From NCBI GenBank assembly GCA_963699545.1, contig CAVOUE010000001.1, positions 1-48,748 on the forward strand: DNA of 48,748 nucleotides. Reading direction: 5' to 3'. The notes under the pieces were generated by a model that saw only the letters and a program-made list of their open reading frames with translations, ran no database searches and was not told where the DNA came from. Positions 1 through 48,748 of this stretch are shown here, piece by piece. The first letter of the stretch is position 1. The number at the start of each line of letters is the position of its first letter. The DNA is from Nitrospirota bacterium (lineage in GTDB: Bacteria > Nitrospirota > Thermodesulfovibrionia > Thermodesulfovibrionales > UBA9159). The position numbers and the translations under genes were made by a program.

Positions 1-437
1 TTCCGCCGGAGGAGAGGGCAAAGGCGAGGTGATACAGGTAGCGCGGGATTTACCGGGCTCGAGCATCACAGCTCTTTCCCAAGCTCCGCAGCCCGGCTCG
101 AGATCAGGTTTCATCTGCCAGACCAGGGCCAGGTTGTGGTGAAGCGGAGCGGAATCAGGGCTGATTCTTATGGCTTCGGAGAAGTTTCTTCCGCCTCGCC
201 AAAATGCCCCCTTCCGAGGGCCTTTATGCCTTTCTCGTTGAGCGTGCCTGAACGGTCCCCGGAGGAGGAGAGGGAAATTGACTCGAGAGGGAAGAGAAAA
301 CGCCTCGGTTCGCTGTACATCCTCTTCCAGTAAGCCTGGTCTCGCGCCGTCCAGTCATTGCATGCGTGGACGTCCAGGGCGCAAGAAAAGAGGGCAAGAA
401 ACAAAGCGATGGAAAGTATCATTATCATTTTTCTCAT
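1..437 (-). CDS. Exported TPR-repeat protein (frameshifted; runs off window edge)
   Basis: ORF 168..452 has a signal peptide (MRKMIMILSIALFLALFSCA) and starts a TPR (LNEKGIKALGRGHFGEAEE). A shifted frame near 185 continues SEAIRISPDSAPLHHNLALVW...WERAVMLEPG to position 1. Confidence 0.65.
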
Positions 438-453
438 CTCACACCGTACCATG

Positions 454-914
454 TCATTTCACCTCGAAATAACTGTAGAGCCGCTCAAGGGCCGCTCCGA
501 ACAGGATTCTCGCCAATGTGCCCCTCTGTTCCCTTGCCATGGCCACTGCTCTGTAACTGCCCTTTCTTAGGTTCGCTCCCTGTTTCGCCGGTTCCTGTAC
601 TGCTGTTTTTCTTAGATTGAACGCAAAATCCATCCAGACGTCGGGTTTCGAACGACCGTACTGCATTCCTTTTCAGAGACCGCCTTATAGACACCTCCCG
701 AGAGCTCTTCCACCCAGAAACAAACGTTCAGCTCCTTTTCTACCGCACTTCTATTCGCGTGAGCCCCGTTATGGATCCTCAGGTAGAAGGTTTCCTTCGA
801 ATCATCAGCCAAGAATCTCGGCTCCATGTTCCAATGTGCGAGAGCCGGAGCCGAGTGGAGCAAGACTCCGAGGAACACGGCAACGCACAGCCCTATGACA
901 TGCGGGCAACGCAT
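454..914 (-). CDS. Hypothetical exported protein (frameshift near 665)
   Basis: ORF 612..914 has a signal peptide ending in ALA. ORF 454..666 supplies a plausible C-terminus ending just before the next start. Confidence 0.5.
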
Positions 915-915
915 A

Positions 916-1772
916 TCAGTGCCTTATGAATGGCGAGGTGATTTCTGAATTCGAGGAAGTCCGGACTCGTCCTCTCTCTCGGGTGCGGAAGACCGATCTT
1001 CACTATTTCCCTGATCTGGCCGGGTCTTGCGCTGAAGACGACAACCCTGTTGCGAGATAGGCAGCTTCCTCGATGTCATGGGTCACGAAGACTATTGTCT
1101 GTTCTATGCTCTGCCATATTCTTATGAGATGATCCTGGAGGTTATTCCTCGTCTGGGCATCCAGGGCGCCAAAGGGCTCATCCATCAGGAGAAGTTCAGG
1201 ATGGTTCACGATCGCCCTGCCTACCGCAACCCTCTGCAGCATTCCACCCGAAAGCGTTCTCGGATATGACTTCTCGAAGCCGGTGAGCTGAATGAGATCT
1301 ATGGTTTTCACCACCCGTTCCTTCCTCTCTTCACTGCCCACTCCCTGAAGTCTTGGACCAAGGCTTATATTGCTTTCGACCGTGAGCCATGGGAACACCG
1401 CCCGCTCGCTCTGAAACACCATGGCCCTCTGGGGGTGGGGCCCCTGTATGCATTTGCCCTTGCACTTCGCCATGCCGTTGGAGGGAGATTCAAAGCCTGC
1501 GAGGATCCTCAGAAGAGTGCTCTTCCCGCAGCCGCTGGGGCCGAGAAAGGCAACAAATTCCCCGTGGTCGATATTCAACGTCACATCCTTGAGCACCACG
1601 AGCTCACGGGTTTCTTCCTCGAAAAGAAACGTTTCTTTTCCGTGATCACCGTCTCCCCGCCGTTCGTGTACACAAAAAAGGATTTGGAGACGTTCTCTAT
1701 CTCGATAACGTGACGTCCGTTATAGATAGCCTTGCTCCCGGAACCTAAACCCCGCTCGATACTTTTCTTCAT
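916..1772 (-). CDS. NitT/TauT-family ABC transporter ATP-binding protein (frameshifted; ends approximate)
   Basis: GPSGCGKST, LSGGMLQR, LLMDEPFGALD and VTHD in ORF 1003..1599. N-terminus (IEIENVSKSF) is in ORF 1581..1826; C-terminus (RVVVFSARPGQIREIV..PHPRERTSPDF) is in another frame. Confidence 0.9.
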
Positions 1773-1794
1773 CGCTGATACTTCCCTGTTCTCT

Positions 1795-2807
1795 TCAATC
1801 GACGTCCTCATCATTGCCCACCTCACAATCGCCTGTTCTGTTTTTTCTTAAAATGGTGTCGAAGAGTATCCCAAGCATGCAGATCACCACCATTCCCCCA
1901 AGGACCGTCGGGGTATCAAGGAGGTTCCTCGCGTCTTCGATCATCCATCCAAGCCCTGCGTCCACCGCAACCAGTTCTGCGGTAACAAGGCATACCCAGC
2001 CGATGCCGAAGCCGATCCTTATCCCGGTAAAGATAGTGGGGAACGCCGACGGCAGCATTACCCTTCTGTAGACGTCCATCCTCTTTCCGCCGAGAGTGAG
2101 TATCGATTCTACATGTATCTGCTGCGTATTCCTGATGCCGCGAATGGTATTCAGGAGAATCGGGAAGAAAGACCCGAGCCAGATTATGTAGATCGCAGGC
2201 GGGTTACCAATTCCGAACCACAGGATCGCGAACGGCAGCCACGCCGGAGGAGGTATGGCCCTGATAGGTTCAGGAGGGGATCAATATAGTCTGAAACCTT
2301 GCGGAAATTGGCGATGAGGAACCCGAGGGGTACCCCGGTGAGAATGGCAAGGAAAAAGGCGATGAAGAGACGCTGGATCGAAGACCAGATGTGTATCTGT
2401 AAGTAGTGCTTGGCCCAGTGTCCCTGAAGCTTTGCGACCACCGTTGTGGGAGGAGGGAGAGAGGTGCCCGATCTGACCAGATGGAGATATACGATCAGCT
2501 CCCATGCGATCAAAAGAACCCCTACCGAAGTCAATGCTCGGACAAGGACGATCGGGATCACTTTCGGGAACTGGGACTTCAGGAGATGGAGAATAGCTAC
2601 CGCGATCGCCATTCCGATTATGAAATGAAGGGGATTGTACACCTCTCCCACCTTGAACTCCTTCTCCATAGGCCTGTTCCAGGTATCAACAGGCCCTCCC
2701 TTCTGGTCGTAAACCTGTTCTCCCCCGGAGGCTCGGTCCAGCGCCACCGTCAGGAGCCCCAGGGCCATAACTATGGCCACTACTGCGATCTTTGTCCTCA
2801 ACTCCAT
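1795..2807 (-). CDS. NitT/TauT ABC permease 3 with N-terminal extension (frameshift near 2275)
   Basis: ORF 2184..2807 (LPPP, SIQRLFIAF..GVPLG) plus ORF 1795..2079 (LPSAFPTIFTGIRIGFGIGW..AELVAVDAGLG). Confidence 0.88.
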
Positions 2808-3742
2808 TTCGTTACCTCCCTCATAAAGATTGGTTCTTTATTTTTTTTGAGCGTCTCGCTGCAGCGTGAAAGAAAAACACCTCCTCTTCTAAGGATGAAA
2901 AACCTTTCGATCTTCTTCAGGAAAATATCCATGGTAAGCCCCAGGGCACAGACCGTAGTCATTCCCACAAATACCGTGGGCGTTTCGAGCCGGCTCCTCG
3001 CGCCTTCGATCATAAAACCGAGTCCGCTGTCGGCAGCAACGATCTCCGCACTCACCAGGACAAGCCAGCCGATGCCGAAACCGATCCTTATACCGGTAAG
3101 AATAGTGGGCAGAGCGGAAGGGATGATCACATGTTTCAGCACATCCGCCCTTCCTCCGCCCATGGTCTGTATGACCTCGATATGTATCCTCTCTGCTTCC
3201 CTCACGCCCTGCACCGTGTTCAAAAGAATGGGGAAGAAACATCCGAGGGCTATCACAAAGACAGCGGGACCTTCCCCGATCCCGAACAGGATGATCGCGA
3301 AGGGCAGGATCGCAGGGGCAGGGATCATCCTCATAAAATTCAAGGGAGGGGCCAACCAGTCATATGCCTTTTTGAAAAGACCGAGCGCGATACCAACGGG
3401 GACAGCAATGACAAGAGCAAGGGAAAACCCCGCCAGAAACCTGCTCATAGTAGAAATGATGTTTGCCTGTAGATATCCTTTCTTCAGGAAATAGAGCGTC
3501 TTTGCGATGATAACCGACGGAGGCGCAAGGAGCATGCTCCTGAAGATCCCGAGGTAGAGGGTCCCCTCCCAGAGAAGGAGGAAGATCGACCACACCACGA
3601 ACGTCCCGTAAAGCTTCCCGGAGATTGCATGCCCCGCATAATATCTGGAAAGCGTCGCCAGCACCAGCACAGCCGAAACAGCACCTATAAAGAAGAGCGG
3701 ATGAATCGTACACCTCCCTGAAATATTCCCCGTCTGTTCCAA
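2798..3742 (-). CDS. NitT/TauT ABC permease 2
   Basis: RMIPAPA, FFPILLNT, IPSALPTILTGIRIGFGIGW and AEIVAADSGLG motifs. Confidence 0.92.
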   Translation of the reverse strand: MEQTGNISGRCTIHPLFFIGAVSAVLVLATLSRYYAGHAISGKLYGTFVVWSIFLLLWEGTLYLGIFRSMLLAPPSVIIAKTLYFLKKGYLQANIISTMSRFLAGFSLALVIAVPVGIALGLFKKAYDWLAPPLNFMRMIPAPAILPFAIILFGIGEGPAVFVIALGCFFPILLNTVQGVREAERIHIEVIQTMGGGRADVLKHVIIPSALPTILTGIRIGFGIGWLVLVSAEIVAADSGLGFMIEGARSRLETPTVFVGMTTVCALGLTMDIFLKKIERFFILRRGGVFLSRCSETLKKNKEPIFMREVTKWS

Positions 3743-3745
3743 TAA

Positions 3746-3837
3746 ATGAAGACCCCTGCGGCAAGACCGCAGGGTATCTTAACGTCTGGAATTGTTATTA
3801 TCATATTCGCTCGCTGTATCGCTCGCTACCCGTTTCA
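3746..3837. repeat. Palindromic dispersed intergenic element, copy 1 (short form)
   Basis: ATGAAGACCCCTGCGGCAAGACCGCAGGGTATCTTAACGT...ATATTCGCTCGCT...CGCTCGCTACCCGTTTCA is closely similar to 45457..45570. Confidence 0.85.
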
Positions 3838-4707
3838 TGACCATCCCTGCACAAGTCCATCGAACTTTTTCAGCATGAGATCGGTGATTGTCCCGAGCAC
3901 ACCCACCACGATGATGCCGCTCAGGACCGTAGTCGTATCGAGAAGGATCCTCGAGTCCTGGATCATCCATCCCAGCCCCGCTCCGATATCCACAGAGGCC
4001 AGTTCGGCGGTGATCACCGTTATCCAGCCAATTCCAAGCCCGATCCTCGCCCCCGTCAATATGTGGTGATACGCTACCGGCAGGATCACCTCCAGAAGCA
4101 CATCGTATTTGTCCCCGCCGAAGGTGAGAACTGTTTCGACCTGGACCGGCTCTGCCTTGTTCACCCCATTCACCGTATTCATAAAGATAGGGAAAAAGAC
4201 TCCGAGCCAAATGATGAATATGGCAGAGGCATAGCCGATACCAAACCAGAGAATGGAAAGGGAAAGCCATGCAGGCGCCGGAATGAGACGGGCAGCGTTG
4301 AGAAGAGACTCAAGAGACGAAAAACGCTTCGAAAAGAAGCCTACTAAAATACCGAGCGTCACTGCGCTCAGGAGAGCAAGGACAAACGCGGCGAAGAGCC
4401 GGTAAAGGGTCGAACCTATCTGGGGCTGGAGAAACCCTATCGACCACAGATATATGATATTCGAAAAAAACTTTGTGGGTGGCGGCAAAAGCACGGGACT
4501 CAGGAGCTTAAGCAGTGACAATATTTCCCAGACAGAGAGAATGCCGCTCGCAACAATAAAGCCTTTAAGGATAGAGGACGAGACCAAGTTCGGAAAGAAC
4601 CGTCGTGTGAGAGCAAGGGCCACGCATAAGAGGAATAGTATGAGAATAAAGAACGGTGAAGCGATGATATCTCCGCTTTCCATTTCTGGAAAGACATTGC
4701 CATGCAT
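3835..4707 (-). CDS. NitT/TauT ABC permease 1
   Basis: LPPP, RLIPAPAW, FFPIFMNT, ILTGARIGLGIGW and AELAS motifs. Confidence 0.92.
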   Translation of the reverse strand: MHGNVFPEMESGDIIASPFFILILFLLCVALALTRRFFPNLVSSSILKGFIVASGILSVWEILSLLKLLSPVLLPPPTKFFSNIIYLWSIGFLQPQIGSTLYRLFAAFVLALLSAVTLGILVGFFSKRFSSLESLLNAARLIPAPAWLSLSILWFGIGYASAIFIIWLGVFFPIFMNTVNGVNKAEPVQVETVLTFGGDKYDVLLEVILPVAYHHILTGARIGLGIGWITVITAELASVDIGAGLGWMIQDSRILLDTTTVLSGIIVVGVLGTITDLMLKKFDGLVQGWS

Positions 4708-4755
4708 CAGGGTGCCCCCTTTTATAAAGTATATACTATATTAATTACACTTATC

Positions 4756-4789
4756 AAGGAAGGATCCCCCACTCCGGGGACCCCTCCCT
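4756..4789 (-). terminator. Stem-loop after the binding-protein gene (terminator or mRNA stabiliser)
   Basis: Minus strand AGGGAGGGGTCCCC-GGAGTG-GGGGATCCTTCCTT lies just after the SBP stop. Confidence 0.5.
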
Positions 4790-4797
4790 GACACATC

Positions 4798-5829
4798 CTA
4801 CAGTCCCAGCTCAGGCAGAGACGAAAGACCCATCTCTTTTAGCGCCAATTTCTGGAATCTGTCGTTCAGACCGTCTTTCTGGAACTCGGCCTTCTCGATT
4901 ATCCCGAGAGCCTTTGTCGCCTCGGCAAATTTTTTCGACCCTTCGGGGTCGAGGCTGAGATTGAGCCGCTGGCGTTTTTCTCTGAAGACCGTTGCGATCT
5001 CCTTTTCATCTATACCGCACCATTTCGCGTTTGCCCTGACATTGTCGTCAAAGTTCTTGGCGATATGCATGTAGCCCCTTATGTGGGCCTTCATGACCTT
5101 TGTCGCAACCTCCACGTTCTTGTTCGCCCAGTCTGTGCCGAACGCCATCCGGCAGCATACGTGTCTCGGCCAGATATCCTTCGAAAAGATTGCCGGCCTT
5201 CCGTATTTTGTTGCCTCTGCATGGGTCGCCCAGGGCTCCCAGAATATCGCGCAATCAAGGTCACCCTTTTCGAGTCCCGTGAGGATATCCTGGTTATGCG
5301 TGAAGTTCCTCACTGTAGCGTCCTTGAAGGGATCGATCCCTGCCTCCAGCATCTTGTAGCGCACAACGATATCAGCGGTCGCGGCCCTGATCGTGCCTAT
5401 CTTTTTGCCCCGTAGGTCCTTTACTGTCTTGATGTCCGAAGGCCGGTTCATCGGCACCACCACTGCCGAAGACTCCATGGCAGAACCGGAAACTATGTTC
5501 ATGGGCACGTCCCGCGTTACCATGCCTATGGACGGGCTTGAGCCGAGATATGCGACCTGGATCGCTCCGGTAATACAGGCAGAGCCGATCTCCCCGGACC
5601 CCTGGAAGAGCACCGGCTTGACGTCCAGTCCTTCGTCTTTGTAAAAGCCCTGTTCAAGCGCCACAAAGAGGGGGGCATGATGTGTCGCCTTCAGATATCC
5701 GATCTTGATCTCTTCCTTGGCCAGGGATTTCTTGACGAACGGCCCAATAAATGACCCGCCCAGGACAAATGCCCCGGTAGCCACCATTGAGGCTTTCACA
5801 AAATCCCGTCTGTTTAGCTTTTTGTTCAT
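4798..5829 (-). CDS. NitT/TauT/SsuA-family substrate-binding protein, Tat-exported
   Basis: Tat motif NRRDFVK after an AGGAGG RBS (ATG 5829); IKIGYL, APLFVALEQGFY, DLRGKKIG, WEPW and HVCC motifs. Confidence 0.92.
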   Translation of the reverse strand: MNKKLNRRDFVKASMVATGAFVLGGSFIGPFVKKSLAKEEIKIGYLKATHHAPLFVALEQGFYKDEGLDVKPVLFQGSGEIGSACITGAIQVAYLGSSPSIGMVTRDVPMNIVSGSAMESSAVVVPMNRPSDIKTVKDLRGKKIGTIRAATADIVVRYKMLEAGIDPFKDATVRNFTHNQDILTGLEKGDLDCAIFWEPWATHAEATKYGRPAIFSKDIWPRHVCCRMAFGTDWANKNVEVATKVMKAHIRGYMHIAKNFDDNVRANAKWCGIDEKEIATVFREKRQRLNLSLDPEGSKKFAEATKALGIIEKAEFQKDGLNDRFQKLALKEMGLSSLPELGL

Positions 5830-5904
5830 TCTTCCTCCTTCTTCCTTTTTGAGAGTAGGAGTAGGACGTCTTGATTCGTCCAATGCGCCTCTTTACTCAT
5901 ACTC

Positions 5905-6444
5905 TTATGCGTTGTATACCAGCTCGGTCTTTACATTTACCGTCTTACAAATCGTCAATCCCACGGGCGAGAACTGCACGACACGGTCGAAAACCTTCTT
6001 GATCGCTTCCTTGCTCGCGTCGCTCTTGATGTGCACTTTGGCCTTTACGGTATGGTAGCCCGGAAGGTCTTTCAGTCCTTCGAGACCCGAGAGACGGAGA
6101 AAACCCGGCAGATCGATGTGGCCTTCCAGATCAATCTCGATGCTCTTTAACTGTATCCCCTCTAAAGCAGCATTGAGACTTAATCCAACTGTCAGGCAGG
6201 CCCCATAACAAGCAAGAATTGTTTCATGGGGACTTATCGCCGTATCAGTCCCTGCTACAGCCTCAGGCTCATCAAAGTTCAGAGTGAAGTTCCTGAGCTT
6301 GGCCTCAGACTTCAGTCCGCCCTTCCACTTTGTTTTTGCGGTCCAGATCGTTGCCCCTTTCTTGGGATCATCCTTAACAGCATTGACAGTAGCTTTAAAG
6401 ACCTCAAGATCGACATCATTAACCATTTTGGTTCCAACAGCCAT
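5905..6444 (-). CDS. OsmC/Ohr-family protein
   Basis: DEPEAVAGTDTAISPHETILACYGAC; the C-terminal CPV position reads SPV. Confidence 0.85.
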   Translation of the reverse strand: MAVGTKMVNDVDLEVFKATVNAVKDDPKKGATIWTAKTKWKGGLKSEAKLRNFTLNFDEPEAVAGTDTAISPHETILACYGACLTVGLSLNAALEGIQLKSIEIDLEGHIDLPGFLRLSGLEGLKDLPGYHTVKAKVHIKSDASKEAIKKVFDRVVQFSPVGLTICKTVNVKTELVYNA

Positions 6445-6491
6445 GTTTGTTACCTCCTCTTCTTTTGTTTACCATTCGTAACCCTTGCCTT

Positions 6492-7076
6492 TCACTTCAC
6501 TTGCGCCTCGTACCTCCACCTCCTTTCAGGGAAAGAAAACGTTTGGCCTTCAGTGTCGGATTCACAACCGCTGCGATCCTCCCTATTCGAACGAACACTG
6601 TATTTTTTCCTTATCAGCTTCGACAACTCCTGCAGATCGCCATAATGCATCGCTTCCGAAGGACAATTTTGCACACATGCAGGAATTCCGCCCTTCGATG
6701 TCCTGTGTATGCATAAGGTGCATTTTTGCATCTTTCTGTCCTCACCCATTTGAGGCGCTCCGAAGGGGCACGCCCTGAAGCACTCCGCACACCCGATGCA
6801 TAAATCCTTATTCACCAGCACAATGCCATCTTCCTCTCTCTTCGATATGGCTTTTGTGGGGCAGACGCTCATACATGCGGGGTCACCGCAGTGCATGCAT
6901 GCCATAGGCTTCCAGTAGATCTTCCATTCCCCCGCCACCTTCGTCTCGACCTCCATAACCTGTATCCATTTCGGGCCCGGAGGGATGGCGTTTTCGGCCT
7001 TGCACGCGGTTTCACACGCATGACAGCCTACACACCGGAACGTATCGACAACTATCGCCTTGTGTTGGTTACGCAT
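6492..7076 (-). CDS. 4Fe-4S dicluster (DmsB/NrfC-like) electron-transfer subunit
   Basis: CVGCHACETAC, CMHCGDPACMSVCP, CIGCAECFRACP and KCTLC..PACVQNCP. Confidence 0.93.
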   Translation of the reverse strand: MRNQHKAIVVDTFRCVGCHACETACKAENAIPPGPKWIQVMEVETKVAGEWKIYWKPMACMHCGDPACMSVCPTKAISKREEDGIVLVNKDLCIGCAECFRACPFGAPQMGEDRKMQKCTLCIHRTSKGGIPACVQNCPSEAMHYGDLQELSKLIRKKYSVRSNREDRSGCESDTEGQTFSFPERRWRYEAQVK

Positions 7077-9257
7077 GCGATTCCTCCTTCCTTATCTGCA
7101 CCAGACAGTTGAAATAGGCAATGGTATGTCCGTCCCGCTCAAAATCATACTCCTCCATAATTCCTGCTCCCACATCTCTCGGGCCACCCACCAACTGTTC
7201 AAGCAAGACATTGGCACTCCCGTTGCTCTTTACCCATATGCCACTGTTTACCTCACATACGCCGGCCTTTATCCTGTTCGTCATCTTTGCGATCACCGAT
7301 ATCTCTCCCCTGTCATTGAAGACCTTTACCCTGTCACCGTTCTCTATTCCGCGGTCCGCCATATCCTTTTCATTGATGAAGATACTGGGAGGGCCTTCTA
7401 TCTCCTGTATCTCTCCCACGTTGAACCACTGGCTGTGGGTCCTGAAAGGTGCATGCTGGGAGATGAGCATGAGAGGATATTTCTTGTAGAGGTCCGGACG
7501 GCTGACAGGGACTCTCTGCCGTCTCCTCAAAACGAGGCACGGGATGCCAGTCTCCAGGGTATTTTTTTCCTTTCTCGACCATTCCCGTGGAATAAAGCTC
7601 CACCTTGCCGGTCGGTGTATCAAATACCTTATCACTCCACGGGACGCGAGCGGCATACTTCTCCGGGACCCTTATAGGATCATTGGAGGCAAGGGCATTC
7701 TTTATCGTGCTTTGACTGATATCGTCGGCAAGGAACTCCCTGATCCAGTCAAGCCCTGTGTACTCCCTGGGGAAGAACTTTCCGTATCCCATCCTCCGAC
7801 CCAGTTCGCACCAGAAGTCAAGATCCGGCTTTGATTCATACAGGGGTTCTATCACTGGTTTTTGCAGCTGGAGATAGGGATGCCAGTAAGAGGGGTGGAC
7901 TCCCCACTGCTCAAACGTATCGCTTGCAGGAAGGACCAAATCCGCCCAATCGGCATCATCGGTCATGAAGAGTTCCATGCTCACGAAGAGCTCAAGTTTC
8001 TTGATGGCTTCCGTCATCCGGTGGACATTCGGATGCTGGCTGATGAGTCCTCCTCTCCACGAAATCACTGCTTTGAGAGGAGGGTTTTTTGCCTCTCTCA
8101 GGGCAGGGCCGAAGGTGCTGATATTGATAAGCCTCCTCTTCAACGTCTTATGTGGTGCACCCCTGGGATACATCACCCGGTCAAAATTAAGAATCCCCTT
8201 GTAGGCGAGCAGGTCGAAATAATTGCAGCTCGCTCCCTCTTTCCCGATATGGCCGCACACGCCCGCCAGACAGGAATAGGCCCTTTGGGTCTGGTGCCCG
8301 TTCGTGTAACGCTGATGTCCCCATCCCGTCTCCATATGGGAATGGTACTTTGCGTAGATCTCCGCCGCCTTGGCTATTTTTTCCGGCTCGACCCCGGTCA
8401 CCTTGCAGCCTTTTCCAACGTCCATTTCGAGATCTCCTTCATCAATTCATCGAAGCCGTAGGTATAGTTGTGCGATGAACTCCTTGTCGTGGAGATCCTT
8501 CTTCACGATATGACTGATCATCGCAAGGACCATTGCCGCATCGGTCCCGGGTCTCGGCTGGAGGAACAGATCCGCCTTTGTGGCAATGGGGGTAAGATAG
8601 GAATCGATGACGATGAGGTAAGCCCCCCTTTCCACCGCATCCCAGAGGAACGGCAGGGAATGGACGTTGGTGAAGGAGGAATTATGGCCCACGATCATTA
8701 TCACTTCGGCCTTCTTTGACCATACCTCTATACTCTGGGTATGCTGCGTGCCCGTGGTAAACGTGGCGCCGGCAAGACCGCTCAGTATGCAGAAACTCCC
8801 CACGAGCTTGGAAGAGCCAAAGAGGTTCAGGAAACGGCCGGAGACTGTCTTTGCGAGGAACTCCCTGTTCCCGCTGTAAACATATTCTACGAGGGACTCT
8901 CCCCCCCATTTCTTCTTGCAGTAATCAAGCTTGTCCACGAGATAATCATAGGCCTCATCCCAGCTCACCCGCTTGAACTCACCCTTCCCCCTCTTGCCGA
9001 CCCTCATGAGGGGGTATTTAATCCGGTCTTTATGGTACGTTCTCTGCACATAGGTGTTCGCCTTGACACAGAGATGGCCCCTTGTGATGGGATGATCCGG
9101 GTCGCCCTCAACCTTGAGCAGTCCTGCCATCCTTCACATAGGTAATAACACTGCACGTATCAAAGCAGTTTCTCGGGCAGATGGTCTTTACCACCTTATC
9201 CACCTTTACCGTCCCGCCGTTTACGGTGGTGGTAAGTGCCGGAACAGCTCTTCTCAT
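7069..9257 (-). CDS. Molybdopterin (DMSO reductase family) oxidoreductase catalytic subunit, cytoplasmic (at least 3 frameshifts)
   Basis: Pieces: 9108..9293 (CPRNCFDTC); 8447..9130 (GHLCVK, RVSWDEA, GSFC, PRPGTDAA); 7370..8425 (ADLVLPA..FE, TPTGKVELYS); 7069..~7500 (HSQW, GIENGDRVKVFNDRG). GGGGAGG RBS before ATG 9257; no Tat consensus. Confidence 0.9.
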
Positions 9258-9292
9258 ATGGTCCCTCCCCTGTTTATTTAAATTTTTATTCA

Positions 9293-9733
9293 TTATTCTC
9301 TTATTAGAGTGTTGCTCTCTTCTACTATTTGATAGCCAAAGTTCACATCCGGAGAACCCTCGAGGGTCGCCTTAACAGTGCAGTATTTCTCCATAGAGAG
9401 CTCGATCGCCCTTTTTACCGCAGTTTCAGAAAGGTTATTCCCTTTTACAATGAATTCTATGGTGATCGTCGTAAACCTCTTGGGCCATTCGTCCTCCTTT
9501 TCGCCCTTCACGACGATCTCAAAACCTGTCAGGTCCTGCTTTTTCTTCCTGAGGATCGAGAGCGCCGCCATACCTGAACAACTGCCGAGTCCTATCAGGA
9601 GGAGATCGGTCGGCATGAGACCGGCGTTTTTCCCTCCGCCCTCGTTATCACCGTCCATGAATACCACATGCCCCGATGAAGCCTCCCCAACAAACTGAAC
9701 TCCATCGAGATATCTAACCCTTGCTTCAACCAT
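9293..9733 (-). CDS. OsmC family protein (YhfA-like)
   Basis: PTDLLLIGLGSCS and AIELSMEKYCTV. AAGGAGG RBS before ATG 9733. Confidence 0.9.
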   Translation of the reverse strand: MVEARVRYLDGVQFVGEASSGHVVFMDGDNEGGGKNAGLMPTDLLLIGLGSCSGMAALSILRKKKQDLTGFEIVVKGEKEDEWPKRFTTITIEFIVKGNNLSETAVKRAIELSMEKYCTVKATLEGSPDVNFGYQIVEESNTLIRE

Positions 9734-9786
9734 ATCTGATCCTCCTTGGCTTATGCGGTTCGTTAAGGTTTCTTGATTACGTAGTG

Positions 9787-9802
9787 AGCAACTTCCGTAC
9801 CA
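9787..9802 (-). promoter_or_regulatory. Sigma54 -24/-12 promoter of the OsmC-Mo enzyme-ABC operon
   Basis: Minus strand TGGTACGGAAGTTGCT = GG-N10-GC, about 55 nt upstream of ATG 9733. Confidence 0.8.
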
Positions 9803-10114
9803 CAACACGATTCGGCGCTGAAACGCTGCCTTTCGAAGATGATTATTCTTTTTCAGATAAGTGCGGAAAAGTGTTAATGTTAAGTCGTTTAGCTATTGTC
9901 CAAGTGAAAGAGAATGATGTAATCCACGTGTCTAAAATGAGTGTGGTTATCAGATGCAGGGTGATATACGTCTCTTCATCGGGGAGAGACTCAAGCTTTT
10001 TGGGGCAGGAAGCATGGCAAAATGCAGTGCCCTTTTGACAGCCAGCGCTCTTCTCAGGGAGGATATGGGGACAACTTCTTAATAGAGAAGGGAAATTATC
10101 ACTATGCATATGCA

Positions 10115-11619
10115 TTACGCATCGATGTCGTACTTTTTCAGCTTTCTCCACAACGTTGTGACGTCTAATCCGAGAAGGCGCGAAGCCTTGCTCTTGTTGC
10201 CGCGCACAAGACCAAGGACCTTCAGAATGTGTTCCCTTTCAATGCTTTCAAGGGCCCAGAATTTCCGTACGTCATTGTAGTGCGTGGCGATATCGATGGG
10301 AAGGTCCTTTTTCTGGATCTCATCAGTTTCAGTAATCACGACTGCCCTCTCTATCGTGTTCTCAAGTTCCCGTACGTTTCCTGGCCATGAATGGTTTATA
10401 AGGATATCTACTGCATCTTCCGAAATCCTTCTTATATTCTTCCCCATCTTACTTGAGTACTTATTTATAAAATATCTGATAAGCAAAGGGATATCCTCTA
10501 TCCTCTCCCTGAGTGGCGGAAGTTCAATTTTTATCACATTCAAGCGGTAATAGAGGTCTTCCCTGAAATCCTTTGCCTTGACGGCTGCTTCGAGATCCTG
10601 GTTTGTGGCGGCGATCATCCTCACATCAACCGTCAGAGGCTGTGTACTGCCGACTTTGAAGAAACGTCTTATCCTGCAGAACCCTTAACAGTTTTACCTG
10701 CAGGTTCTTGCTCATCGCCTCTACTTCATCGAGGAAGATGGTCCCGCCGTCTGCAGCCTCGAAAAGACCCTTCTTGTCGGTATATGCGCCGGTAAAGGCC
10801 CCTTTACGGTATCCAAAGAGTTCAGACTCTAACAGATTCTCCGGGATCGCCGCACAATTTACCGCAAAGAAGGGCTTGTCTCTTCTGATGCTGTTATAGT
10901 GTATTGCCCTGGCAATAAGTTCTTTGCCGGTGCCGCTTTCTCCGTAAATCAGGATGCTCGACGGGACGTCGGTCACTTTCCGTATCATGCTGAGAATCTC
11001 CAGCATCTTTGGACTGTTCGCAATTATGCCCTCAAAGGAGCAGTGTCGCAGATTCTCTTCGGCATTCCTTTTTGTATTCTCAAATAAGCGGGCGTTCTCT
11101 ATGGCAAGACTGATAGGGACGGTGGCTGCCCTTAATATATCCATAAGGTCAGCATCGGGAGTAAAAGGAGCAAAGGTAATGACACATAACACGCCGACAA
11201 CTTTCTCCTTTGACTTCAAAGGTAGACCCGCATAAAACTCTATTCCGGCCTTCTTTTGCGATTCGCGGGTAAACCGTGGGTCATCGGATGCCTTCTCAGG
11301 GATAATAATCTCTTTATTGCATTCTGCAATATTTCCGCACATGCATTCGCCAACCTTAACCTTGTTTTCGCAGATATCCTTCACGACGTCGTCAGAAAGA
11401 TTCTCGATAGGAGACCGGGATCATCTCGAGTGTCTCATCATTGATGACGAATATTACTCCTGAGTCGACCCCCATGAAGGTGACGATTTTCCCAAGAACA
11501 TCGTCAAGTATTGTTTTAAGATCAAGGGACTTGCCTACGGTGAGGGCGATATCGTAAAGGATGGAAAGTTTCTTGTTCTGTCTTTCCAGAGTCTCAGGTA
11601 AGGAAAGAAACTCATTCAC
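10115..11619 (-). CDS. GAF-domain sigma54-dependent Fis-family transcriptional activator (2 frameshifts)
   Basis: GAF in 11392..11619 and the start of 10626..11384; [23 protein letters not shown] and [24 protein letters not shown] and a Fis HTH in 10115..10624. Confidence 0.92.
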
Positions 11620-11638
11620 ATTTTTATTTTAACATCTT

Positions 11639-11654
11639 TGGCATTTTTTTTGCT
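11639..11654 (+). promoter_or_regulatory. Sigma54 -24/-12 promoter upstream of tusA
   Basis: TGGCATTTTTTTTGCT = GG-N10-GC, about 50 nt upstream of the tusA ATG. Spacing depends on a T homopolymer. Confidence 0.7.
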
Positions 11655-11705
11655 TTTACTTATGAAGGCGTATAGCAAAAGTCAATTAAGATACGGGAGG
11701 AACCT

Positions 11706-11960
11706 ATGGTTGCAATGAAAGCAGATGTGATTTTGGACGTCAAGGGGCTAACCTGTCCCATGCCGGTGTTGAAAACGAAGAAGGCGATCGACGTGATGGA
11801 CTCGGGCCAGACCCTTGAGGTAATAGCCACGGACCCAGCGTCAAGAGCTGATATCCCGGCTTTTCTGGACAGATTAGGGCATGAGCTTGTCGAGGCAGAT
11901 GAAGAGGAGGGGATATTCTCTTTCTTAATAAAGAAGAACGGGGATGTCCCGAGAACTTAG
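11706..11960 (+). CDS. tusA: TusA-family sulfur carrier
   Basis: LDVKGLTCPMPVLKTKKA (CPxP motif) and ATDPAS..DIP; GGGAGG RBS. Confidence 0.92.
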   Translation: MVAMKADVILDVKGLTCPMPVLKTKKAIDVMDSGQTLEVIATDPASRADIPAFLDRLGHELVEADEEEGIFSFLIKKNGDVPRT

Positions 11961-11997
11961 GACAATACTTTTCAAGCATACCAACACGCGTTGACAG

Positions 11998-12615
11998 ATG
12001 ATACAGGTATCGAGACCATGTGCGGACATTGCATCTCTCCTTAAAGAATCGGTGAGGGTTCACGGACATCTCTGTCCCGGACAGGTGCTTGGAGTAAGGA
12101 TGTCCATACTCGGGCTCCGTGAGATCGGGATTGCCGACCCGATGGGGAAAGACAGAAAAAGCATTATCGTCTTTGTCGAAATGGACCGGTGCGCGACCGA
12201 TGCTGTCCAGTCTGTAACTGGTTGCAGCCTTGGACACAGGACCATGAAATTCATGGACTACGGGAAAATGGCGGTAACATTCGTGAACCTGAAGACAGGC
12301 AGGGCAGTAAGGGTCATTGCAAAAGAGGAGTCGCGGCAGAAGGCAAAGGGATATTTCCCGGAGATCGAGAATACGTATGAGGCCCAGCTTGAGGCATACA
12401 AGATCATGCCGGATGACGATCTCTTTGATGTGATGGAAGTGCATGTAAAAATAAATCCCGAAGACATGCCGGGAAGACCTCTGCGAAGGACTAAATGCGA
12501 TTCCTGCGGTGAATACGTTCAGGACTTGCGGGAGGTTTACAGGGACGGGAAGGTCTTGTGCAGACCTTGTGCTCATTCAGGATATTATGAACATCCCGGG
12601 CAGGATATTTTTTGA
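11998..12615 (+). CDS. FmdE-family protein with C-terminal C4 zinc finger
   Basis: HGHLCPGQVLG, EMDRCATDAVQSVTGCSLG and CDSCGE..CRPC. Confidence 0.9.
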   Translation: MIQVSRPCADIASLLKESVRVHGHLCPGQVLGVRMSILGLREIGIADPMGKDRKSIIVFVEMDRCATDAVQSVTGCSLGHRTMKFMDYGKMAVTFVNLKTGRAVRVIAKEESRQKAKGYFPEIENTYEAQLEAYKIMPDDDLFDVMEVHVKINPEDMPGRPLRRTKCDSCGEYVQDLREVYRDGKVLCRPCAHSGYYEHPGQDIF

Positions 12616-12619
12616 TATG

Positions 12620-12642
12620 CGTTATGCAGATATTCCATAACG
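12620..12642. promoter_or_regulatory. ModE-type operator palindrome
   Basis: CGTTATG-N9-CATAACG, 14 nt upstream of the modE start; resembles the ModE consensus CGnTAT...ATAnCG. Confidence 0.65.
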
Positions 12643-12656
12643 GATGAATTATAGAT

Positions 12657-12974
12657 ATGGAGATTAAATCAAAGCTTTGGATCGAAGTTGACGGTAAGCC
12701 CGTGTTCGGTAGGGGCAGAAGATTTCTGTTTGAGGCAATAGACAAATACGGCTCGATAAATCAGGCGGCGAAGGAGATAAATATCTCTTACAGAAAGGCC
12801 TGGGGATATATAAAGGCAATGGAGGAAAGGCTTGGGTTCAAGCTCATCGAACGACAGACAGGCGGCAGAAACGGCGGCGGCGCAAGCCTTACCGAAGGCG
12901 CAAGAGAATTTCTGAAAAAGTATGAGGCGCTGGAACATGGTATAAGAGAAATAGTTGATAACAAATTCAGATGA
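12657..12974 (+). CDS. modE: ModE-family winged-helix regulator (no TOBE domain)
   Basis: FGRGR..LFEAIDKYGSINQAAKEINISYRKAW..ERQTGGRNGGGASLT. Confidence 0.88.
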   Translation: MEIKSKLWIEVDGKPVFGRGRRFLFEAIDKYGSINQAAKEINISYRKAWGYIKAMEERLGFKLIERQTGGRNGGGASLTEGAREFLKKYEALEHGIREIVDNKFR

Positions 12975-13014
12975 TATATTCAAGGCGAATGATCTATAGA
13001 GGAGGTTTCTATGT

Positions 13015-14070
13015 GTGAGATCACCCCATGAAAACCCCGTCCCCGGAGTAAAGAAGTTAGCGGTGAAGGAGGCCGTCGGTACGGTCCTTGCCCATGACAT
13101 TACAGAGATACGGCCGGGAGAGTTCAAGGGACGCGCCTTCAAGAAAGGTCATATTATTCGTGAAGAAGATGTCTGTCATCTTCAGAGGCTTGGCAAGGAA
13201 CATCTCTTTGTGCTGAATATCGCAGAGGATGAGATGCACGAAGACGACGCGGCCTATGCCCTCGCGAATGCCCTCATGGGTGAGGGTGTCAGGATAAAGG
13301 GCGAGCCGAGGGAAGGGAAGATCAGCATCATCGCCGAGAAAGACGGACTCCTCAAAATAGATAAAGACGCACTTCTTGCATTCAACATGCTCGGCGAGGT
13401 CATGTGCGCAACGCTCCATAACAATACGTAGTGAAAAAGGGTCAGACAGTCGCAGGCACAAGGGCTATTCCGTTGATGGTAAGAAAGGACATTGTGCGGG
13501 TAGCGGTGCAGATCGGTGAACAGGGCAGGCAACGTTATTCAGGTGAGGGAAATTAGAAAGCCGAGGGCAGGCGTGGTCATCACCGGGAACGAAGTATATT
13601 ACGGCAGAATAAAGGACGCCTTTGCACCAATCATAACGAACAAGATAGAGGCAGTCGGCGGTGAAATCGTCGGCATCTACTATGCTCCTGATGACGAGTC
13701 ATTCATCGAGGCGAGGCTCAGAGAGCTGGTCAATGCCGGCGCTGACCTGCTCATCACAACAGGCGGCATGTCCGTTGACCCTGATGATGTCACGCGGTTC
13801 GCCATAAGAAATCTCGGAGCAACCGAAATCACATACGGCTCGGCAGTCCTTCCGGGAGCGATGTTTCTGGTGGCCTATCTCGGAGCAATCCCCATCCTGG
13901 GCATCCCGGCCTGCGGCATGTATGCAAAGACTACTATCTTTGACGTGATCCTTCCGAGGGTCCTTGCCAAGGAGAACATCGGGAGAAGAGAGCTGGCGGA
14001 ACTCGGGCATGGAGGACTTTGCTTAAAGTGCGAGACGTGCAATTATCCGGCCTGCCCGTTTGGGAAGTAA
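13015..14070 (+). CDS. MoeA-like molybdopterin-binding protein (frameshifted 13430-13515)
   Basis: AVGTVLAHDITEIRPGEFKG, ITGNEVYYGRIKD, TGGMSVDPDD, LPGAMF, GIPAC and GHGGLCLKC..C..CPFGK. Confidence 0.88.
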
Positions 14071-14181
14071 GAACTTAAATACTCTTAACAAAGAGCTAAC
14101 CGTCATGATCCGGTGGAAAAATGTGCGTCCCTTCTGCTACAATACCATAGTTTCTAAACATCTAATATGTGAGGTTTGAAT

Positions 14182-14361
14182 ATGGGTTTGATGAAAAGTG
14201 TTATGAATTTCTTTTCAACTGAAGAGGAGAAGCAGCCAGTGCAGGACCTGGGAAGGAATGCGACGTGCTGGTGCGGAAGCGGCAGAAAATACAAGAACTG
14301 CCATCTTCGCGAGGATGAAAAGAAGCTGAAGAACTACGCGGCAAACTGCGTAAATCGCTGA
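14182..14361 (+). CDS. Small SEC-C motif protein
   Basis: LGRNATCWCGSGRKYKNCH. Confidence 0.8.
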   Translation: MGLMKSVMNFFSTEEEKQPVQDLGRNATCWCGSGRKYKNCHLREDEKKLKNYAANCVNR

Positions 14362-14427
14362 AGCACCCGCTGAGCTGAGTTCAGCTCACAGGCGTTTCAT
14401 TGCAAAGGCCTTATAAAAAATTACCTC

Positions 14428-15556
14428 TCAGAAAGCCCTGTACCCGCTCCTTGATTGCAAGGTGGTCCGGGGAATGTTCGGCACATCCCTGTTCCCGGGA
14501 ATGGCCAGCACATGAATGAACCTCATACCGTCATGGGAATGTTTCAGGCTATTCACCAGGTCCTTTTTCCTGCTCACCTTATACGTATCCCGTATCCCGA
14601 ACCCCTTTGCCAGGGATTCCAGGTCCACACAGGAACCGGTGAGCGTAGGCTGGTCCCCCGTTGAACCGTAAGAGGCGTTGTCTATGCCGATAATCGTAAG
14701 GTTCTTCGGCGAGCGAGATGCAGCGGTAGCAAGGGTCCCCGGATTCATGAGGATGCTTCCGTCACCATCGATCACCACAACTTCCTTATCCGAGGTGAGC
14801 GCAATTCCAAGCCCTATGGGCGTCACCATGCCCATGCTCCCAGCATGTAAAAATTGGAGGGCTGGTCTTTTAAGAAATACAGCTCCTTTGACGGGATTCC
14901 CAGATTGCAGACCACCACCTTTGAATTAGATCCGGCGCAATAGTACTCAGTATCTCAAAACGGGTAAGTCTGGGAGAAGATACCCTCTGCACAATGCCCC
15001 GTTCATAATCAGCTCCTGCTTCCTTCTTATGACTCCTCACTTCCGGCTTCTCATTCCTCACCCCTGAATCCTCCCACAGGGCCGGACTGAGAAGGAATGC
15101 ATGGAGGGTATTCTTCCTGTATACAGCCTCAAGTCTCTGGCCGATGCCCTCAAGATCATCTCTTGTGGCAACAGGGGAATGGGGTATACCCGCGGCCTTC
15201 AGAACACCCGGGAGCCTCTTTCCCATGGGCAATTGTGCCTCGATCTCTTCTTTATAGATCCCCCTCCAGCTCACAAAAATGGCCAGGGGCAACTGGTAGA
15301 ACCCTGTGAGAGACAGAAGAGCATTGATCATGTTCCCGATACCTGAACTCTGGACAAACATGGCAGGCTTCTTCCCTGAAAGCGCAGCCCCTGCGCTGAT
15401 GCCCACACCCTCCTCCTCCCTTGTGAGCGGCAGATGAAAGAACTCTTCACCCACACGCCGGAGAAGACCTTTAATCTTTTCGCAGGGAAGGGACGAGGTG
15501 AAATCAACCTTCGCCTTCCTGAAGATTGCAATCAGTTCTTCTTCAGGGCCTCGCAT
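14428..15556 (-). CDS. comDE: Fused sulfopyruvate decarboxylase ComD-ComE (ThDP-dependent; frameshifts near 14925 and 14845)
   Basis: ComD motifs SLPCEKIK, LTREEEGVGISAGA, VQSSGIGNMINAL and EAQLPMG. The same frame runs into the ComE start (TRFEIL); shifted frames give VCNLGIPSKEL..NFYMLG-SMG and IDGDGSILMN..DN. Confidence 0.88.
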
Positions 15557-16788
15557 AATAATTCCTCAATCTCCCGCTCGGTAACCCTCTTTGAGACAAA
15601 ACAAGGCTCCACCTCATAGGTTTTCTTATGTCTTAATAACCTCTTTTCCCCACCGCCGGTGACATTCAATAGGACAGTATCCCTCCCTTGTACTGTCCCT
15701 GTGCTCACTGCCTCCATGAGGGTGGCAACCGCCACACCCGCCGCAGGCACGATATCTATGCCTTCGCTCTTTTCAAACGTATCCATTGCGCCAAAGACTG
15801 ATTCATTCCTGATGCCGTACATCCTCCCCCCTGTTGCCTTGAGCCCGTCGTAGACACCTCCCCTGATGGAGTATGCCGGGTAACGGGTGGAGAGCACTCT
15901 GGTGGTGATCTCGCCTATCAGCTCTGGCCTCAGGTCTTCGGGGAATAGGTTCCTGCTGTCCTTCTCCCATGCCTTGAGCATGGGGGCAAAGGGAAGGTTC
16001 TGTGCAAGGTGGAGGACCGGTAACCGGGATCCAAATCTTCCGTCCTTAAGGAACCTTTCCGCCATCTCCCACACCCCTATGGCGCCGGCACCGCTTCCCA
16101 CTGCCTGAAAATAGTGCTCAGGGAGCCGTCCCATGGCCAAGACCGCTTCCAGCAATACCACGCCGAGGCCGTCTCTCTTTGCGATATTTTTCACCCCGCC
16201 CTCAAAAGGGAACCCCATGGTAAGGGCAACCCTCTTTGCCACATCAATGGCGTCTGCATAATCACCGTCTCCTACCACCAGGGTCGGAATTTTCGGTGTA
16301 CGTTCGAGATACCACATTTCGGTGAGGCACATCCTCGGCACTACGATGATTGCAGGGAACCCTGTGAGCGCAGACAGGTGGGAAAATGCCCGTGCAGTAT
16401 TTCCGGCAGAGGCCACGGTCAATCCGTCCAGATTATTCTCCATGGCGTTCTGGAGCACCACCGCTGCCTCGAACTCCTTGAAGGTACAGGTATCGAGGGA
16501 CCCACCCCTTTCAGGCCAGTACCCGTTGAAGGCTATATAAAGGTTCTCAAGGCCGAGGCGCTCCGAAAGGCCCTCTGATCTGTATACCACAGGGCCTGAT
16601 TGATCAAAGTGCGGTGTGTGTACCGGGAGCCAGTTAAACCTCCATATGCCCTTTCCTGCATCGTCCCTGAAACCCTTTTCCTGGTACTCTGTGACGAGGA
16701 GCGCGTCCCTGCAGTGCTCGCAAAAGGCGCAGAAGGTCTCTTTCAGCTCTCTCCCGCACTCTGTGCATCTGAGGGTAAAATGGCTCAT
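15532..16788 (-). CDS. Cysteate synthase (PLP-dependent, threonine synthase-like)
   Basis: N-terminal CxxC..CxxC, YIAFNGYWPERG, TCTFKEFEA, ASAGNTARAF, EGGVKNIAKRDGLG, YFQAVGSG, QNLPFAPM, YPAYSIRGG and LLNVTGGG; adjacent to comDE as in Methanosarcina. Confidence 0.9.
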   Translation of the reverse strand: MSHFTLRCTECGRELKETFCAFCEHCRDALLVTEYQEKGFRDDAGKGIWRFNWLPVHTPHFDQSGPVVYRSEGLSERLGLENLYIAFNGYWPERGGSLDTCTFKEFEAAVVLQNAMENNLDGLTVASAGNTARAFSHLSALTGFPAIIVVPRMCLTEMWYLERTPKIPTLVVGDGDYADAIDVAKRVALTMGFPFEGGVKNIAKRDGLGVVLLEAVLAMGRLPEHYFQAVGSGAGAIGVWEMAERFLKDGRFGSRLPVLHLAQNLPFAPMLKAWEKDSRNLFPEDLRPELIGEITTRVLSTRYPAYSIRGGVYDGLKATGGRMYGIRNESVFGAMDTFEKSEGIDIVPAAGVAVATLMEAVSTGTVQGRDTVLLNVTGGGEKRLLRHKKTYEVEPCFVSKRVTEREIEELLCEALKKN

Positions 16789-17990
16789 GCAATGAGACCT
16801 GATATAAGCTCCATGATGTCTGTGATCTTCACCTGTTTCTCATACCCCTCCATGGCCTCATTTACCTTAGCATAGCATGCAGGACAGCTTAATATAAGCC
16901 TGTCCGCCTTTTTTTCCACGGCCTCGTCAATGGAGAGCCTTCCCATGGCTATGGAGTTCTCGTGGAAGACTTTCCTCGCTGCGCCCCCTGCACCGCAACA
17001 CCTCGAGTTCAGGCCGTGTCTCTCGAACTCCAGGAGCTCAACCCCGGGAATACTTCTCAGAACACTCCGGGGTTCTTCAATCACTCCCACCCCCCTGCTC
17101 AAATAACATGGGTCGTGGTATATGAGCCTCTCACAAAGCTCCTTCCTGATTATGAGGGTGCCCTTCTGCAACGAGTCAGAAACAAACTGGGTGATATGCC
17201 GTACTGCAAAGGGGAGCTCGCTCCCGTACAGGAGGGGCCAGTCCCGGGCCATGATATTGACGCAACAGGGACAGGAGCACAGGAGCAGCTTCACACCCTT
17301 TGCCCTGTATCCGTCCACCAGCCGCCTTGTCAGGTCCTTAAGCATTTCGTGCTGTCCGGTGATGAAGAGCGGAAACCCGCAGCACACCTCTTCCTCAGGC
17401 GGGAGCATGGCAAACGGCTCCCCGATGGCACCCAGGACGAGGACGTCTCCCCTCACCATGGGCTGCGCTTCATATGCGCCGGTACACCCCGCATAGTACG
17501 CGATGTCCGCCCTTTCGGCAATCCTCACCTTTTCAGGGAACCATGGAGCATATCTCTCCAGCGGGGGCTTCTCATAAGGGTTCCCTGTCTCTGCGATGGC
17601 CTTGGGGAGGTCTGCCTGCGAACCGATAGGTCCGAGCCCTCTCCTCACCATCTCCTTCCTCAATGCCGGCCAAAGCCTCTGAGTAAAGATGCCCACAGAG
17701 CAGCTCTCCCCGCATCCTCCGCATGTGGTGCATTCATAGATCGCCTTCACAAAATGCTCCGTGAGTTTCTCATCAACTTTTCCAGGTCCAAAGAGCCTTG
17801 CCTTCAGTCCATGGCTGGCCTTTATGAATTCCCTGAACATGCGGATTTTCTCAGGAGGAGATATGGTGGGGTTTCCGGTCACATCCTGGACCGGACAATG
17901 CTTCAAACATTCGCCGCACTGCGTGCATGCGTCCAGTTCCATGAACTGCATGGGGGTCAGCTGGTTTGTGAAAGGGTTTTCCTTCCTCAT
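16785..17990 (-). CDS. HdrD/GlpC-like (Fe-S)-binding protein with two CCG domains
   Basis: CTQCGECLKHCP, CTTCGGCGESC, EVCCGFP..SCPCC and YHDPCYL..RCCGAGG..SCPAC. ATGA overlap with cysteate synthase. Confidence 0.9.
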   Translation of the reverse strand: MRKENPFTNQLTPMQFMELDACTQCGECLKHCPVQDVTGNPTISPPEKIRMFREFIKASHGLKARLFGPGKVDEKLTEHFVKAIYECTTCGGCGESCSVGIFTQRLWPALRKEMVRRGLGPIGSQADLPKAIAETGNPYEKPPLERYAPWFPEKVRIAERADIAYYAGCTGAYEAQPMVRGDVLVLGAIGEPFAMLPPEEEVCCGFPLFITGQHEMLKDLTRRLVDGYRAKGVKLLLCSCPCCVNIMARDWPLLYGSELPFAVRHITQFVSDSLQKGTLIIRKELCERLIYHDPCYLSRGVGVIEEPRSVLRSIPGVELLEFERHGLNSRCCGAGGAARKVFHENSIAMGRLSIDEAVEKKADRLILSCPACYAKVNEAMEGYEKQVKITDIMELISGLIA

Positions 17991-18129
17991 TCCCTTTTGT
18001 ACCGGAGAAACAGGATTCCTCCCGTTCGGAGGTCAGTATTTTCCGGCTTCCACTATGTTAAAATAGCAAGTATACCCTTGTAAATGATATCAATATGAGA
18101 CTGGGCATAGGCACCCATCACGTGTAATC

Positions 18130-18963
18130 ATGATAGACATACCTGTGGTCAATTATCCGAAACCTTGGCTTCTGTTCTGGGTTGCAGATGCGTTGGCCGT
18201 GGGTTATTTTTATTACGCCCTGTACCGTAAATGGCAGGGCTGGTCCAGGGGAATAAAGCGGGTGCCGAAGGAAAAGATTCCATGGAGCCGGGTGTTTAGG
18301 ATCTGGCTCTCCGAGGTCCTGGGACAGCGGCAATTGTGGGGGCTTTCCCCTTTCCGCTGGGTTACCCACCTTTTCATCTTCTGGGGTTTCATCGCCCTTT
18401 CGCTGCTTTCCCTGTCCTCCTTTATCCTCAAACGCCTGGGCGATTTCGGCATAGACAGCGGCCTCGCACATTTTTTTTCCCGGGAAGAAGGATACCTTTG
18501 TATCAAGCTTTGGGGTGACGGCTTTGGAGTGCTCCTTCTCATGGGATTGCTGATTGCAGGAGTAAGACGATTTTTCATCCGCCCACCACAACAGAGCAAC
18601 AACCAGATGGACCTGTTCCTGATATTCTTCCTCTTCTGGCTCACCCTCTCGGGCTTCATCCTCGAAGGAATACGTCTTTCACTGATACCCCATGAAATAG
18701 CCCGCTATTCATTTTTTGGGCAACTGTTCATGCCAGGAGGCATCCCTTCCCCTAAAGAGGTGTATCCCTGGCTCACCGCCTGGTGGGTGCTGCACGCGTT
18801 CAGCTGGATTGCCTTCTTGGTATACTTGCCTCACAGCAAGCTGATGCATAGCATCCTTGCCCCTCTGGTCATCGCAATGAATGCAGTTGAGGAGCACGAA
18901 AGGGAGGACATCTATTGGCCCGACATCTCAAAACACAGGGCGACAAAATCGCCCAGGGACTGA
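18130..18963 (+). CDS. NarI/HdrE-like membrane cytochrome b anchor
   Basis: Multiple TM helices; RWVTHLFIFWGF, LTLSGFILEG and LHAFSW..YLPHSKLMH. Confidence 0.85.
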   Translation: MIDIPVVNYPKPWLLFWVADALAVGYFYYALYRKWQGWSRGIKRVPKEKIPWSRVFRIWLSEVLGQRQLWGLSPFRWVTHLFIFWGFIALSLLSLSSFILKRLGDFGIDSGLAHFFSREEGYLCIKLWGDGFGVLLLMGLLIAGVRRFFIRPPQQSNNQMDLFLIFFLFWLTLSGFILEGIRLSLIPHEIARYSFFGQLFMPGGIPSPKEVYPWLTAWWVLHAFSWIAFLVYLPHSKLMHSILAPLVIAMNAVEEHEREDIYWPDISKHRATKSPRD

Positions 18964-20177
18964 CCCGCAGACAACTCATTGAACTGGAGTCCTGCGCGCG
19001 GTGCGGTGACTGCCAGGTCTGGTGTCCTGTCTATGCCCAGGATCCCCGTGAATGCATCACTGCCCGGGGCAAGATGAGCGACCTGCGCCGTCTCGTGAAC
19101 AGTGGCCTGTCTGATCCTGAGAAACAGGACTTCCTCCAGTCCCTTTATGAATGTTCAGCCTGCGGTCAGTGCCACGTAGTCTGCCCGGTACGTATCAATA
19201 CCCCTGAACTCTGGGAACAGGCACGCCATTCCCTGGTCAGCGCAGGAATACCCCAGCCGGAAAGCCAGATGAAACAGCTCGCCACGATAAAGGAATTTAA
19301 CAATTCCTATGGCAAACCCCAGCAGGAGCGGGACGTGTGGGCCAGACTCGCATGGGAATCGGGCCTTCTCTTGAGGCCGCTCACGGTCTGGCAGGAGCGG
19401 ACCGCCCCTGTCCTCTATTTTGTGGGCTGTACCGCGAGCTTCGATCCCGAAACACAGTTCGTTGCGGTCCAGTCCGCACGTTTGTTGCAGGAGGCCGGGG
19501 TGGAATTCTCGATACTGGGAAAAGACGAGCCCTGCTGTGTGAGCAAGTTAAGGCGTATGGGAGACCTGGATTTCAGCGCTGAAGCGCAGAAACGCATGGT
19601 CCAGATTACCGCACTGGGAGCCGGGAAAGTGGTCGCTTCCTGCGCCGGTTGTTTTAAGGGACTGCACTCAGACTATCCAAAACTCCGGCCTGAATTCCGG
19701 CCTGTCCTGCATCTTACCCAATTCTTGGATGAACTCATCACAGAAGGCCGTCTGCGTTTAGCACATGAGGTGCCGATGGTAGTTACCTATCACGACCCGT
19801 GCCATCTGGGCCGCCACACTCAGGTGTACGATGAGCCGCGCCGTATTTTACAGTCTGTTCCTGGGCTGAAGCTGGTGGAGATGCCGCGCCACCGGGCCTT
19901 TTCCTCCTGCTGCGGCATGGGCGGAGGCCTGAAAATGGCCAATCCGGAGATCCAGCGTAAAATGGCTGCTGACCGGATTCGCGAGGCCGAATCCACAGGT
20001 GCTGAGGCAATTGTCACCCCGTGCCAGACCTGCTATCTCGGTCTGCTCCATGGCATTGAGGAGGCGGGCTCCTCAATGCGCGCCTATCACCTGAATGAGA
20101 TCCTTGCCCTTTCTGTCTGCCCTGAGGTCACCCGCGAAGAGGTAATAGGAACCTTTGCCAGGGCAGTCCCCCGGTAA
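18915..20177 (+). CDS. HdrD/GlpC-like (Fe-S)-binding protein
   Basis: CARCGDCQVWCP, CSACGQCHVVCP, EPCCVS..SCAGC and YHDPCHL..SCCGMGG..PCQTC. Confidence 0.9.
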   Translation: MARHLKTQGDKIAQGLTRRQLIELESCARCGDCQVWCPVYAQDPRECITARGKMSDLRRLVNSGLSDPEKQDFLQSLYECSACGQCHVVCPVRINTPELWEQARHSLVSAGIPQPESQMKQLATIKEFNNSYGKPQQERDVWARLAWESGLLLRPLTVWQERTAPVLYFVGCTASFDPETQFVAVQSARLLQEAGVEFSILGKDEPCCVSKLRRMGDLDFSAEAQKRMVQITALGAGKVVASCAGCFKGLHSDYPKLRPEFRPVLHLTQFLDELITEGRLRLAHEVPMVVTYHDPCHLGRHTQVYDEPRRILQSVPGLKLVEMPRHRAFSSCCGMGGGLKMANPEIQRKMAADRIREAESTGAEAIVTPCQTCYLGLLHGIEEAGSSMRAYHLNEILALSVCPEVTREEVIGTFARAVPR

Positions 20178-20191
20178 TTTTGCCAGGCTGT

Positions 20192-20887
20192 TTATCTCTT
20201 CTCACCATGCATCAGTCTCTTTAATTCCTCCTCCCTCAGTGTTGCATCCAGCATAACAAGGGGTGCAGCAACTATATGGGTGGGGACATAGAGGATAAGG
20301 ACAAGGACGAGGGAGAAATGCACAACAAAGAGGAAAGGGAGCGGCACTGACTGGGGGCTGAGGCCCAGGATCCCCAGCACAAAGCCCTTGACCGCCACAA
20401 GGTCTGCCTTAAAGACGGTTCTCAGAAGAATCCCGGTCACGCTCACAAGGAGAAGGAGGATGAGAAGAAAGAAGTTGTATGACGGAAAATACCCTTTTTC
20501 CCCGCTCAACTTGATTGAGAGGATATAGATGAGCGAGAGAGGGAGAAGATAGCCTGCAAATATCCCGAAAGGCTGCAGAAGAGCGACCCATCCCGGCACA
20601 GGATTCAGAAAAAAGACCAGATGTCTGAGCACGACCAGAAAAAAAGTACAGTGAAAGAGCCACTCACCAATCCAGAGCAGGTCATTTGTCCTGAGGAGAC
20701 GTGAGAGAAACAGTATATCGCCAGTAATGTTCAGAACCAGGCGAGGAGTTAAGGGAGGAGGAGGGGGAGCATACCCCCTAATAGTCTTTACTGCCTTCCA
20801 TAGTGTCAGAAGCCTGCCACACAACAAAACAAGAAAAATCCCCAGGACCGCATAGGTGCTCAGGGTCAAAAAAATTCCCATCCTCAC
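20192..20887 (-). CDS. DsrM/NarI-like membrane cytochrome b subunit
   Basis: DILFLSRLLR, WLFHCTFFLVVLRHL (two His 10 residues apart) and VVHFSLVLVLILYVPTH. Confidence 0.8.
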   Translation of the reverse strand: MRMGIFLTLSTYAVLGIFLVLLCGRLLTLWKAVKTIRGYAPPPPPLTPRLVLNITGDILFLSRLLRTNDLLWIGEWLFHCTFFLVVLRHLVFFLNPVPGWVALLQPFGIFAGYLLPLSLIYILSIKLSGEKGYFPSYNFFLLILLLLVSVTGILLRTVFKADLVAVKGFVLGILGLSPQSVPLPFLFVVHFSLVLVLILYVPTHIVAAPLVMLDATLREEELKRLMHGEKR

Positions 20888-20953
20888 CTTGTTATTCTCA
20901 GCTCTTTTTCTCTCTTATCATGTGACGCGGAAGCAGCAGTCGCCTCATATCTC

Positions 20954-21766
20954 CTAGAGGTCCCGCACATGGGTGAACATGCCGTTCATGCTCCTTGACT
21001 TTTCCCTCTCTGCCGCAAGAAACAGAAGGATCTCTTTCCTTATGGCGTTCAGTTCAGTGCTTGTCCTGTCCCGCGGCCGGGGGATATCGACCCTCAATAC
21101 CTTTCCTATCTCAGCAGGCCGCGAGGTGAAACAGATGATCTCGTCACCGAGGAATACCGCTTCTTCAACATTATGGGTGACGAAAATCACTGTCTTTCCC
21201 GTCTTCTCCCATAAATGGAGCAGGGCCACCTGCATATAGTTCCTTGTCTGGCAGTCAAGGGAAACAAAAGGTTCGTCCATGAGCAGGACTTTGGGTTCCA
21301 CCACCAGCGCCATGGCCAGAGCCACCTTCTGCTTCATTCCCCCTGATATCTCTTTCGGGTAGAAGTCCCTGAAGTCATGAAGCTCAACGAGCTCCAGGGC
21401 CGCAAGTGCCTTCTGCCTCCTCTGCTCATGGGGAACCCCTGCCACCTCAAGCCCGAACTCCACGTTCCGAATTACGGTCCTCCATGGAAGGAGCGCCGGC
21501 TCCTGGAAGATATACCCGATCTCCCTCACCGGTGATGTGATTTCCTTATTCCCGAGGAGAACCTTCCCTCTGTCAGGGCTCTCGAGACCCGCGATCATCC
21601 TCAGAAGCGTTGTCTTCCCGCACCCGCTTGGACCGATCACACACACAAATCTTCCTTCAGGGACTGTGAACGATACGTCCCTTATGGCGTCGATCCTTTC
21701 GCCTTCTGTGGGACTGCTGAATGATTTATGGAGGTCAATGACGTTCAGTTCCAAGGCTATCTCCAC
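20954..21766 (-). CDS. SsuB/TauB-like ABC ATP-binding protein
   Basis: GPSGCGKTT, ISGGMKQ, LLMDEPF and VTHN. Confidence 0.93.
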   Translation of the reverse strand: MEIALELNVIDLHKSFSSPTEGERIDAIRDVSFTVPEGRFVCVIGPSGCGKTTLLRMIAGLESPDRGKVLLGNKEITSPVREIGYIFQEPALLPWRTVIRNVEFGLEVAGVPHEQRRQKALAALELVELHDFRDFYPKEISGGMKQKVALAMALVVEPKVLLMDEPFVSLDCQTRNYMQVALLHLWEKTGKTVIFVTHNVEEAVFLGDEIICFTSRPAEIGKVLRVDIPRPRDRTSTELNAIRKEILLFLAAEREKSRSMNGMFTHVRDL

Positions 21767-22543
21767 CTCAGGATCTTATGTTCCATCTTCCTGATGCCAA
21801 AATCCATTGCGTATCCTATCATTCCTATGACAGCCATTCCCGCGATAATCTGGTCAGGCCGCTGGATGTCCCGTGCAGTCATGATCATATACCCGAGTCC
21901 GTACCCGCTCTTTACCCCCGTGAATTCCGCGGCCACAAGGGTCATCCATCCGATACCGAGGGCGATCCTCACTCCGGTAATAATGGAAGGCATGGCTCCG
22001 GGCAGGAGCACCTTGGCAAAGAGCGCTCCTTTCTTTGCGCCAAGAATTATGGACAATTCGATGAGTCTCCTGTTGATGGAGAGGACCCCTCCGATGGTAT
22101 TCAGCAGTATTGGGGAAAAAGGCCCCCAGAAAAATGATGAAGGACGAAGACCTGTCTCCGATGCCGAACCAGAGGATTGCAATAGGAACCCATGCCAGAG
22201 GAGGGATCGGCCTTATCATTTCGACAAAGGGGGTGAGGTAATTCCTTGCCCGTGTCCAGTATCCCATGGCAATGCCCAGAGGCAGGGCGGTGACAATGGC
22301 TATGGCTACGCCGCTCAAGACCCTCTTCAGGCTTGCTGCACAGTGCCCGGCGAGCGTGTAGCCCGGGGGAAGCCCCTGAGTGAGGAGATCCATGAAACCC
22401 AGGATTATATTCACAGGGGAAGGAAGTCTGTTACCGGGGATAACCCCGGAAAAGGACAGCACCTGCCAGATCACCACAACACACAAGATTGGAAGGTATC
22501 TCATAGACTTGCAGACCCGTTGAACAATCTTTTTCCCCCTCAA
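21757..22543 (-). CDS. SsuC/TauC-like ABC permease (frameshift near 22115)
   Basis: RPIPPLAWVPIAILWFG in ORF 21854..22543; LPGAMPSIITGVRIALGIGW..AAEF in ORF 21757..22182. Confidence 0.9.
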
Positions 22544-22576
22544 TCACATTTGAGACAGCTCAAGTCGCTTAAGACA

Positions 22577-23533
22577 TTAGTGGGCGACATCCTTAATCGT
22601 CCTGAGATCAAGGTATTCCCGCGCAAACTCATCCACATTGATTGACTTCACGTACCCGAACTTCAGAAGATATTTCACATACTCCTTAATGTCATCTTCC
22701 TTTGCGAAATAGTGGTACTGGATGTGGCTGATGGCCTCACGCACAGTGGCCTCATCCATTCCGGTATATTTTATGCCTATCCTGAGGGCATCTTCAGGAT
22801 TTTTCTTTATATACGCAGTTGCCTTCACATGGGCCTTCAGAAAGGATTTTACCACCTCAGGGTTCTCTTTATAAAAGCTCTCATCAACTACCACGACGCA
22901 GCAGGGATGGTCCTTCCATATCATGGGTGATGAAATGAGGACCCTCCCGATTCCCATGGTGACCGCCTTTGACGGATGGGGTTCCCATGCGATAAAGGCA
23001 TCGATCTGTTTTGCATTGAGCGCCACAATCATCTCCGGGGGCTTTATCACGATGATGTTCACCCTCTTTGGGTCTACGCCCGCTGCTTCCAGGGCCTTTC
23101 TCAGGAGAAAATCCTGGACACTTGAATATCCCGGAATGGCAACGGTCTTCCCCGCGAGGTCTTTTACCTCTCTTACCGCTGAATCCTTCCTCACCACCAC
23201 CGCAGACCCTTCCGCATTTGCCAGGGCCACTGCCCTGATGCGGGCTGACCTGTTTGCAAGCCCGGTGGCACTGGGCGCAACACCGAGATACCCCATGTCC
23301 AGACTCTTGGAAGCAAAGGCGGTCATCTCTTCAGGACCGGCGTTGAATATGCCGGCAATTTCAACATTGACCCCTTCTTCCCTGAAAAACCCCTTGTCCA
23401 TGGCGACCCAGGCAGCAAGGTGATGGAGGTCGTTCCTCAGATACCCGAGGCGGACTTCCCTGGGAGCGGCCATGGAAACGAGCGCGCTCAGAAGGACCAT
23501 GACAAATAATGCCACCACCACAATCTTTTTCAT
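22577..23533 (-). CDS. SsuA-like substrate-binding protein
   Basis: Sec signal peptide; VRLGYL..LHH, DLAGKTVAIP, AWEPHP and WKDHPCC. Confidence 0.92.
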   Translation of the reverse strand: MKKIVVVALFVMVLLSALVSMAAPREVRLGYLRNDLHHLAAWVAMDKGFFREEGVNVEIAGIFNAGPEEMTAFASKSLDMGYLGVAPSATGLANRSARIRAVALANAEGSAVVVRKDSAVREVKDLAGKTVAIPGYSSVQDFLLRKALEAAGVDPKRVNIIVIKPPEMIVALNAKQIDAFIAWEPHPSKAVTMGIGRVLISSPMIWKDHPCCVVVVDESFYKENPEVVKSFLKAHVKATAYIKKNPEDALRIGIKYTGMDEATVREAISHIQYHYFAKEDDIKEYVKYLLKFGYVKSINVDEFAREYLDLRTIKDVAH

Positions 23534-23596
23534 CCATACCTCCTCAAGGTCAATTCACGGGTTCTGCGGAGTATGCATTCTTGGGCAGAAGATGGG

Positions 23597-23929
23597 CTAT
23601 GTGTCCGAGCCCTTCTCCGTCTTCACAAATGTGATGCTCACGTCCCTGGGGATGTTCAGCCCTGCTTCCACTTCAAGGGCTTTGAGGATCCCCGAAGGCA
23701 CAGGGCAGGCGACGTGTCTCAGGCACGTCGCCCCCTTTTTGTATACCGGGTTGTCCTGAAACCTCTTGAACGCGTCCATCATGGTGAGCTCAGGGATCTC
23801 CTTCCCCAGCTTTTCCGCCATCTCGCATTCCGTCGTTATCCTCACTGAGAAGATCTTCCCTTCTTTCTTCTCAACCTCAACAGTGACCGGCATTCCGCAT
23901 GCCCCGGGGTTTATTATCACCTTTGTCAT
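23597..23929 (-). CDS. Small Cys-rich protein (DUF6951-like)
   Basis: PGACG, TECE and CLRHVACPVPSGILKALEVEAGL; family recognised from memory. Confidence 0.7.
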   Translation of the reverse strand: MTKVIINPGACGMPVTVEVEKKEGKIFSVRITTECEMAEKLGKEIPELTMMDAFKRFQDNPVYKKGATCLRHVACPVPSGILKALEVEAGLNIPRDVSITFVKTEKGSDT

Positions 23930-23948
23930 AACGATACGGGTTTTCCTC

Positions 23949-25940
23949 TCACCCCTTTATGCTCGATGCGATGGGCGCCTTCTGCTCTTCCAGCATCGCC
24001 TTGAGATTTGGGTATTTGTCCTTCATGTGAGGAATATGCATGGCCTGCATGAACTCCTTCTCAAAAGCCGGCTCTGTCGCGATCTCCACAAACTGCACCC
24101 ACCGCGCACGCTCGTCCGCCTCGCGACGTTTATCCTTATTGATGAGCGCCATTATTGCGCCATCTCCCGCAGCGTTTCCGACAACAATGACCTTATCGAT
24201 GGGCACATCGGGGAACATGCCGAGGGTCAGGGAGGCCTCCCTGTCTATATGGCTGCCGAATGCACCGGCAAGTTCGACCCTGTCGAGCTTTGTGACCCCC
24301 ATCTTCTGCATCATCAATTTCGCTCCGGTATAAAGAGCTCCCTTCGCGAGCTGGAGCGCGCGGACATCTCCCTGAGTCACGGTGATATCGGCATTAATAG
24401 ATGTTTCTTCGGCCCATGCGAGGACGTACTCAGGTTTTCCGTCAACACCCGATCTCACCCTGGTTGTCCCCAGATTCATCACGAATTTGCCACTCTTGTC
24501 TATGATGCCCGCTTTAAACATCTCGGCAATGACATCGATAATCCCTGAACCGCAGATACCCTTGGCGTTGATCTTGCCTTCGATGTGGGTATGCCAGTCT
24601 GCCTTTCCGATTACCTTATACTGTGGTTCCCTCGTCTCCGCATCGATCTTCACCTTTTCAATTGCGCCCGGTGCCGCCCTCATTCCGAATTTAATCTGGG
24701 CTCCTTCAAAGGCTGGCCCCGTCGCACAGGAAGTGGAGCAGACCCTGTCCTTGTTTCCGAGGAGCAGTTCACCGTTTGTCCCGATATCGATGACAAGCAC
24801 CATCTCATCCTGAAAATACTGTTCCTGGGCTATAAGAACTCCCACATTGTCTGCGCCGACGAAACCGGCTTCGATCGGCAGTACATGGATGTAACCGGCA
24901 GGATTGATCTTCAGACCGAGGTCACTCGCTTTTATATTCAGGGAACGCTGAACAGCGGGGATAAAGGGGGAACGGCCGATGTAGACCGGATTTAATCCGA
25001 GGAAGATGTGATGCATGGCCGTATTGAAAACGATGGTGAGATCATCGATTTCATATCCCGGGTGAGGACCGTCTTTCTTGATTTCATTCACGACCTTTTC
25101 GATGATCTCGTTCAGTCCGGAGATTATGGCGTTCTGCATCGTTTCAAGGCCGTCGGGATTCGATCATTGCATAGGTTATGCGGGACATGACGTCTTCGCC
25201 GTAGGGGACCTGGGGGTTCATCATGGATTCTGTGTTGATCACCTTTCCGGTGCTGAGGTCGCAGAGGTAGCCGACGCAGGTAGTGGTCCCGATGTCGACG
25301 GCAAGGCCGTAACATACGTCTACATGGCCGGGCTCCACCTTTATGATCTCCCTGTCCATCCATATGGTGAAGGTCGCTGTCCATTCCCCTCCCGCAGGGC
25401 ATCCTGGAGTGTCCTCAGTGCAAAGAAATCAAAGGTAAGGTCCCTGAGGCCGTAGTCTTCTTCAAGCGCCTTGACCACCCGCTCGTAGTCACCGGTGGTC
25501 ATGTCGTGGAGTTTCGGAGCGGTAAATGTAAGGGTATATTTCTTTACCGCAGGATCGAGGGCTATCGAAATCTCCCTTGCGACCTTGCGGACTACCTGTT
25601 TGCCTGCCCTCGAACGCTCCGGGACAAAGATCTTCAGGTCGCCCCGTATTTCGCATGAGCAGGCGAGCCTTATGCCCGGTCCGTCTTCGGGTTTTATATG
25701 TTTCAATTCGTCTTCTGAGGGAAGGGGAGGGAAGATATGGGACATACTCGACTCCAAATTGTCTTTTTCGGAGTAGCCCTCCTCAATTCTCACCTTGCAT
25801 TTTCCACAGACCTTCTTGTTGCCACAGAGCGCCTCAAGGTCCACACCGAGGGCCTGGGCAGCCTCGAGGATGGTTTTCCCTTCCTCGATCTCTCCCCGCC
25901 TGCCCGCAGGCTGAAAAATCACTTTGTGTGTATTAGCCAT
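23949..25940 (-). CDS. Corrinoid protein reductive activase (RamA/RACo, ASKHA/DUF4445) with N-terminal 2Fe-2S domain (2 frameshifts)
   Basis: CGNKKVCGKC..RLAC in ORF 25341..25979; AVDIGTTT and NPQVPYGEDVMSRI in ORF 25144..25359; GFVGAD, IDIGTNGE, CATGPAFEG, GICGSG, LAGAFG and GNAA in ORF 23949..25139. Confidence 0.92.
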
Positions 25941-26101
25941 GAATCCATCCTCCTTAATTTCTTGATGTACGTTTGGCAACTTGAATTCACCAGGGAGTAA
26001 ACAGAATCGAGAAGCGAACAGAGAATACTACACAGCCTTTTCTTATTCTCTTCTATGGATGTTCTCTTCAGTCCTCTATCACCCTGCTTACTGCATGCTG
26101 C

Positions 26102-26752
26102 CTACTTCACGTTGCCTCTCGTGCGTCCGTTTCTGGAAAAGGGACAGATCGTTACGCAGAGCCCGCAGTTGGGCTTTTCCTCAAAGAGGCGCCTCTCCTT
26201 CTTCAGGGTCCTGCACTTTTCATAATGTACGATCTTCCTGAGCGGCTCTCCCCGGGACCATGGCCTACCCGTAAAAGCCCCTGAGGGACAGTGTTTCACG
26301 CAGAGATCACATTCCCCGCACTGTGATTCGCTCACGGGAGTGTCAGGCACCAGGGGCGCATTGGTAAGGACAGTTGCCCATGAGAGCTTTGAACCGTACC
26401 GTTTATTGATGAGCAGCCCGTTCTTCCCGATCCACCCGAGTCCGGCGCATGTCGCGGTAGTCTTATGGCACACGAGGTGGTAAAGCTTGGCGATATACTT
26501 GTCATCTATCCTGTCAGAGTCGGGGGGGATGGACAAGCTTCTGAAGCCCTTTCCCTTAAGCCACCTCTCTGCCAGCTGCTGGAGTCTCTTAAGGAGCTCA
26601 ACAGTGTCCCTGTTCAGACCCCTGTTGACGGCAAGGGCGATCCCCCTGTTCAGGTGGACGATCTCTTGCGAGAGGGCTTCCGTGATATCACCCACACCCA
26701 CAAGGGTCGCGCCCTCCCTCTTTAACTGCTCTTTCAGTGATGAGGCATTCAA
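26102..26752 (-). CDS. Epoxyqueuosine reductase (QueG)/RDase-like Fe-S protein
   Basis: HKTTATCAGLGWIGKNGLLI..YGS, CGECDLCVKHCP and CGLCVTICP. Confidence 0.8.
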   Translation of the reverse strand: MNASSLKEQLKREGATLVGVGDITEALSQEIVHLNRGIALAVNRGLNRDTVELLKRLQQLAERWLKGKGFRSLSIPPDSDRIDDKYIAKLYHLVCHKTTATCAGLGWIGKNGLLINKRYGSKLSWATVLTNAPLVPDTPVSESQCGECDLCVKHCPSGAFTGRPWSRGEPLRKIVHYEKCRTLKKERRLFEEKPNCGLCVTICPFSRNGRTRGNVK

Positions 26753-26760
26753 TGGTGCGC

Positions 26761-27446
26761 TTACTTTTTCCCGGCCTTTTCGTCCCTCAATTTCTTGAGG
26801 AAGCTCACCATCTTGATCGCCTCCTTGAGGGCATTGCTCGCATCTTCGGCATACCCGTCAGCACCCCATTTGTCCGCGAGCTCCTTGGAGGTCGGAGCGC
26901 CTCCGATCATGATCATGCAGTTGGGGTTCTTCGCCTTTATCTTTTCGATGACCTTCGGCATGCCGACCATGGAGGTGGTCATCATTGCGGACAGACAGAC
27001 AAGCTCAGAATCTGTCCTCAGCTGCTCGTCGACGAACTTGTCCAGGGGAACGTCCCTGCCGAGGTCATACACCGTAAACCCGGCAACATCGAACATCATC
27101 TTCACGAGGTTCTTGCCGATGTCGTGAACATCTCCTTCGACTGTCCCGATAACGACGGAGCCCTTCACCCCCAGGTCCATCTGCTGGCAGTGGGGCTTGA
27201 GGATCTCGAGCCCGGCGTAGAGGGCATCGGCGCACATCAGGATCTCGGGGACGAAATATTCCTGCGCCTCGAAGAGGCGTCCGACCTCTTCCATCCCGGC
27301 CACGAGTCCGTCGAAAATCGCCTCATTGGCGTCGAGGCCCGCATCCAGAGCCTCCTGTGCGCCTTCTTTGCATGCGTCCTCGTCGTACTGAATTACGGAA
27401 TTTTTCAGTTTGTCAAGATCTCTTTCTTCTTCGCTTCGTCAGCCAT
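26761..27446 (-). CDS. Corrinoid (cobalamin-binding) methyl-carrier protein, MtaC/MttC-like (frameshift near 27410)
   Basis: GTVEGDVHDIGKNLV (DxHxxG), LSAMMTT, IGGA and GADGY. N-terminal cap domain MADEAKKKE..YDEDACKE starts in a TAATG overlap. Confidence 0.93.
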
Positions 27447-28471
27447 TATTTTTTACCTCCATATTTTTTTATTTCTTCCATCATCGCGATCATGTTCTGG
27501 GGCGGCACAGTCGGCCAAATGTCGCAGCCCGGCCAGACCGCGCTGACGCCGTCGTCGATGCACTTCCTCATCGTGGTGCTCACGAGATTCTCTTCGCCAG
27601 ATACGAGGACGTTGTACGGGTCGTAGTTGCCGAAGATGAGGGCATCCTTTCCCAGCTTCTTTCTCGATTCTGCAACGTCGTTCTTCTGTTCGACGCTGAT
27701 GGCCGTGGGCCCGGCCTCCATCATAAAGGTGACGATATCGTTCGTCTTTCCACATATATGGAGCACCGAATTGATCTTTATTTCACTGATCACTTTCTTA
27801 AGTGGCGGCATGATGAGGTTTTTGAAGACCCGCGGGCTCAGGACGTCGCTGGTGGCACCCATCTCCCTTACGGTTATATAGTCGGCGCCCGCCTTTTCAT
27901 ATTCTTTTGCGACGATGATAATGGCGTCCGCCATCACGTCAAGGAGTTTAGCCACCTTGTCGGCCTTCTTGAACGAGAGCTTCAGCAGGTCATTCAACTC
28001 CATTATCTGGCCGGCGAGGGTAAAGGGACCGAGGACATACGACCCTATTGCCACGTCGTTGCCGATATCGGCCTTCAGAAGCCTTATCGCCTCTCTCAGA
28101 AGGGGGACCCTGCCCCGGGAGGCGAGATCTGCGGGTAGTGAGATGTCCATCTCGTCCTCGTTGTGGATCAGCTTTTTCTTAATCGTCGGGTAGAGTATGC
28201 CTTCCGCATGGGGATACACATTGATCACGCATCCCATAGCCTCGGCCTCGACGCAGAGGTCAACGGGGACGACCCCGCATTCAAAGCCGAAGAGCTTGTA
28301 GGTAGAAGCCGCGGTTTCCGCCATCTGCTTTGCGTCAAGATGGATGCCGGCAAATCGGTAGCCGAGCTTGTTGATACCGGTTTCGGTGACGTTCCCCATG
28401 CCGCTGAAACAGGGGACCCTGTCGATCGCCTCCTTTTTGAACAACTTGATGACTCTCTCTCGTGAGTTCAT
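27446..28471 (-). CDS. MtaA/CmuA-family (UroD-fold) methylcobalamin:thiol methyltransferase 1
   Basis: DLCVEAEAMG, GPFTLA and Zn motif LHICG...PGCD. AAGGAG RBS before MNSRERV at 28471. Confidence 0.9.
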   Translation of the reverse strand: MNSRERVIKLFKKEAIDRVPCFSGMGNVTETGINKLGYRFAGIHLDAKQMAETAASTYKLFGFECGVVPVDLCVEAEAMGCVINVYPHAEGILYPTIKKKLIHNEDEMDISLPADLASRGRVPLLREAIRLLKADIGNDVAIGSYVLGPFTLAGQIMELNDLLKLSFKKADKVAKLLDVMADAIIIVAKEYEKAGADYITVREMGATSDVLSPRVFKNLIMPPLKKVISEIKINSVLHICGKTNDIVTFMMEAGPTAISVEQKNDVAESRKKLGKDALIFGNYDPYNVLVSGEENLVSTTMRKCIDDGVSAVWPGCDIWPTVPPQNMIAMMEEIKKYGGKK

Positions 28472-28502
28472 TAACTTGAATTCTCCTTTCTCTATCATAT
28501 CG

Positions 28503-29463
28503 TTATTTTCCTTTTTTTCTTCCGATCCGCCTTCCTGGATTTTGGTGATGAAATCGCCGAAATACTTCCGTAGCGGCAGCTCCGGGTTGTCGAAGATGAC
28601 GCCGGTTTCGTCGAAGACGAGCGTCGAAAGAAGCATATGCGCACTCGCAACCGCGGGGAAGACCCTCGGGGCCGTGACGGCCGGACCGCAGAAGTTGAAG
28701 TCCGACCAGAGTGCGGACGACATGCCCTGGACCACCGCGTCCATGGCCTTGAAGCCGTCGAGTCCCCAGATCGCCTTTATCTCCTTCCACATATGTGTCC
28801 CGTTCGAATATGCCCCGCCGCAGGGAAACCCGTGCTTCTCCTTTATCATCCTGTTTGCGACGAGGGAAAACGAGGTCGACGGCAGGTTCATCACCGAGGT
28901 GTCGACGATAATGGTAGCGAAACCGTCCGCACCCTGCGCCAAGGATCGATTCAAGGGATTTCACCCTTCCGGCAGGGGACTGGTCCTGGTCGTCAAACGC
29001 CTGTATCACAACATGTCTTGATCCCGAGGTCTTTCAGCCGTTGAATCTGTCCTTTGATGTCCTTGTCCCACGGTGTTATGCTGTTGTATAGGAATTTGTT
29101 CTGTACCCCCAGCTTTGATACATATTCAGTGGCCTTCGCCCTCTGTTCTGCCACCCACATGTCGATGCCGAAGGGCATGTCCGTTGTCTCGAGGTAAAAG
29201 TCTATATATATCTTGGCCTCTTCCGGTGAATTAGCCACCATGGCCACCATACCGGGAACGCCGGTCACCTTGGAAAGTTCCTCCTGCTTGCGGATGATTT
29301 CCTTTGCCCTCTGACGGTCGAAATTACCCTTGCGGTCCTGCACGATCTGGTCCTTGTTGTGGAACATGGAGGAGATCATGAGGGGCGGATTCTCGCCCGG
29401 CTGGCCGCCTACCTTTATGCCGTTAAAGTCAAAAACCTTCTGTTCTTTCTTAAATGTGAACAT
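28503..29463 (-). CDS. MtrH-like (MtgA/CmuB-type) methylcorrinoid:pterin methyltransferase (frameshifted)
   Basis: MFTFKKEQKVFDFNGIKVGGQPGENPP, LYNSI, IIVDTSV, IKEKHGFPCGGAYSN and DFNFCGP..VFPAVA across ORFs 28993..29463, 28503..29009 and the 5' part of 27446..28954. Confidence 0.88.
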
Positions 29464-29618
29464 AGCGCTCCTTTTTCGAAAATTGTGGTAAACTAAGATA
29501 TCGTTTCACTTACGGGCAGTCCTTATTCGCAGGAATAGGCTGCCCTCTTTTTGACGCGGCCATCGCTGCCCCATTGCGTAATGATAGGTGATCGCGCGGA
29601 GCGGGTTGATTCGTTGCT

Positions 29619-30063
29619 CTAGAACACACCGTGATCGAACTTCGGCTGCGGCAGGTATTCCCACTTCTCGCCTTTTCTGTACTTTGCCTCGATATCAAGG
29701 CACTTGAGGGCGTATTCGAACGCGTAGGGGATGCCCGGGCCGCCCGGCACAAAACCCGCCAGGATCATTCCGACTGATGCGGCCTCGAATATCTCGCCTG
29801 TGGTCGCGCCCGCGTTGATGGCGGGGATCACATGAATGATGCATCTTGGTGAGCAGTAGCCGACACCGCCCGACATGAACATCAGTTCCTTGACTTTCTT
29901 CGACAGCGCACCGTCGCCGAAGATACTCGCATAGAAATCAGCGAAGGTCCTTCCCGGGTTCAGGGGTGACCGTGTTGATTATCTGGAACATCCTCGGCAC
30001 GAAACCGCACTGTTTCTTCATGTACTCGTTCACTTCTTCTGCAGTCATCTTTTTCTCTGCCAT
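29619..30063 (-). CDS. Carboxymuconolactone decarboxylase/AhpD-family protein (frameshift near 29950)
   Basis: MAEKKMT..GFVPRMF, then GALSKKVKELM..CSPRCIIH..AGATTGEIFEA; GGAGG RBS before 30063. Confidence 0.85.
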
Positions 30064-30219
30064 CTTTGTCTCCTCCCTGACATTTGTTTTCCGGCCTCAT
30101 GGCCAGAAGCTGCTTGATAAAATCAAAAAATCCCATTTGCACCTCCCCTTTTTAAGGGTTTCTTTCCTTCTCCCTTGCTGCTGCGCCCTCACCTCCCTTC
30201 CCGCGACGCTCTCTTGCGT

Positions 30220-31273
30220 CTAAGTACTTCCAGTTAAATGCGACATCATGGAAGACCTTAAGGTTTTCATACGGAATAGTCGGCGGTATGTCGCAGCCCG
30301 GCACGAGCACGAACCCGCCGTCCTTCCCCGCGATCTCGATCACCTCCTTGCAGGCCGCTTCGACTTCTGCCGCAGTCTTGTTGAGAAGTACATGGACCGG
30401 GGCAACATTCCCTCCGAAGCACATCTTGCCGAAAAGGACCTCTTTGGCCTTGGCGATGTCGACCTTCTGGTCGAAGAATATCACGCTGCAGCCGGTATCG
30501 AGGAACTGCTCGAGCCGGTCGCTCGTATTGCCGCATATATGGAAAATGGTATGCGACATTCTTCGATTTCGCCCAGTCGCTCATTTTCTTGAGCGGAGGG
30601 ACCGCGAATTGCGCCATCTGCTTCGGGTTGATGAGGTCGCCCGAGGCGGTGGGATCGGCGATGCTCAGGCACTCGAGGCTCGCCGTCGGCCACCAGGGGC
30701 TCGTAGAGGTGTATGAGCAGGTCAGCGCAGAAATTCACCATCTTTTCTACGAACGCCGGCTTCTTAAAGGTATACTTCATGAAAGTCTTCTTCACCTACG
30801 AACCGGGCGGCGAGGGTGAAGGGGCCCCAGCAGGTCATGGTGACCAGATATTTTTTCCCTATCTTTTCCTTTACCCGCCGCGTTGCTTCCATGACCGTCT
30901 TGATGACAGGGTCCTTGATGGACATCCGTCGATGTCTGAGCTTTTCGATGTCCTCTTCGGACTTGACGAAGTGGATGGTGAGGTCCGGTGCGCCTATCTC
31001 ACGGTATTTTATCCCGACTCCGAAGTCTTGCCGAGGGACGACGCATGGAAGTTGTTGTATCCGGAGCCCACATAGACGACATCGCTCCTGATCCTGCTCC
31101 GCCTCGGTGACGCACATGTCGGCCATCTTGTCGGCATTCTTGCGCAACTCCTCGAAGGTCGATCCGTAGTCCTTGATGCTCCACATCCCGCCTCCGAAGA
31201 GCGTGACCGGTACTCGTTCGGGTTTGCCTCTTTTCAAAAGCCTTAAGATCATTTCTCTCGGTGTCATAGACAT
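30220..31273 (-). CDS. MtaA/CmuA-family (UroD-fold) methyltransferase 2 (several frameshifts; 3' end approximate)
   Basis: MTPRE..PERVPV and WGPFTLAA in ORF 30764..31273; FHICGNT, GGNVAP and PGCDIPP in ORF 30152..30559. Confidence 0.88.
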
Positions 31274-31292
31274 CGTTCTCCTCCTTTGTTCC

Positions 31293-31634
31293 CTAAGATT
31301 TTACCAGACTGATAAAATTATGAATCACTTTCTTGAACTCTTCAAGGTCAACAGGTGTCTTCAGGCTCAGGGCCCCGCCGGTATAAGTCTCATTCCCCGC
31401 CACAATAATGGGCAAGTCCGGCGAAATGCTCCTGATGATCTGGACCGCCTCTTCTGCGGAAAGACCGAAGGCGCCCGAATCGATAATCACCGCACCGTAA
31501 TTCCCCTGGAGGACCATGCGGACCGCAAGGGCCGGATGGTCTGCGATTTCGACAGTAAAGCCTTCATCCCTTAATATCCCGTAGAGGTCTTTTACCAGAA
31601 GAGGGTTATGTGTACATAACAGAATTTGCGCCAT
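31293..31634 (-). CDS. Stand-alone response-regulator receiver domain protein
   Basis: MAQILL..ILRDEGFTV..AVIIDS..PDLPIIV..KTPVDLEEF. Confidence 0.75.
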   Translation of the reverse strand: MAQILLCTHNPLLVKDLYGILRDEGFTVEIADHPALAVRMVLQGNYGAVIIDSGAFGLSAEEAVQIIRSISPDLPIIVAGNETYTGGALSLKTPVDLEEFKKVIHNFISLVKS

Positions 31635-31646
31635 GGAGAGAGAAAG

Positions 31647-31662
31647 AGCAATATTAATGCCA
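31647..31662 (-). promoter_or_regulatory. Sigma54 -24/-12 promoter of the methyltransferase operon
   Basis: Minus strand TGGCATTAATATTGCT = GG-N10-GC. Confidence 0.82.
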
Positions 31663-31723
31663 CGGGGAAAACACAAAATTATGAGGCGGGACATACCCCT
31701 GCAAAATCCCGTGGGGTGCATCG

Positions 31724-31761
31724 GTGGAAAAATGCCCCAATTTGCTGGGGCATTTTTCCAC
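31724..31761. promoter_or_regulatory. Perfect 16-bp inverted repeat (candidate enhancer/UAS, or terminator of the upstream OsmC gene)
   Basis: GTGGAAAAATGCCCCA-ATTTGC-TGGGGCATTTTTCCAC, 60-100 nt upstream of the sigma54 site. Confidence 0.6.
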
Positions 31762-31793
31762 ACTACCGAATGAATTCAGACCTCTCTCAGCTC

Positions 31794-32309
31794 TCATGTG
31801 CGCACATGAATGGTGCCTGATATCTTTGTCGGGTTGATAAGGCTGTCCACCACAGGACAGTGGGCAATCACGCGCTCGGCAAGCTCACGTATCTTTTCTT
31901 CATGTTCCGGTGTTTCGATGGTGAATGTATAGTTCACCTCCCTGAAGCCGGCAGCCACCTCATCGATCATGAACAGCCCCCTGAGATCCAGCGTCCCCTC
32001 CACGTCCACCGAGAGTGCATTGATGGTAAACCCTTCATGAACCGCAAACTCATAAAATGCAGCCTCAATGCACGCAGCGATTGCAGAGAGGAGCATCTCA
32101 ATGGGGTTGGGTGCCAGGTTGGTTCCGCCCGCGGCCTCTCCGTAGTCGGACTTCACAAGATGCTCCCTTACCCTGGTTTCGGTATAAAGACCCCTTATGT
32201 GTTTGGAGGATACTGTCGGCCTGTAGAGTGCTGCCTCCGGCTTTTTCTTGAAAAACTCGATTCTCCTTGCCACGATTTCTTTCAGGTCCCTCTCTTTATT
32301 GTCTTTCAT
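31794..32309 (-). CDS. OsmC/Ohr-family protein
   Basis: GGTNLAPNPIEMLLSAIAAC, GTLDLRG and AHCPV; AGGAGG RBS before ATG 32309. Confidence 0.88.
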   Translation of the reverse strand: MKDNKERDLKEIVARRIEFFKKKPEAALYRPTVSSKHIRGLYTETRVREHLVKSDYGEAAGGTNLAPNPIEMLLSAIAACIEAAFYEFAVHEGFTINALSVDVEGTLDLRGLFMIDEVAAGFREVNYTFTIETPEHEEKIRELAERVIAHCPVVDSLINPTKISGTIHVRT

Positions 32310-32346
32310 CCCTCTGCCTCCTTTCTCTTGATTCTTACCCAATCAT

Positions 32347-32362
32347 TGCAAAAAGAATACCA
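32347..32362 (-). promoter_or_regulatory. Sigma54 -24/-12 promoter upstream of the OsmC gene
   Basis: Minus strand TGGTATTCTTTTTGCA = GG-N10-GC, about 38 nt upstream of ATG 32309. Confidence 0.7.
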
Positions 32363-32444
32363 TTTTCTTAAACTATACGCTCTTTGTAATCAAGGGCAGC
32401 ACTTCACATTGTTTTGAAGTACCGCTGAAAAACCGGGGGGCTTA

Positions 32445-32918
32445 ATGGGATTCAATGAACTGGTGGAAAACCTCAAAGAAGGCACAGGCCTGAGCAGGGC
32501 AAAGGCAGCCGCGGGTCTGGGGAAGCTTAAGGACAAAAGGGCATCGGGAGTCCTGATAGAAGCCCTTAAGGACTCCAATGCCGGGGTAAGGAATAACGCT
32601 GCCTTTGCGCTCGGGGAACTGGGTGCCACAGAGGCGGTACCCCATTTAATCGCGCTCATGGAGGACCCTGAGGAGTGGGTACGGAAGAGCGCTGCCAAGG
32701 CACTGGGAATGCTTAAGGCATCTCAGGCAGTGATAGCCCTCGAACTCGCAACCAATGATCCCTCCTCCGTGGTGCGGAAAAATGCCATACGGAGTATCGG
32801 GAAGATAGGGGGAGGCGTCGCGATGCTCGCGCTTAAGAGGATAGCTGGAGGCCCGGAAAAGGCTGTGGCCCAGTTGGCTCAAGAGGCACTGGAAAAGCTC
32901 AAAACAGATTCTTATTGA
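32445..32918 (+). CDS. HEAT-repeat protein
   Basis: Repeated LIEALKD..VR..AA.ALG units. Confidence 0.88.
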   Translation: MGFNELVENLKEGTGLSRAKAAAGLGKLKDKRASGVLIEALKDSNAGVRNNAAFALGELGATEAVPHLIALMEDPEEWVRKSAAKALGMLKASQAVIALELATNDPSSVVRKNAIRSIGKIGGGVAMLALKRIAGGPEKAVAQLAQEALEKLKTDSY

Positions 32919-33799
32919 CGCTCTCCATGAAGACAACAATTGTATGCGGATTATTAGGGGCAGGAAAGACCACCTTTATTCAGCAGGTCGCAAGGAACAC
33001 CCGGGAAAAGACCGTTGTCCTCGTCAATGACTTCGGCAAAGTGGGTATCGATGGAGAGATATTCTCTGCAGGCGGCATCGAGTCCATAGAGCTTCCCAGC
33101 GGATGTGTCTGCTGCACCCTCAAGTTTGACCTTATTACCACCCTGCAGAAGATTACGGAGACCCTCACACCGGAACATCTTATCATTGAGCCCAGCGGGG
33201 TTGCCTCCCCTTCGGCAGTGCTCGAAGCCCTTGATCTCGTGAAGATCGGTTTAGTCACCGTGGTGGGGATTATTGATGCCACAGAATTTCTCGAATTCTA
33301 TGAATCGCAGATGTTCGGTAATTTTTTTCAGGACCAGATTGTCAACTCGGACATCATCCTTGTAAACAAGACAGACCTGGTGGATGAAGGGACCATCACC
33401 AGGATCGTGCATATCCTGGAGGGTATAAATCCCGGGGGGGTGATCTTTCCAACGGTAAATGCGTCCCTCAACGGACCTCTCCCTGAGGTAACCCGCGCCG
33501 AATCATCCGTCAAAAAGTTCGAAACCCATATCCATCTCGATACCTTCACGACGAATATAGGAAAAACCGAAACGCTCTTGTTCTACAAAAAGCTTTTTAC
33601 TGAAATGGTGGAAGGAACTTATGGAAATGTGGTGAGGGCAAAGGCCCTGGTACAGACCAATGAAGGGCCTTTCAGGCTGGACATCTCCTCGGGAAGGCTC
33701 GATTGTGTTCCCTTTGACAGACCTGTCACCCACAGCCGGCTCGTCATCATCGGCGAGAACCTGAAAAGGGATACCTTCCCTGTCCTGCAGCACAAATAA
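32915..33799 (+). CDS. CobW/COG0523 G3E GTPase metallochaperone
   Basis: GLLGAGKTT, VNDFG, GCVCC, IEPSG, NKTD and RAKA..LVIIG. Probable start is ATG 32927. Confidence 0.92.
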   Translation: MTLSMKTTIVCGLLGAGKTTFIQQVARNTREKTVVLVNDFGKVGIDGEIFSAGGIESIELPSGCVCCTLKFDLITTLQKITETLTPEHLIIEPSGVASPSAVLEALDLVKIGLVTVVGIIDATEFLEFYESQMFGNFFQDQIVNSDIILVNKTDLVDEGTITRIVHILEGINPGGVIFPTVNASLNGPLPEVTRAESSVKKFETHIHLDTFTTNIGKTETLLFYKKLFTEMVEGTYGNVVRAKALVQTNEGPFRLDISSGRLDCVPFDRPVTHSRLVIIGENLKRDTFPVLQHK

Positions 33800-33876
33800 G
33801 ACAGAATCCTGCAGCGATAATCCCATCCAGCAAGAGATACCTGTCACAGACAAGGCCCCCAGCCCTGCCTCTCCCA

Positions 33877-33905
33877 TTGCATACCATAACCACGCTTTGT
33901 ATAAT
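33877..33905 (+). promoter_or_regulatory. Sigma70 promoter of the rhodanese gene
   Basis: TTGCAT-17 nt-TATAAT followed by an AGGAGG RBS. Confidence 0.7.
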
Positions 33906-33928
33906 TAAGAAAAAGGAGGAGGTAAGAC

Positions 33929-35137
33929 ATGGATTGTACAAAGGACTATAAAAAAATAATTTCGCTGTCTCTGCTGTCAGTTTTTCTGATCTTGATCTCC
34001 CTCTCGCTCTGCTGCTATGGCGATGCTTCTGCCTCACAGATCTCGTCGCTCCTTTCTCCCCAGCAGCTTAAGAAATGGATCGATAATGGATACCGCGATG
34101 AGCGGGGATTCAAGGTTGTGGTATTGGATACGAGCTTTGGGCCGGCCGCCCGCTCCGATTATGATGCAGGCCACATCCCGGGGGCCTATTACGTTGACTA
34201 CGCAAAAGAACTTATCGCCACGCGCTCTGAAGGACCGATCATGGTCGACCTTATGGTTCCTGACGGCCCCCAAATGGACAAACATCTCCAGAAATACGGC
34301 ATTGACAAGGATACGGTCGTGGTGTTCACCGGGCACCACATCATGTGGGTGACGCGGGCATATTGGACCTATCGCTACTGGGGGTTTCCCCAGGACCATC
34401 TCTTTGTCCTGGACGGAAAAGCGACCACAGAGAAATCTGTGTGGAAGGCAGCGGGACATCCCTTAGAGACGAAAGCGCCGCCCCTTCCCCAACCCTCCGC
34501 GTTCAGCGTGGGCATCTGGCCAGGGAATATGGACATGGTGAGGGCGCCGCTCCAGGAGTTTATGGATGCAGCTTCAGGCAAAATACCCAACTCTGTGATC
34601 TTTGATACACGATCCGATGTGGAATGGAATGCGGAGTTGGCTGGGATTATGTATAATGTCGCCTGTGCCCTCCATATCAAAAACTCTGTCTGGAAGGAAT
34701 GGGTCGAGGAACTTGTAGGGGCTAACTATACAGACAAGGCAACCGGTTCCCATACATTGAAGCCCATAGCGCAGATCCTCGCTGAATACAAGGCATTGGG
34801 GCTGACCGAAGATAAGATGGTCTATTCTATCTGCAGCAGCGGAGTCCGTGCCACAGTGCCCTTTTTCATCTATGACGGCATCCTCGGCTGGAAAGGGAAG
34901 CATAAAGTGTATGACGGTTCCACCAGAGAAATCGGCCAGCTGGTCCATGTAAAGAACAAGAACGGGGCTTACAACCTTCCCGAAGACTCTCCATGGAGAT
35001 GGGACCTTCCGAAATACAACGCCACCATCACCTGCCAGCCTGACCCTGCCAAGGTCAATGTTCCCCAAGGCGTGAATCCCGGTGCAGCCTCAGGCAGAGA
35101 GATAAACGAAGCGGACAAGAGGTATTACAAAAAGTAA
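33929..35137 (+). CDS. Exported tandem-domain rhodanese/sulfurtransferase (ExtH-like)
   Basis: Signal peptide; YDAGHIPGA, TRAYWTYRYWG, LDG, FDTRS, active-site loop ICSSGVRA and VYDGS. Confidence 0.85.
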   Translation: MDCTKDYKKIISLSLLSVFLILISLSLCCYGDASASQISSLLSPQQLKKWIDNGYRDERGFKVVVLDTSFGPAARSDYDAGHIPGAYYVDYAKELIATRSEGPIMVDLMVPDGPQMDKHLQKYGIDKDTVVVFTGHHIMWVTRAYWTYRYWGFPQDHLFVLDGKATTEKSVWKAAGHPLETKAPPLPQPSAFSVGIWPGNMDMVRAPLQEFMDAASGKIPNSVIFDTRSDVEWNAELAGIMYNVACALHIKNSVWKEWVEELVGANYTDKATGSHTLKPIAQILAEYKALGLTEDKMVYSICSSGVRATVPFFIYDGILGWKGKHKVYDGSTREIGQLVHVKNKNGAYNLPEDSPWRWDLPKYNATITCQPDPAKVNVPQGVNPGAASGREINEADKRYYKK

Positions 35138-35180
35138 AAACCAGGATCTCACAGAATACTTCAGAAGGAGCATGCAGCAG

Positions 35181-35212
35181 AGGGAAGGGGAATACAGCCC
35201 CTTCCCTTTTTT
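35181..35212 (+). terminator. Rho-independent terminator
   Basis: AGGGAAGGGG-AATACAG-CCCCTTCCCT-TTTTT after the rhodanese stop. Confidence 0.75.
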
Positions 35213-35467
35213 ACAGGAACTTGAGGGAAGACGGGAAAATAAATTGCGCTTTGCAGACAGGCACCGTAAGCAGAGGCTTACCGTCAATCACAGGCCCGTA
35301 TCAGTATCATCCTCATAATGCCTTATACTTTCAAGGAATAGGACATGCGATGGTTGAATAATAATCACCCGGTGAGGCCCTTCAAATCTCCTGGAAAACA
35401 AATTGCTGCTTCCTTGGTGGAAATAAAAAAGTGAAATAAAGAAAAGAGGAGGTAGCGAGACATAACA

Positions 35468-35560
35468 TTGGCAACCGTGTTTAACGGGCTTGACCAGAAA
35501 AGATTGATGAAGGCCGTAGAGACTATAACACAGAACCATGAAGTGGGAAGAACGGAAGGT
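35468..35560 (+). pseudogene. 5' remnant of an OsmC-like gene
   Basis: Strong AGGAGGT RBS, then ATVFNGLDQKRLMKAVETITQNHEVGRT, which resembles the N-terminus of 5905..6444 (MVNDVDLEVFKATVNAVKDDPKKGAT). The frame then runs antisense into the permease. Confidence 0.45.
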
Positions 35561-35571
35561 CTTTCTAAAGA

Positions 35572-36742
35572 TCAGGCTGACCGTAAAGCATCCACGATAT
35601 TCATCCTCGCGGCGCGCACCGCAGGCAGCAGGCCGCCCACAAACCCCATGACGAGGGAAAAGGCCAGCGACTTCCAGGCGATATCGAAGGTGAGGGTAAA
35701 GCTGAAGGCGAGTTCCGAAAAGGTCTGCCAGTTCATGGTGGAGATGGTGATGAGCTGCATGAAGGAGGCGCAGAAGAACCCCGAGCACACCCCCCGACCA
35801 GCCCGAGGAGCAGCGATTCCAGGAGGAAGGCGGCCAGGATGCTCCCCCTGCCGGAAGCCGAGGGCGCGCAGCGTGCCGATCTCGGTGGTCCGGTTGGCCA
35901 CCGCGGCATACATGGTGATCATGGCGCCGATCATCGCCCCCAGGGAGAAGATGACGGTCAGGGTGAGGCCCGAGGATGCGCAGGAACTTGGCCATCATCT
36001 CGGACTGGTCGGCGTAGTATCGCGTCTCCCGCTTCGCCTCCACGGTCAGACGCGGGTCGCTCTCGATGCCGCTCTTTGAACCCCTCAAATTCGGACGAGT
36101 CGCGCAGCTTGAAGATCACCGATGAATAGACCGGCCTGCGGAAGGCCTGCATGAGCTGGTCCACATCCCCCCAGATCTCGGAACTGAATCCGGTTTTCCC
36201 GCATCGAATATCCCGACCACGGTCCAGTCGCGCATGCCGAAGCGGAGCGTCTCGCCGATGCCCCCTCCCTGGAACCGCTTGGCAATGCTCTTTCCGGCAA
36301 TGACCTCGGCAGAGCCCGGCCGCGGCATGCGCCCCTCGATCAGCCTCACCTGCGGCCTCAGGGGAGAGCAGCCGGCACCCACTCCCCTGATCACCACATT
36401 GGCGGGCTTGTTGGTCCCCCGCTTGGGCAGGTTGATGAGGACCACCAGTTCCTTGGCCAGAAGCGGCTGGCCGTTCTCCCCGATCGCAACCTCCGGCTGG
36501 CTCTCGACGATCGAGGCCTGGGAGCGCTCAACGCCGCTCTGCACCTCGGAATTGGCCGACTTGCGGATGACGACCACGTTGTCGTACGAGCCGGTCTCCA
36601 CCAGCGTCTTCTGCAGCCCCTCGGCCAGCATCAGGATGGCGGCAAAGACGAAGACCACCAGGGCCATGCCCGAGGCGGTGAGGACCGTGGTCAGCCGCCG
36701 GGTCCAGAGATTGCGGAAGCTGTAGGAATAGGGGATGGCCAT
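35572..36742 (-). CDS. MacB/FtsX-type ABC exporter permease B (frameshifted)
   Basis: RNLWTRRLTTVLT, IEGRMPRPGSAEVIAG and ANRTTEIGTLRALGF..GGLLPAVRAARM. Confidence 0.88.
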
Positions 36743-37911
36743 CTACCCGATCCTCCTCAGGCCGTCGGCGATGCGGATGGTCGCGCCCCGCCAGGTCGGG
36801 AAGATCGCCGCCACCACGCCGATCGCCGCAGGCAGCCAGCAGGTCGAGGTAGACGTGGTCATCGGTGACACGCTGAAATACGGGGAAGTACTGGCTCAGT
36901 TCGGTCTCGAATCCAGCGGGCCGCGGGAAAGGTGAGGAGCACCCCGAGCAGGCCGCCGATCAGGGCGATCACCAGCGACTCGCCGAAGATGATCGCCGCG
37001 ATGTGCGACGCGCCGAAACCCAGGGTCTTCAGGATCGCATACTCGCCGATCCGCTCCCGCGCGGTCATGGCCATGGTGTTGGCCACCACCACCATGATGA
37101 TGACGATGACCACATAGGAGACGATCTGGATGGCGATCACGATCGCCTCGGTCATGGAGATGAAGCCCAGCTGGAAGGCCTTCTCCGTCTCGGTCAGGGT
37201 CTCGGCCAGGGAATTCTTGAAGGTCCTGTCGACTGCCACGCGCCACCTCCGCCGCCAGGTCCGGGTTCGGGTCACCCCGATCATGTAGAAGCCCACCTGG
37301 TCCGCCCGGCGCGGCACCGTCTTTTTCATGGTCTCGTTGAGGTAGTCCCAGTGGAAGAAGAGCGACGCTCATCCGTGCTCTTTCCGCGCCCCCGGTAGAT
37401 GCCCCGCAGGACGAATTCCCACTGGCCCGGGAAAGATGGTCCCCTTGAGGGTGATCGAGGTCGCCGATCTTCCAGCCGTACTTGGTCCGCCAGCTTTCCC
37501 GCCGACGACGCAGCCCTTCCGGTCGCGCAGAAAGGCCGCCTTCTGATCCGGCGGAAGGACGAATTCCGGATAGAGATCGAGATAGCTCTTCGGCTCTACC
37601 GCGAAGTTGGCGAAGAAGTTCTTCTCGTCGATGTAGATGCCGCCGAACCAGTTCCCGTAGGAGACGCTCTTCACCCCCGGCATCTGGCGGATTCTTTCCT
37701 TGTAGGAGATGGGGAGGGGAAAGACGAGGGAGATGGCGTTCCTGGTGACCAGGCGGGTGGCCGAAGAGCGCTCGACCCCCAGGTACCAGCGCCGACCAGG
37801 GTGCGCAGCAGGCCGAAGGCGAGAATGGCGATGGTGATGCCGAGGATGGTCAGGCCGGTGCGGAGCTTGTGGCGGAAGGCGTTCCTAAAGAGGAGTCTTG
37901 AGAATGAACAT
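36743..37911 (-). CDS. MacB/FtsX-type ABC exporter permease A (frameshifted)
   Basis: RNAFRHKLRTGLT, NWFGGIY and ANTMAMTARERIGEYAILKTLGF. Confidence 0.85.
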
Positions 37912-38597
37912 CGTTCAGGACACCCTTTTCCAGATGCCTGACCATATGGGCCTTTTCGGCGGCCCGGGGGTCATGGGTGACCATGATGATGGTCTTGCCG
38001 AGTTCGTGAACGAGGCGCTCCATCAGGTCCAGGATCTCCTCGGCGGAGACCCGGTCCAGGTCGCCGGTCGGCTCGTCGGCCACGAGAATGGTCGGGTCGG
38101 TGCACGATGGCGCGGGCAATGGCGACCCGCTGCTGCTGGCCTCCGGAAAGCTGGCGAGGGATAATGGTCCATCCGGTCGGTCAGATTGACGACGCCCAGG
38201 GCCAGTCTCGACATGCTCTCGCCGCTCTCTTCGGGAGAGGCCGGTCAGGAGCAGGGGAAGTTCGACGTTTTCGAACGCGGTCAGGACCGGGATGAGGTTG
38301 TAGAACTGGAAGATGAAGCCGACGTTGGTGGCACGCCAGCCGGCCAGCTCCGTCTTCGGAAAGGGTGGTGATGTCGACCTGCCGCCACCCTGATGGTGCC
38401 GCTGTCCGCCTTGTCGATGCCGGCGATGAGGTTGAGGAGCGTGCTCTTCCCCGAGCCGGACGGCCCCATCAGCGCCAGGAATTCCCCTTCGGCGATGTCG
38501 AAGGTGATATCCTCGAGGACCGGGATAATCTGGCTGCCGCGCCGGTAGGACTTGTTCAGGTCTTTTATCTCGACGATGGCGGGCCTGGCACTTCCAT
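37895..38597 (-). CDS. LolD/MacB-type ABC ATP-binding protein (frameshifted; end approximate)
   Basis: [20 protein letters not shown] and MVTHDP in separate frames. Confidence 0.88.
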
Positions 38598-39809
38598 TTA
38601 CTTCTCTGCTACCTTTATCTTGATCTCCGCCCTTCAGCTTATTCAGAGGGCTTTCAGCACGATCTTGTCGCCTGCCTTAACTCCGCCGGACCTCCACCAT
38701 GTCGCCGATCTGTGGTCCCGAGGGTGACAGGGGTCTCGACAACCCGCTCGTCCTTAATGAGGAACACGACTTCTTGCCGTTCGGGTGACTATTGCCGCCG
38801 GATTGACCGCAGTGCGCGGCTTCTCTTCTCCGCCGCCACCGGCCTCTCGAGGAAAGCGACCTTCGCACTCATCTCCGGGAGTATGCGGGGGTCCTTGTCC
38901 AGAAAGCGGACTTTCACCAGCACCGTCGCCTTGGACCGGTCGGCAGTGGGCACGATCATATGCACCGCCCCCCGGAAACGCGCTTCGGGGAGCGCATCGA
39001 GCTGTATCTCGCAGGGCTGCCCCTTCTTCACCTTCTCGATATTGGATTCGGAGACATCGACCTCCACCTGGAGCGAGCCCATGTCGGCGATGGTGACGAC
39101 CGCTGCCTTGGCATTTGCGGCTGCGCCGAAGGGGGTGACGATATCGCCGACGTCGGCGTTCTTTGTCAGGACCACTGCATCGAAGGGCGCACGGATCAGG
39201 GTGTATTCCACGGCCACGTCTGCCGCCCGAAGTGCCGCCTTGCTCGCCTTTATCGAAGCTTCGCTCGCCGCAACCCCGGCAGTCGCTTTTTTATAACGCG
39301 CCTCCGCAGTGTCGAAATCGGTCCGGGAGATAAAGCCTTTGCCGACCAGTTCCTTGTCCCGGTGAACGCAAGGGTTGCGTCACGAAGCTCTGCCTTTGCC
39401 TGTTCAAGGTTTGAATTGGCAAGATTCAGGTTCGCCGCTGCCTGGTCTCTTGAGGCGATGACATCCTGCTTTCGAGCCTGGCGATGATCGCCTTCTTCTT
39501 CACCCTGCTGCCTTCTTCCACTGAAAGGAAGACCAGCCGGCCGGTTGCCTTAGACGCTACGGCCGCCTTGCGCTGGGCCACCACGTAGCCGCTCGCGTTC
39601 AGGAGGGTGAATGTCCGTGAAGGATACACCTGCGTCACGGTAGCTAGCTCGACCTGGACAGCAGGAGAGAACACTCCCTTAAAGAAAAACAGGGCTATGA
39701 GGGCAACAAGCAGCACTGCCCCTATTTTATAGAACGGTTTCCCCCTCCTGGGATGAAGTGCAGCATGAGATTTGTCTATCTTTAGCTTTGAAAGGTCTTC
39801 GCCTGCCAT
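38598..39809 (-). CDS. Efflux membrane-fusion (periplasmic adaptor) protein (frameshifted)
   Basis: [27 protein letters not shown] and EVDVSE..PEMSAKV. Confidence 0.88.
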
Positions 39810-39983
39810 GAATCAACGCCCCCGGGTTCAGTTACTCTGGAAAAAATACGTTTCATTATAACAGATTTCCCCCTGTGCACATGCTGACTAAGAAAACGAG
39901 GGGGTAAGAATAATTCCAGGGTTGAGGAAGCGGTTTTTCCTTCCGCAAGGCACAAGGGTCTTCACTGCGGGGTGCGTAGTGTT

Positions 39984-41330
39984 CTACTTCTCGGGGAATT
40001 CAGCAACACCGTATTTCTTCAGCTTCAGGTAAAGGGTTTTCCTGTCTATGCCGAGGAGCTGGCTCGCCTTTGACTGGTTGCCGCGGGTTTCCCTGAGCAC
40101 TTTGAGGATATGCTCCTTCTCCATGTGCCCCAGTGAAGCACGCATCCCCGCTTCTTTGACTGAAGAGAGGAGGGGAATCGAGAGATCATGGGAATGTATC
40201 GTATCGGTATCGCACAGGGTCACCGCCCGTTCGACCACATTTTCCAGTTCTCTCACGTTTCCGGGCCAGTGATAACTGTGGAGCCCCTCCAATGCCTCGG
40301 GGCTAAACCCCGAAATGGTTTTTGAGAGTTTCCGGCTGTATCTTTTCAGAAAGTGGCGAGAAAGTTCGGCAATGTCATCCGTCCTCTCCCTGAGAGGGGG
40401 GATGGTGATGTTGATCACATTGAGCCGGTAATACAGGTCCTGCCTGAACCCTCCTGCAGCAACACTTTCGGCAAGGTTCTTGTTGGTGGCAGTAATGACC
40501 CTTACATCAACCTTAAGCGTCTTGTTCCCTCCCAGTCTTCTGAACTCCCCCGAATCGAGGAACCGCAGGAGCTTTGCCTGGAGACCTTGCGGTATCTCAC
40601 CGATCTCATCGAGAAAGAGGGTTCCCTTGTCCGCCACTTCAAAGAGGCCGTACTTTGTCTGGTACGCAGTGGAATGGGAGCCTTTTTCGTACCCAAAAAG
40701 CTCAGACTCAAGAAAGTTCTCTGACAACGTCGCACAGCTCAGTGCGATAAAGGGAGACATGCTTCGCTTACTGTGCTGCCATATGGTATTCGCAACGACT
40801 TCTTTTCCGGTTCCGCTCTCCCCCTGAATGAAAACCGTGGAATCGGTCGGCGCGATCTTCCTGATGAGCGCGAGAGTATGGGTGATCTGGCTGCTCCTGC
40901 CCACAAAATCAAACTGTGTTTCCTTTCTGAGAAGCTCCTGCTGGAACTGCTCGTTCCTTATCTTGAGCTTCCCGTATTCGTAGCCTCTGTTGATAAGAAT
41001 CACGAGTTCATCAAGCTTATAGGGTTTTGTGAGGTAATCATAGGCGCCATGCTTCATGGCTTCCACCGCGGTCTCTACAGTCGCTTTGCCTGTTAACACA
41101 ATGATTACCGGTGGGGCAGGATCAGCCTTTAATTTTTTCATGAGTGAAATGCCGTTAAGGCCCGGCATGAGAATGTCCAGGAGCATGACATCATACAAGC
41201 TTTCCTTAAGGAGTTGGAGGGCGGTCTCACTGTCCGGTGCCACCTCAGCAAAAAAACCCTTCCTGGTGAGTTCCTTTTTGAGGAGCCTTCTGAAGGGCTC
41301 CTCGTCGTCAACCGCGAGTACCCTGATCAT
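39984..41330 (-). CDS. NtrC-family response regulator (receiver-AAA-Fis) with degenerate GAFTGA
   Basis: [51 protein letters not shown] and HTH. Confidence 0.93.
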   Translation of the reverse strand: MIRVLAVDDEEPFRRLLKKELTRKGFFAEVAPDSETALQLLKESLYDVMLLDILMPGLNGISLMKKLKADPAPPVIIVLTGKATVETAVEAMKHGAYDYLTKPYKLDELVILINRGYEYGKLKIRNEQFQQELLRKETQFDFVGRSSQITHTLALIRKIAPTDSTVFIQGESGTGKEVVANTIWQHSKRSMSPFIALSCATLSENFLESELFGYEKGSHSTAYQTKYGLFEVADKGTLFLDEIGEIPQGLQAKLLRFLDSGEFRRLGGNKTLKVDVRVITATNKNLAESVAAGGFRQDLYYRLNVINITIPPLRERTDDIAELSRHFLKRYSRKLSKTISGFSPEALEGLHSYHWPGNVRELENVVERAVTLCDTDTIHSHDLSIPLLSSVKEAGMRASLGHMEKEHILKVLRETRGNQSKASQLLGIDRKTLYLKLKKYGVAEFPEK

Positions 41331-43789
41331 GCCGTTTTCGCGGGGAAACTTATGGTAAAGGTGGTTCCCCTGCCCACCTCGCTCTCCACATAGATATTTC
41401 CGCTATGCTCTTCCACAATCTTATGGCAGATGGCGAGCCCGAGTCCCGTGCCCTCACCCACAGGTTTTGTGGTGAAAAAGGGATCAAATATCTTGTCCAG
41501 GATATCATGAGGAATTCCGGGACCGGTGTCTGAAATAGATACGTGAATCTTTTCCGTAGTGTTGCCCAGGTGATCAGACGCAGAAATGCCTGGTTGTGTG
41601 GTAATGATGATACTTCCGCCCTCAGGCGCGAAATAGAGAGAGTTGATAATGATGTTCATGAAGAGCTGTCTCAGGCTTCCGGGGTCTGCGCTTATCTTCG
41701 GCAGCTCACGGTTGAGCCTGAATTCAATATTATGATTCAGCTTTGCCGCCTTATGGTTCACAAGGAGTATCACCTCTTTTATGAGCTCATTTATGTCCAG
41801 CTCGCGGAAGGTTCCCCCATGGGGTCGTGCAAATTCAAGGAGGGTGTTCAAAATTCTCTTGCACCTGAACATCTCATTATGAATCGTCTCCAGGTACTCG
41901 GGAAAGTCCTCAAACTCCTTCATGCGAAGGAGAGATATGTCCTTGGCCCGCTCAAGGAGCGCCTCTGAATACCCCGCGATAATACCGAGGGGGTTATTGA
42001 TCTCGTGCGCAATACCCGCAACAAGGGTGCCGAGGGAGGCAAGTTTGTCTGCCCTTATGAGCTGTTGCTCAAGGCGCTTTTGTGCGGTCACATCTGTCAG
42101 GTAATGCACAACCGCGTACAGGTGACCTTCATCATCAGAGAGGGGATAGGCCCAGAAATGGAAGAGCGTTCCCCCGCTGCCTTTCAGCTCTACAAAGGAC
42201 GGTCTTTCCATGGAGAGGGCATTCCGCGTGCAGCTTTCCACAGGGTTGATACCGATTTTCTCCAGGATCTCGCCGCAATGTTTTCCCACAATCTCCACGA
42301 GGGAAAAGCCGGTCCTTGTGAGAAGGGCGTGATTTGCGCGAATGACGCGCTGTCTGCCGTCTTCAATCCAGACCATATCCGTAATGGCGTCAAAGGTCTG
42401 CTCCCATTCCTTCTTCTCCCTGGAAATCTCTTCAAAAAGAAGGGAATTTTCAAGGGCAATGGATATATGCTTGGAAACAGAGAGCAAAAGATGGAGGTCT
42501 TTTTCGGAGTATTGTGAAGGCTTGGTGCTGTCGAGATTGAACACCCCAAGGATTTTCTCCTGGACAAGGGGGATACTGATAGTGGACCGTATGCCTTCCT
42601 CGAGGAGTTTTTTGTCCAGGGGGAATGAAACCTCTTTCTTGAGATCATCGTTTATCCATGGCCGGTTGTTCTTGATCACCCATCCGGCACTTATGCCGTC
42701 GAGGGGCGCCCTCACCCCCCTTCTCAGGATTGTTCGCATATTGGTATCCAGGGCAAAGATGAGAATATTGTTCTCCTTCTCATTATAGAGCAGGATGCTC
42801 CCCCTGTCATAATCGATGAGCTTCTTGATCTCGGACATCATGATTCTGAAGACAGTGCCCATACTCAGACTTGAATTGATCATACTGCTCAGTTCATTGA
42901 TGAGCTTAATCTCCTTCATCCTGTCCTTCAGCTGTCCGATGAGCTTTGTATTCTCAATGGCAACACCCAATTCACTTGCGATGGTGGTGAGGAGTTGGGT
43001 ATCAAGGGAGGTGAAGTAGGATTCCTTCCTGCTCGCCAGCCCGAGAACTCCCAAGGGCGTCCCCTTCGAGGTGATGGGCACCCCTGCCATGCTCTGCATT
43101 CCCGCGGCTTTGTGGAGCACCCTTGGGTCTTCGGACGCACTTTCCACAATCAGGGGCCTGCGGGATGAGAAGACCTTGCCGACGAAACCCTCCCCTGCCT
43201 TGCGGCAGGAGATTTCGTTGAGAAGCGTTTTGGGGAGCCCCTGATGGGCAGCAAGGTGGAGCTCTCCCGAGGCATCGTCCAGGAGGTAGACCCACCCATT
43301 GTCCGCCTCCATGAGGTAACGCAGCATATAGACCGTCTCCTGGATGATTTTTCCTGCATCCGTGTATCGTGCAAGGGTCTTCGCAAAGTTATTAAACACC
43401 GCGAGCTCCTTTGCCCGCTGGGATGCCCTCTGCTGGAGCTTTTTCTGGACAGACATGTCCTGCACGGTCACAATCTGGAGATCATCATAAGGGTAAGGGA
43501 CAAATGATATTTTTGCAGGAAAGGACTCACCGTTTTTCTTTTTGCAGAGCGACTCGAACTGGCTTCCCCCCTCCTCTTTCCCGCTCCACGAGGGAGGGAA
43601 TGACTGGGAAGGGATGAACTCAGAGACCTCCCGGCCGGTCATACTGTCAGGCACGATCTGAAAAATGGTATTGGCCGCAATATTCGCCAGAACAACGCGA
43701 CGCTGTGCATCGATCACAATGGCAGGGATGTTCAGGAAATCAAAGACCTCGAGGATAAAGCCGGGCTTCTCGGTAAGTTCTGCTCTCAT
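41327..43789 (-). CDS. Cytoplasmic PAS-GAF-GAF-PAS sensor histidine kinase
   Basis: AHEINNPL, DTGPGI, FDPFFTTK..GTGLGL; no TM segments; ATGA overlap with the regulator. Confidence 0.93.
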   Translation of the reverse strand: MRAELTEKPGFILEVFDFLNIPAIVIDAQRRVVLANIAANTIFQIVPDSMTGREVSEFIPSQSFPPSWSGKEEGGSQFESLCKKKNGESFPAKISFVPYPYDDLQIVTVQDMSVQKKLQQRASQRAKELAVFNNFAKTLARYTDAGKIIQETVYMLRYLMEADNGWVYLLDDASGELHLAAHQGLPKTLLNEISCRKAGEGFVGKVFSSRRPLIVESASEDPRVLHKAAGMQSMAGVPITSKGTPLGVLGLASRKESYFTSLDTQLLTTIASELGVAIENTKLIGQLKDRMKEIKLINELSSMINSSLSMGTVFRIMMSEIKKLIDYDRGSILLYNEKENNILIFALDTNMRTILRRGVRAPLDGISAGWVIKNNRPWINDDLKKEVSFPLDKKLLEEGIRSTISIPLVQEKILGVFNLDSTKPSQYSEKDLHLLLSVSKHISIALENSLLFEEISREKKEWEQTFDAITDMVWIEDGRQRVIRANHALLTRTGFSLVEIVGKHCGEILEKIGINPVESCTRNALSMERPSFVELKGSGGTLFHFWAYPLSDDEGHLYAVVHYLTDVTAQKRLEQQLIRADKLASLGTLVAGIAHEINNPLGIIAGYSEALLERAKDISLLRMKEFEDFPEYLETIHNEMFRCKRILNTLLEFARPHGGTFRELDINELIKEVILLVNHKAAKLNHNIEFRLNRELPKISADPGSLRQLFMNIIINSLYFAPEGGSIIITTQPGISASDHLGNTTEKIHVSISDTGPGIPHDILDKIFDPFFTTKPVGEGTGLGLAICHKIVEEHSGNIYVESEVGRGTTFTISFPAKTA

Positions 43790-43877
43790 TGCTGTTCGTG
43801 TATTATATCATAATAGGGAAAGGGGCTTCCCTGACCTTCCGGGATGAACGACCTTTTTGATTGGAGGGGATGAGACA

Positions 43878-44684
43878 GTGACCGAAAGGGACCTCGGGTT
43901 TTTGCAGTCATGGTTTTCCCGATACTGCAGGTCTTTTTATCCCGGCAATGAGGAGGACCGGAAAAATCTGCTCCTTAAAGAAGACCATACCCGTCATGTA
44001 TGCGAGAACATACGCTATATCGTAAAGGACATGTCTCTGAAAAACACTGAGAAAATGATGGCCGAAACCATCGCCCTTTTCCATGACATAGGAAGATTTC
44101 CGCAGTACGCGGAATATAAGACCTTCAGGGACAGTATTTCCGTCAATCATGCTACTCTGGGGACAGAGGTCCTCTCACGGGAGGGTGTGCTGGGGACCCT
44201 CCCGGAGAATGAACAGCGGATAATTCTTCGGGCCATAAAATTCCACAATGCATATGCCGTTCCGGACATTCGGGATAACGATACGTTACTCTTTCTGAAA
44301 CTCATACGGGACGCGGACAAGCTTGACATCTGGCGTGTATTTATCGAATATTTGGCATTGCCGGAAAAGGACAGGGCATCTGCTGCAGGGCTTGGATTGC
44401 CTCATATCCCTGAGTATTCCGAGAATGTGCTTTCCTGTGTCTTTGAGAGGCGGGTCGCTTCCCTTTCGAGCGTAAGGACATTCAATGATTTCATCCTTAT
44501 GCAGCTCTCGTGGGTGTATGACCTCAATTTCAGAACATCGTTCATTCTGTTAAGGGAAAGGAGTTACCTGAAGAAACTCATCAGCACCCTCCCCTCTACA
44601 GAAGCCATAGGCAAGCTCTCTCTCTTCCTGGAGGAATACGTCAGGGAACACATCCAAGGGGCTCCTTCGCACCACGACCTATGA
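43878..44684 (+). CDS. HD-domain phosphohydrolase
   Basis: KEDHT, LFHDIGRF, NHA, FHN and IRDADKLD. Confidence 0.88.
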   Translation: MTERDLGFLQSWFSRYCRSFYPGNEEDRKNLLLKEDHTRHVCENIRYIVKDMSLKNTEKMMAETIALFHDIGRFPQYAEYKTFRDSISVNHATLGTEVLSREGVLGTLPENEQRIILRAIKFHNAYAVPDIRDNDTLLFLKLIRDADKLDIWRVFIEYLALPEKDRASAAGLGLPHIPEYSENVLSCVFERRVASLSSVRTFNDFILMQLSWVYDLNFRTSFILLRERSYLKKLISTLPSTEAIGKLSLFLEEYVREHIQGAPSHHDL

Positions 44685-45457
44685 GCAGACGGCCCCTAGG
44701 ACAAAACTTTCTTTTTGACCCCTCAATTCTAAACAGAATGATACAGGCCGCCTGCCTTTCACCAGGGGATACGGTGGTAGAGATAGGTCCGGGTCACGGA
44801 AGATTGACCGCCATGCTCGCAGAACAGGTGAAAAGGGTCATCGCCATAGAACTTGACGCGACGCTTTACGAGAGACTGCGCGAGGCTCTGTCGGCATATG
44901 ACAATATCGAGGTTGTCCATGGCGATGCCCTCCTGTACCCCTATGAAACCCTCGATGCATTCAAGGTGGTCGCGAATATACCGTACTACATCACCACCCC
45001 CATCATCTTTAAGCTCTTCGAGCACAGGAACCGCCTTACCTCAATCACCGTAACAGTGCAGAGAGAAGTGGCGCGCAGGATCGTCGCAGGACCCGGGGGC
45101 AAGGACTATGGTATCCTTTCCCTGATGGTCCAGTATTATGGGAAAGCGAAACTGGAATTTATTGTGCCCAGGGGCGCTTTCAGGCCTGTGCCGAAGGTTG
45201 ATTCCGCGGTCGTCCATATTGGACTCCATGAAAAACCCCCGGTCGCTGTGAGAGACGAAAGGTTTTTCTTCAGGGTGATAAAGACCGCCTTTTCCCAGAG
45301 GAGGAAAATGCTTCTCAATGCCTTAAAACCAATCTCCGGGGATATAAAAGAAAGACTGATCCTTGCGGGAATCGATCCAGCAAGGAGAGCGGAGACATTA
45401 AGCATGGAAGAGTTTGCAAGGCTCTCTGATGAACTGTTAAGCAAACATAGAGACTAA
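44681..45457 (+). CDS. rsmA: 16S rRNA m6,2A dimethyltransferase RsmA/KsgA
   Basis: LGQNFL, VEIGPGHG, VANIPYYITTPI, F.PVPKVDSAV, AFSQRRK and RAETLS. Confidence 0.97.
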   Translation: MSRRPLGQNFLFDPSILNRMIQAACLSPGDTVVEIGPGHGRLTAMLAEQVKRVIAIELDATLYERLREALSAYDNIEVVHGDALLYPYETLDAFKVVANIPYYITTPIIFKLFEHRNRLTSITVTVQREVARRIVAGPGGKDYGILSLMVQYYGKAKLEFIVPRGAFRPVPKVDSAVVHIGLHEKPPVAVRDERFFFRVIKTAFSQRRKMLLNALKPISGDIKERLILAGIDPARRAETLSMEEFARLSDELLSKHRD

Positions 45458-45570
45458 TGAAGAACCCTGCGGCAGAGACCGCAGGGTATCTTAACGTAAG
45501 GAATTGTTTTTTTATATTCGCTCGCTAACCCCGCGGCAAGCCGAAGGGAATGCGCTCGCTATCCGTTTCA
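45457..45570. repeat. Palindromic dispersed intergenic element, copy 2 (long form)
   Basis: Same termini and first hairpin as 3746..3837, plus a second hairpin CCCCGCGGCAAGCCGAAGGG between CGCTCGCT direct repeats. Confidence 0.85.
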
Positions 45571-45659
45571 GAGTCCGGTTAATTCATTTTAAGCGTGAGC
45601 CCGACATCGAGCGCTCTTTTGGGTGAGCTTCTGGCAAAAGCAGAGGAACCGACCTGAGG

Positions 45660-45712
45660 TTGACAAGGCAGTCCGATTTCCTTACAATTAAAGTAAGAAT
45701 ATAACTTCCTTA
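45660..45712 (+). promoter_or_regulatory. Sigma70 promoter and operator of vapBC
   Basis: TTGACA-17 nt-TACAAT overlapped by CTTAC..GTAAG inverted repeats. Confidence 0.75.
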
Positions 45713-45729
45713 CTGAAAGGTGGAGGACC

Positions 45730-45957
45730 ATGATAGTCGCAAAAGTAACATCCAAGGGACAAGTGACGATTCCCAAAAAAGTCAGGGACAGGTTGGGGGT
45801 GCATCCGGGTGAGGATGTAGGCTTTGAGGAAAAAGAAGGAGTGATTGTGATTACAAAGGCAGTGACCAAATCCCCCTTCGACAAATGGGTGGGTAAACTG
45901 GCAAATCTTGAGGGACAAAAGAGTGATGACCTCGTAAAGGAGCTGCGCGGACATTGA
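45730..45957 (+). CDS. vapB: AbrB/MazE-type antitoxin
   Basis: AKVTSKGQVTIPKKVRDRLG; overlaps the PIN gene. Confidence 0.88.
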   Translation: MIVAKVTSKGQVTIPKKVRDRLGVHPGEDVGFEEKEGVIVITKAVTKSPFDKWVGKLANLEGQKSDDLVKELRGH

Positions 45958-46433
45958 TTACTGCTGTCGATACCAATATCCTGTTTGATATCCTTATCCC
46001 GGGGGAGCCCCACGCTGAGTCCTCAAAGAAGCTATTGGATAGGCATCTGGCAAATGGTAAGCTGATCCTGTGTGAAGTTGTATTCGCCGAGCTTGCCGCA
46101 CGCTTTCCGTCAGAGCAGGAATTGAAGCTCTTCCTTGCGGAAACAGGCATGAGGCTTGTCCAGTCCAATGAAAAATCGCTGCACATAGCCGGGGTGCGCT
46201 GGGCTGAATATGCTCGAAAAAGTAAACGAAACCAGTTCTCATGCTCAGAATGCGGCAAGAGGTTTTCAATGCACTGCCCGCATTGCAAAGCAACGCTCAC
46301 AAGGCGGCAGATTGTCCTGAGCGACTTTCTGATCGGCGCGCATGCGCTTGAGCAGGCGGACTGCCTGCTTTCCAGGGACCTTGGAATATATAAAAGTAAT
46401 TTCAGCGATCTGAAGATTGTGAGTTCGATATGA
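45954..46433 (+). CDS. vapC: PIN-domain VapC toxin with zinc-ribbon insertion
   Basis: AVDTNIL, VFAEL, SDFLIGAHA and LLSRD; insert CSECG..CPHC. Confidence 0.88.
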   Translation: MITAVDTNILFDILIPGEPHAESSKKLLDRHLANGKLILCEVVFAELAARFPSEQELKLFLAETGMRLVQSNEKSLHIAGVRWAEYARKSKRNQFSCSECGKRFSMHCPHCKATLTRRQIVLSDFLIGAHALEQADCLLSRDLGIYKSNFSDLKIVSSI

Positions 46434-46494
46434 ATCCGAAGTCCGTGGCACCTAAAGAGCATATCAAGAAAGAGCTGAGAAGCTTTTCAGGAGC

Positions 46495-46701
46495 ATGGAT
46501 TTTGTCAGCAATAAGTTTCTTGCTGATGAAAAGGCTGCCGGAAGGGACTTTCAGATGTATTTCAATATCTATCAGCAGCCTGGGCTTGCTTGGGAGTATC
46601 TCGGACAACAGTGCGAGCACTGGGACGGTTATAAGAAGACGAGGGAAAAACTTGAAGTCTGCAGGATATGCGGAAAAGTGAAGGGTGTGAGAGATGAATA
46701 G
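46495..46701 (+). CDS. Short hypothetical or truncated protein (C/H motif)
   Basis: GGAG RBS and CEHW..CRICG; may be a gene fragment. Confidence 0.35.
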   Translation: MDFVSNKFLADEKAAGRDFQMYFNIYQQPGLAWEYLGQQCEHWDGYKKTREKLEVCRICGKVKGVRDE

Positions 46702-46740
46702 GACGACCAATGAAAATTTCATTGAAGCCGTGAGAGCGGA

Positions 46741-47007
46741 ATGAAAAAACTACCGAAATTTAAGACAGAGGGTGAAGAGATAAAATTTTGGGAAACGCAT
46801 TCAGTCGCTGACTACTGGGATGAACTTGAAGAAGGAAAAGATATTTTCAAAAGGCCTAAGCTCACGCCGGTTACCCTGAAGTTTGACCCCCTTGTTTTAA
46901 AAAAAATCAGGATGCTCGCGCGAAAAAGAGGAATCTCCTATAATGCCTGCATACGGTATCTGATCGCCAAGAGCGTTGAAAAGGAAATGTCTCCGGCAAG
47001 CCGTTAA
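46741..47007 (+). CDS. CopG/BrnA-like RHH antitoxin (no adjacent toxin)
   Basis: KLPKFKTEGEEIKFWETHSVADY..VTLKFD..ARKRGISY. Confidence 0.8.
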   Translation: MKKLPKFKTEGEEIKFWETHSVADYWDELEEGKDIFKRPKLTPVTLKFDPLVLKKIRMLARKRGISYNACIRYLIAKSVEKEMSPASR

Positions 47008-47123
47008 GAAACTTCCCGGGCTTGCCCTTTCTACCCGGAGGATTAGTCGTGGTTGAGACCTTGCGGGGAATTCAAACTACAGTGATGCAATAAATGGAAT
47101 GTGTCCTCTAGTAATGCAATTAT

Positions 47124-47333
47124 CTATGCATATGCCAATCTGCCTTTTGGTTTCGGAATATCCCGCTTCAGTTTTTTCGCCGTTTCAATCCACTCTGAGA
47201 TAACAACCTGGGCGTTCTTTATGGCAGCCTCATAGGTTAGCCCGTCTGCCATGCACCCGGGCAGCTCAGGAACTTCGGCGATATACGCTTCGTCCTCGTC
47301 GCTCCAGTAAACAATCACTTCGTATTTATACAT
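47124..47333 (-). CDS. hicB: HicB antitoxin (short form)
   Basis: YWSDEDEAYIAEVPELPGCMADG.TYEAA..IPKP. Confidence 0.92.
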   Translation of the reverse strand: MYKYEVIVYWSDEDEAYIAEVPELPGCMADGLTYEAAIKNAQVVISEWIETAKKLKRDIPKPKGRLAYA

Positions 47334-47586
47334 TCTTGGCCCCCTTGTGGAGTTTGTATTTCAGTATCAGATTCCTCACCTGCCTGACCTGATATGGTTT
47401 TGCCTTCCCGTCTTTAAGCGGTTGAAGATTGATAATCTCGGCAACACCTTCCTTTGCGAAAATATGATGATCGCCTTTAGTGCGGCAAACAAAACCAAAA
47501 TCTGTGATGACCTTCTTCAGATCCTCGAACCTGATATTCTTGTCGGAAAGCCCCGACAAAATCTTGTCTAAGGTGTCTTTACCCAT
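47326..47586 (-). CDS. hicA: HicA toxin
   Basis: NIRFEDL..GF..KGDHHIF..INLQP..KAKPYQVRQV. Confidence 0.88.
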   Translation of the reverse strand: MGKDTLDKILSGLSDKNIRFEDLKKVITDFGFVCRTKGDHHIFAKEGVAEIINLQPLKDGKAKPYQVRQVRNLILKYKLHKGAKNV

Positions 47587-47852
47587 CTACCCATTGATAA
47601 GTATACCAAAAGTTGATAGTTAAAACCCTGCCCCCCTTTCTTGATTCCGCCGGTTGACTATGGAACTTCGGACTTCTGAACTTCGGAATGGGATGTGGGG
47701 GATGTGCCCCTGAATGGCTTATCGCCTTTCGCTTACGGCCAAGAGCTAATCGCTTAGAGCTCTTGAGTGGCAGTGGCCGGAGGTGAGGGAGAAGATGAGG
47801 TTAAGGGTATTAGTTGTCATTTAGTAAAGCAGCCTGTCCCGTGTTTGATTTC

Positions 47853-48671
47853 CTACTTCGGGAATGTCTTCTGACAGTCGAAACAATAGGCTTTCCCACC
47901 GAAACGTTTTGGATTGTCCCAACAGAACTTTGCAGCTTTCTCGGTGATAGTTTTCCTGCATTTGCTACAGTAGTAGCGCTTCGACGTTCCTGTTTCGACT
48001 TGCGATACGGGCTTAGTGCGTGGCATCGCTACGTCGACAAGCGAAAGATATTCCATTAGCCTCGGCCCGTCGATTACTTCTATTGAATTCTCTTCAGCAA
48101 ACTTTTTCGCTTCCAGTGTCGCATCGCCAGTCGTCACAAAGTAACCTTTTTCTCTGTTCCCCTTTGACGCCTTAGCACCGTAGAAATCACGCACCATAGA
48201 AAGTGTCGCCCGTCGCTCGCGATACTTCTTGCACTGCACGACATGAGATTTGCCGTCTTTGGCAAGCACCAAATCTACGCCGTTATCCTTTAATCCACCG
48301 GTAACCTCAACACGGTATCCCATTTTCTCGAAAAGCCGTCCAACAAATTGTTCGAATTCCTTCCAGGTGAGGCCTTTAATATCGGCAAGCGTCTCTTTCT
48401 GAGCAAAAAAGCTATTTCTTTTCTTTTTCTTAAAGCTTGAGACCACATAACCAAGCGCAGAAGCGAGGAGCGCAAGAACAGCAAGAAGATACATAAGATT
48501 GCCGAGCATTCGTGAAAAAGGGACCGTAAGCGCCACTGCAGTTCCTGGAGGTGCGCTCTTATTAGATAAATAGAATCCAACAATAACAAAGATCAGGCTT
48601 GCAATCAAACCAACTATAGGGGTCTTGAAACAACCCTCAAGAATTTCTTCCAGCGCGCTCTTTCGTGGCAT
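47853..48671 (-). CDS. Membrane-anchored Mrr-like restriction endonuclease with C-terminal Zn ribbon
   Basis: Two TM helices; WKEFE, DNGVDL, VQCKKY, FVTT, IDG and CSKC..CFDC. Confidence 0.88.
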   Translation of the reverse strand: MPRKSALEEILEGCFKTPIVGLIASLIFVIVGFYLSNKSAPPGTAVALTVPFSRMLGNLMYLLAVLALLASALGYVVSSFKKKKRNSFFAQKETLADIKGLTWKEFEQFVGRLFEKMGYRVEVTGGLKDNGVDLVLAKDGKSHVVQCKKYRERRATLSMVRDFYGAKASKGNREKGYFVTTGDATLEAKKFAEENSIEVIDGPRLMEYLSLVDVAMPRTKPVSQVETGTSKRYYCSKCRKTITEKAAKFCWDNPKRFGGKAYCFDCQKTFPK

Positions 48672-48748
48672 GCTACATTCCTCCTATTTATCCCTGACCG
48701 TGTCGCCGCAGAAGTGGCAGTGGCCATTGGTGCGGCAAAAGATAAGTT

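Follow-up and report, generated by a model that had tools for sequence, protein, structure and literature searches.

The 48,748-nucleotide stretch analysed here (the window) carries a sigma54 operon of 12 genes that is conserved among Nitrospirota with dsr genes. In many sulfate-reducing Nitrospirota the block joins a methanogen-type route towards coenzyme M (CoM) to sulfur-methyl enzymes, and it therefore suggests that these uncultured bacteria may process methylated sulfur without forming methane. CoM is known from methane- and alkane-cycling archaea and, made by a different route, from aerobic alkene oxidisers; were anaerobic bacteria to couple a conserved archaeal-type route with the transfer of S-methyl groups, this would be a third use of CoM. 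We found no description of this operon in the literature searched.

The core genes follow the order MtaA2, CMD/AhpD-like, MtrH-like, MtaA1, corrinoid protein, QueG-like Fe-S protein, RACo, DUF6951, NarI/DsrM-like, HdrD-like, cysteate synthase and fused ComDE. All gene classes named in a preliminary description of this DNA were found, close to where it had placed them; its list lacked the CMD/AhpD-like, QueG-like and DUF6951 core genes. The features are:

39984-43789, minus strand: PAS/GAF histidine kinase and NtrC-type activator, beyond the span first described
31648-31662, minus strand: sigma54 -24/-12 promoter element, motif kept upstream of other copies
31293-31630, minus strand: receiver-like small ORF at the operon head, accessory (weak PF00072; orthologues in the same position)
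30224-31273, minus strand: MtaA2, UroD-fold MtaA/CmuA-family methyltransferase (about six frameshifts)
29619-30075, minus strand: CMD/AhpD-family protein (PF02627; frameshifted, start not fixed)
28514-29463, minus strand: MtrH/MtgA-like methylcorrinoid:pterin methyltransferase (PF02007; two frameshifts)
27446-28471, minus strand: MtaA1, methylcobalamin:CoM methyltransferase-like (PRK06252 above cut-off, MtaA equivalog below)
26761-27438, minus strand: corrinoid protein, MtbC/MtgC-like (TIGR02370, 206 against a cut-off of 215)
26102-26752, minus strand: QueG/RdhA-like protein, two 4Fe-4S clusters (eight Cys kept in 48-49 of 49)
23949-25940, minus strand: RACo ATP-dependent corrinoid activase (PF14574, PF17651, AcsV model; two frameshifts)
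23597-23929, minus strand: DUF6951 small Cys/His protein (PF22263)
20954-23533, minus strand: SsuA/NitT-family ABC importer (binding protein, permease, ATPase), accessory (TIGR01728 above cut-off)
20192-20887, minus strand: NarI/DsrM-like membrane protein (weak DsrM match; four invariant His, 55 of 55)
18130-20177, plus strand: second NarI-like and HdrD-like pair, accessory, inverted (PF02665, PF02754; 8 of 80 loci)
16785-17990, minus strand: HdrD-like protein, 2x4Fe-4S and two intact CCG domains (predicted model, pLDDT 86.5)
15532-16788, minus strand: cysteate synthase (TIGR03844, 469.8 against a curated cut-off of 324.9)
14428-15556, minus strand: fused ComDE sulfopyruvate decarboxylase (two frameshifts)

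The sigma54 promoter that had been proposed ahead of the block recurs upstream of 16/19 and 9/13 other copies, where 0.007 motifs per 700 nt are expected. The operon genes have overlapping stop and start codons behind this single conserved promoter, including the stop codon of the HdrD-like gene, which overlaps the start of cysteate synthase. That the operon is one functional unit is nearly certain. The kinase and NtrC-type activator are its probable cognate regulator; NtrC orthologues (61-72%) adjoin the operon in 7/30 loci. Among 80 loci, FolD is inserted in 12 and a chemoreceptor in 6; together with the importer, these inserts fit a folate-linked external substrate.

The window copy itself is heavily frameshifted, in MtaA2, CMD, MtrH, RACo, the importer permease and ComDE. 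The whole contig, including ksgA, duplicates other contigs of its assembly (G000) at approximately 70-90% DNA identity, and it probably represents a second, related population mis-binned into G000. Frameshifts and duplication might also be seen if the contig were chimeric or archaeal or the locus dead, but the chance of such an artefact is negligible: the flanks are bacterial, gapped alignments also occur outside the block, and dozens of independent assemblies from Nitrospirota, the single-contig G024 among them, hold intact operons of the same order. These intact operons refute an artefact as the explanation of the whole system. An archaeal origin of the contig is excluded, and the bacterial host proposed earlier stands, the closest loci to the block being those of Thermodesulfovibrionales/Nitrospirota. 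An archaeal donor of the block genes was sought and none was demonstrated. As the preliminary description had observed for the window, mcr was not found: an mcrA (PF02249) search of G000 (87% complete) was negative, with controls detected.

Both UroD-fold methyltransferases of the methyl-transfer half carry an invariant His-Cys-Cys zinc set (49/49 MtaA1 and 21/21 MtaA2 sequences), described as the signature of S/Se-methyltransferases in the available text of PMC10418091. Judged by sequence, both families are of the S-methyltransferase type, in line with their earlier description as MtaA-type. An intact MtaA1 orthologue exceeds the PRK06252 and TIGR01463 cut-offs and falls under the MtaA and MtbA equivalog cut-offs; MtaA1 matches 4AY7 (E 7.5e-47), with the His-Cys-Cys site aligned, and is much nearer MtaA than CmuA (25%). 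MtaA2 lies under all family cut-offs, its intact orthologue reaching 182 bits with TIGR01463. The score of an intact orthologue above the PRK00979 cut-off (under those of MtrH and MtgA) and PDB matches 8Z9U, 9QTP and 6SJ8 place the MtrH-like protein, so named in the first description, among methylcorrinoid:pterin methyltransferases. The CMD/AhpD-like protein has an invariant Cys-x-x-His (C98/H101, 37/37) and a predicted fold that resembles CMD proteins at weak E. In DUF6951, C11, C35, H72 and C75 are kept in 52/52 sequences.

The four His residues of the NarI/DsrM-like protein would hold a di-heme b. In its HdrD-like partner, the cluster and CCG cysteines are kept in 67-68/68 sequences. Its best profile is TfrB (176 against a cut-off of 385), it falls under every equivalog cut-off, and its predicted model matches EtfD (Z 30.4) ahead of HdrB (Z 23.1); its relatives lie in mixed bacterial/archaeal Atlas clusters. 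Of the HdrD/HdrE-like pair put forward earlier, the domains and predicted heme histidines hold, but the best profile and fold belong to other families. The Methanosarcina HdrDE likewise places 2x4Fe-4S and two CCG domains beside a four-His NarI-family membrane protein; here there is no MCR or known CoB partner, and the HdrD-like fold is common to EtfD and LutA. The window holds two NarI/HdrD pairs, one of them inverted. The sulfonate-type importer of the preliminary description is present, but as an accessory found in 4/80 loci. Its closest named relatives outside Nitrospirota are Deltaproteobacteria, and the 120 nearest relatives of the binding protein, most of them unnamed, include no named methanogen.

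At the far end of the operon lie the sulfonate synthesis genes. Together with cysteate synthase, ComD (TIGR03845), the SsuA-family binding protein and MtaA1 exceed curated cut-offs in the window itself. An intact ComDE orthologue passes both TIGR03845 (183 against 147.95) and TIGR03846 (225.3 against 221.5) and lies below the cut-off of the phosphonopyruvate decarboxylase model. The reported ComDE fusion is intact in another copy (G000:C3) and fused in 77/80 loci; in the window copy it can be read only across frameshifts. By family membership, this route very probably yields sulfoacetaldehyde. A ComF homologue, for which the preliminary description had suggested a check, was not found: searches for ComF/MMP16 (COG1900, PF01837) gave none in G000, none in 33 carriers of the phylum sample and none in five near-complete f19 carriers, with controls detected. 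No known enzyme therefore completes CoM in the carriers, and CoM as end product is our inference, which we regard as reasonably likely. Xsc did not exceed its cut-off in any of five carriers, so that sulfoacetaldehyde is not obviously degraded, and the conserved operon genes include no sulfoacetaldehyde reductase or transaminase.

To assess how the two halves are distributed, we used a phylum sample of 201 genomes, a set of 80 loci and a set of 41 relatives. As related genomes are not independent, the counts overstate the support. In the phylum sample, MtaA1 was found in 33/33 cysteate synthase genomes and HdrD1 in 32/33, with neither cysteate synthase nor MtaA1 in 163/201. Of the relatives, 22 had both cysteate synthase and MtrH, 15 had neither and 4 were discordant. 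Where at least 5 kb of upstream sequence is available, methyl-module genes lie beside cysteate synthase in 57/62 loci; where at least 9 kb is available, MtrH, MtaA1 and the corrinoid gene do so in 45/50. The halves thus co-occur elsewhere, a result on which the preliminary description had made its proposal depend, with synteny over two classes. They occupy separate sites in G011, G013 and G014. In genus g60 (G068, G076, G118; two of the three 94-97% complete) the methyl module was present and orthologues of cysteate synthase, ComDE, ComA and the importer were not found, so that the module can exist without them. One genome, G012, lacks cysteate synthase, ComDE and HdrD1; it carries the methyl module together with the importer and an MMP16 above cut-off. 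The Wood-Ljungdahl pathway, also raised in the preliminary description, is represented by CdhC in 37/41 genomes and by MetF and Fhs in G000; dsrB is present in 39/41. Carriers G001, G002 and G018 lack CdhC, and G036 lacks dsrB.

Taken together, these findings point, at somewhat short of even confidence, to an inducible module that hands the methyl groups of methylated sulfur compounds on to tetrahydrofolate; its thiol partner would be CoM made by the cell itself, formed or recycled by the HdrD/NarI pair via the quinone pool. Sulfoacetaldehyde would come from cysteate synthase and ComDE together with a housekeeping aminotransferase; the cysteate aminotransferase is described as a non-specific housekeeping enzyme in the text available from PMC12068725. 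Without ComF, sulfoacetaldehyde might become CoM by reductive thiolation with quinol electrons through the translationally coupled HdrD/NarI, or by non-enzymatic thiolation in a sulfide-rich cell. The same source reports that CoM supply in Methanosarcina acetivorans is affected when cs or comDE is deleted and that MMP16 loss is masked by sulfide. Through MtaA2 and MtaA1, methyl groups would be exchanged between CoM, the corrinoid activated by RACo, and a methylated sulfur compound such as methanethiol, dimethyl sulfide or methyl-CoM. The MtrH-like enzyme could then methylate tetrahydrofolate, for MetF, FolD, Fhs and CODH/ACS to oxidise or assimilate. Thioether-to-folate methyl transfer is uphill, and may be pulled by conversion of the freed thiol to disulfide at HdrD/NarI with menaquinone; the AhpD-like protein may serve thiol-disulfide exchange. 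A catabolic direction of methyl flow is fairly likely. More doubtful is the fuller hypothesis that in sulfate-reducing Nitrospirota archaeal-route CoM, with ComF replaced by quinol-driven HdrD/NarI thiolation, is the hub of MCR-free methyl-sulfur oxidation to CO2. If true, the substrates oxidised through this hub would be methanethiol, dimethyl sulfide or the methyl-CoM that methanogens/ANME release, and in freshwater and subsurface sediments Nitrospirota and methanogens would be competitors for methylated sulfur. We know of no enzymes assigned to dimethyl sulfide and methanethiol oxidation in sulfate reducers, and the operon offers concrete candidate genes in a lineage that is abundant and for the most part uncultured. 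The CoM-based interpretation given earlier is partly supported: host, co-occurrence and methyltransferase types agree with it; the ComF search, the scores and fold of the HdrD-like protein, the relatives of the importer and the g60 genomes give it no backing.

Thioether-to-folate transfer has no chemical need of CoM, and the operon could instead hold two linked, separable modules, one demethylating methanethiol, dimethyl sulfide or a different thioether straight to corrinoid and folate, the other sending sulfoacetaldehyde to another sulfonate or thiol or to a sulfite sink, with HdrD/NarI as electron conduit. The g60 genomes, the missing ComF, the split halves, the EtfD-like fold and MtrH-like proteins in bacteria neither making nor using CoM (as far as covered in PMC8630106) agree with this arrangement. 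We consider it unlikely in view of the shared promoter and overlapping codons, the retention of MtaA1 in every cysteate synthase genome even where the halves are split, and the lack of Xsc and of a sulfoacetaldehyde reductase or transaminase. Flow could also run in reverse, from CO2-derived methyl-tetrahydrofolate through the corrinoid to CoM and to sulfide or methanethiol; at low sulfate, electrons or sulfide would then be disposed of as methyl-CoM, methanethiol or dimethyl sulfide. Folate-to-thiol methyl transfer is downhill, FolD and MtrH-like enzymes are reversible, and most carriers have a full Wood-Ljungdahl pathway; yet the operon lacks ion-pumping Mtr subunits, leaving no evident energy gain, and its chemoreceptor and importer inserts suggest uptake, which makes this direction improbable.

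Slightly less probable again is CoM as a low-molecular-weight redox buffer, kept reduced by the AhpD-like protein, OsmC and HdrD/NarI, with methyltransferases that repair methylated thiols or selenols or supply methionine, as proposed for mlp clusters. The AhpD-like core gene and upstream OsmC fit a buffer, as does the protection of methanogens from oxidative stress by comDE overexpression, reported in the available portion of PMC12713407. The MetH domain is absent from 41/41 genomes, but from carriers and non-carriers alike; mlp clusters by definition exclude a folate methylase, which the operon has, and patchy presence and sigma54 control also speak against a buffer. A Cmu/Mec-like halomethane cluster would account for two UroD-fold methyltransferases, a corrinoid protein, an MtrH-like enzyme and FolD, as in the cmu region of pCMU01, and for the weak reductive-dehalogenase match of the QueG-like protein. 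It is highly improbable: identity to CmuA is 22-26%, CmuA lacks the H-x-C-G motif of the operon proteins, the RDH score is far under cut-off, and cysteate synthase and ComDE would go unexplained.

Several known systems resemble parts of the operon. The MtgBCA, CmuABC, Mec and archaeal MtoABCD clusters share an MT1-type enzyme, corrinoid protein, MtrH-like pterin methylase and RACo, sometimes with FolD; CmuA is a fused methyltransferase-corrinoid protein, whereas the operon has separate genes. To our knowledge, none of these clusters includes sulfonate-cofactor synthesis or an HdrD/NarI pair. The Methanosarcinales phosphoserine CoM pathway (cs MA3297, comDE MA3298, MMP16 MA3299) likewise has cysteate synthase next to a fused ComDE. 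In contrast, the carriers lack MMP16/ComF or another COG1900 protein, HdrD/NarI-like genes adjoin cs, and the genes are co-transcribed with methyltransferases in a bacterial host without mcrA. Because the carriers lack ComF, the contested final step of CoM synthesis becomes accessible to complementation in the existing cs, comDE and MMP16 mutants of M. acetivorans. If the product is not CoM, the operon still represents an unexplained metabolism: its 12 genes are conserved across two classes, and three of the core genes are uncharacterised. Methanosarcina MtsAB, MtsD/F/H, MtpCAP and MtaA share the MtaA-family His-Cys-Cys, a cognate corrinoid protein and sometimes a transporter, according to the available text of PMC7374477; here equivalog cut-offs are unmet, and methyl groups would reach folate through the MtrH-like enzyme rather than methane. 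[quoted passage not shown] Their definition bars a folate methylase within 20 kb, whereas the MtrH-like gene sits between the MtaA genes; the main text of that paper has no Nitrospir-, cysteate, comD, HdrD or MtrH. The Xcb pathway of alkene oxidisers (PMC9457059) also places CoM, which here is inferred, in a non-methanogenic bacterium, but uses other enzymes and a phosphosulfolactate-type start in aerobic epoxide metabolism. ComA-like genes in our sample are rare and stand alone.

ORF listing, stop-to-stop translation and searches with Pfam and NCBIfam bore out the gene classes that a preliminary description had named in the block at 14428-31662, whose features are:

31648-31662, minus strand: sigma54 site at the head of the block
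In order from the sigma54 site: receiver-like ORF, MtaA2, CMD/AhpD-like protein, MtrH-like protein, MtaA1, corrinoid protein, QueG-like Fe-S protein, RACo, DUF6951, SsuA-type ABC importer, NarI/DsrM-like protein, inverted NarI and HdrD pair, HdrD-like protein, cysteate synthase (CS), ComDE

Curated family thresholds are exceeded in the window copy by CS, ComD, MtaA1 (PRK06252) and the SsuA-type binding protein. Frameshifts interrupt six genes there, and the family tests were therefore run on intact orthologues. Upstream of the promoter (31794-35137) lie OsmC-like, CobW-like and rhodanese genes, and the OsmC and CobW genes recur beside the operon in relatives. The region 1000-11384 encodes an ABC transporter of the NMT1 type with multiple permeases, a fragmented molybdopterin oxidoreductase and a GAF-sigma54 activator; at 4 of 30 loci an orthologue of this activator adjoins the operon.

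The operon is real and widespread, and apparently undescribed. It combines known enzyme kinds in a new way, with the last step of coenzyme M (CoM) synthesis missing and three uncharacterised genes in its core. Single operon genes are already annotated in databases, and no description of the operon was found in the openly searchable full-text literature. In the main text of three Nitrospirota-focused papers the term 'coenzyme M' is absent, and supplements could list the genes. PMC12019592 places cysteate synthase in one bacterial MAG, and a paramo preprint screens comE solely to rule out methanogenesis.

ORF clustering across 80 loci delineated a 12-gene core in fixed order, with ComDE fused in 77. 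Where 5 kb or more of upstream sequence is available (62 loci), methyl-module genes stand beside CS in 57; where it reaches 9 kb or more (50 loci), MtrH, MtaA1 and the corrinoid protein are all seen in 45. Optional inserts comprise FolD (12/80), a second NarI/HdrD pair (8/80), a chemoreceptor (6/80) and the importer (4/80). CoM import had also been proposed; comparison of binding-protein relatives gave no support for orthology to the methanogen CoM transporter. The sigma54 element recurs in 16/19 and 9/13 of the sequences upstream of other copies, where chance predicts 0.007 per region. An orthologue of the window's NtrC is a neighbour of the operon at 7 of 30 loci. Gene identities are established, and the genes form one regulated unit.

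Of 41 relatives, 22 carry CS together with MtrH, 15 show neither, three (63-83% complete) have CS alone and one has MtrH alone; in a relative scored without either (G004, 77% complete), ComDE and an orthologue of the HdrD-like gene (HdrD1) were found later. In a 201-genome Nitrospirota sample, CS occurs in 33, HdrD1 in 33 and MtaA1 in 38 (37 search matches and a further, frameshifted copy noticed in a retrieved region). The anticipated co-occurrence was recovered there, as 33/33 CS genomes carry MtaA1, 32/33 carry HdrD1 and 163/201 lack both CS and MtaA1, all counts being among kin and non-independent. One family outside the window's class contributes 25 carriers, with the same gene order in 7/7 fetched regions and dsrB in 5/5; our guess for its class, drawn from PMC11033732, is UBA9217. 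Several families of the window's order in this sample yielded no carrier (e.g. 0/13, 0/10). The 80 nearest CS loci comprise 78 labelled as Nitrospirota-lineage, the closest two being Thermodesulfovibrionales, one Rokubacteria and one 'Bacterium'. Isolated records filed under Rokubacteria, Acidobacteriota, Alpha- and Betaproteobacteria could reflect transfers or binning errors.

The host bin G000 (3.04 Mb, 86.9% complete, 5.1% contaminated) has no mcrA family match, in line with the earlier observation on mcr genes, and it holds Wood-Ljungdahl genes as had been suggested for checking: CdhC in two pieces, three MetF and two Fhs matches, alongside dsrB. The closest CS (91%) belongs to G009, with identical local gene order, dsrB and CdhC. 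The whole window contig (C1, 1-48748) duplicates parts of contigs C3, C5 and C12 of the bin, ksgA included, at ~70-90% DNA identity, and probably comes from a second, lower-coverage related population. The genome context therefore describes the lineage rather than the exact cell, and it is questionable whether one genome carries two copies.

Both MtaA families carry a His-x-Cys...Cys site without exception (MtaA1 49/49, MtaA2 21/21). This His-Cys-Cys pattern is the zinc site of S/Se-methyltransferases, a Cys being replaced in O-demethylases (PMC10418091), and the zinc sites here are of the S type. The closest solved relative of MtaA1 is a methylcobalamin:CoM methyltransferase; the MtaA1 score lies under the MtaA/MtbA equivalog cut-offs, and no description of the CoM-contact residues of MtaA was found in the open literature. 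The MtrH-like protein exceeds the PRK00979 cut-off and matches stand-alone MtrH/MtgA structures, a type that methylates pterins and not CoM according to PMC8630106. Family membership and the FolD insertion link the operon to folate. A methionine-synthase role was considered; PF02574 is absent from 41/41 genomes whatever their operon status, so the test is non-discriminating. Eight ferredoxin Cys and a pair of intact CCG motifs mark the HdrD-like protein, whose NarI-like partner has four invariant His; the closest match to the HdrD-like model (pLDDT 86.5) is EtfD, followed by HdrB. The CMD protein shows a mean column identity of 79% and an invariant Cys-x-x-His; its fold search returned weak CMD-family matches, none at E <= 0.001. 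The roles suggested here for HdrD/NarI, and any for CMD, the QueG-like protein and DUF6951, are putative.

ComF/MMP16 (PF01837) acts as the principal CoM synthase of M. acetivorans, where sulfide can mask MMP16 loss (PMC12068725). PF01837 occurs in 1/41 relatives and 10/201 phylum genomes, and in no CS carrier of either set. Hence the block does not belong to the complete archaeal CoM pathway, although it is predicted to work like its first half. Sulfonate degradation via Xsc (0/5 carriers over cut-off) and ComA as an alternative entry (2/12 genomes, stand-alone and unlinked, one without ComDE) were rejected. Two natural variants give conflicting cues. In G012 (91% complete) the methyl module, the importer and an MMP16 over cut-off are present, whereas CS, ComDE and HdrD1 are missing; though a single genome, it is consistent with a requirement for CoM and gives a hint that HdrD/NarI may take the place of ComF. 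In genus g60 (G068, G076, G118; loci L170-L174) the methyl module, with a sensor/NtrC pair directly upstream, accompanies a divergent NarI/HdrD pair (40-45%), and no CS, ComDE, ComA or importer orthologues were found, so the module can do without them; the COG1900 gene of g60 occurs throughout its family, with scores resembling those of the homocysteine enzyme. In two other MtaA1-only genomes the contig ends inside the operon. At the G012 locus (L132:7002-11578, contig C95), a CCG protein sits between a methanogenesis marker 16 protein (TIGR03287, 401.7 vs 363.95 cut-off) and another, partial one; a UPF0280-like gene, a molybdo-oxidoreductase and a tripartite transporter lie next to them.

Our favoured reading, held tentatively, is inducible demethylation of a methylated sulfur compound. 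The methyl group would pass to the corrinoid, on to tetrahydrofolate and into Wood-Ljungdahl oxidation; CoM made from sulfoacetaldehyde would be the thiol partner, and HdrD/NarI would couple synthesis, oxidation or recycling of the thiol to menaquinone. CoM as product, the substrates and the direction of flow are what we infer. The boldest version, a new CoM synthase with MCR-free, CoM-based oxidation of methylated sulfur, is rather doubtful.

That demethylation proceeds without CoM and the sulfonate is a separate product seems unlikely. Reverse flow, with the operon as a methyl sink, is distinctly improbable; in its favour, methyl transfer runs uphill from a thioether to folate and downhill the other way, and the Wood-Ljungdahl genes are present. 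We give slightly less credence again to a redox buffer or salvage role. Halomethane use, MtaA1 being only ~25% identical to CmuA, is very improbable, and an artefact, given the gene order recurring across loci, hardly credible. A look at expression in three related runs gave short pieces only, mostly the conserved corrinoid motif of other organisms, and bears neither way.

A quick CS tree (108 rows, midpoint root; restricted to proteins of 380-480 aa, the bulk of the locus copies being omitted) placed all 10 Nitrospirota loci in one clade of 16 rows with support 100. Because just 2/10 looked-up relatives carry taxon names (Methanomassiliicoccus 47%, Phycisphaerae 44%), no archaeal or other donor is claimed.

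The G000 bin is rich in corrinoid methyltransferases. L157 (C9:1-18000) holds a cluster with an MtaA1 paralogue (54%), several UroD-fold proteins, corrinoid, RACo-like, Fhs, a pterin-binding methyltransferase and two MetF; L158-L159 (C3:823000-845000) and L134 (C10:73000-76000) hold more MtaA1/MtaA2 paralogues with corrinoid and RACo near cobalamin genes, plus a separate MtgA-like cluster. At the start of C5 (L160:2354-11184), QueG-like and RACo orthologues precede apparent hdrC, hdrB and hdrA, named from translations, and a MetV-like gene (PF12225), which reads as a variant tied to soluble HdrABC. In G001 (L133:15836-16104), CS lacks most of its middle through either deletion or assembly error, with the rest of the operon whole and the importer present. 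The Rokubacteria-labelled contig L114 carries cs-comDE and a binding protein without the methyl module. The inserted chemoreceptor (L091:6512-8062 and five other loci) is a methyl-accepting chemotaxis protein whose C-terminal domain has no assignment. Converging on the comDE end are an uncharacterised 199-aa protein (L060:5997-6596; 24/80 loci) and a stand-alone SsuA-like binding protein (L055:12969-13907; 11/80 loci).

Follow-up and report, generated by a model that had tools for sequence, protein, structure and literature searches.

A Nitrospirota locus in which the two archaeal genes for the start of coenzyme M synthesis adjoin that of a disulfide-reductase-like, membrane-linked enzyme

What is the role of an HdrD-like iron-sulfur protein whose gene runs directly into that of cysteate synthase (CS), in a bacterium? 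The locus was found in a contig of 48,748 nucleotides (the whole stretch analysed, referred to as the window), which belongs to a Thermodesulfovibrionales (Nitrospirota) MAG that is 87% complete. The initial annotation placed the gene beside the first steps of a coenzyme M (CoM) pathway and suggested that its product may insert sulfur or keep the final thiol reduced. As a whole, this interpretation is partly supported by the analysis described below.

The locus and its conserved operon

Four minus-strand ORFs were found in the region in question: 16785-17990 (401 aa), 15532-16788 (418 aa), 14870-15556 (228 aa) and 14428-14835 (135 aa). Together with their neighbours, they correspond to the following features:

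14428-15556, minus strand: fused sulfopyruvate decarboxylase gene comDE, in three frames in this assembly
15532-16788, minus strand: cysteate synthase, 418 aa, matching TIGR03844; its start overlaps the HdrD-like stop
16785-17990, minus strand: HdrD-like Fe-S protein, 401 aa, with two [4Fe-4S] ferredoxin motifs and two CCG motifs
18130-20177, plus strand: divergent pair, recognised by domain and profile matches, of a NarI/QmoC-like membrane protein (18130-18963) and HdrD2 (18915-20177), a distant HdrD paralogue (about 30% identical) with CAGC in its first CCG domain
20192-20887, minus strand: DsrM/HdrE-like membrane cytochrome b (DsrM model NF038037, 54.9 bits, below the cut-off)
20948-23536, minus strand: Ssu/Tau-type sulfonate ABC importer, with ATPase (20948-21766), permease (21760-22570, one frameshift near 22130) and binding protein (22577-23533)
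23597-23929, minus strand: DUF6951 protein, 110 aa (PF22263, 104 bits), a conserved operon member
23949-26752, minus strand: corrinoid reductive activase (RACo/AcsV-like; activase proper at 23952-26000, one frame with an internal stop) and the 4Fe-4S protein preceding it (26102-26752)
26761-27417, minus strand: corrinoid (B12-binding) protein of MtbC/MtgC type, 90% identical to its orthologue in locus L050
27449-28471, minus strand: MtaA/CmuA-family methylcobamide:thiol methyltransferase, intact, 342 aa, 85% identical to its L050 orthologue
28514-29463, minus strand: MtrH-family methyl-corrinoid:pterin methyltransferase, in three frames with two frameshifts

The two overlaps reported in the initial annotation are both seen in the sequence. 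At the HdrD-like/CS junction, TCAT on the plus strand (16785-16788) is ATGA on the coding strand, with the TGA stop overlapping the ATG, and the end of the CS gene (15532) lies 25 nt inside the start of comD (15556). An identical 25-nt overlap is present in a second locus of the same genome (L020, 10619-10643).

Cysteate synthase matched TIGR03844 with 469.8 bits (cut-off 324.9, residues 4-395), and shares 74% identity with its second copy, on contig C3. The reading frames annotated as comD and comE are not separate genes; they form one fused comDE gene spread over three frames. Aligned to the window, the intact ComDE of the second locus covers 15556-14927 (frame -1), 14927-14808 (frame -3) and 14901-14431 (frame -2). 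The ComD part scored 174.5 bits on TIGR03845 (cut-off 147.95), while the ComE part scored 150.4 bits on TIGR03846 (cut-off 221.5), which is low because the piece is truncated and covers profile positions 44-171 only. The intact ComDE on C3 scored 178.6 bits for the alpha part, 221.9 bits for the beta part and 199.9 bits as a phosphonopyruvate decarboxylase (cut-off 312.5).

These genes are the tail end of a conserved operon that is far larger than three genes, in the order MtrH-like, MtaA-like, corrinoid protein, activase, DUF6951, DsrM-like cytochrome b, HdrD-like, CS and ComDE, and the source genome holds two such islands, one in the window and one on C3. No paper on this operon was found in the literature searched. 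The type of the corrinoid protein was assigned via its L050 orthologue. The L050 orthologue of the MtaA-like enzyme scored 251.8 bits on NF004889 (cut-off 244) and 161 bits against Methanosarcina mazei MtaA (4AY7), with which its H-x-C motif and a later Cys align; these residues are presumably zinc ligands. The L050 MtrH orthologue scored 338.8 bits on NF002142 (cut-off 287), and the activase gene aligned to the intact protein of genome G012 in one tblastn HSP (692 residues, 76% identity). DUF6951 was found in 21 of the 35 loci with enough upstream sequence, which is an undercount because the ORF calling was crude.

As initially noted, neither an aminotransferase nor ComF is adjacent. No match to an aminotransferase family was found among 39 ORFs between 1003 and 36742, and neither MMP16/ComF (COG1900; best TIGR03287 score 27 bits, cut-off 364) nor a PF01837 match was found in the source genome.

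The HdrD-like protein and its inheritance with cysteate synthase

The HdrD-like protein consists of a 4Fe-4S dicluster domain followed by two CCG domains (Pfam Fer4_8 and Fer4_17; PF02754 in two stretches, 78 bits). In an alignment of 15 family members, all eight ferredoxin cysteines (C22/25/28/32 and C87/90/93/97) were invariant, and the cysteines of the CCG motifs (C...CC...CxxC; C169/203/204/240/243 and C295/331/332/369/372) were invariant or nearly so. There is an extra cysteine, Cys242, inside the CXXC of the first CCG domain (C-P-C-C). Among 77 family genes, this position is Cys in 72 and an in-frame TGA in five, all paralogues. A stem-loop begins 16 nt past the TGA, and SelB is present in the source genome. 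As a Cys/Sec swap is typical of a catalytic redox residue, its occurrence within a CCG motif would mark Cys242 as a probable catalytic thiol.

Every curated family score of the protein was below its cut-off. The best was TfrB (NF004898, 176.1 bits, cut-off 385), covering residues 15-397 and profile positions 129-485, with the N-terminal SdhB-like part unmatched, and DsrK (NF045796) gave 81.9 bits (cut-off 400). The protein does not group with the Fe-S subunits of lactate or glycolate dehydrogenases; such a grouping, according to the initial annotation, would have counted against its proposal. LdhH (118.4 bits, cut-off 800), GlpC (87.5, cut-off 278) and GlcF (23.3, cut-off 333) all scored far below their cut-offs, and no conserved LUD-domain or flavoprotein partner is nearby. 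The protein is also not an MMP16/ComF homologue, the TIGR03287/PF01837 domain being absent from it.

HdrD of Ca. Argoarchaeum/Ethanoperedens is among the nearest named relatives (about 34% identity); the CXXC of its first CCG domain is CAGC, compared with CPCC here. The nearest outside lineage is represented by an archaeal HdrD/NarI-like pair (43% identical, likewise with C-P-C-C), which is surrounded by housekeeping genes; within 8 kb of the pair there is no CS. In 50 of 56 CS-linked loci, the gene immediately upstream of the HdrD-like gene encodes a DsrM/NarI-like cytochrome b. In the window, the DsrM-like gene (20192-20887) is split from it by the inserted divergent pair, an arrangement also present in locus L079. 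The NarI/QmoC-like and HdrD2 pair adjoins the module in seven other loci, and HdrD2 falls in a separate clade on a long branch.

Uniqueness of the linkage to the source genome was the other outcome that would have counted against the initial proposal, but a neighbourhood survey found it conserved across Thermodesulfovibrionales. Among the 201 genomes surveyed, both CS and the HdrD-like gene were found in 67, CS only in one, the HdrD-like gene only in two and neither in 131, and the two genes were adjacent in 59 of the 67 genomes holding both (counted by hand from coordinates). This linkage is far beyond chance. Per-family tallies of the two genes were identical except in the window's own family (CS in 15/18, HdrD-like in 16/18), and the genes have been gained and lost together across the order, a pattern that points to an undescribed role in bacteria for a thiol like coenzyme M.

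MMP16 was found in one of the 201 genomes (G012; 401.7 bits, cut-off 364) and in none of the 67 CS-positive ones, and PF01837 in one of 41, a CS-negative genome. The MMP16 gene of G012 adjoins another CCG-domain Fe-S protein. G012 has kept the methyltransferase genes and the importer and is without the DsrM-like, HdrD-like, CS and ComD genes, therefore the Hdr-like pair there tracks the biosynthetic genes, not the user genes. When the operon is split in genomes G011 and G014, the HdrD-like gene stays with the methyltransferase genes and CS-comDE is on another contig. In G013 (100% complete), the sole HdrD-like copy is in a Tus/SQR-like operon and CS-comDE stands alone. Close paralogues of the HdrD-like gene also occur in operons without CS, and copies with 70-75% identity share an operon with TusB/C-like, SQR/CoA-disulfide-reductase-like and ArsR/BigR-like genes, which fits a general module between thiols or persulfides and quinones.

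Candidate roles of the HdrD-like protein

We tentatively favour, at somewhat under an even chance, a role for the HdrD-like protein as part of a menaquinol-linked reductase of HdrDE/DsrMK type, acting on a disulfide or persulfide of a CoM-like thiol. The protein would be the cytoplasmic catalytic subunit of a two-subunit membrane complex with the DsrM-like cytochrome b as its partner, and this complex could transfer electrons between menaquinone and the sulfur of a sulfonate thiol of low molecular weight. Cysteate synthase, ComDE and a housekeeping aminotransferase would build the thiol, possibly coenzyme M or a close analogue, with phosphoserine and sulfite as the starting materials. The likeliest reaction would be a reductive cleavage of the disulfide, mixed disulfide or persulfide of this thiol, with electrons presumably flowing towards the sulfur. 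It could take place at the non-cubane cluster of the first CCG domain, where Cys242 (Sec in some paralogues) may attack, and it would keep the thiol available to the upstream MtaA-like/corrinoid/MtrH-like methyl-transfer system. Keeping the product reduced, as had been suggested initially, is the best-supported reading of the protein.

The reductase role is proposed because the cofactor set is conserved and HdrD is among the nearest named relatives, because a membrane cytochrome b gene is directly upstream in most CS-linked loci, because the Cys/Sec position is inside the first CCG CXXC and because the gene is co-inherited with CS across the 201 genomes. It is further suggested by the coherence of the island (CS, ComDE, an Ssu-type importer and an MtaA-like enzyme), by the paralogues in sulfur-related operons and by G011 and G014, in which the gene stays with the methyltransferase genes when the operon splits. 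Several points argue against it. A methyl-carrier thiol gives no obvious cause for disulfide formation at a rate that would need a membrane complex. For the step from sulfoacetaldehyde to the putative thiol, MMP16 was found in none of the 67 CS-positive genomes and PF01837 in one of 41 genomes, a CS-negative one. No McrA was found in the source genome at its 87% completeness, the curated family scores are all below their cut-offs, and the pattern in G012 fits a biosynthetic role at least as well.

Such a biosynthetic role is possible, although doubtful. The DsrM-like/HdrD-like complex would then perform or drive the reductive thiolation of sulfoacetaldehyde, as a quinol-dependent CoM synthase unrelated to MMP16. 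This could proceed by attack of a Cys242 persulfide on the aldehyde, followed by a mixed disulfide from which the thiol is reductively freed at the non-cubane cluster, as Cys242 or Sec could carry a persulfide. The initial annotation had described this last step as the least understood of the pathway. For methanogens this stands only in part, as MMP16 is now assigned as the primary CoM synthase in the accessible text of PMC11844431; for the bacteria surveyed here it does, given that MMP16 was found in none of the 67 CS-positive genomes and that the single PF01837 match is in a CS-negative one. The sole MMP16 genome, G012, is also the one that kept the methyltransferase module without the HdrD-like orthologue, CS and ComD, so that the HdrD-like gene follows the biosynthetic genes, and its MMP16 itself neighbours a CCG-domain protein. 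The near-perfect co-inheritance with CS, the adjacency in 59 of 67 genomes and the ATGA overlap in the window point the same way.

However, to our knowledge no CCG-domain enzyme forms a C-S bond. CS-linked and CS-free copies of the HdrD-like gene are interleaved in a quick tree, in which the CS-linked label needs eight changes, and at least five DsrM-HdrD pairs have no CS nearby. The paralogues in operons without CS, the separation from CS-comDE in G011 and G014, the G013 copy in its Tus/SQR-like operon and the archaeal pair among housekeeping genes also argue against a dedicated thiolation enzyme. Furthermore, an MMP16 mutant of Methanosarcina acetivorans still grows when sulfide is supplied, according to the accessible part of PMC11844431, so a dedicated enzyme may be needless in a sulfidic cell.

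A fuller scenario, which we consider unlikely, is that sulfate-reducing Nitrospirota make CoM or a close mercapto-sulfonate by CS and ComDE, complete it with an HdrDE-like quinol-driven step and use it as both methyl carrier and redox thiol, without methanogenesis. If true, nature would have solved the reductive thiolation of sulfoacetaldehyde twice, here in a way unrelated to MMP16.

It is quite unlikely that the pair is a general electron-transfer module, comparable to CCG subunits of GlpC, LutA or SdhE type, which links a methyl-oxidation dehydrogenase to the quinone pool and leaves the sulfonate untouched. CCG proteins are the quinone-linked subunits of several dehydrogenases, the weak LdhH, GlpC and GlcF matches are of this kind, the pair is found in several unrelated contexts, and FolD is in the operon in 11 of the 35 loci with enough upstream sequence. 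However, those matches are far below their cut-offs, and the pair has no conserved dehydrogenase partner beside it, such as MetF, a flavoprotein or a LUD-domain protein. G012 has the methyltransferase module without the pair, the co-inheritance is with CS, and the Cys/Sec position argues for direct sulfur chemistry.

The frameshifts raise another, highly unlikely, explanation, in which the window copy is a decaying paralogue with comDE, mtrH and ssuC truly frameshifted and the C3 island does the work. The genome does hold two islands, and the window has frameshifts in comDE (two or three), mtrH (two) and ssuC (one), with an in-frame stop in the activase gene. However, the HdrD-like and ABC ATPase genes of the C3 island are broken as well. 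The window also has splits in genes unrelated to the island, namely those of a sigma-54 activator and a molybdopterin oxidoreductase and a second URO-D gene, which indicates indel errors in the assembly. The HdrD-like, CS and MtaA-like genes, by contrast, are intact, with 72-85% identity to their orthologues. The comDE gene lacks single nucleotides near 14926 and 14838, and possibly also at 14466, and contigs of relatives (about 90% identical, three runs) carry one extra base after exactly these three positions. The first two deletions are probably assembly errors. No sequencing runs holding the source organism itself were found, the best share of sampled words being 0.09.

Least likely of all is that sulfoacetaldehyde, or something made from it that is not a thiol (isethionate, taurine, a sulfolipid head group), is the end product of the module, with an unrelated Hdr-like pair beside it. 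CS and ComDE are the only recognisable pathway enzymes, and cysteate has been raised as a taurine route in anoxic subsurface microbes (in the accessible text of PMC12019592). However, the conserved neighbours include neither a sulfoacetaldehyde reductase nor a taurine aminotransferase or acyltransferase; they are homologues of a thiol methyltransferase and a disulfide reductase. The isethionate or taurine alternative of the initial annotation found no support.

Comparison with known systems

The HdrDE-type heterodisulfide reductases share the domain order of the HdrD-like protein (two [4Fe-4S] and two CCG) and an adjacent b-type cytochrome gene. Their first CCG domain ends in C-A-G-C, whereas that of the window protein ends in C-P-C-C (C-P-U-C in some paralogues); no Mcr was found, and menaquinone would take the place of methanophenazine. 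DsrMK(JOP), through which sulfate reducers use quinol to reduce the DsrC trisulfide, has the same two-gene core of a membrane cytochrome b and a cytoplasmic CCG protein, the lineage here is one of sulfate reducers, and the partner matches the DsrM model. However, both proteins scored well below the cut-offs (DsrK 81.9 against 400, DsrM 54.9 against 300), and the linkage is with CS-comDE instead of dsrJOP or dsrC. TfrB is subunit B of thiol:fumarate reductase, for which CoM-SH and CoB-SH are the donors. Although it is the best curated match (176.1 bits over residues 15-397), the first 128 positions of its profile find no counterpart in the protein, and there is no TfrA-like flavoprotein in the vicinity.

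The upstream operon resembles MtaABC/MtsA of methanogens and the MtgABC/Mto-type systems, with its MtaA-like, MtbC/MtgC-like, MtrH-family and RACo/AcsV-like components. We know of no described corrinoid methyltransferase system that has CS, ComDE and an HdrDE-like pair in one operon, and none was found in the literature searched.

The closest precedent for the biosynthetic genes is cs-comDE-MMP16 of M. acetivorans (MA3297-MA3299), of the phosphoserine-dependent CoM pathway, which has, like the window, a true cysteate synthase with a fused ComDE after it. An Ssu-type ABC system is named as the CoM transporter of M. acetivorans in the accessible text of PMC11844431, and the window island carries an importer of this type as well. 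The third gene differs, as the window has an HdrD-like CCG protein with a cytochrome b in place of MMP16/COG1900, and no Mcr was found in the host, a bacterium. CoM synthesis has a bacterial precedent in Xanthobacter autotrophicus Py2 (PMC9457059), by a pathway described as distinct from the archaeal routes (PMC11844431, accessible text), whereas the window island uses the archaeal CS/ComDE route.

Gene layout and reading frames in the window

The HdrD-like, cysteate synthase (CS), ComD and ComE ORFs of the window follow one another in tandem on the minus strand, with the following coordinates and family scores.

16785-17990, minus strand: HdrD-like ORF, 401 aa, with a 4Fe-4S dicluster domain and two CCG domains
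15532-16788, minus strand: cysteate synthase ORF, 418 aa, TIGR03844 469.8 bits (equivalog cut-off 324.9)
14870-15556, minus strand: ComD ORF, 228 aa, 174.5 bits (cut-off 147.95)
14428-14835, minus strand: ComE ORF, 135 aa, 150.4 bits (cut-off 221.5), matching profile positions 44-171 only

Positions 16785-16788 read TCAT on the plus strand and ATGA on the coding strand, so the TGA stop of the HdrD-like ORF overlaps the ATG of CS, as the initial annotation had described. Its 25-nt overlap between the CS and comD ORFs was likewise found (15532-15556), and its remark that no aminotransferase is adjacent agreed with our scan of 39 ORFs (1003-36742 of the window), among which no aminotransferase family was matched. 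Based on the ORF layout, overlaps and family scores, the arrangement is therefore present in the sequence. The comD and comE genes were both recognisable, but they proved to be parts of a single fused comDE gene, spread over three frames in a three-frame translation and in tblastn, where the query was the genome's own intact ComDE.

15556-14927, frame -1: ComDE residues 1-210
14927-14808, frame -3: ComDE residues 211-250
14901-14431, frame -2: ComDE residues 220-376

In the contigs of relatives with approximately 90% identity, from three public runs, an extra base is present after 14926 and 14838, which are the two comDE breaks, and another after 14466. None of the public runs searched contained the window organism, the best share of sampled words being 0.09, and no RNA run was listed for the stretch. 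Within the window island there are also two frameshifts in mtrH, one in ssuC and an in-frame stop in the activase gene. Several unrelated genes of the window are each split into two ORFs, which points to frequent indel errors in the assembly.

7370-9130: molybdopterin oxidoreductase
10115-11384: sigma-54 activator
30152-31273: second URO-D/MtaA-like gene

From these sequence comparisons, we read the frame breaks in comDE, mtrH, ssuC and other genes as probable assembly indel errors.

The host genome (3.04 Mb in 13 contigs, 87% complete) carries a second island on contig C3 (locus L020, C3:853000-872900, about 8500-19000). It contains a QmoC/NarI-like gene, an HdrD-like gene, a CS with 74% identity to that of the window, an intact ComDE of 380 aa and SsuABC, with the HdrD-like and ABC ATPase genes split here too. 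Its own MtaA-like gene is at C3:873550-874554, and an AcsV-like activase and a PrdB-like fragment are found nearby.

A conserved and co-inherited operon

Gene order was determined by clustering our ORF calls for the 80 nearest loci among GTDB genomes and naming the clusters with NCBIfam and Pfam. By title, all of these loci are Nitrospirota/Nitrospirae, Thermodesulfovibrionales, Ca. Sulfobium, Dissulfurispiraceae or Thermodesulfovibrio, save three titled only 'bacterium' or Nitrospira sp. Across the 80 loci, HdrD-like, CS and ComDE form the tail of a conserved operon, the dominant order being MtrH-family, MtaA/CmuA-family, MtbC/MtgC-like corrinoid protein, 4Fe-4S protein with a RACo/AcsV-like activase, DUF6951, sometimes FolD, DsrM-like cytochrome b, HdrD-like, CS and ComDE. 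Among the 56 CS-linked HdrD-like loci, ComDE follows in 53 and two more run off the contig, while a membrane cytochrome b gene is directly upstream of the HdrD-like gene in 50. Where at least 6.5 kb of upstream sequence was available (35 loci), MtaA-like genes were present in 30, MtrH-like in 24 and the activase in 33. The MtaA-like protein scored 161 bits against M. mazei MtaA (4AY7), with the H-x-C motif and the later Cys, which we take to be the zinc ligands, aligned.

The window carries the full set plus two additions. The first is an Ssu-type ABC importer between DUF6951 and the DsrM-like gene, and the second is a divergent NarI-like/HdrD2 pair (18130-20177, plus strand) between the DsrM-like and HdrD-like genes. 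The same interruption occurs in locus L079, and the inserted pair is also found in the short locus L073. As HdrD2 (about 30% identity, canonical C-A-G-C) and its NarI-like partner sit beside the module, two Hdr-like complexes adjoin one CS gene; HdrD2 adjoins the module in seven other loci. In the literature searched, no description was found of this operon, or of cysteate synthase or ComDE beside Hdr-like genes in Nitrospirota or Thermodesulfovibrio, and the related passages cite CoM genes as methanogenesis or taurine markers only.

Co-inheritance was assessed in an even sample of 201 genomes across the order Thermodesulfovibrionales. CS was matched in 68 of them (67 above the cut-off), the HdrD-like protein in 69 (E <= 1e-100) and MMP16, the known CoM synthase, in one.

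Distribution of CS and the HdrD-like gene in 201 genomes (raw tallies over related, non-independent genomes)
Both: 67 genomes
CS only: 1 genome (G018, 83% complete)
HdrD-like only: 2 genomes (G001, 86% complete; G004, 77% complete)
Neither: 131 genomes

Outside the window's own family, where CS was found in 15/18 genomes vs 16/18 for the HdrD-like gene, the tallies per family were the same for both genes (f2 18/22, f3 3/11, f5 9/12, f6 1/22, f7 3/3, f8 13/21, f9 2/6, f11 3/20), so the pair was gained or lost together many times. A hand count from coordinates placed the two genes next to each other in 59 of the 67 genomes, and three of the eight non-adjacent cases could be contig-end artefacts. 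The MtaA-like orthologue, present in 24 genomes of a 41-genome sample, was distributed almost as CS and the HdrD-like gene: all three occurred together in 21 genomes, none of them in 14, and 6 had a mixed set.

In G001, a genome of the same genus, a CS remnant of approximately 90 aa was observed (locus L054, 8211-8479, on G001:C61), in which residues 1-34 are joined to residues 363-418; it is flanked by an HdrD-like gene and a ComDE that are both intact. This was set aside as weak evidence that the HdrD-like gene outlives CS, being one 86%-complete MAG with ComDE intact too and with mis-assembly possible.

The HdrD-like family and its Cys/Sec position

The nearest curated model to the HdrD-like protein was TfrB (176 bits), followed by LdhH, GlpC and DsrK, all far under their cut-offs. 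In the PDB, it matched a 1042-aa 'iron-sulfur-binding reductase' (9ojn) with 95 bits and HdrB with about 20. In a word-indexed homologue search, all 120 matches listed were 75-100% identical. Among 50%-identity representatives there was one cluster at 73%, then 46, 43 and 39%, then a broad background at 30-35%, whose named members include HdrD of Ca. Argoarchaeum and Ca. Ethanoperedens, and Asgard archaeal and Desulfobaccales proteins. Judged by these identities, the family is a tight island among such representatives. The nearest outside lineage (P0125, 43% identity, C-P-C-C) is an HdrD-like/NarI-like pair on an archaeal metagenome contig (locus L133, 7989-10328), next to TiaS, PCNA, primase and RNA polymerase genes; no CS was found within 8 kb of it, so the CS linkage does not extend to that lineage.

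The cofactor cysteines are all invariant in the family alignment. The first CCG domain is closed, at its CXXC, by C-P-C-C in the window protein and in the three clusters closest to it outside the family, whereas canonical HdrD has C-A-G-C or similar. At the third codon of C-P-C-C (Cys242 of the window protein), 72 of 77 family genes encode Cys and the other five have an in-frame TGA.

7724-7726 in loci L082, L086, L118 and L119: TGA at Cys242 (S-C-P-U-C-V)
275-277 in locus L116: TGA at Cys242 (S-C-P-U-C-V)

None of the five is CS-linked, and neither are three more TGA copies that were found (G019:C21, G004:C55 and G143:C5). A 6-bp stem-loop begins 16 nt past the TGA and SelB is present in the window genome; the TGA-bearing paralogues are probably selenoproteins. 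Exchange of Cys and Sec is typical of a catalytic redox residue. The exchange at this position argues for direct sulfur chemistry at the first CCG CXXC over pure electron transfer, and it offers a precise residue for mutation.

Proposed roles: thiolation or recycling of the thiol

The initial annotation put forward the HdrD-like protein as a candidate for the last step, the reductive thiolation of sulfoacetaldehyde to coenzyme M, or for keeping the product reduced. We tentatively favour, at somewhat short of an even chance, a role of the latter kind for the DsrM-HdrD-like pair, as a quinol-linked enzyme that would reduce the disulfide or persulfide of the thiol. The thiolation role, which we consider doubtful, draws on the failure to find the known CoM synthase among the CS-positive genomes sampled and on the HdrD-like gene tracking CS. 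Neither McrA, PF01837/COG1900 nor MMP16 was found in the window genome at its 87% completeness. The one MMP16 in the 201 genomes (G012; locus L208 = G012:C95, 3949-11578; TIGR03287 401.7 bits, cut-off 364) is in a genome that keeps the methyltransferase genes, importer and DUF6951 without DsrM-like, HdrD-like, CS or ComD. It adjoins another CCG protein, a 479-aa CCG/LdhH-like Fe-S protein, and its other neighbours are a molybdopterin oxidoreductase, a PRK04334-like protein, a second partial HcyBio protein and a Tct transporter. In M. acetivorans, MMP16 (MA3299) is reported to act as the primary CoM synthase, backup routes being available when sulfide is present, and an Ssu ABC system to be the CoM transporter (PMC11844431). 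In an earlier paper, DUF39/COG1900 was proposed for the thiolation step (PMC4045070).

However, copies of the HdrD-like gene occur free of CS, and they are interleaved with CS-linked copies in the family tree, a quick IQ-TREE run in which weakly supported forks should not be over-read. Copies with 70-75% identity are located in a different operon (context B; loci L059, L202 and L204), which consists of TusC-like, TusB-like, SQR/CoA-disulfide-reductase-like and ArsR/BigR-like genes, an RND transporter, a membrane protein, HdrD-like, LolA-like, a DVU_1556-type methyltransferase and a 430-aa protein. Its gene content resembles that of a module for persulfide or sulfide stress, and the sole HdrD-like copy of G013 lies within such a Tus/SQR-like operon. 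In G011 and G014, CS-comDE is found on a different contig from the pair, which remains beside the methyltransferase genes; several DsrM-HdrD pairs occur on their own, and the archaeal pair nearest to the family has no CS nearby. To our knowledge, no CCG enzyme forms a C-S bond. Taking this evidence together, the reductase ranks above the thiolation step. Below both is a general electron-transfer module, against which the Cys/Sec position speaks and which is improbable, and a non-thiol sulfonate as the island's product comes last and is very unlikely.

By current understanding, coenzyme M serves as a cofactor in archaea that metabolise methane or alkanes and in a few alkene-oxidising bacteria. 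The island is widespread and co-inherited, being present in roughly one third of the Thermodesulfovibrionales sampled (67/201), and it links the archaeal precursor genes with a membrane Hdr-like complex and a thiol methyltransferase system. If a CoM-like thiol is truly made, CoM-type chemistry would reach common sulfate reducers of anoxic soil, wetland and groundwater, and the island would provide a candidate, open to testing, for either a CoM disulfide reductase or a CoM synthase of a second kind. Matches to comE, cysteate synthase and mtaA in metagenomes could then no longer be used as methanogen markers.

Around the window island, three OsmC-like (peroxiredoxin-type) genes are scattered (5905-6444, 9293-9808 and 31794-32342), and a CobW-type GTPase (32915-33799) and a rhodanese-domain protein (33929-35137) are also encoded. 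The G+C content of 36001-40000 is 0.59-0.64, compared to about 0.52 in the rest of the window.
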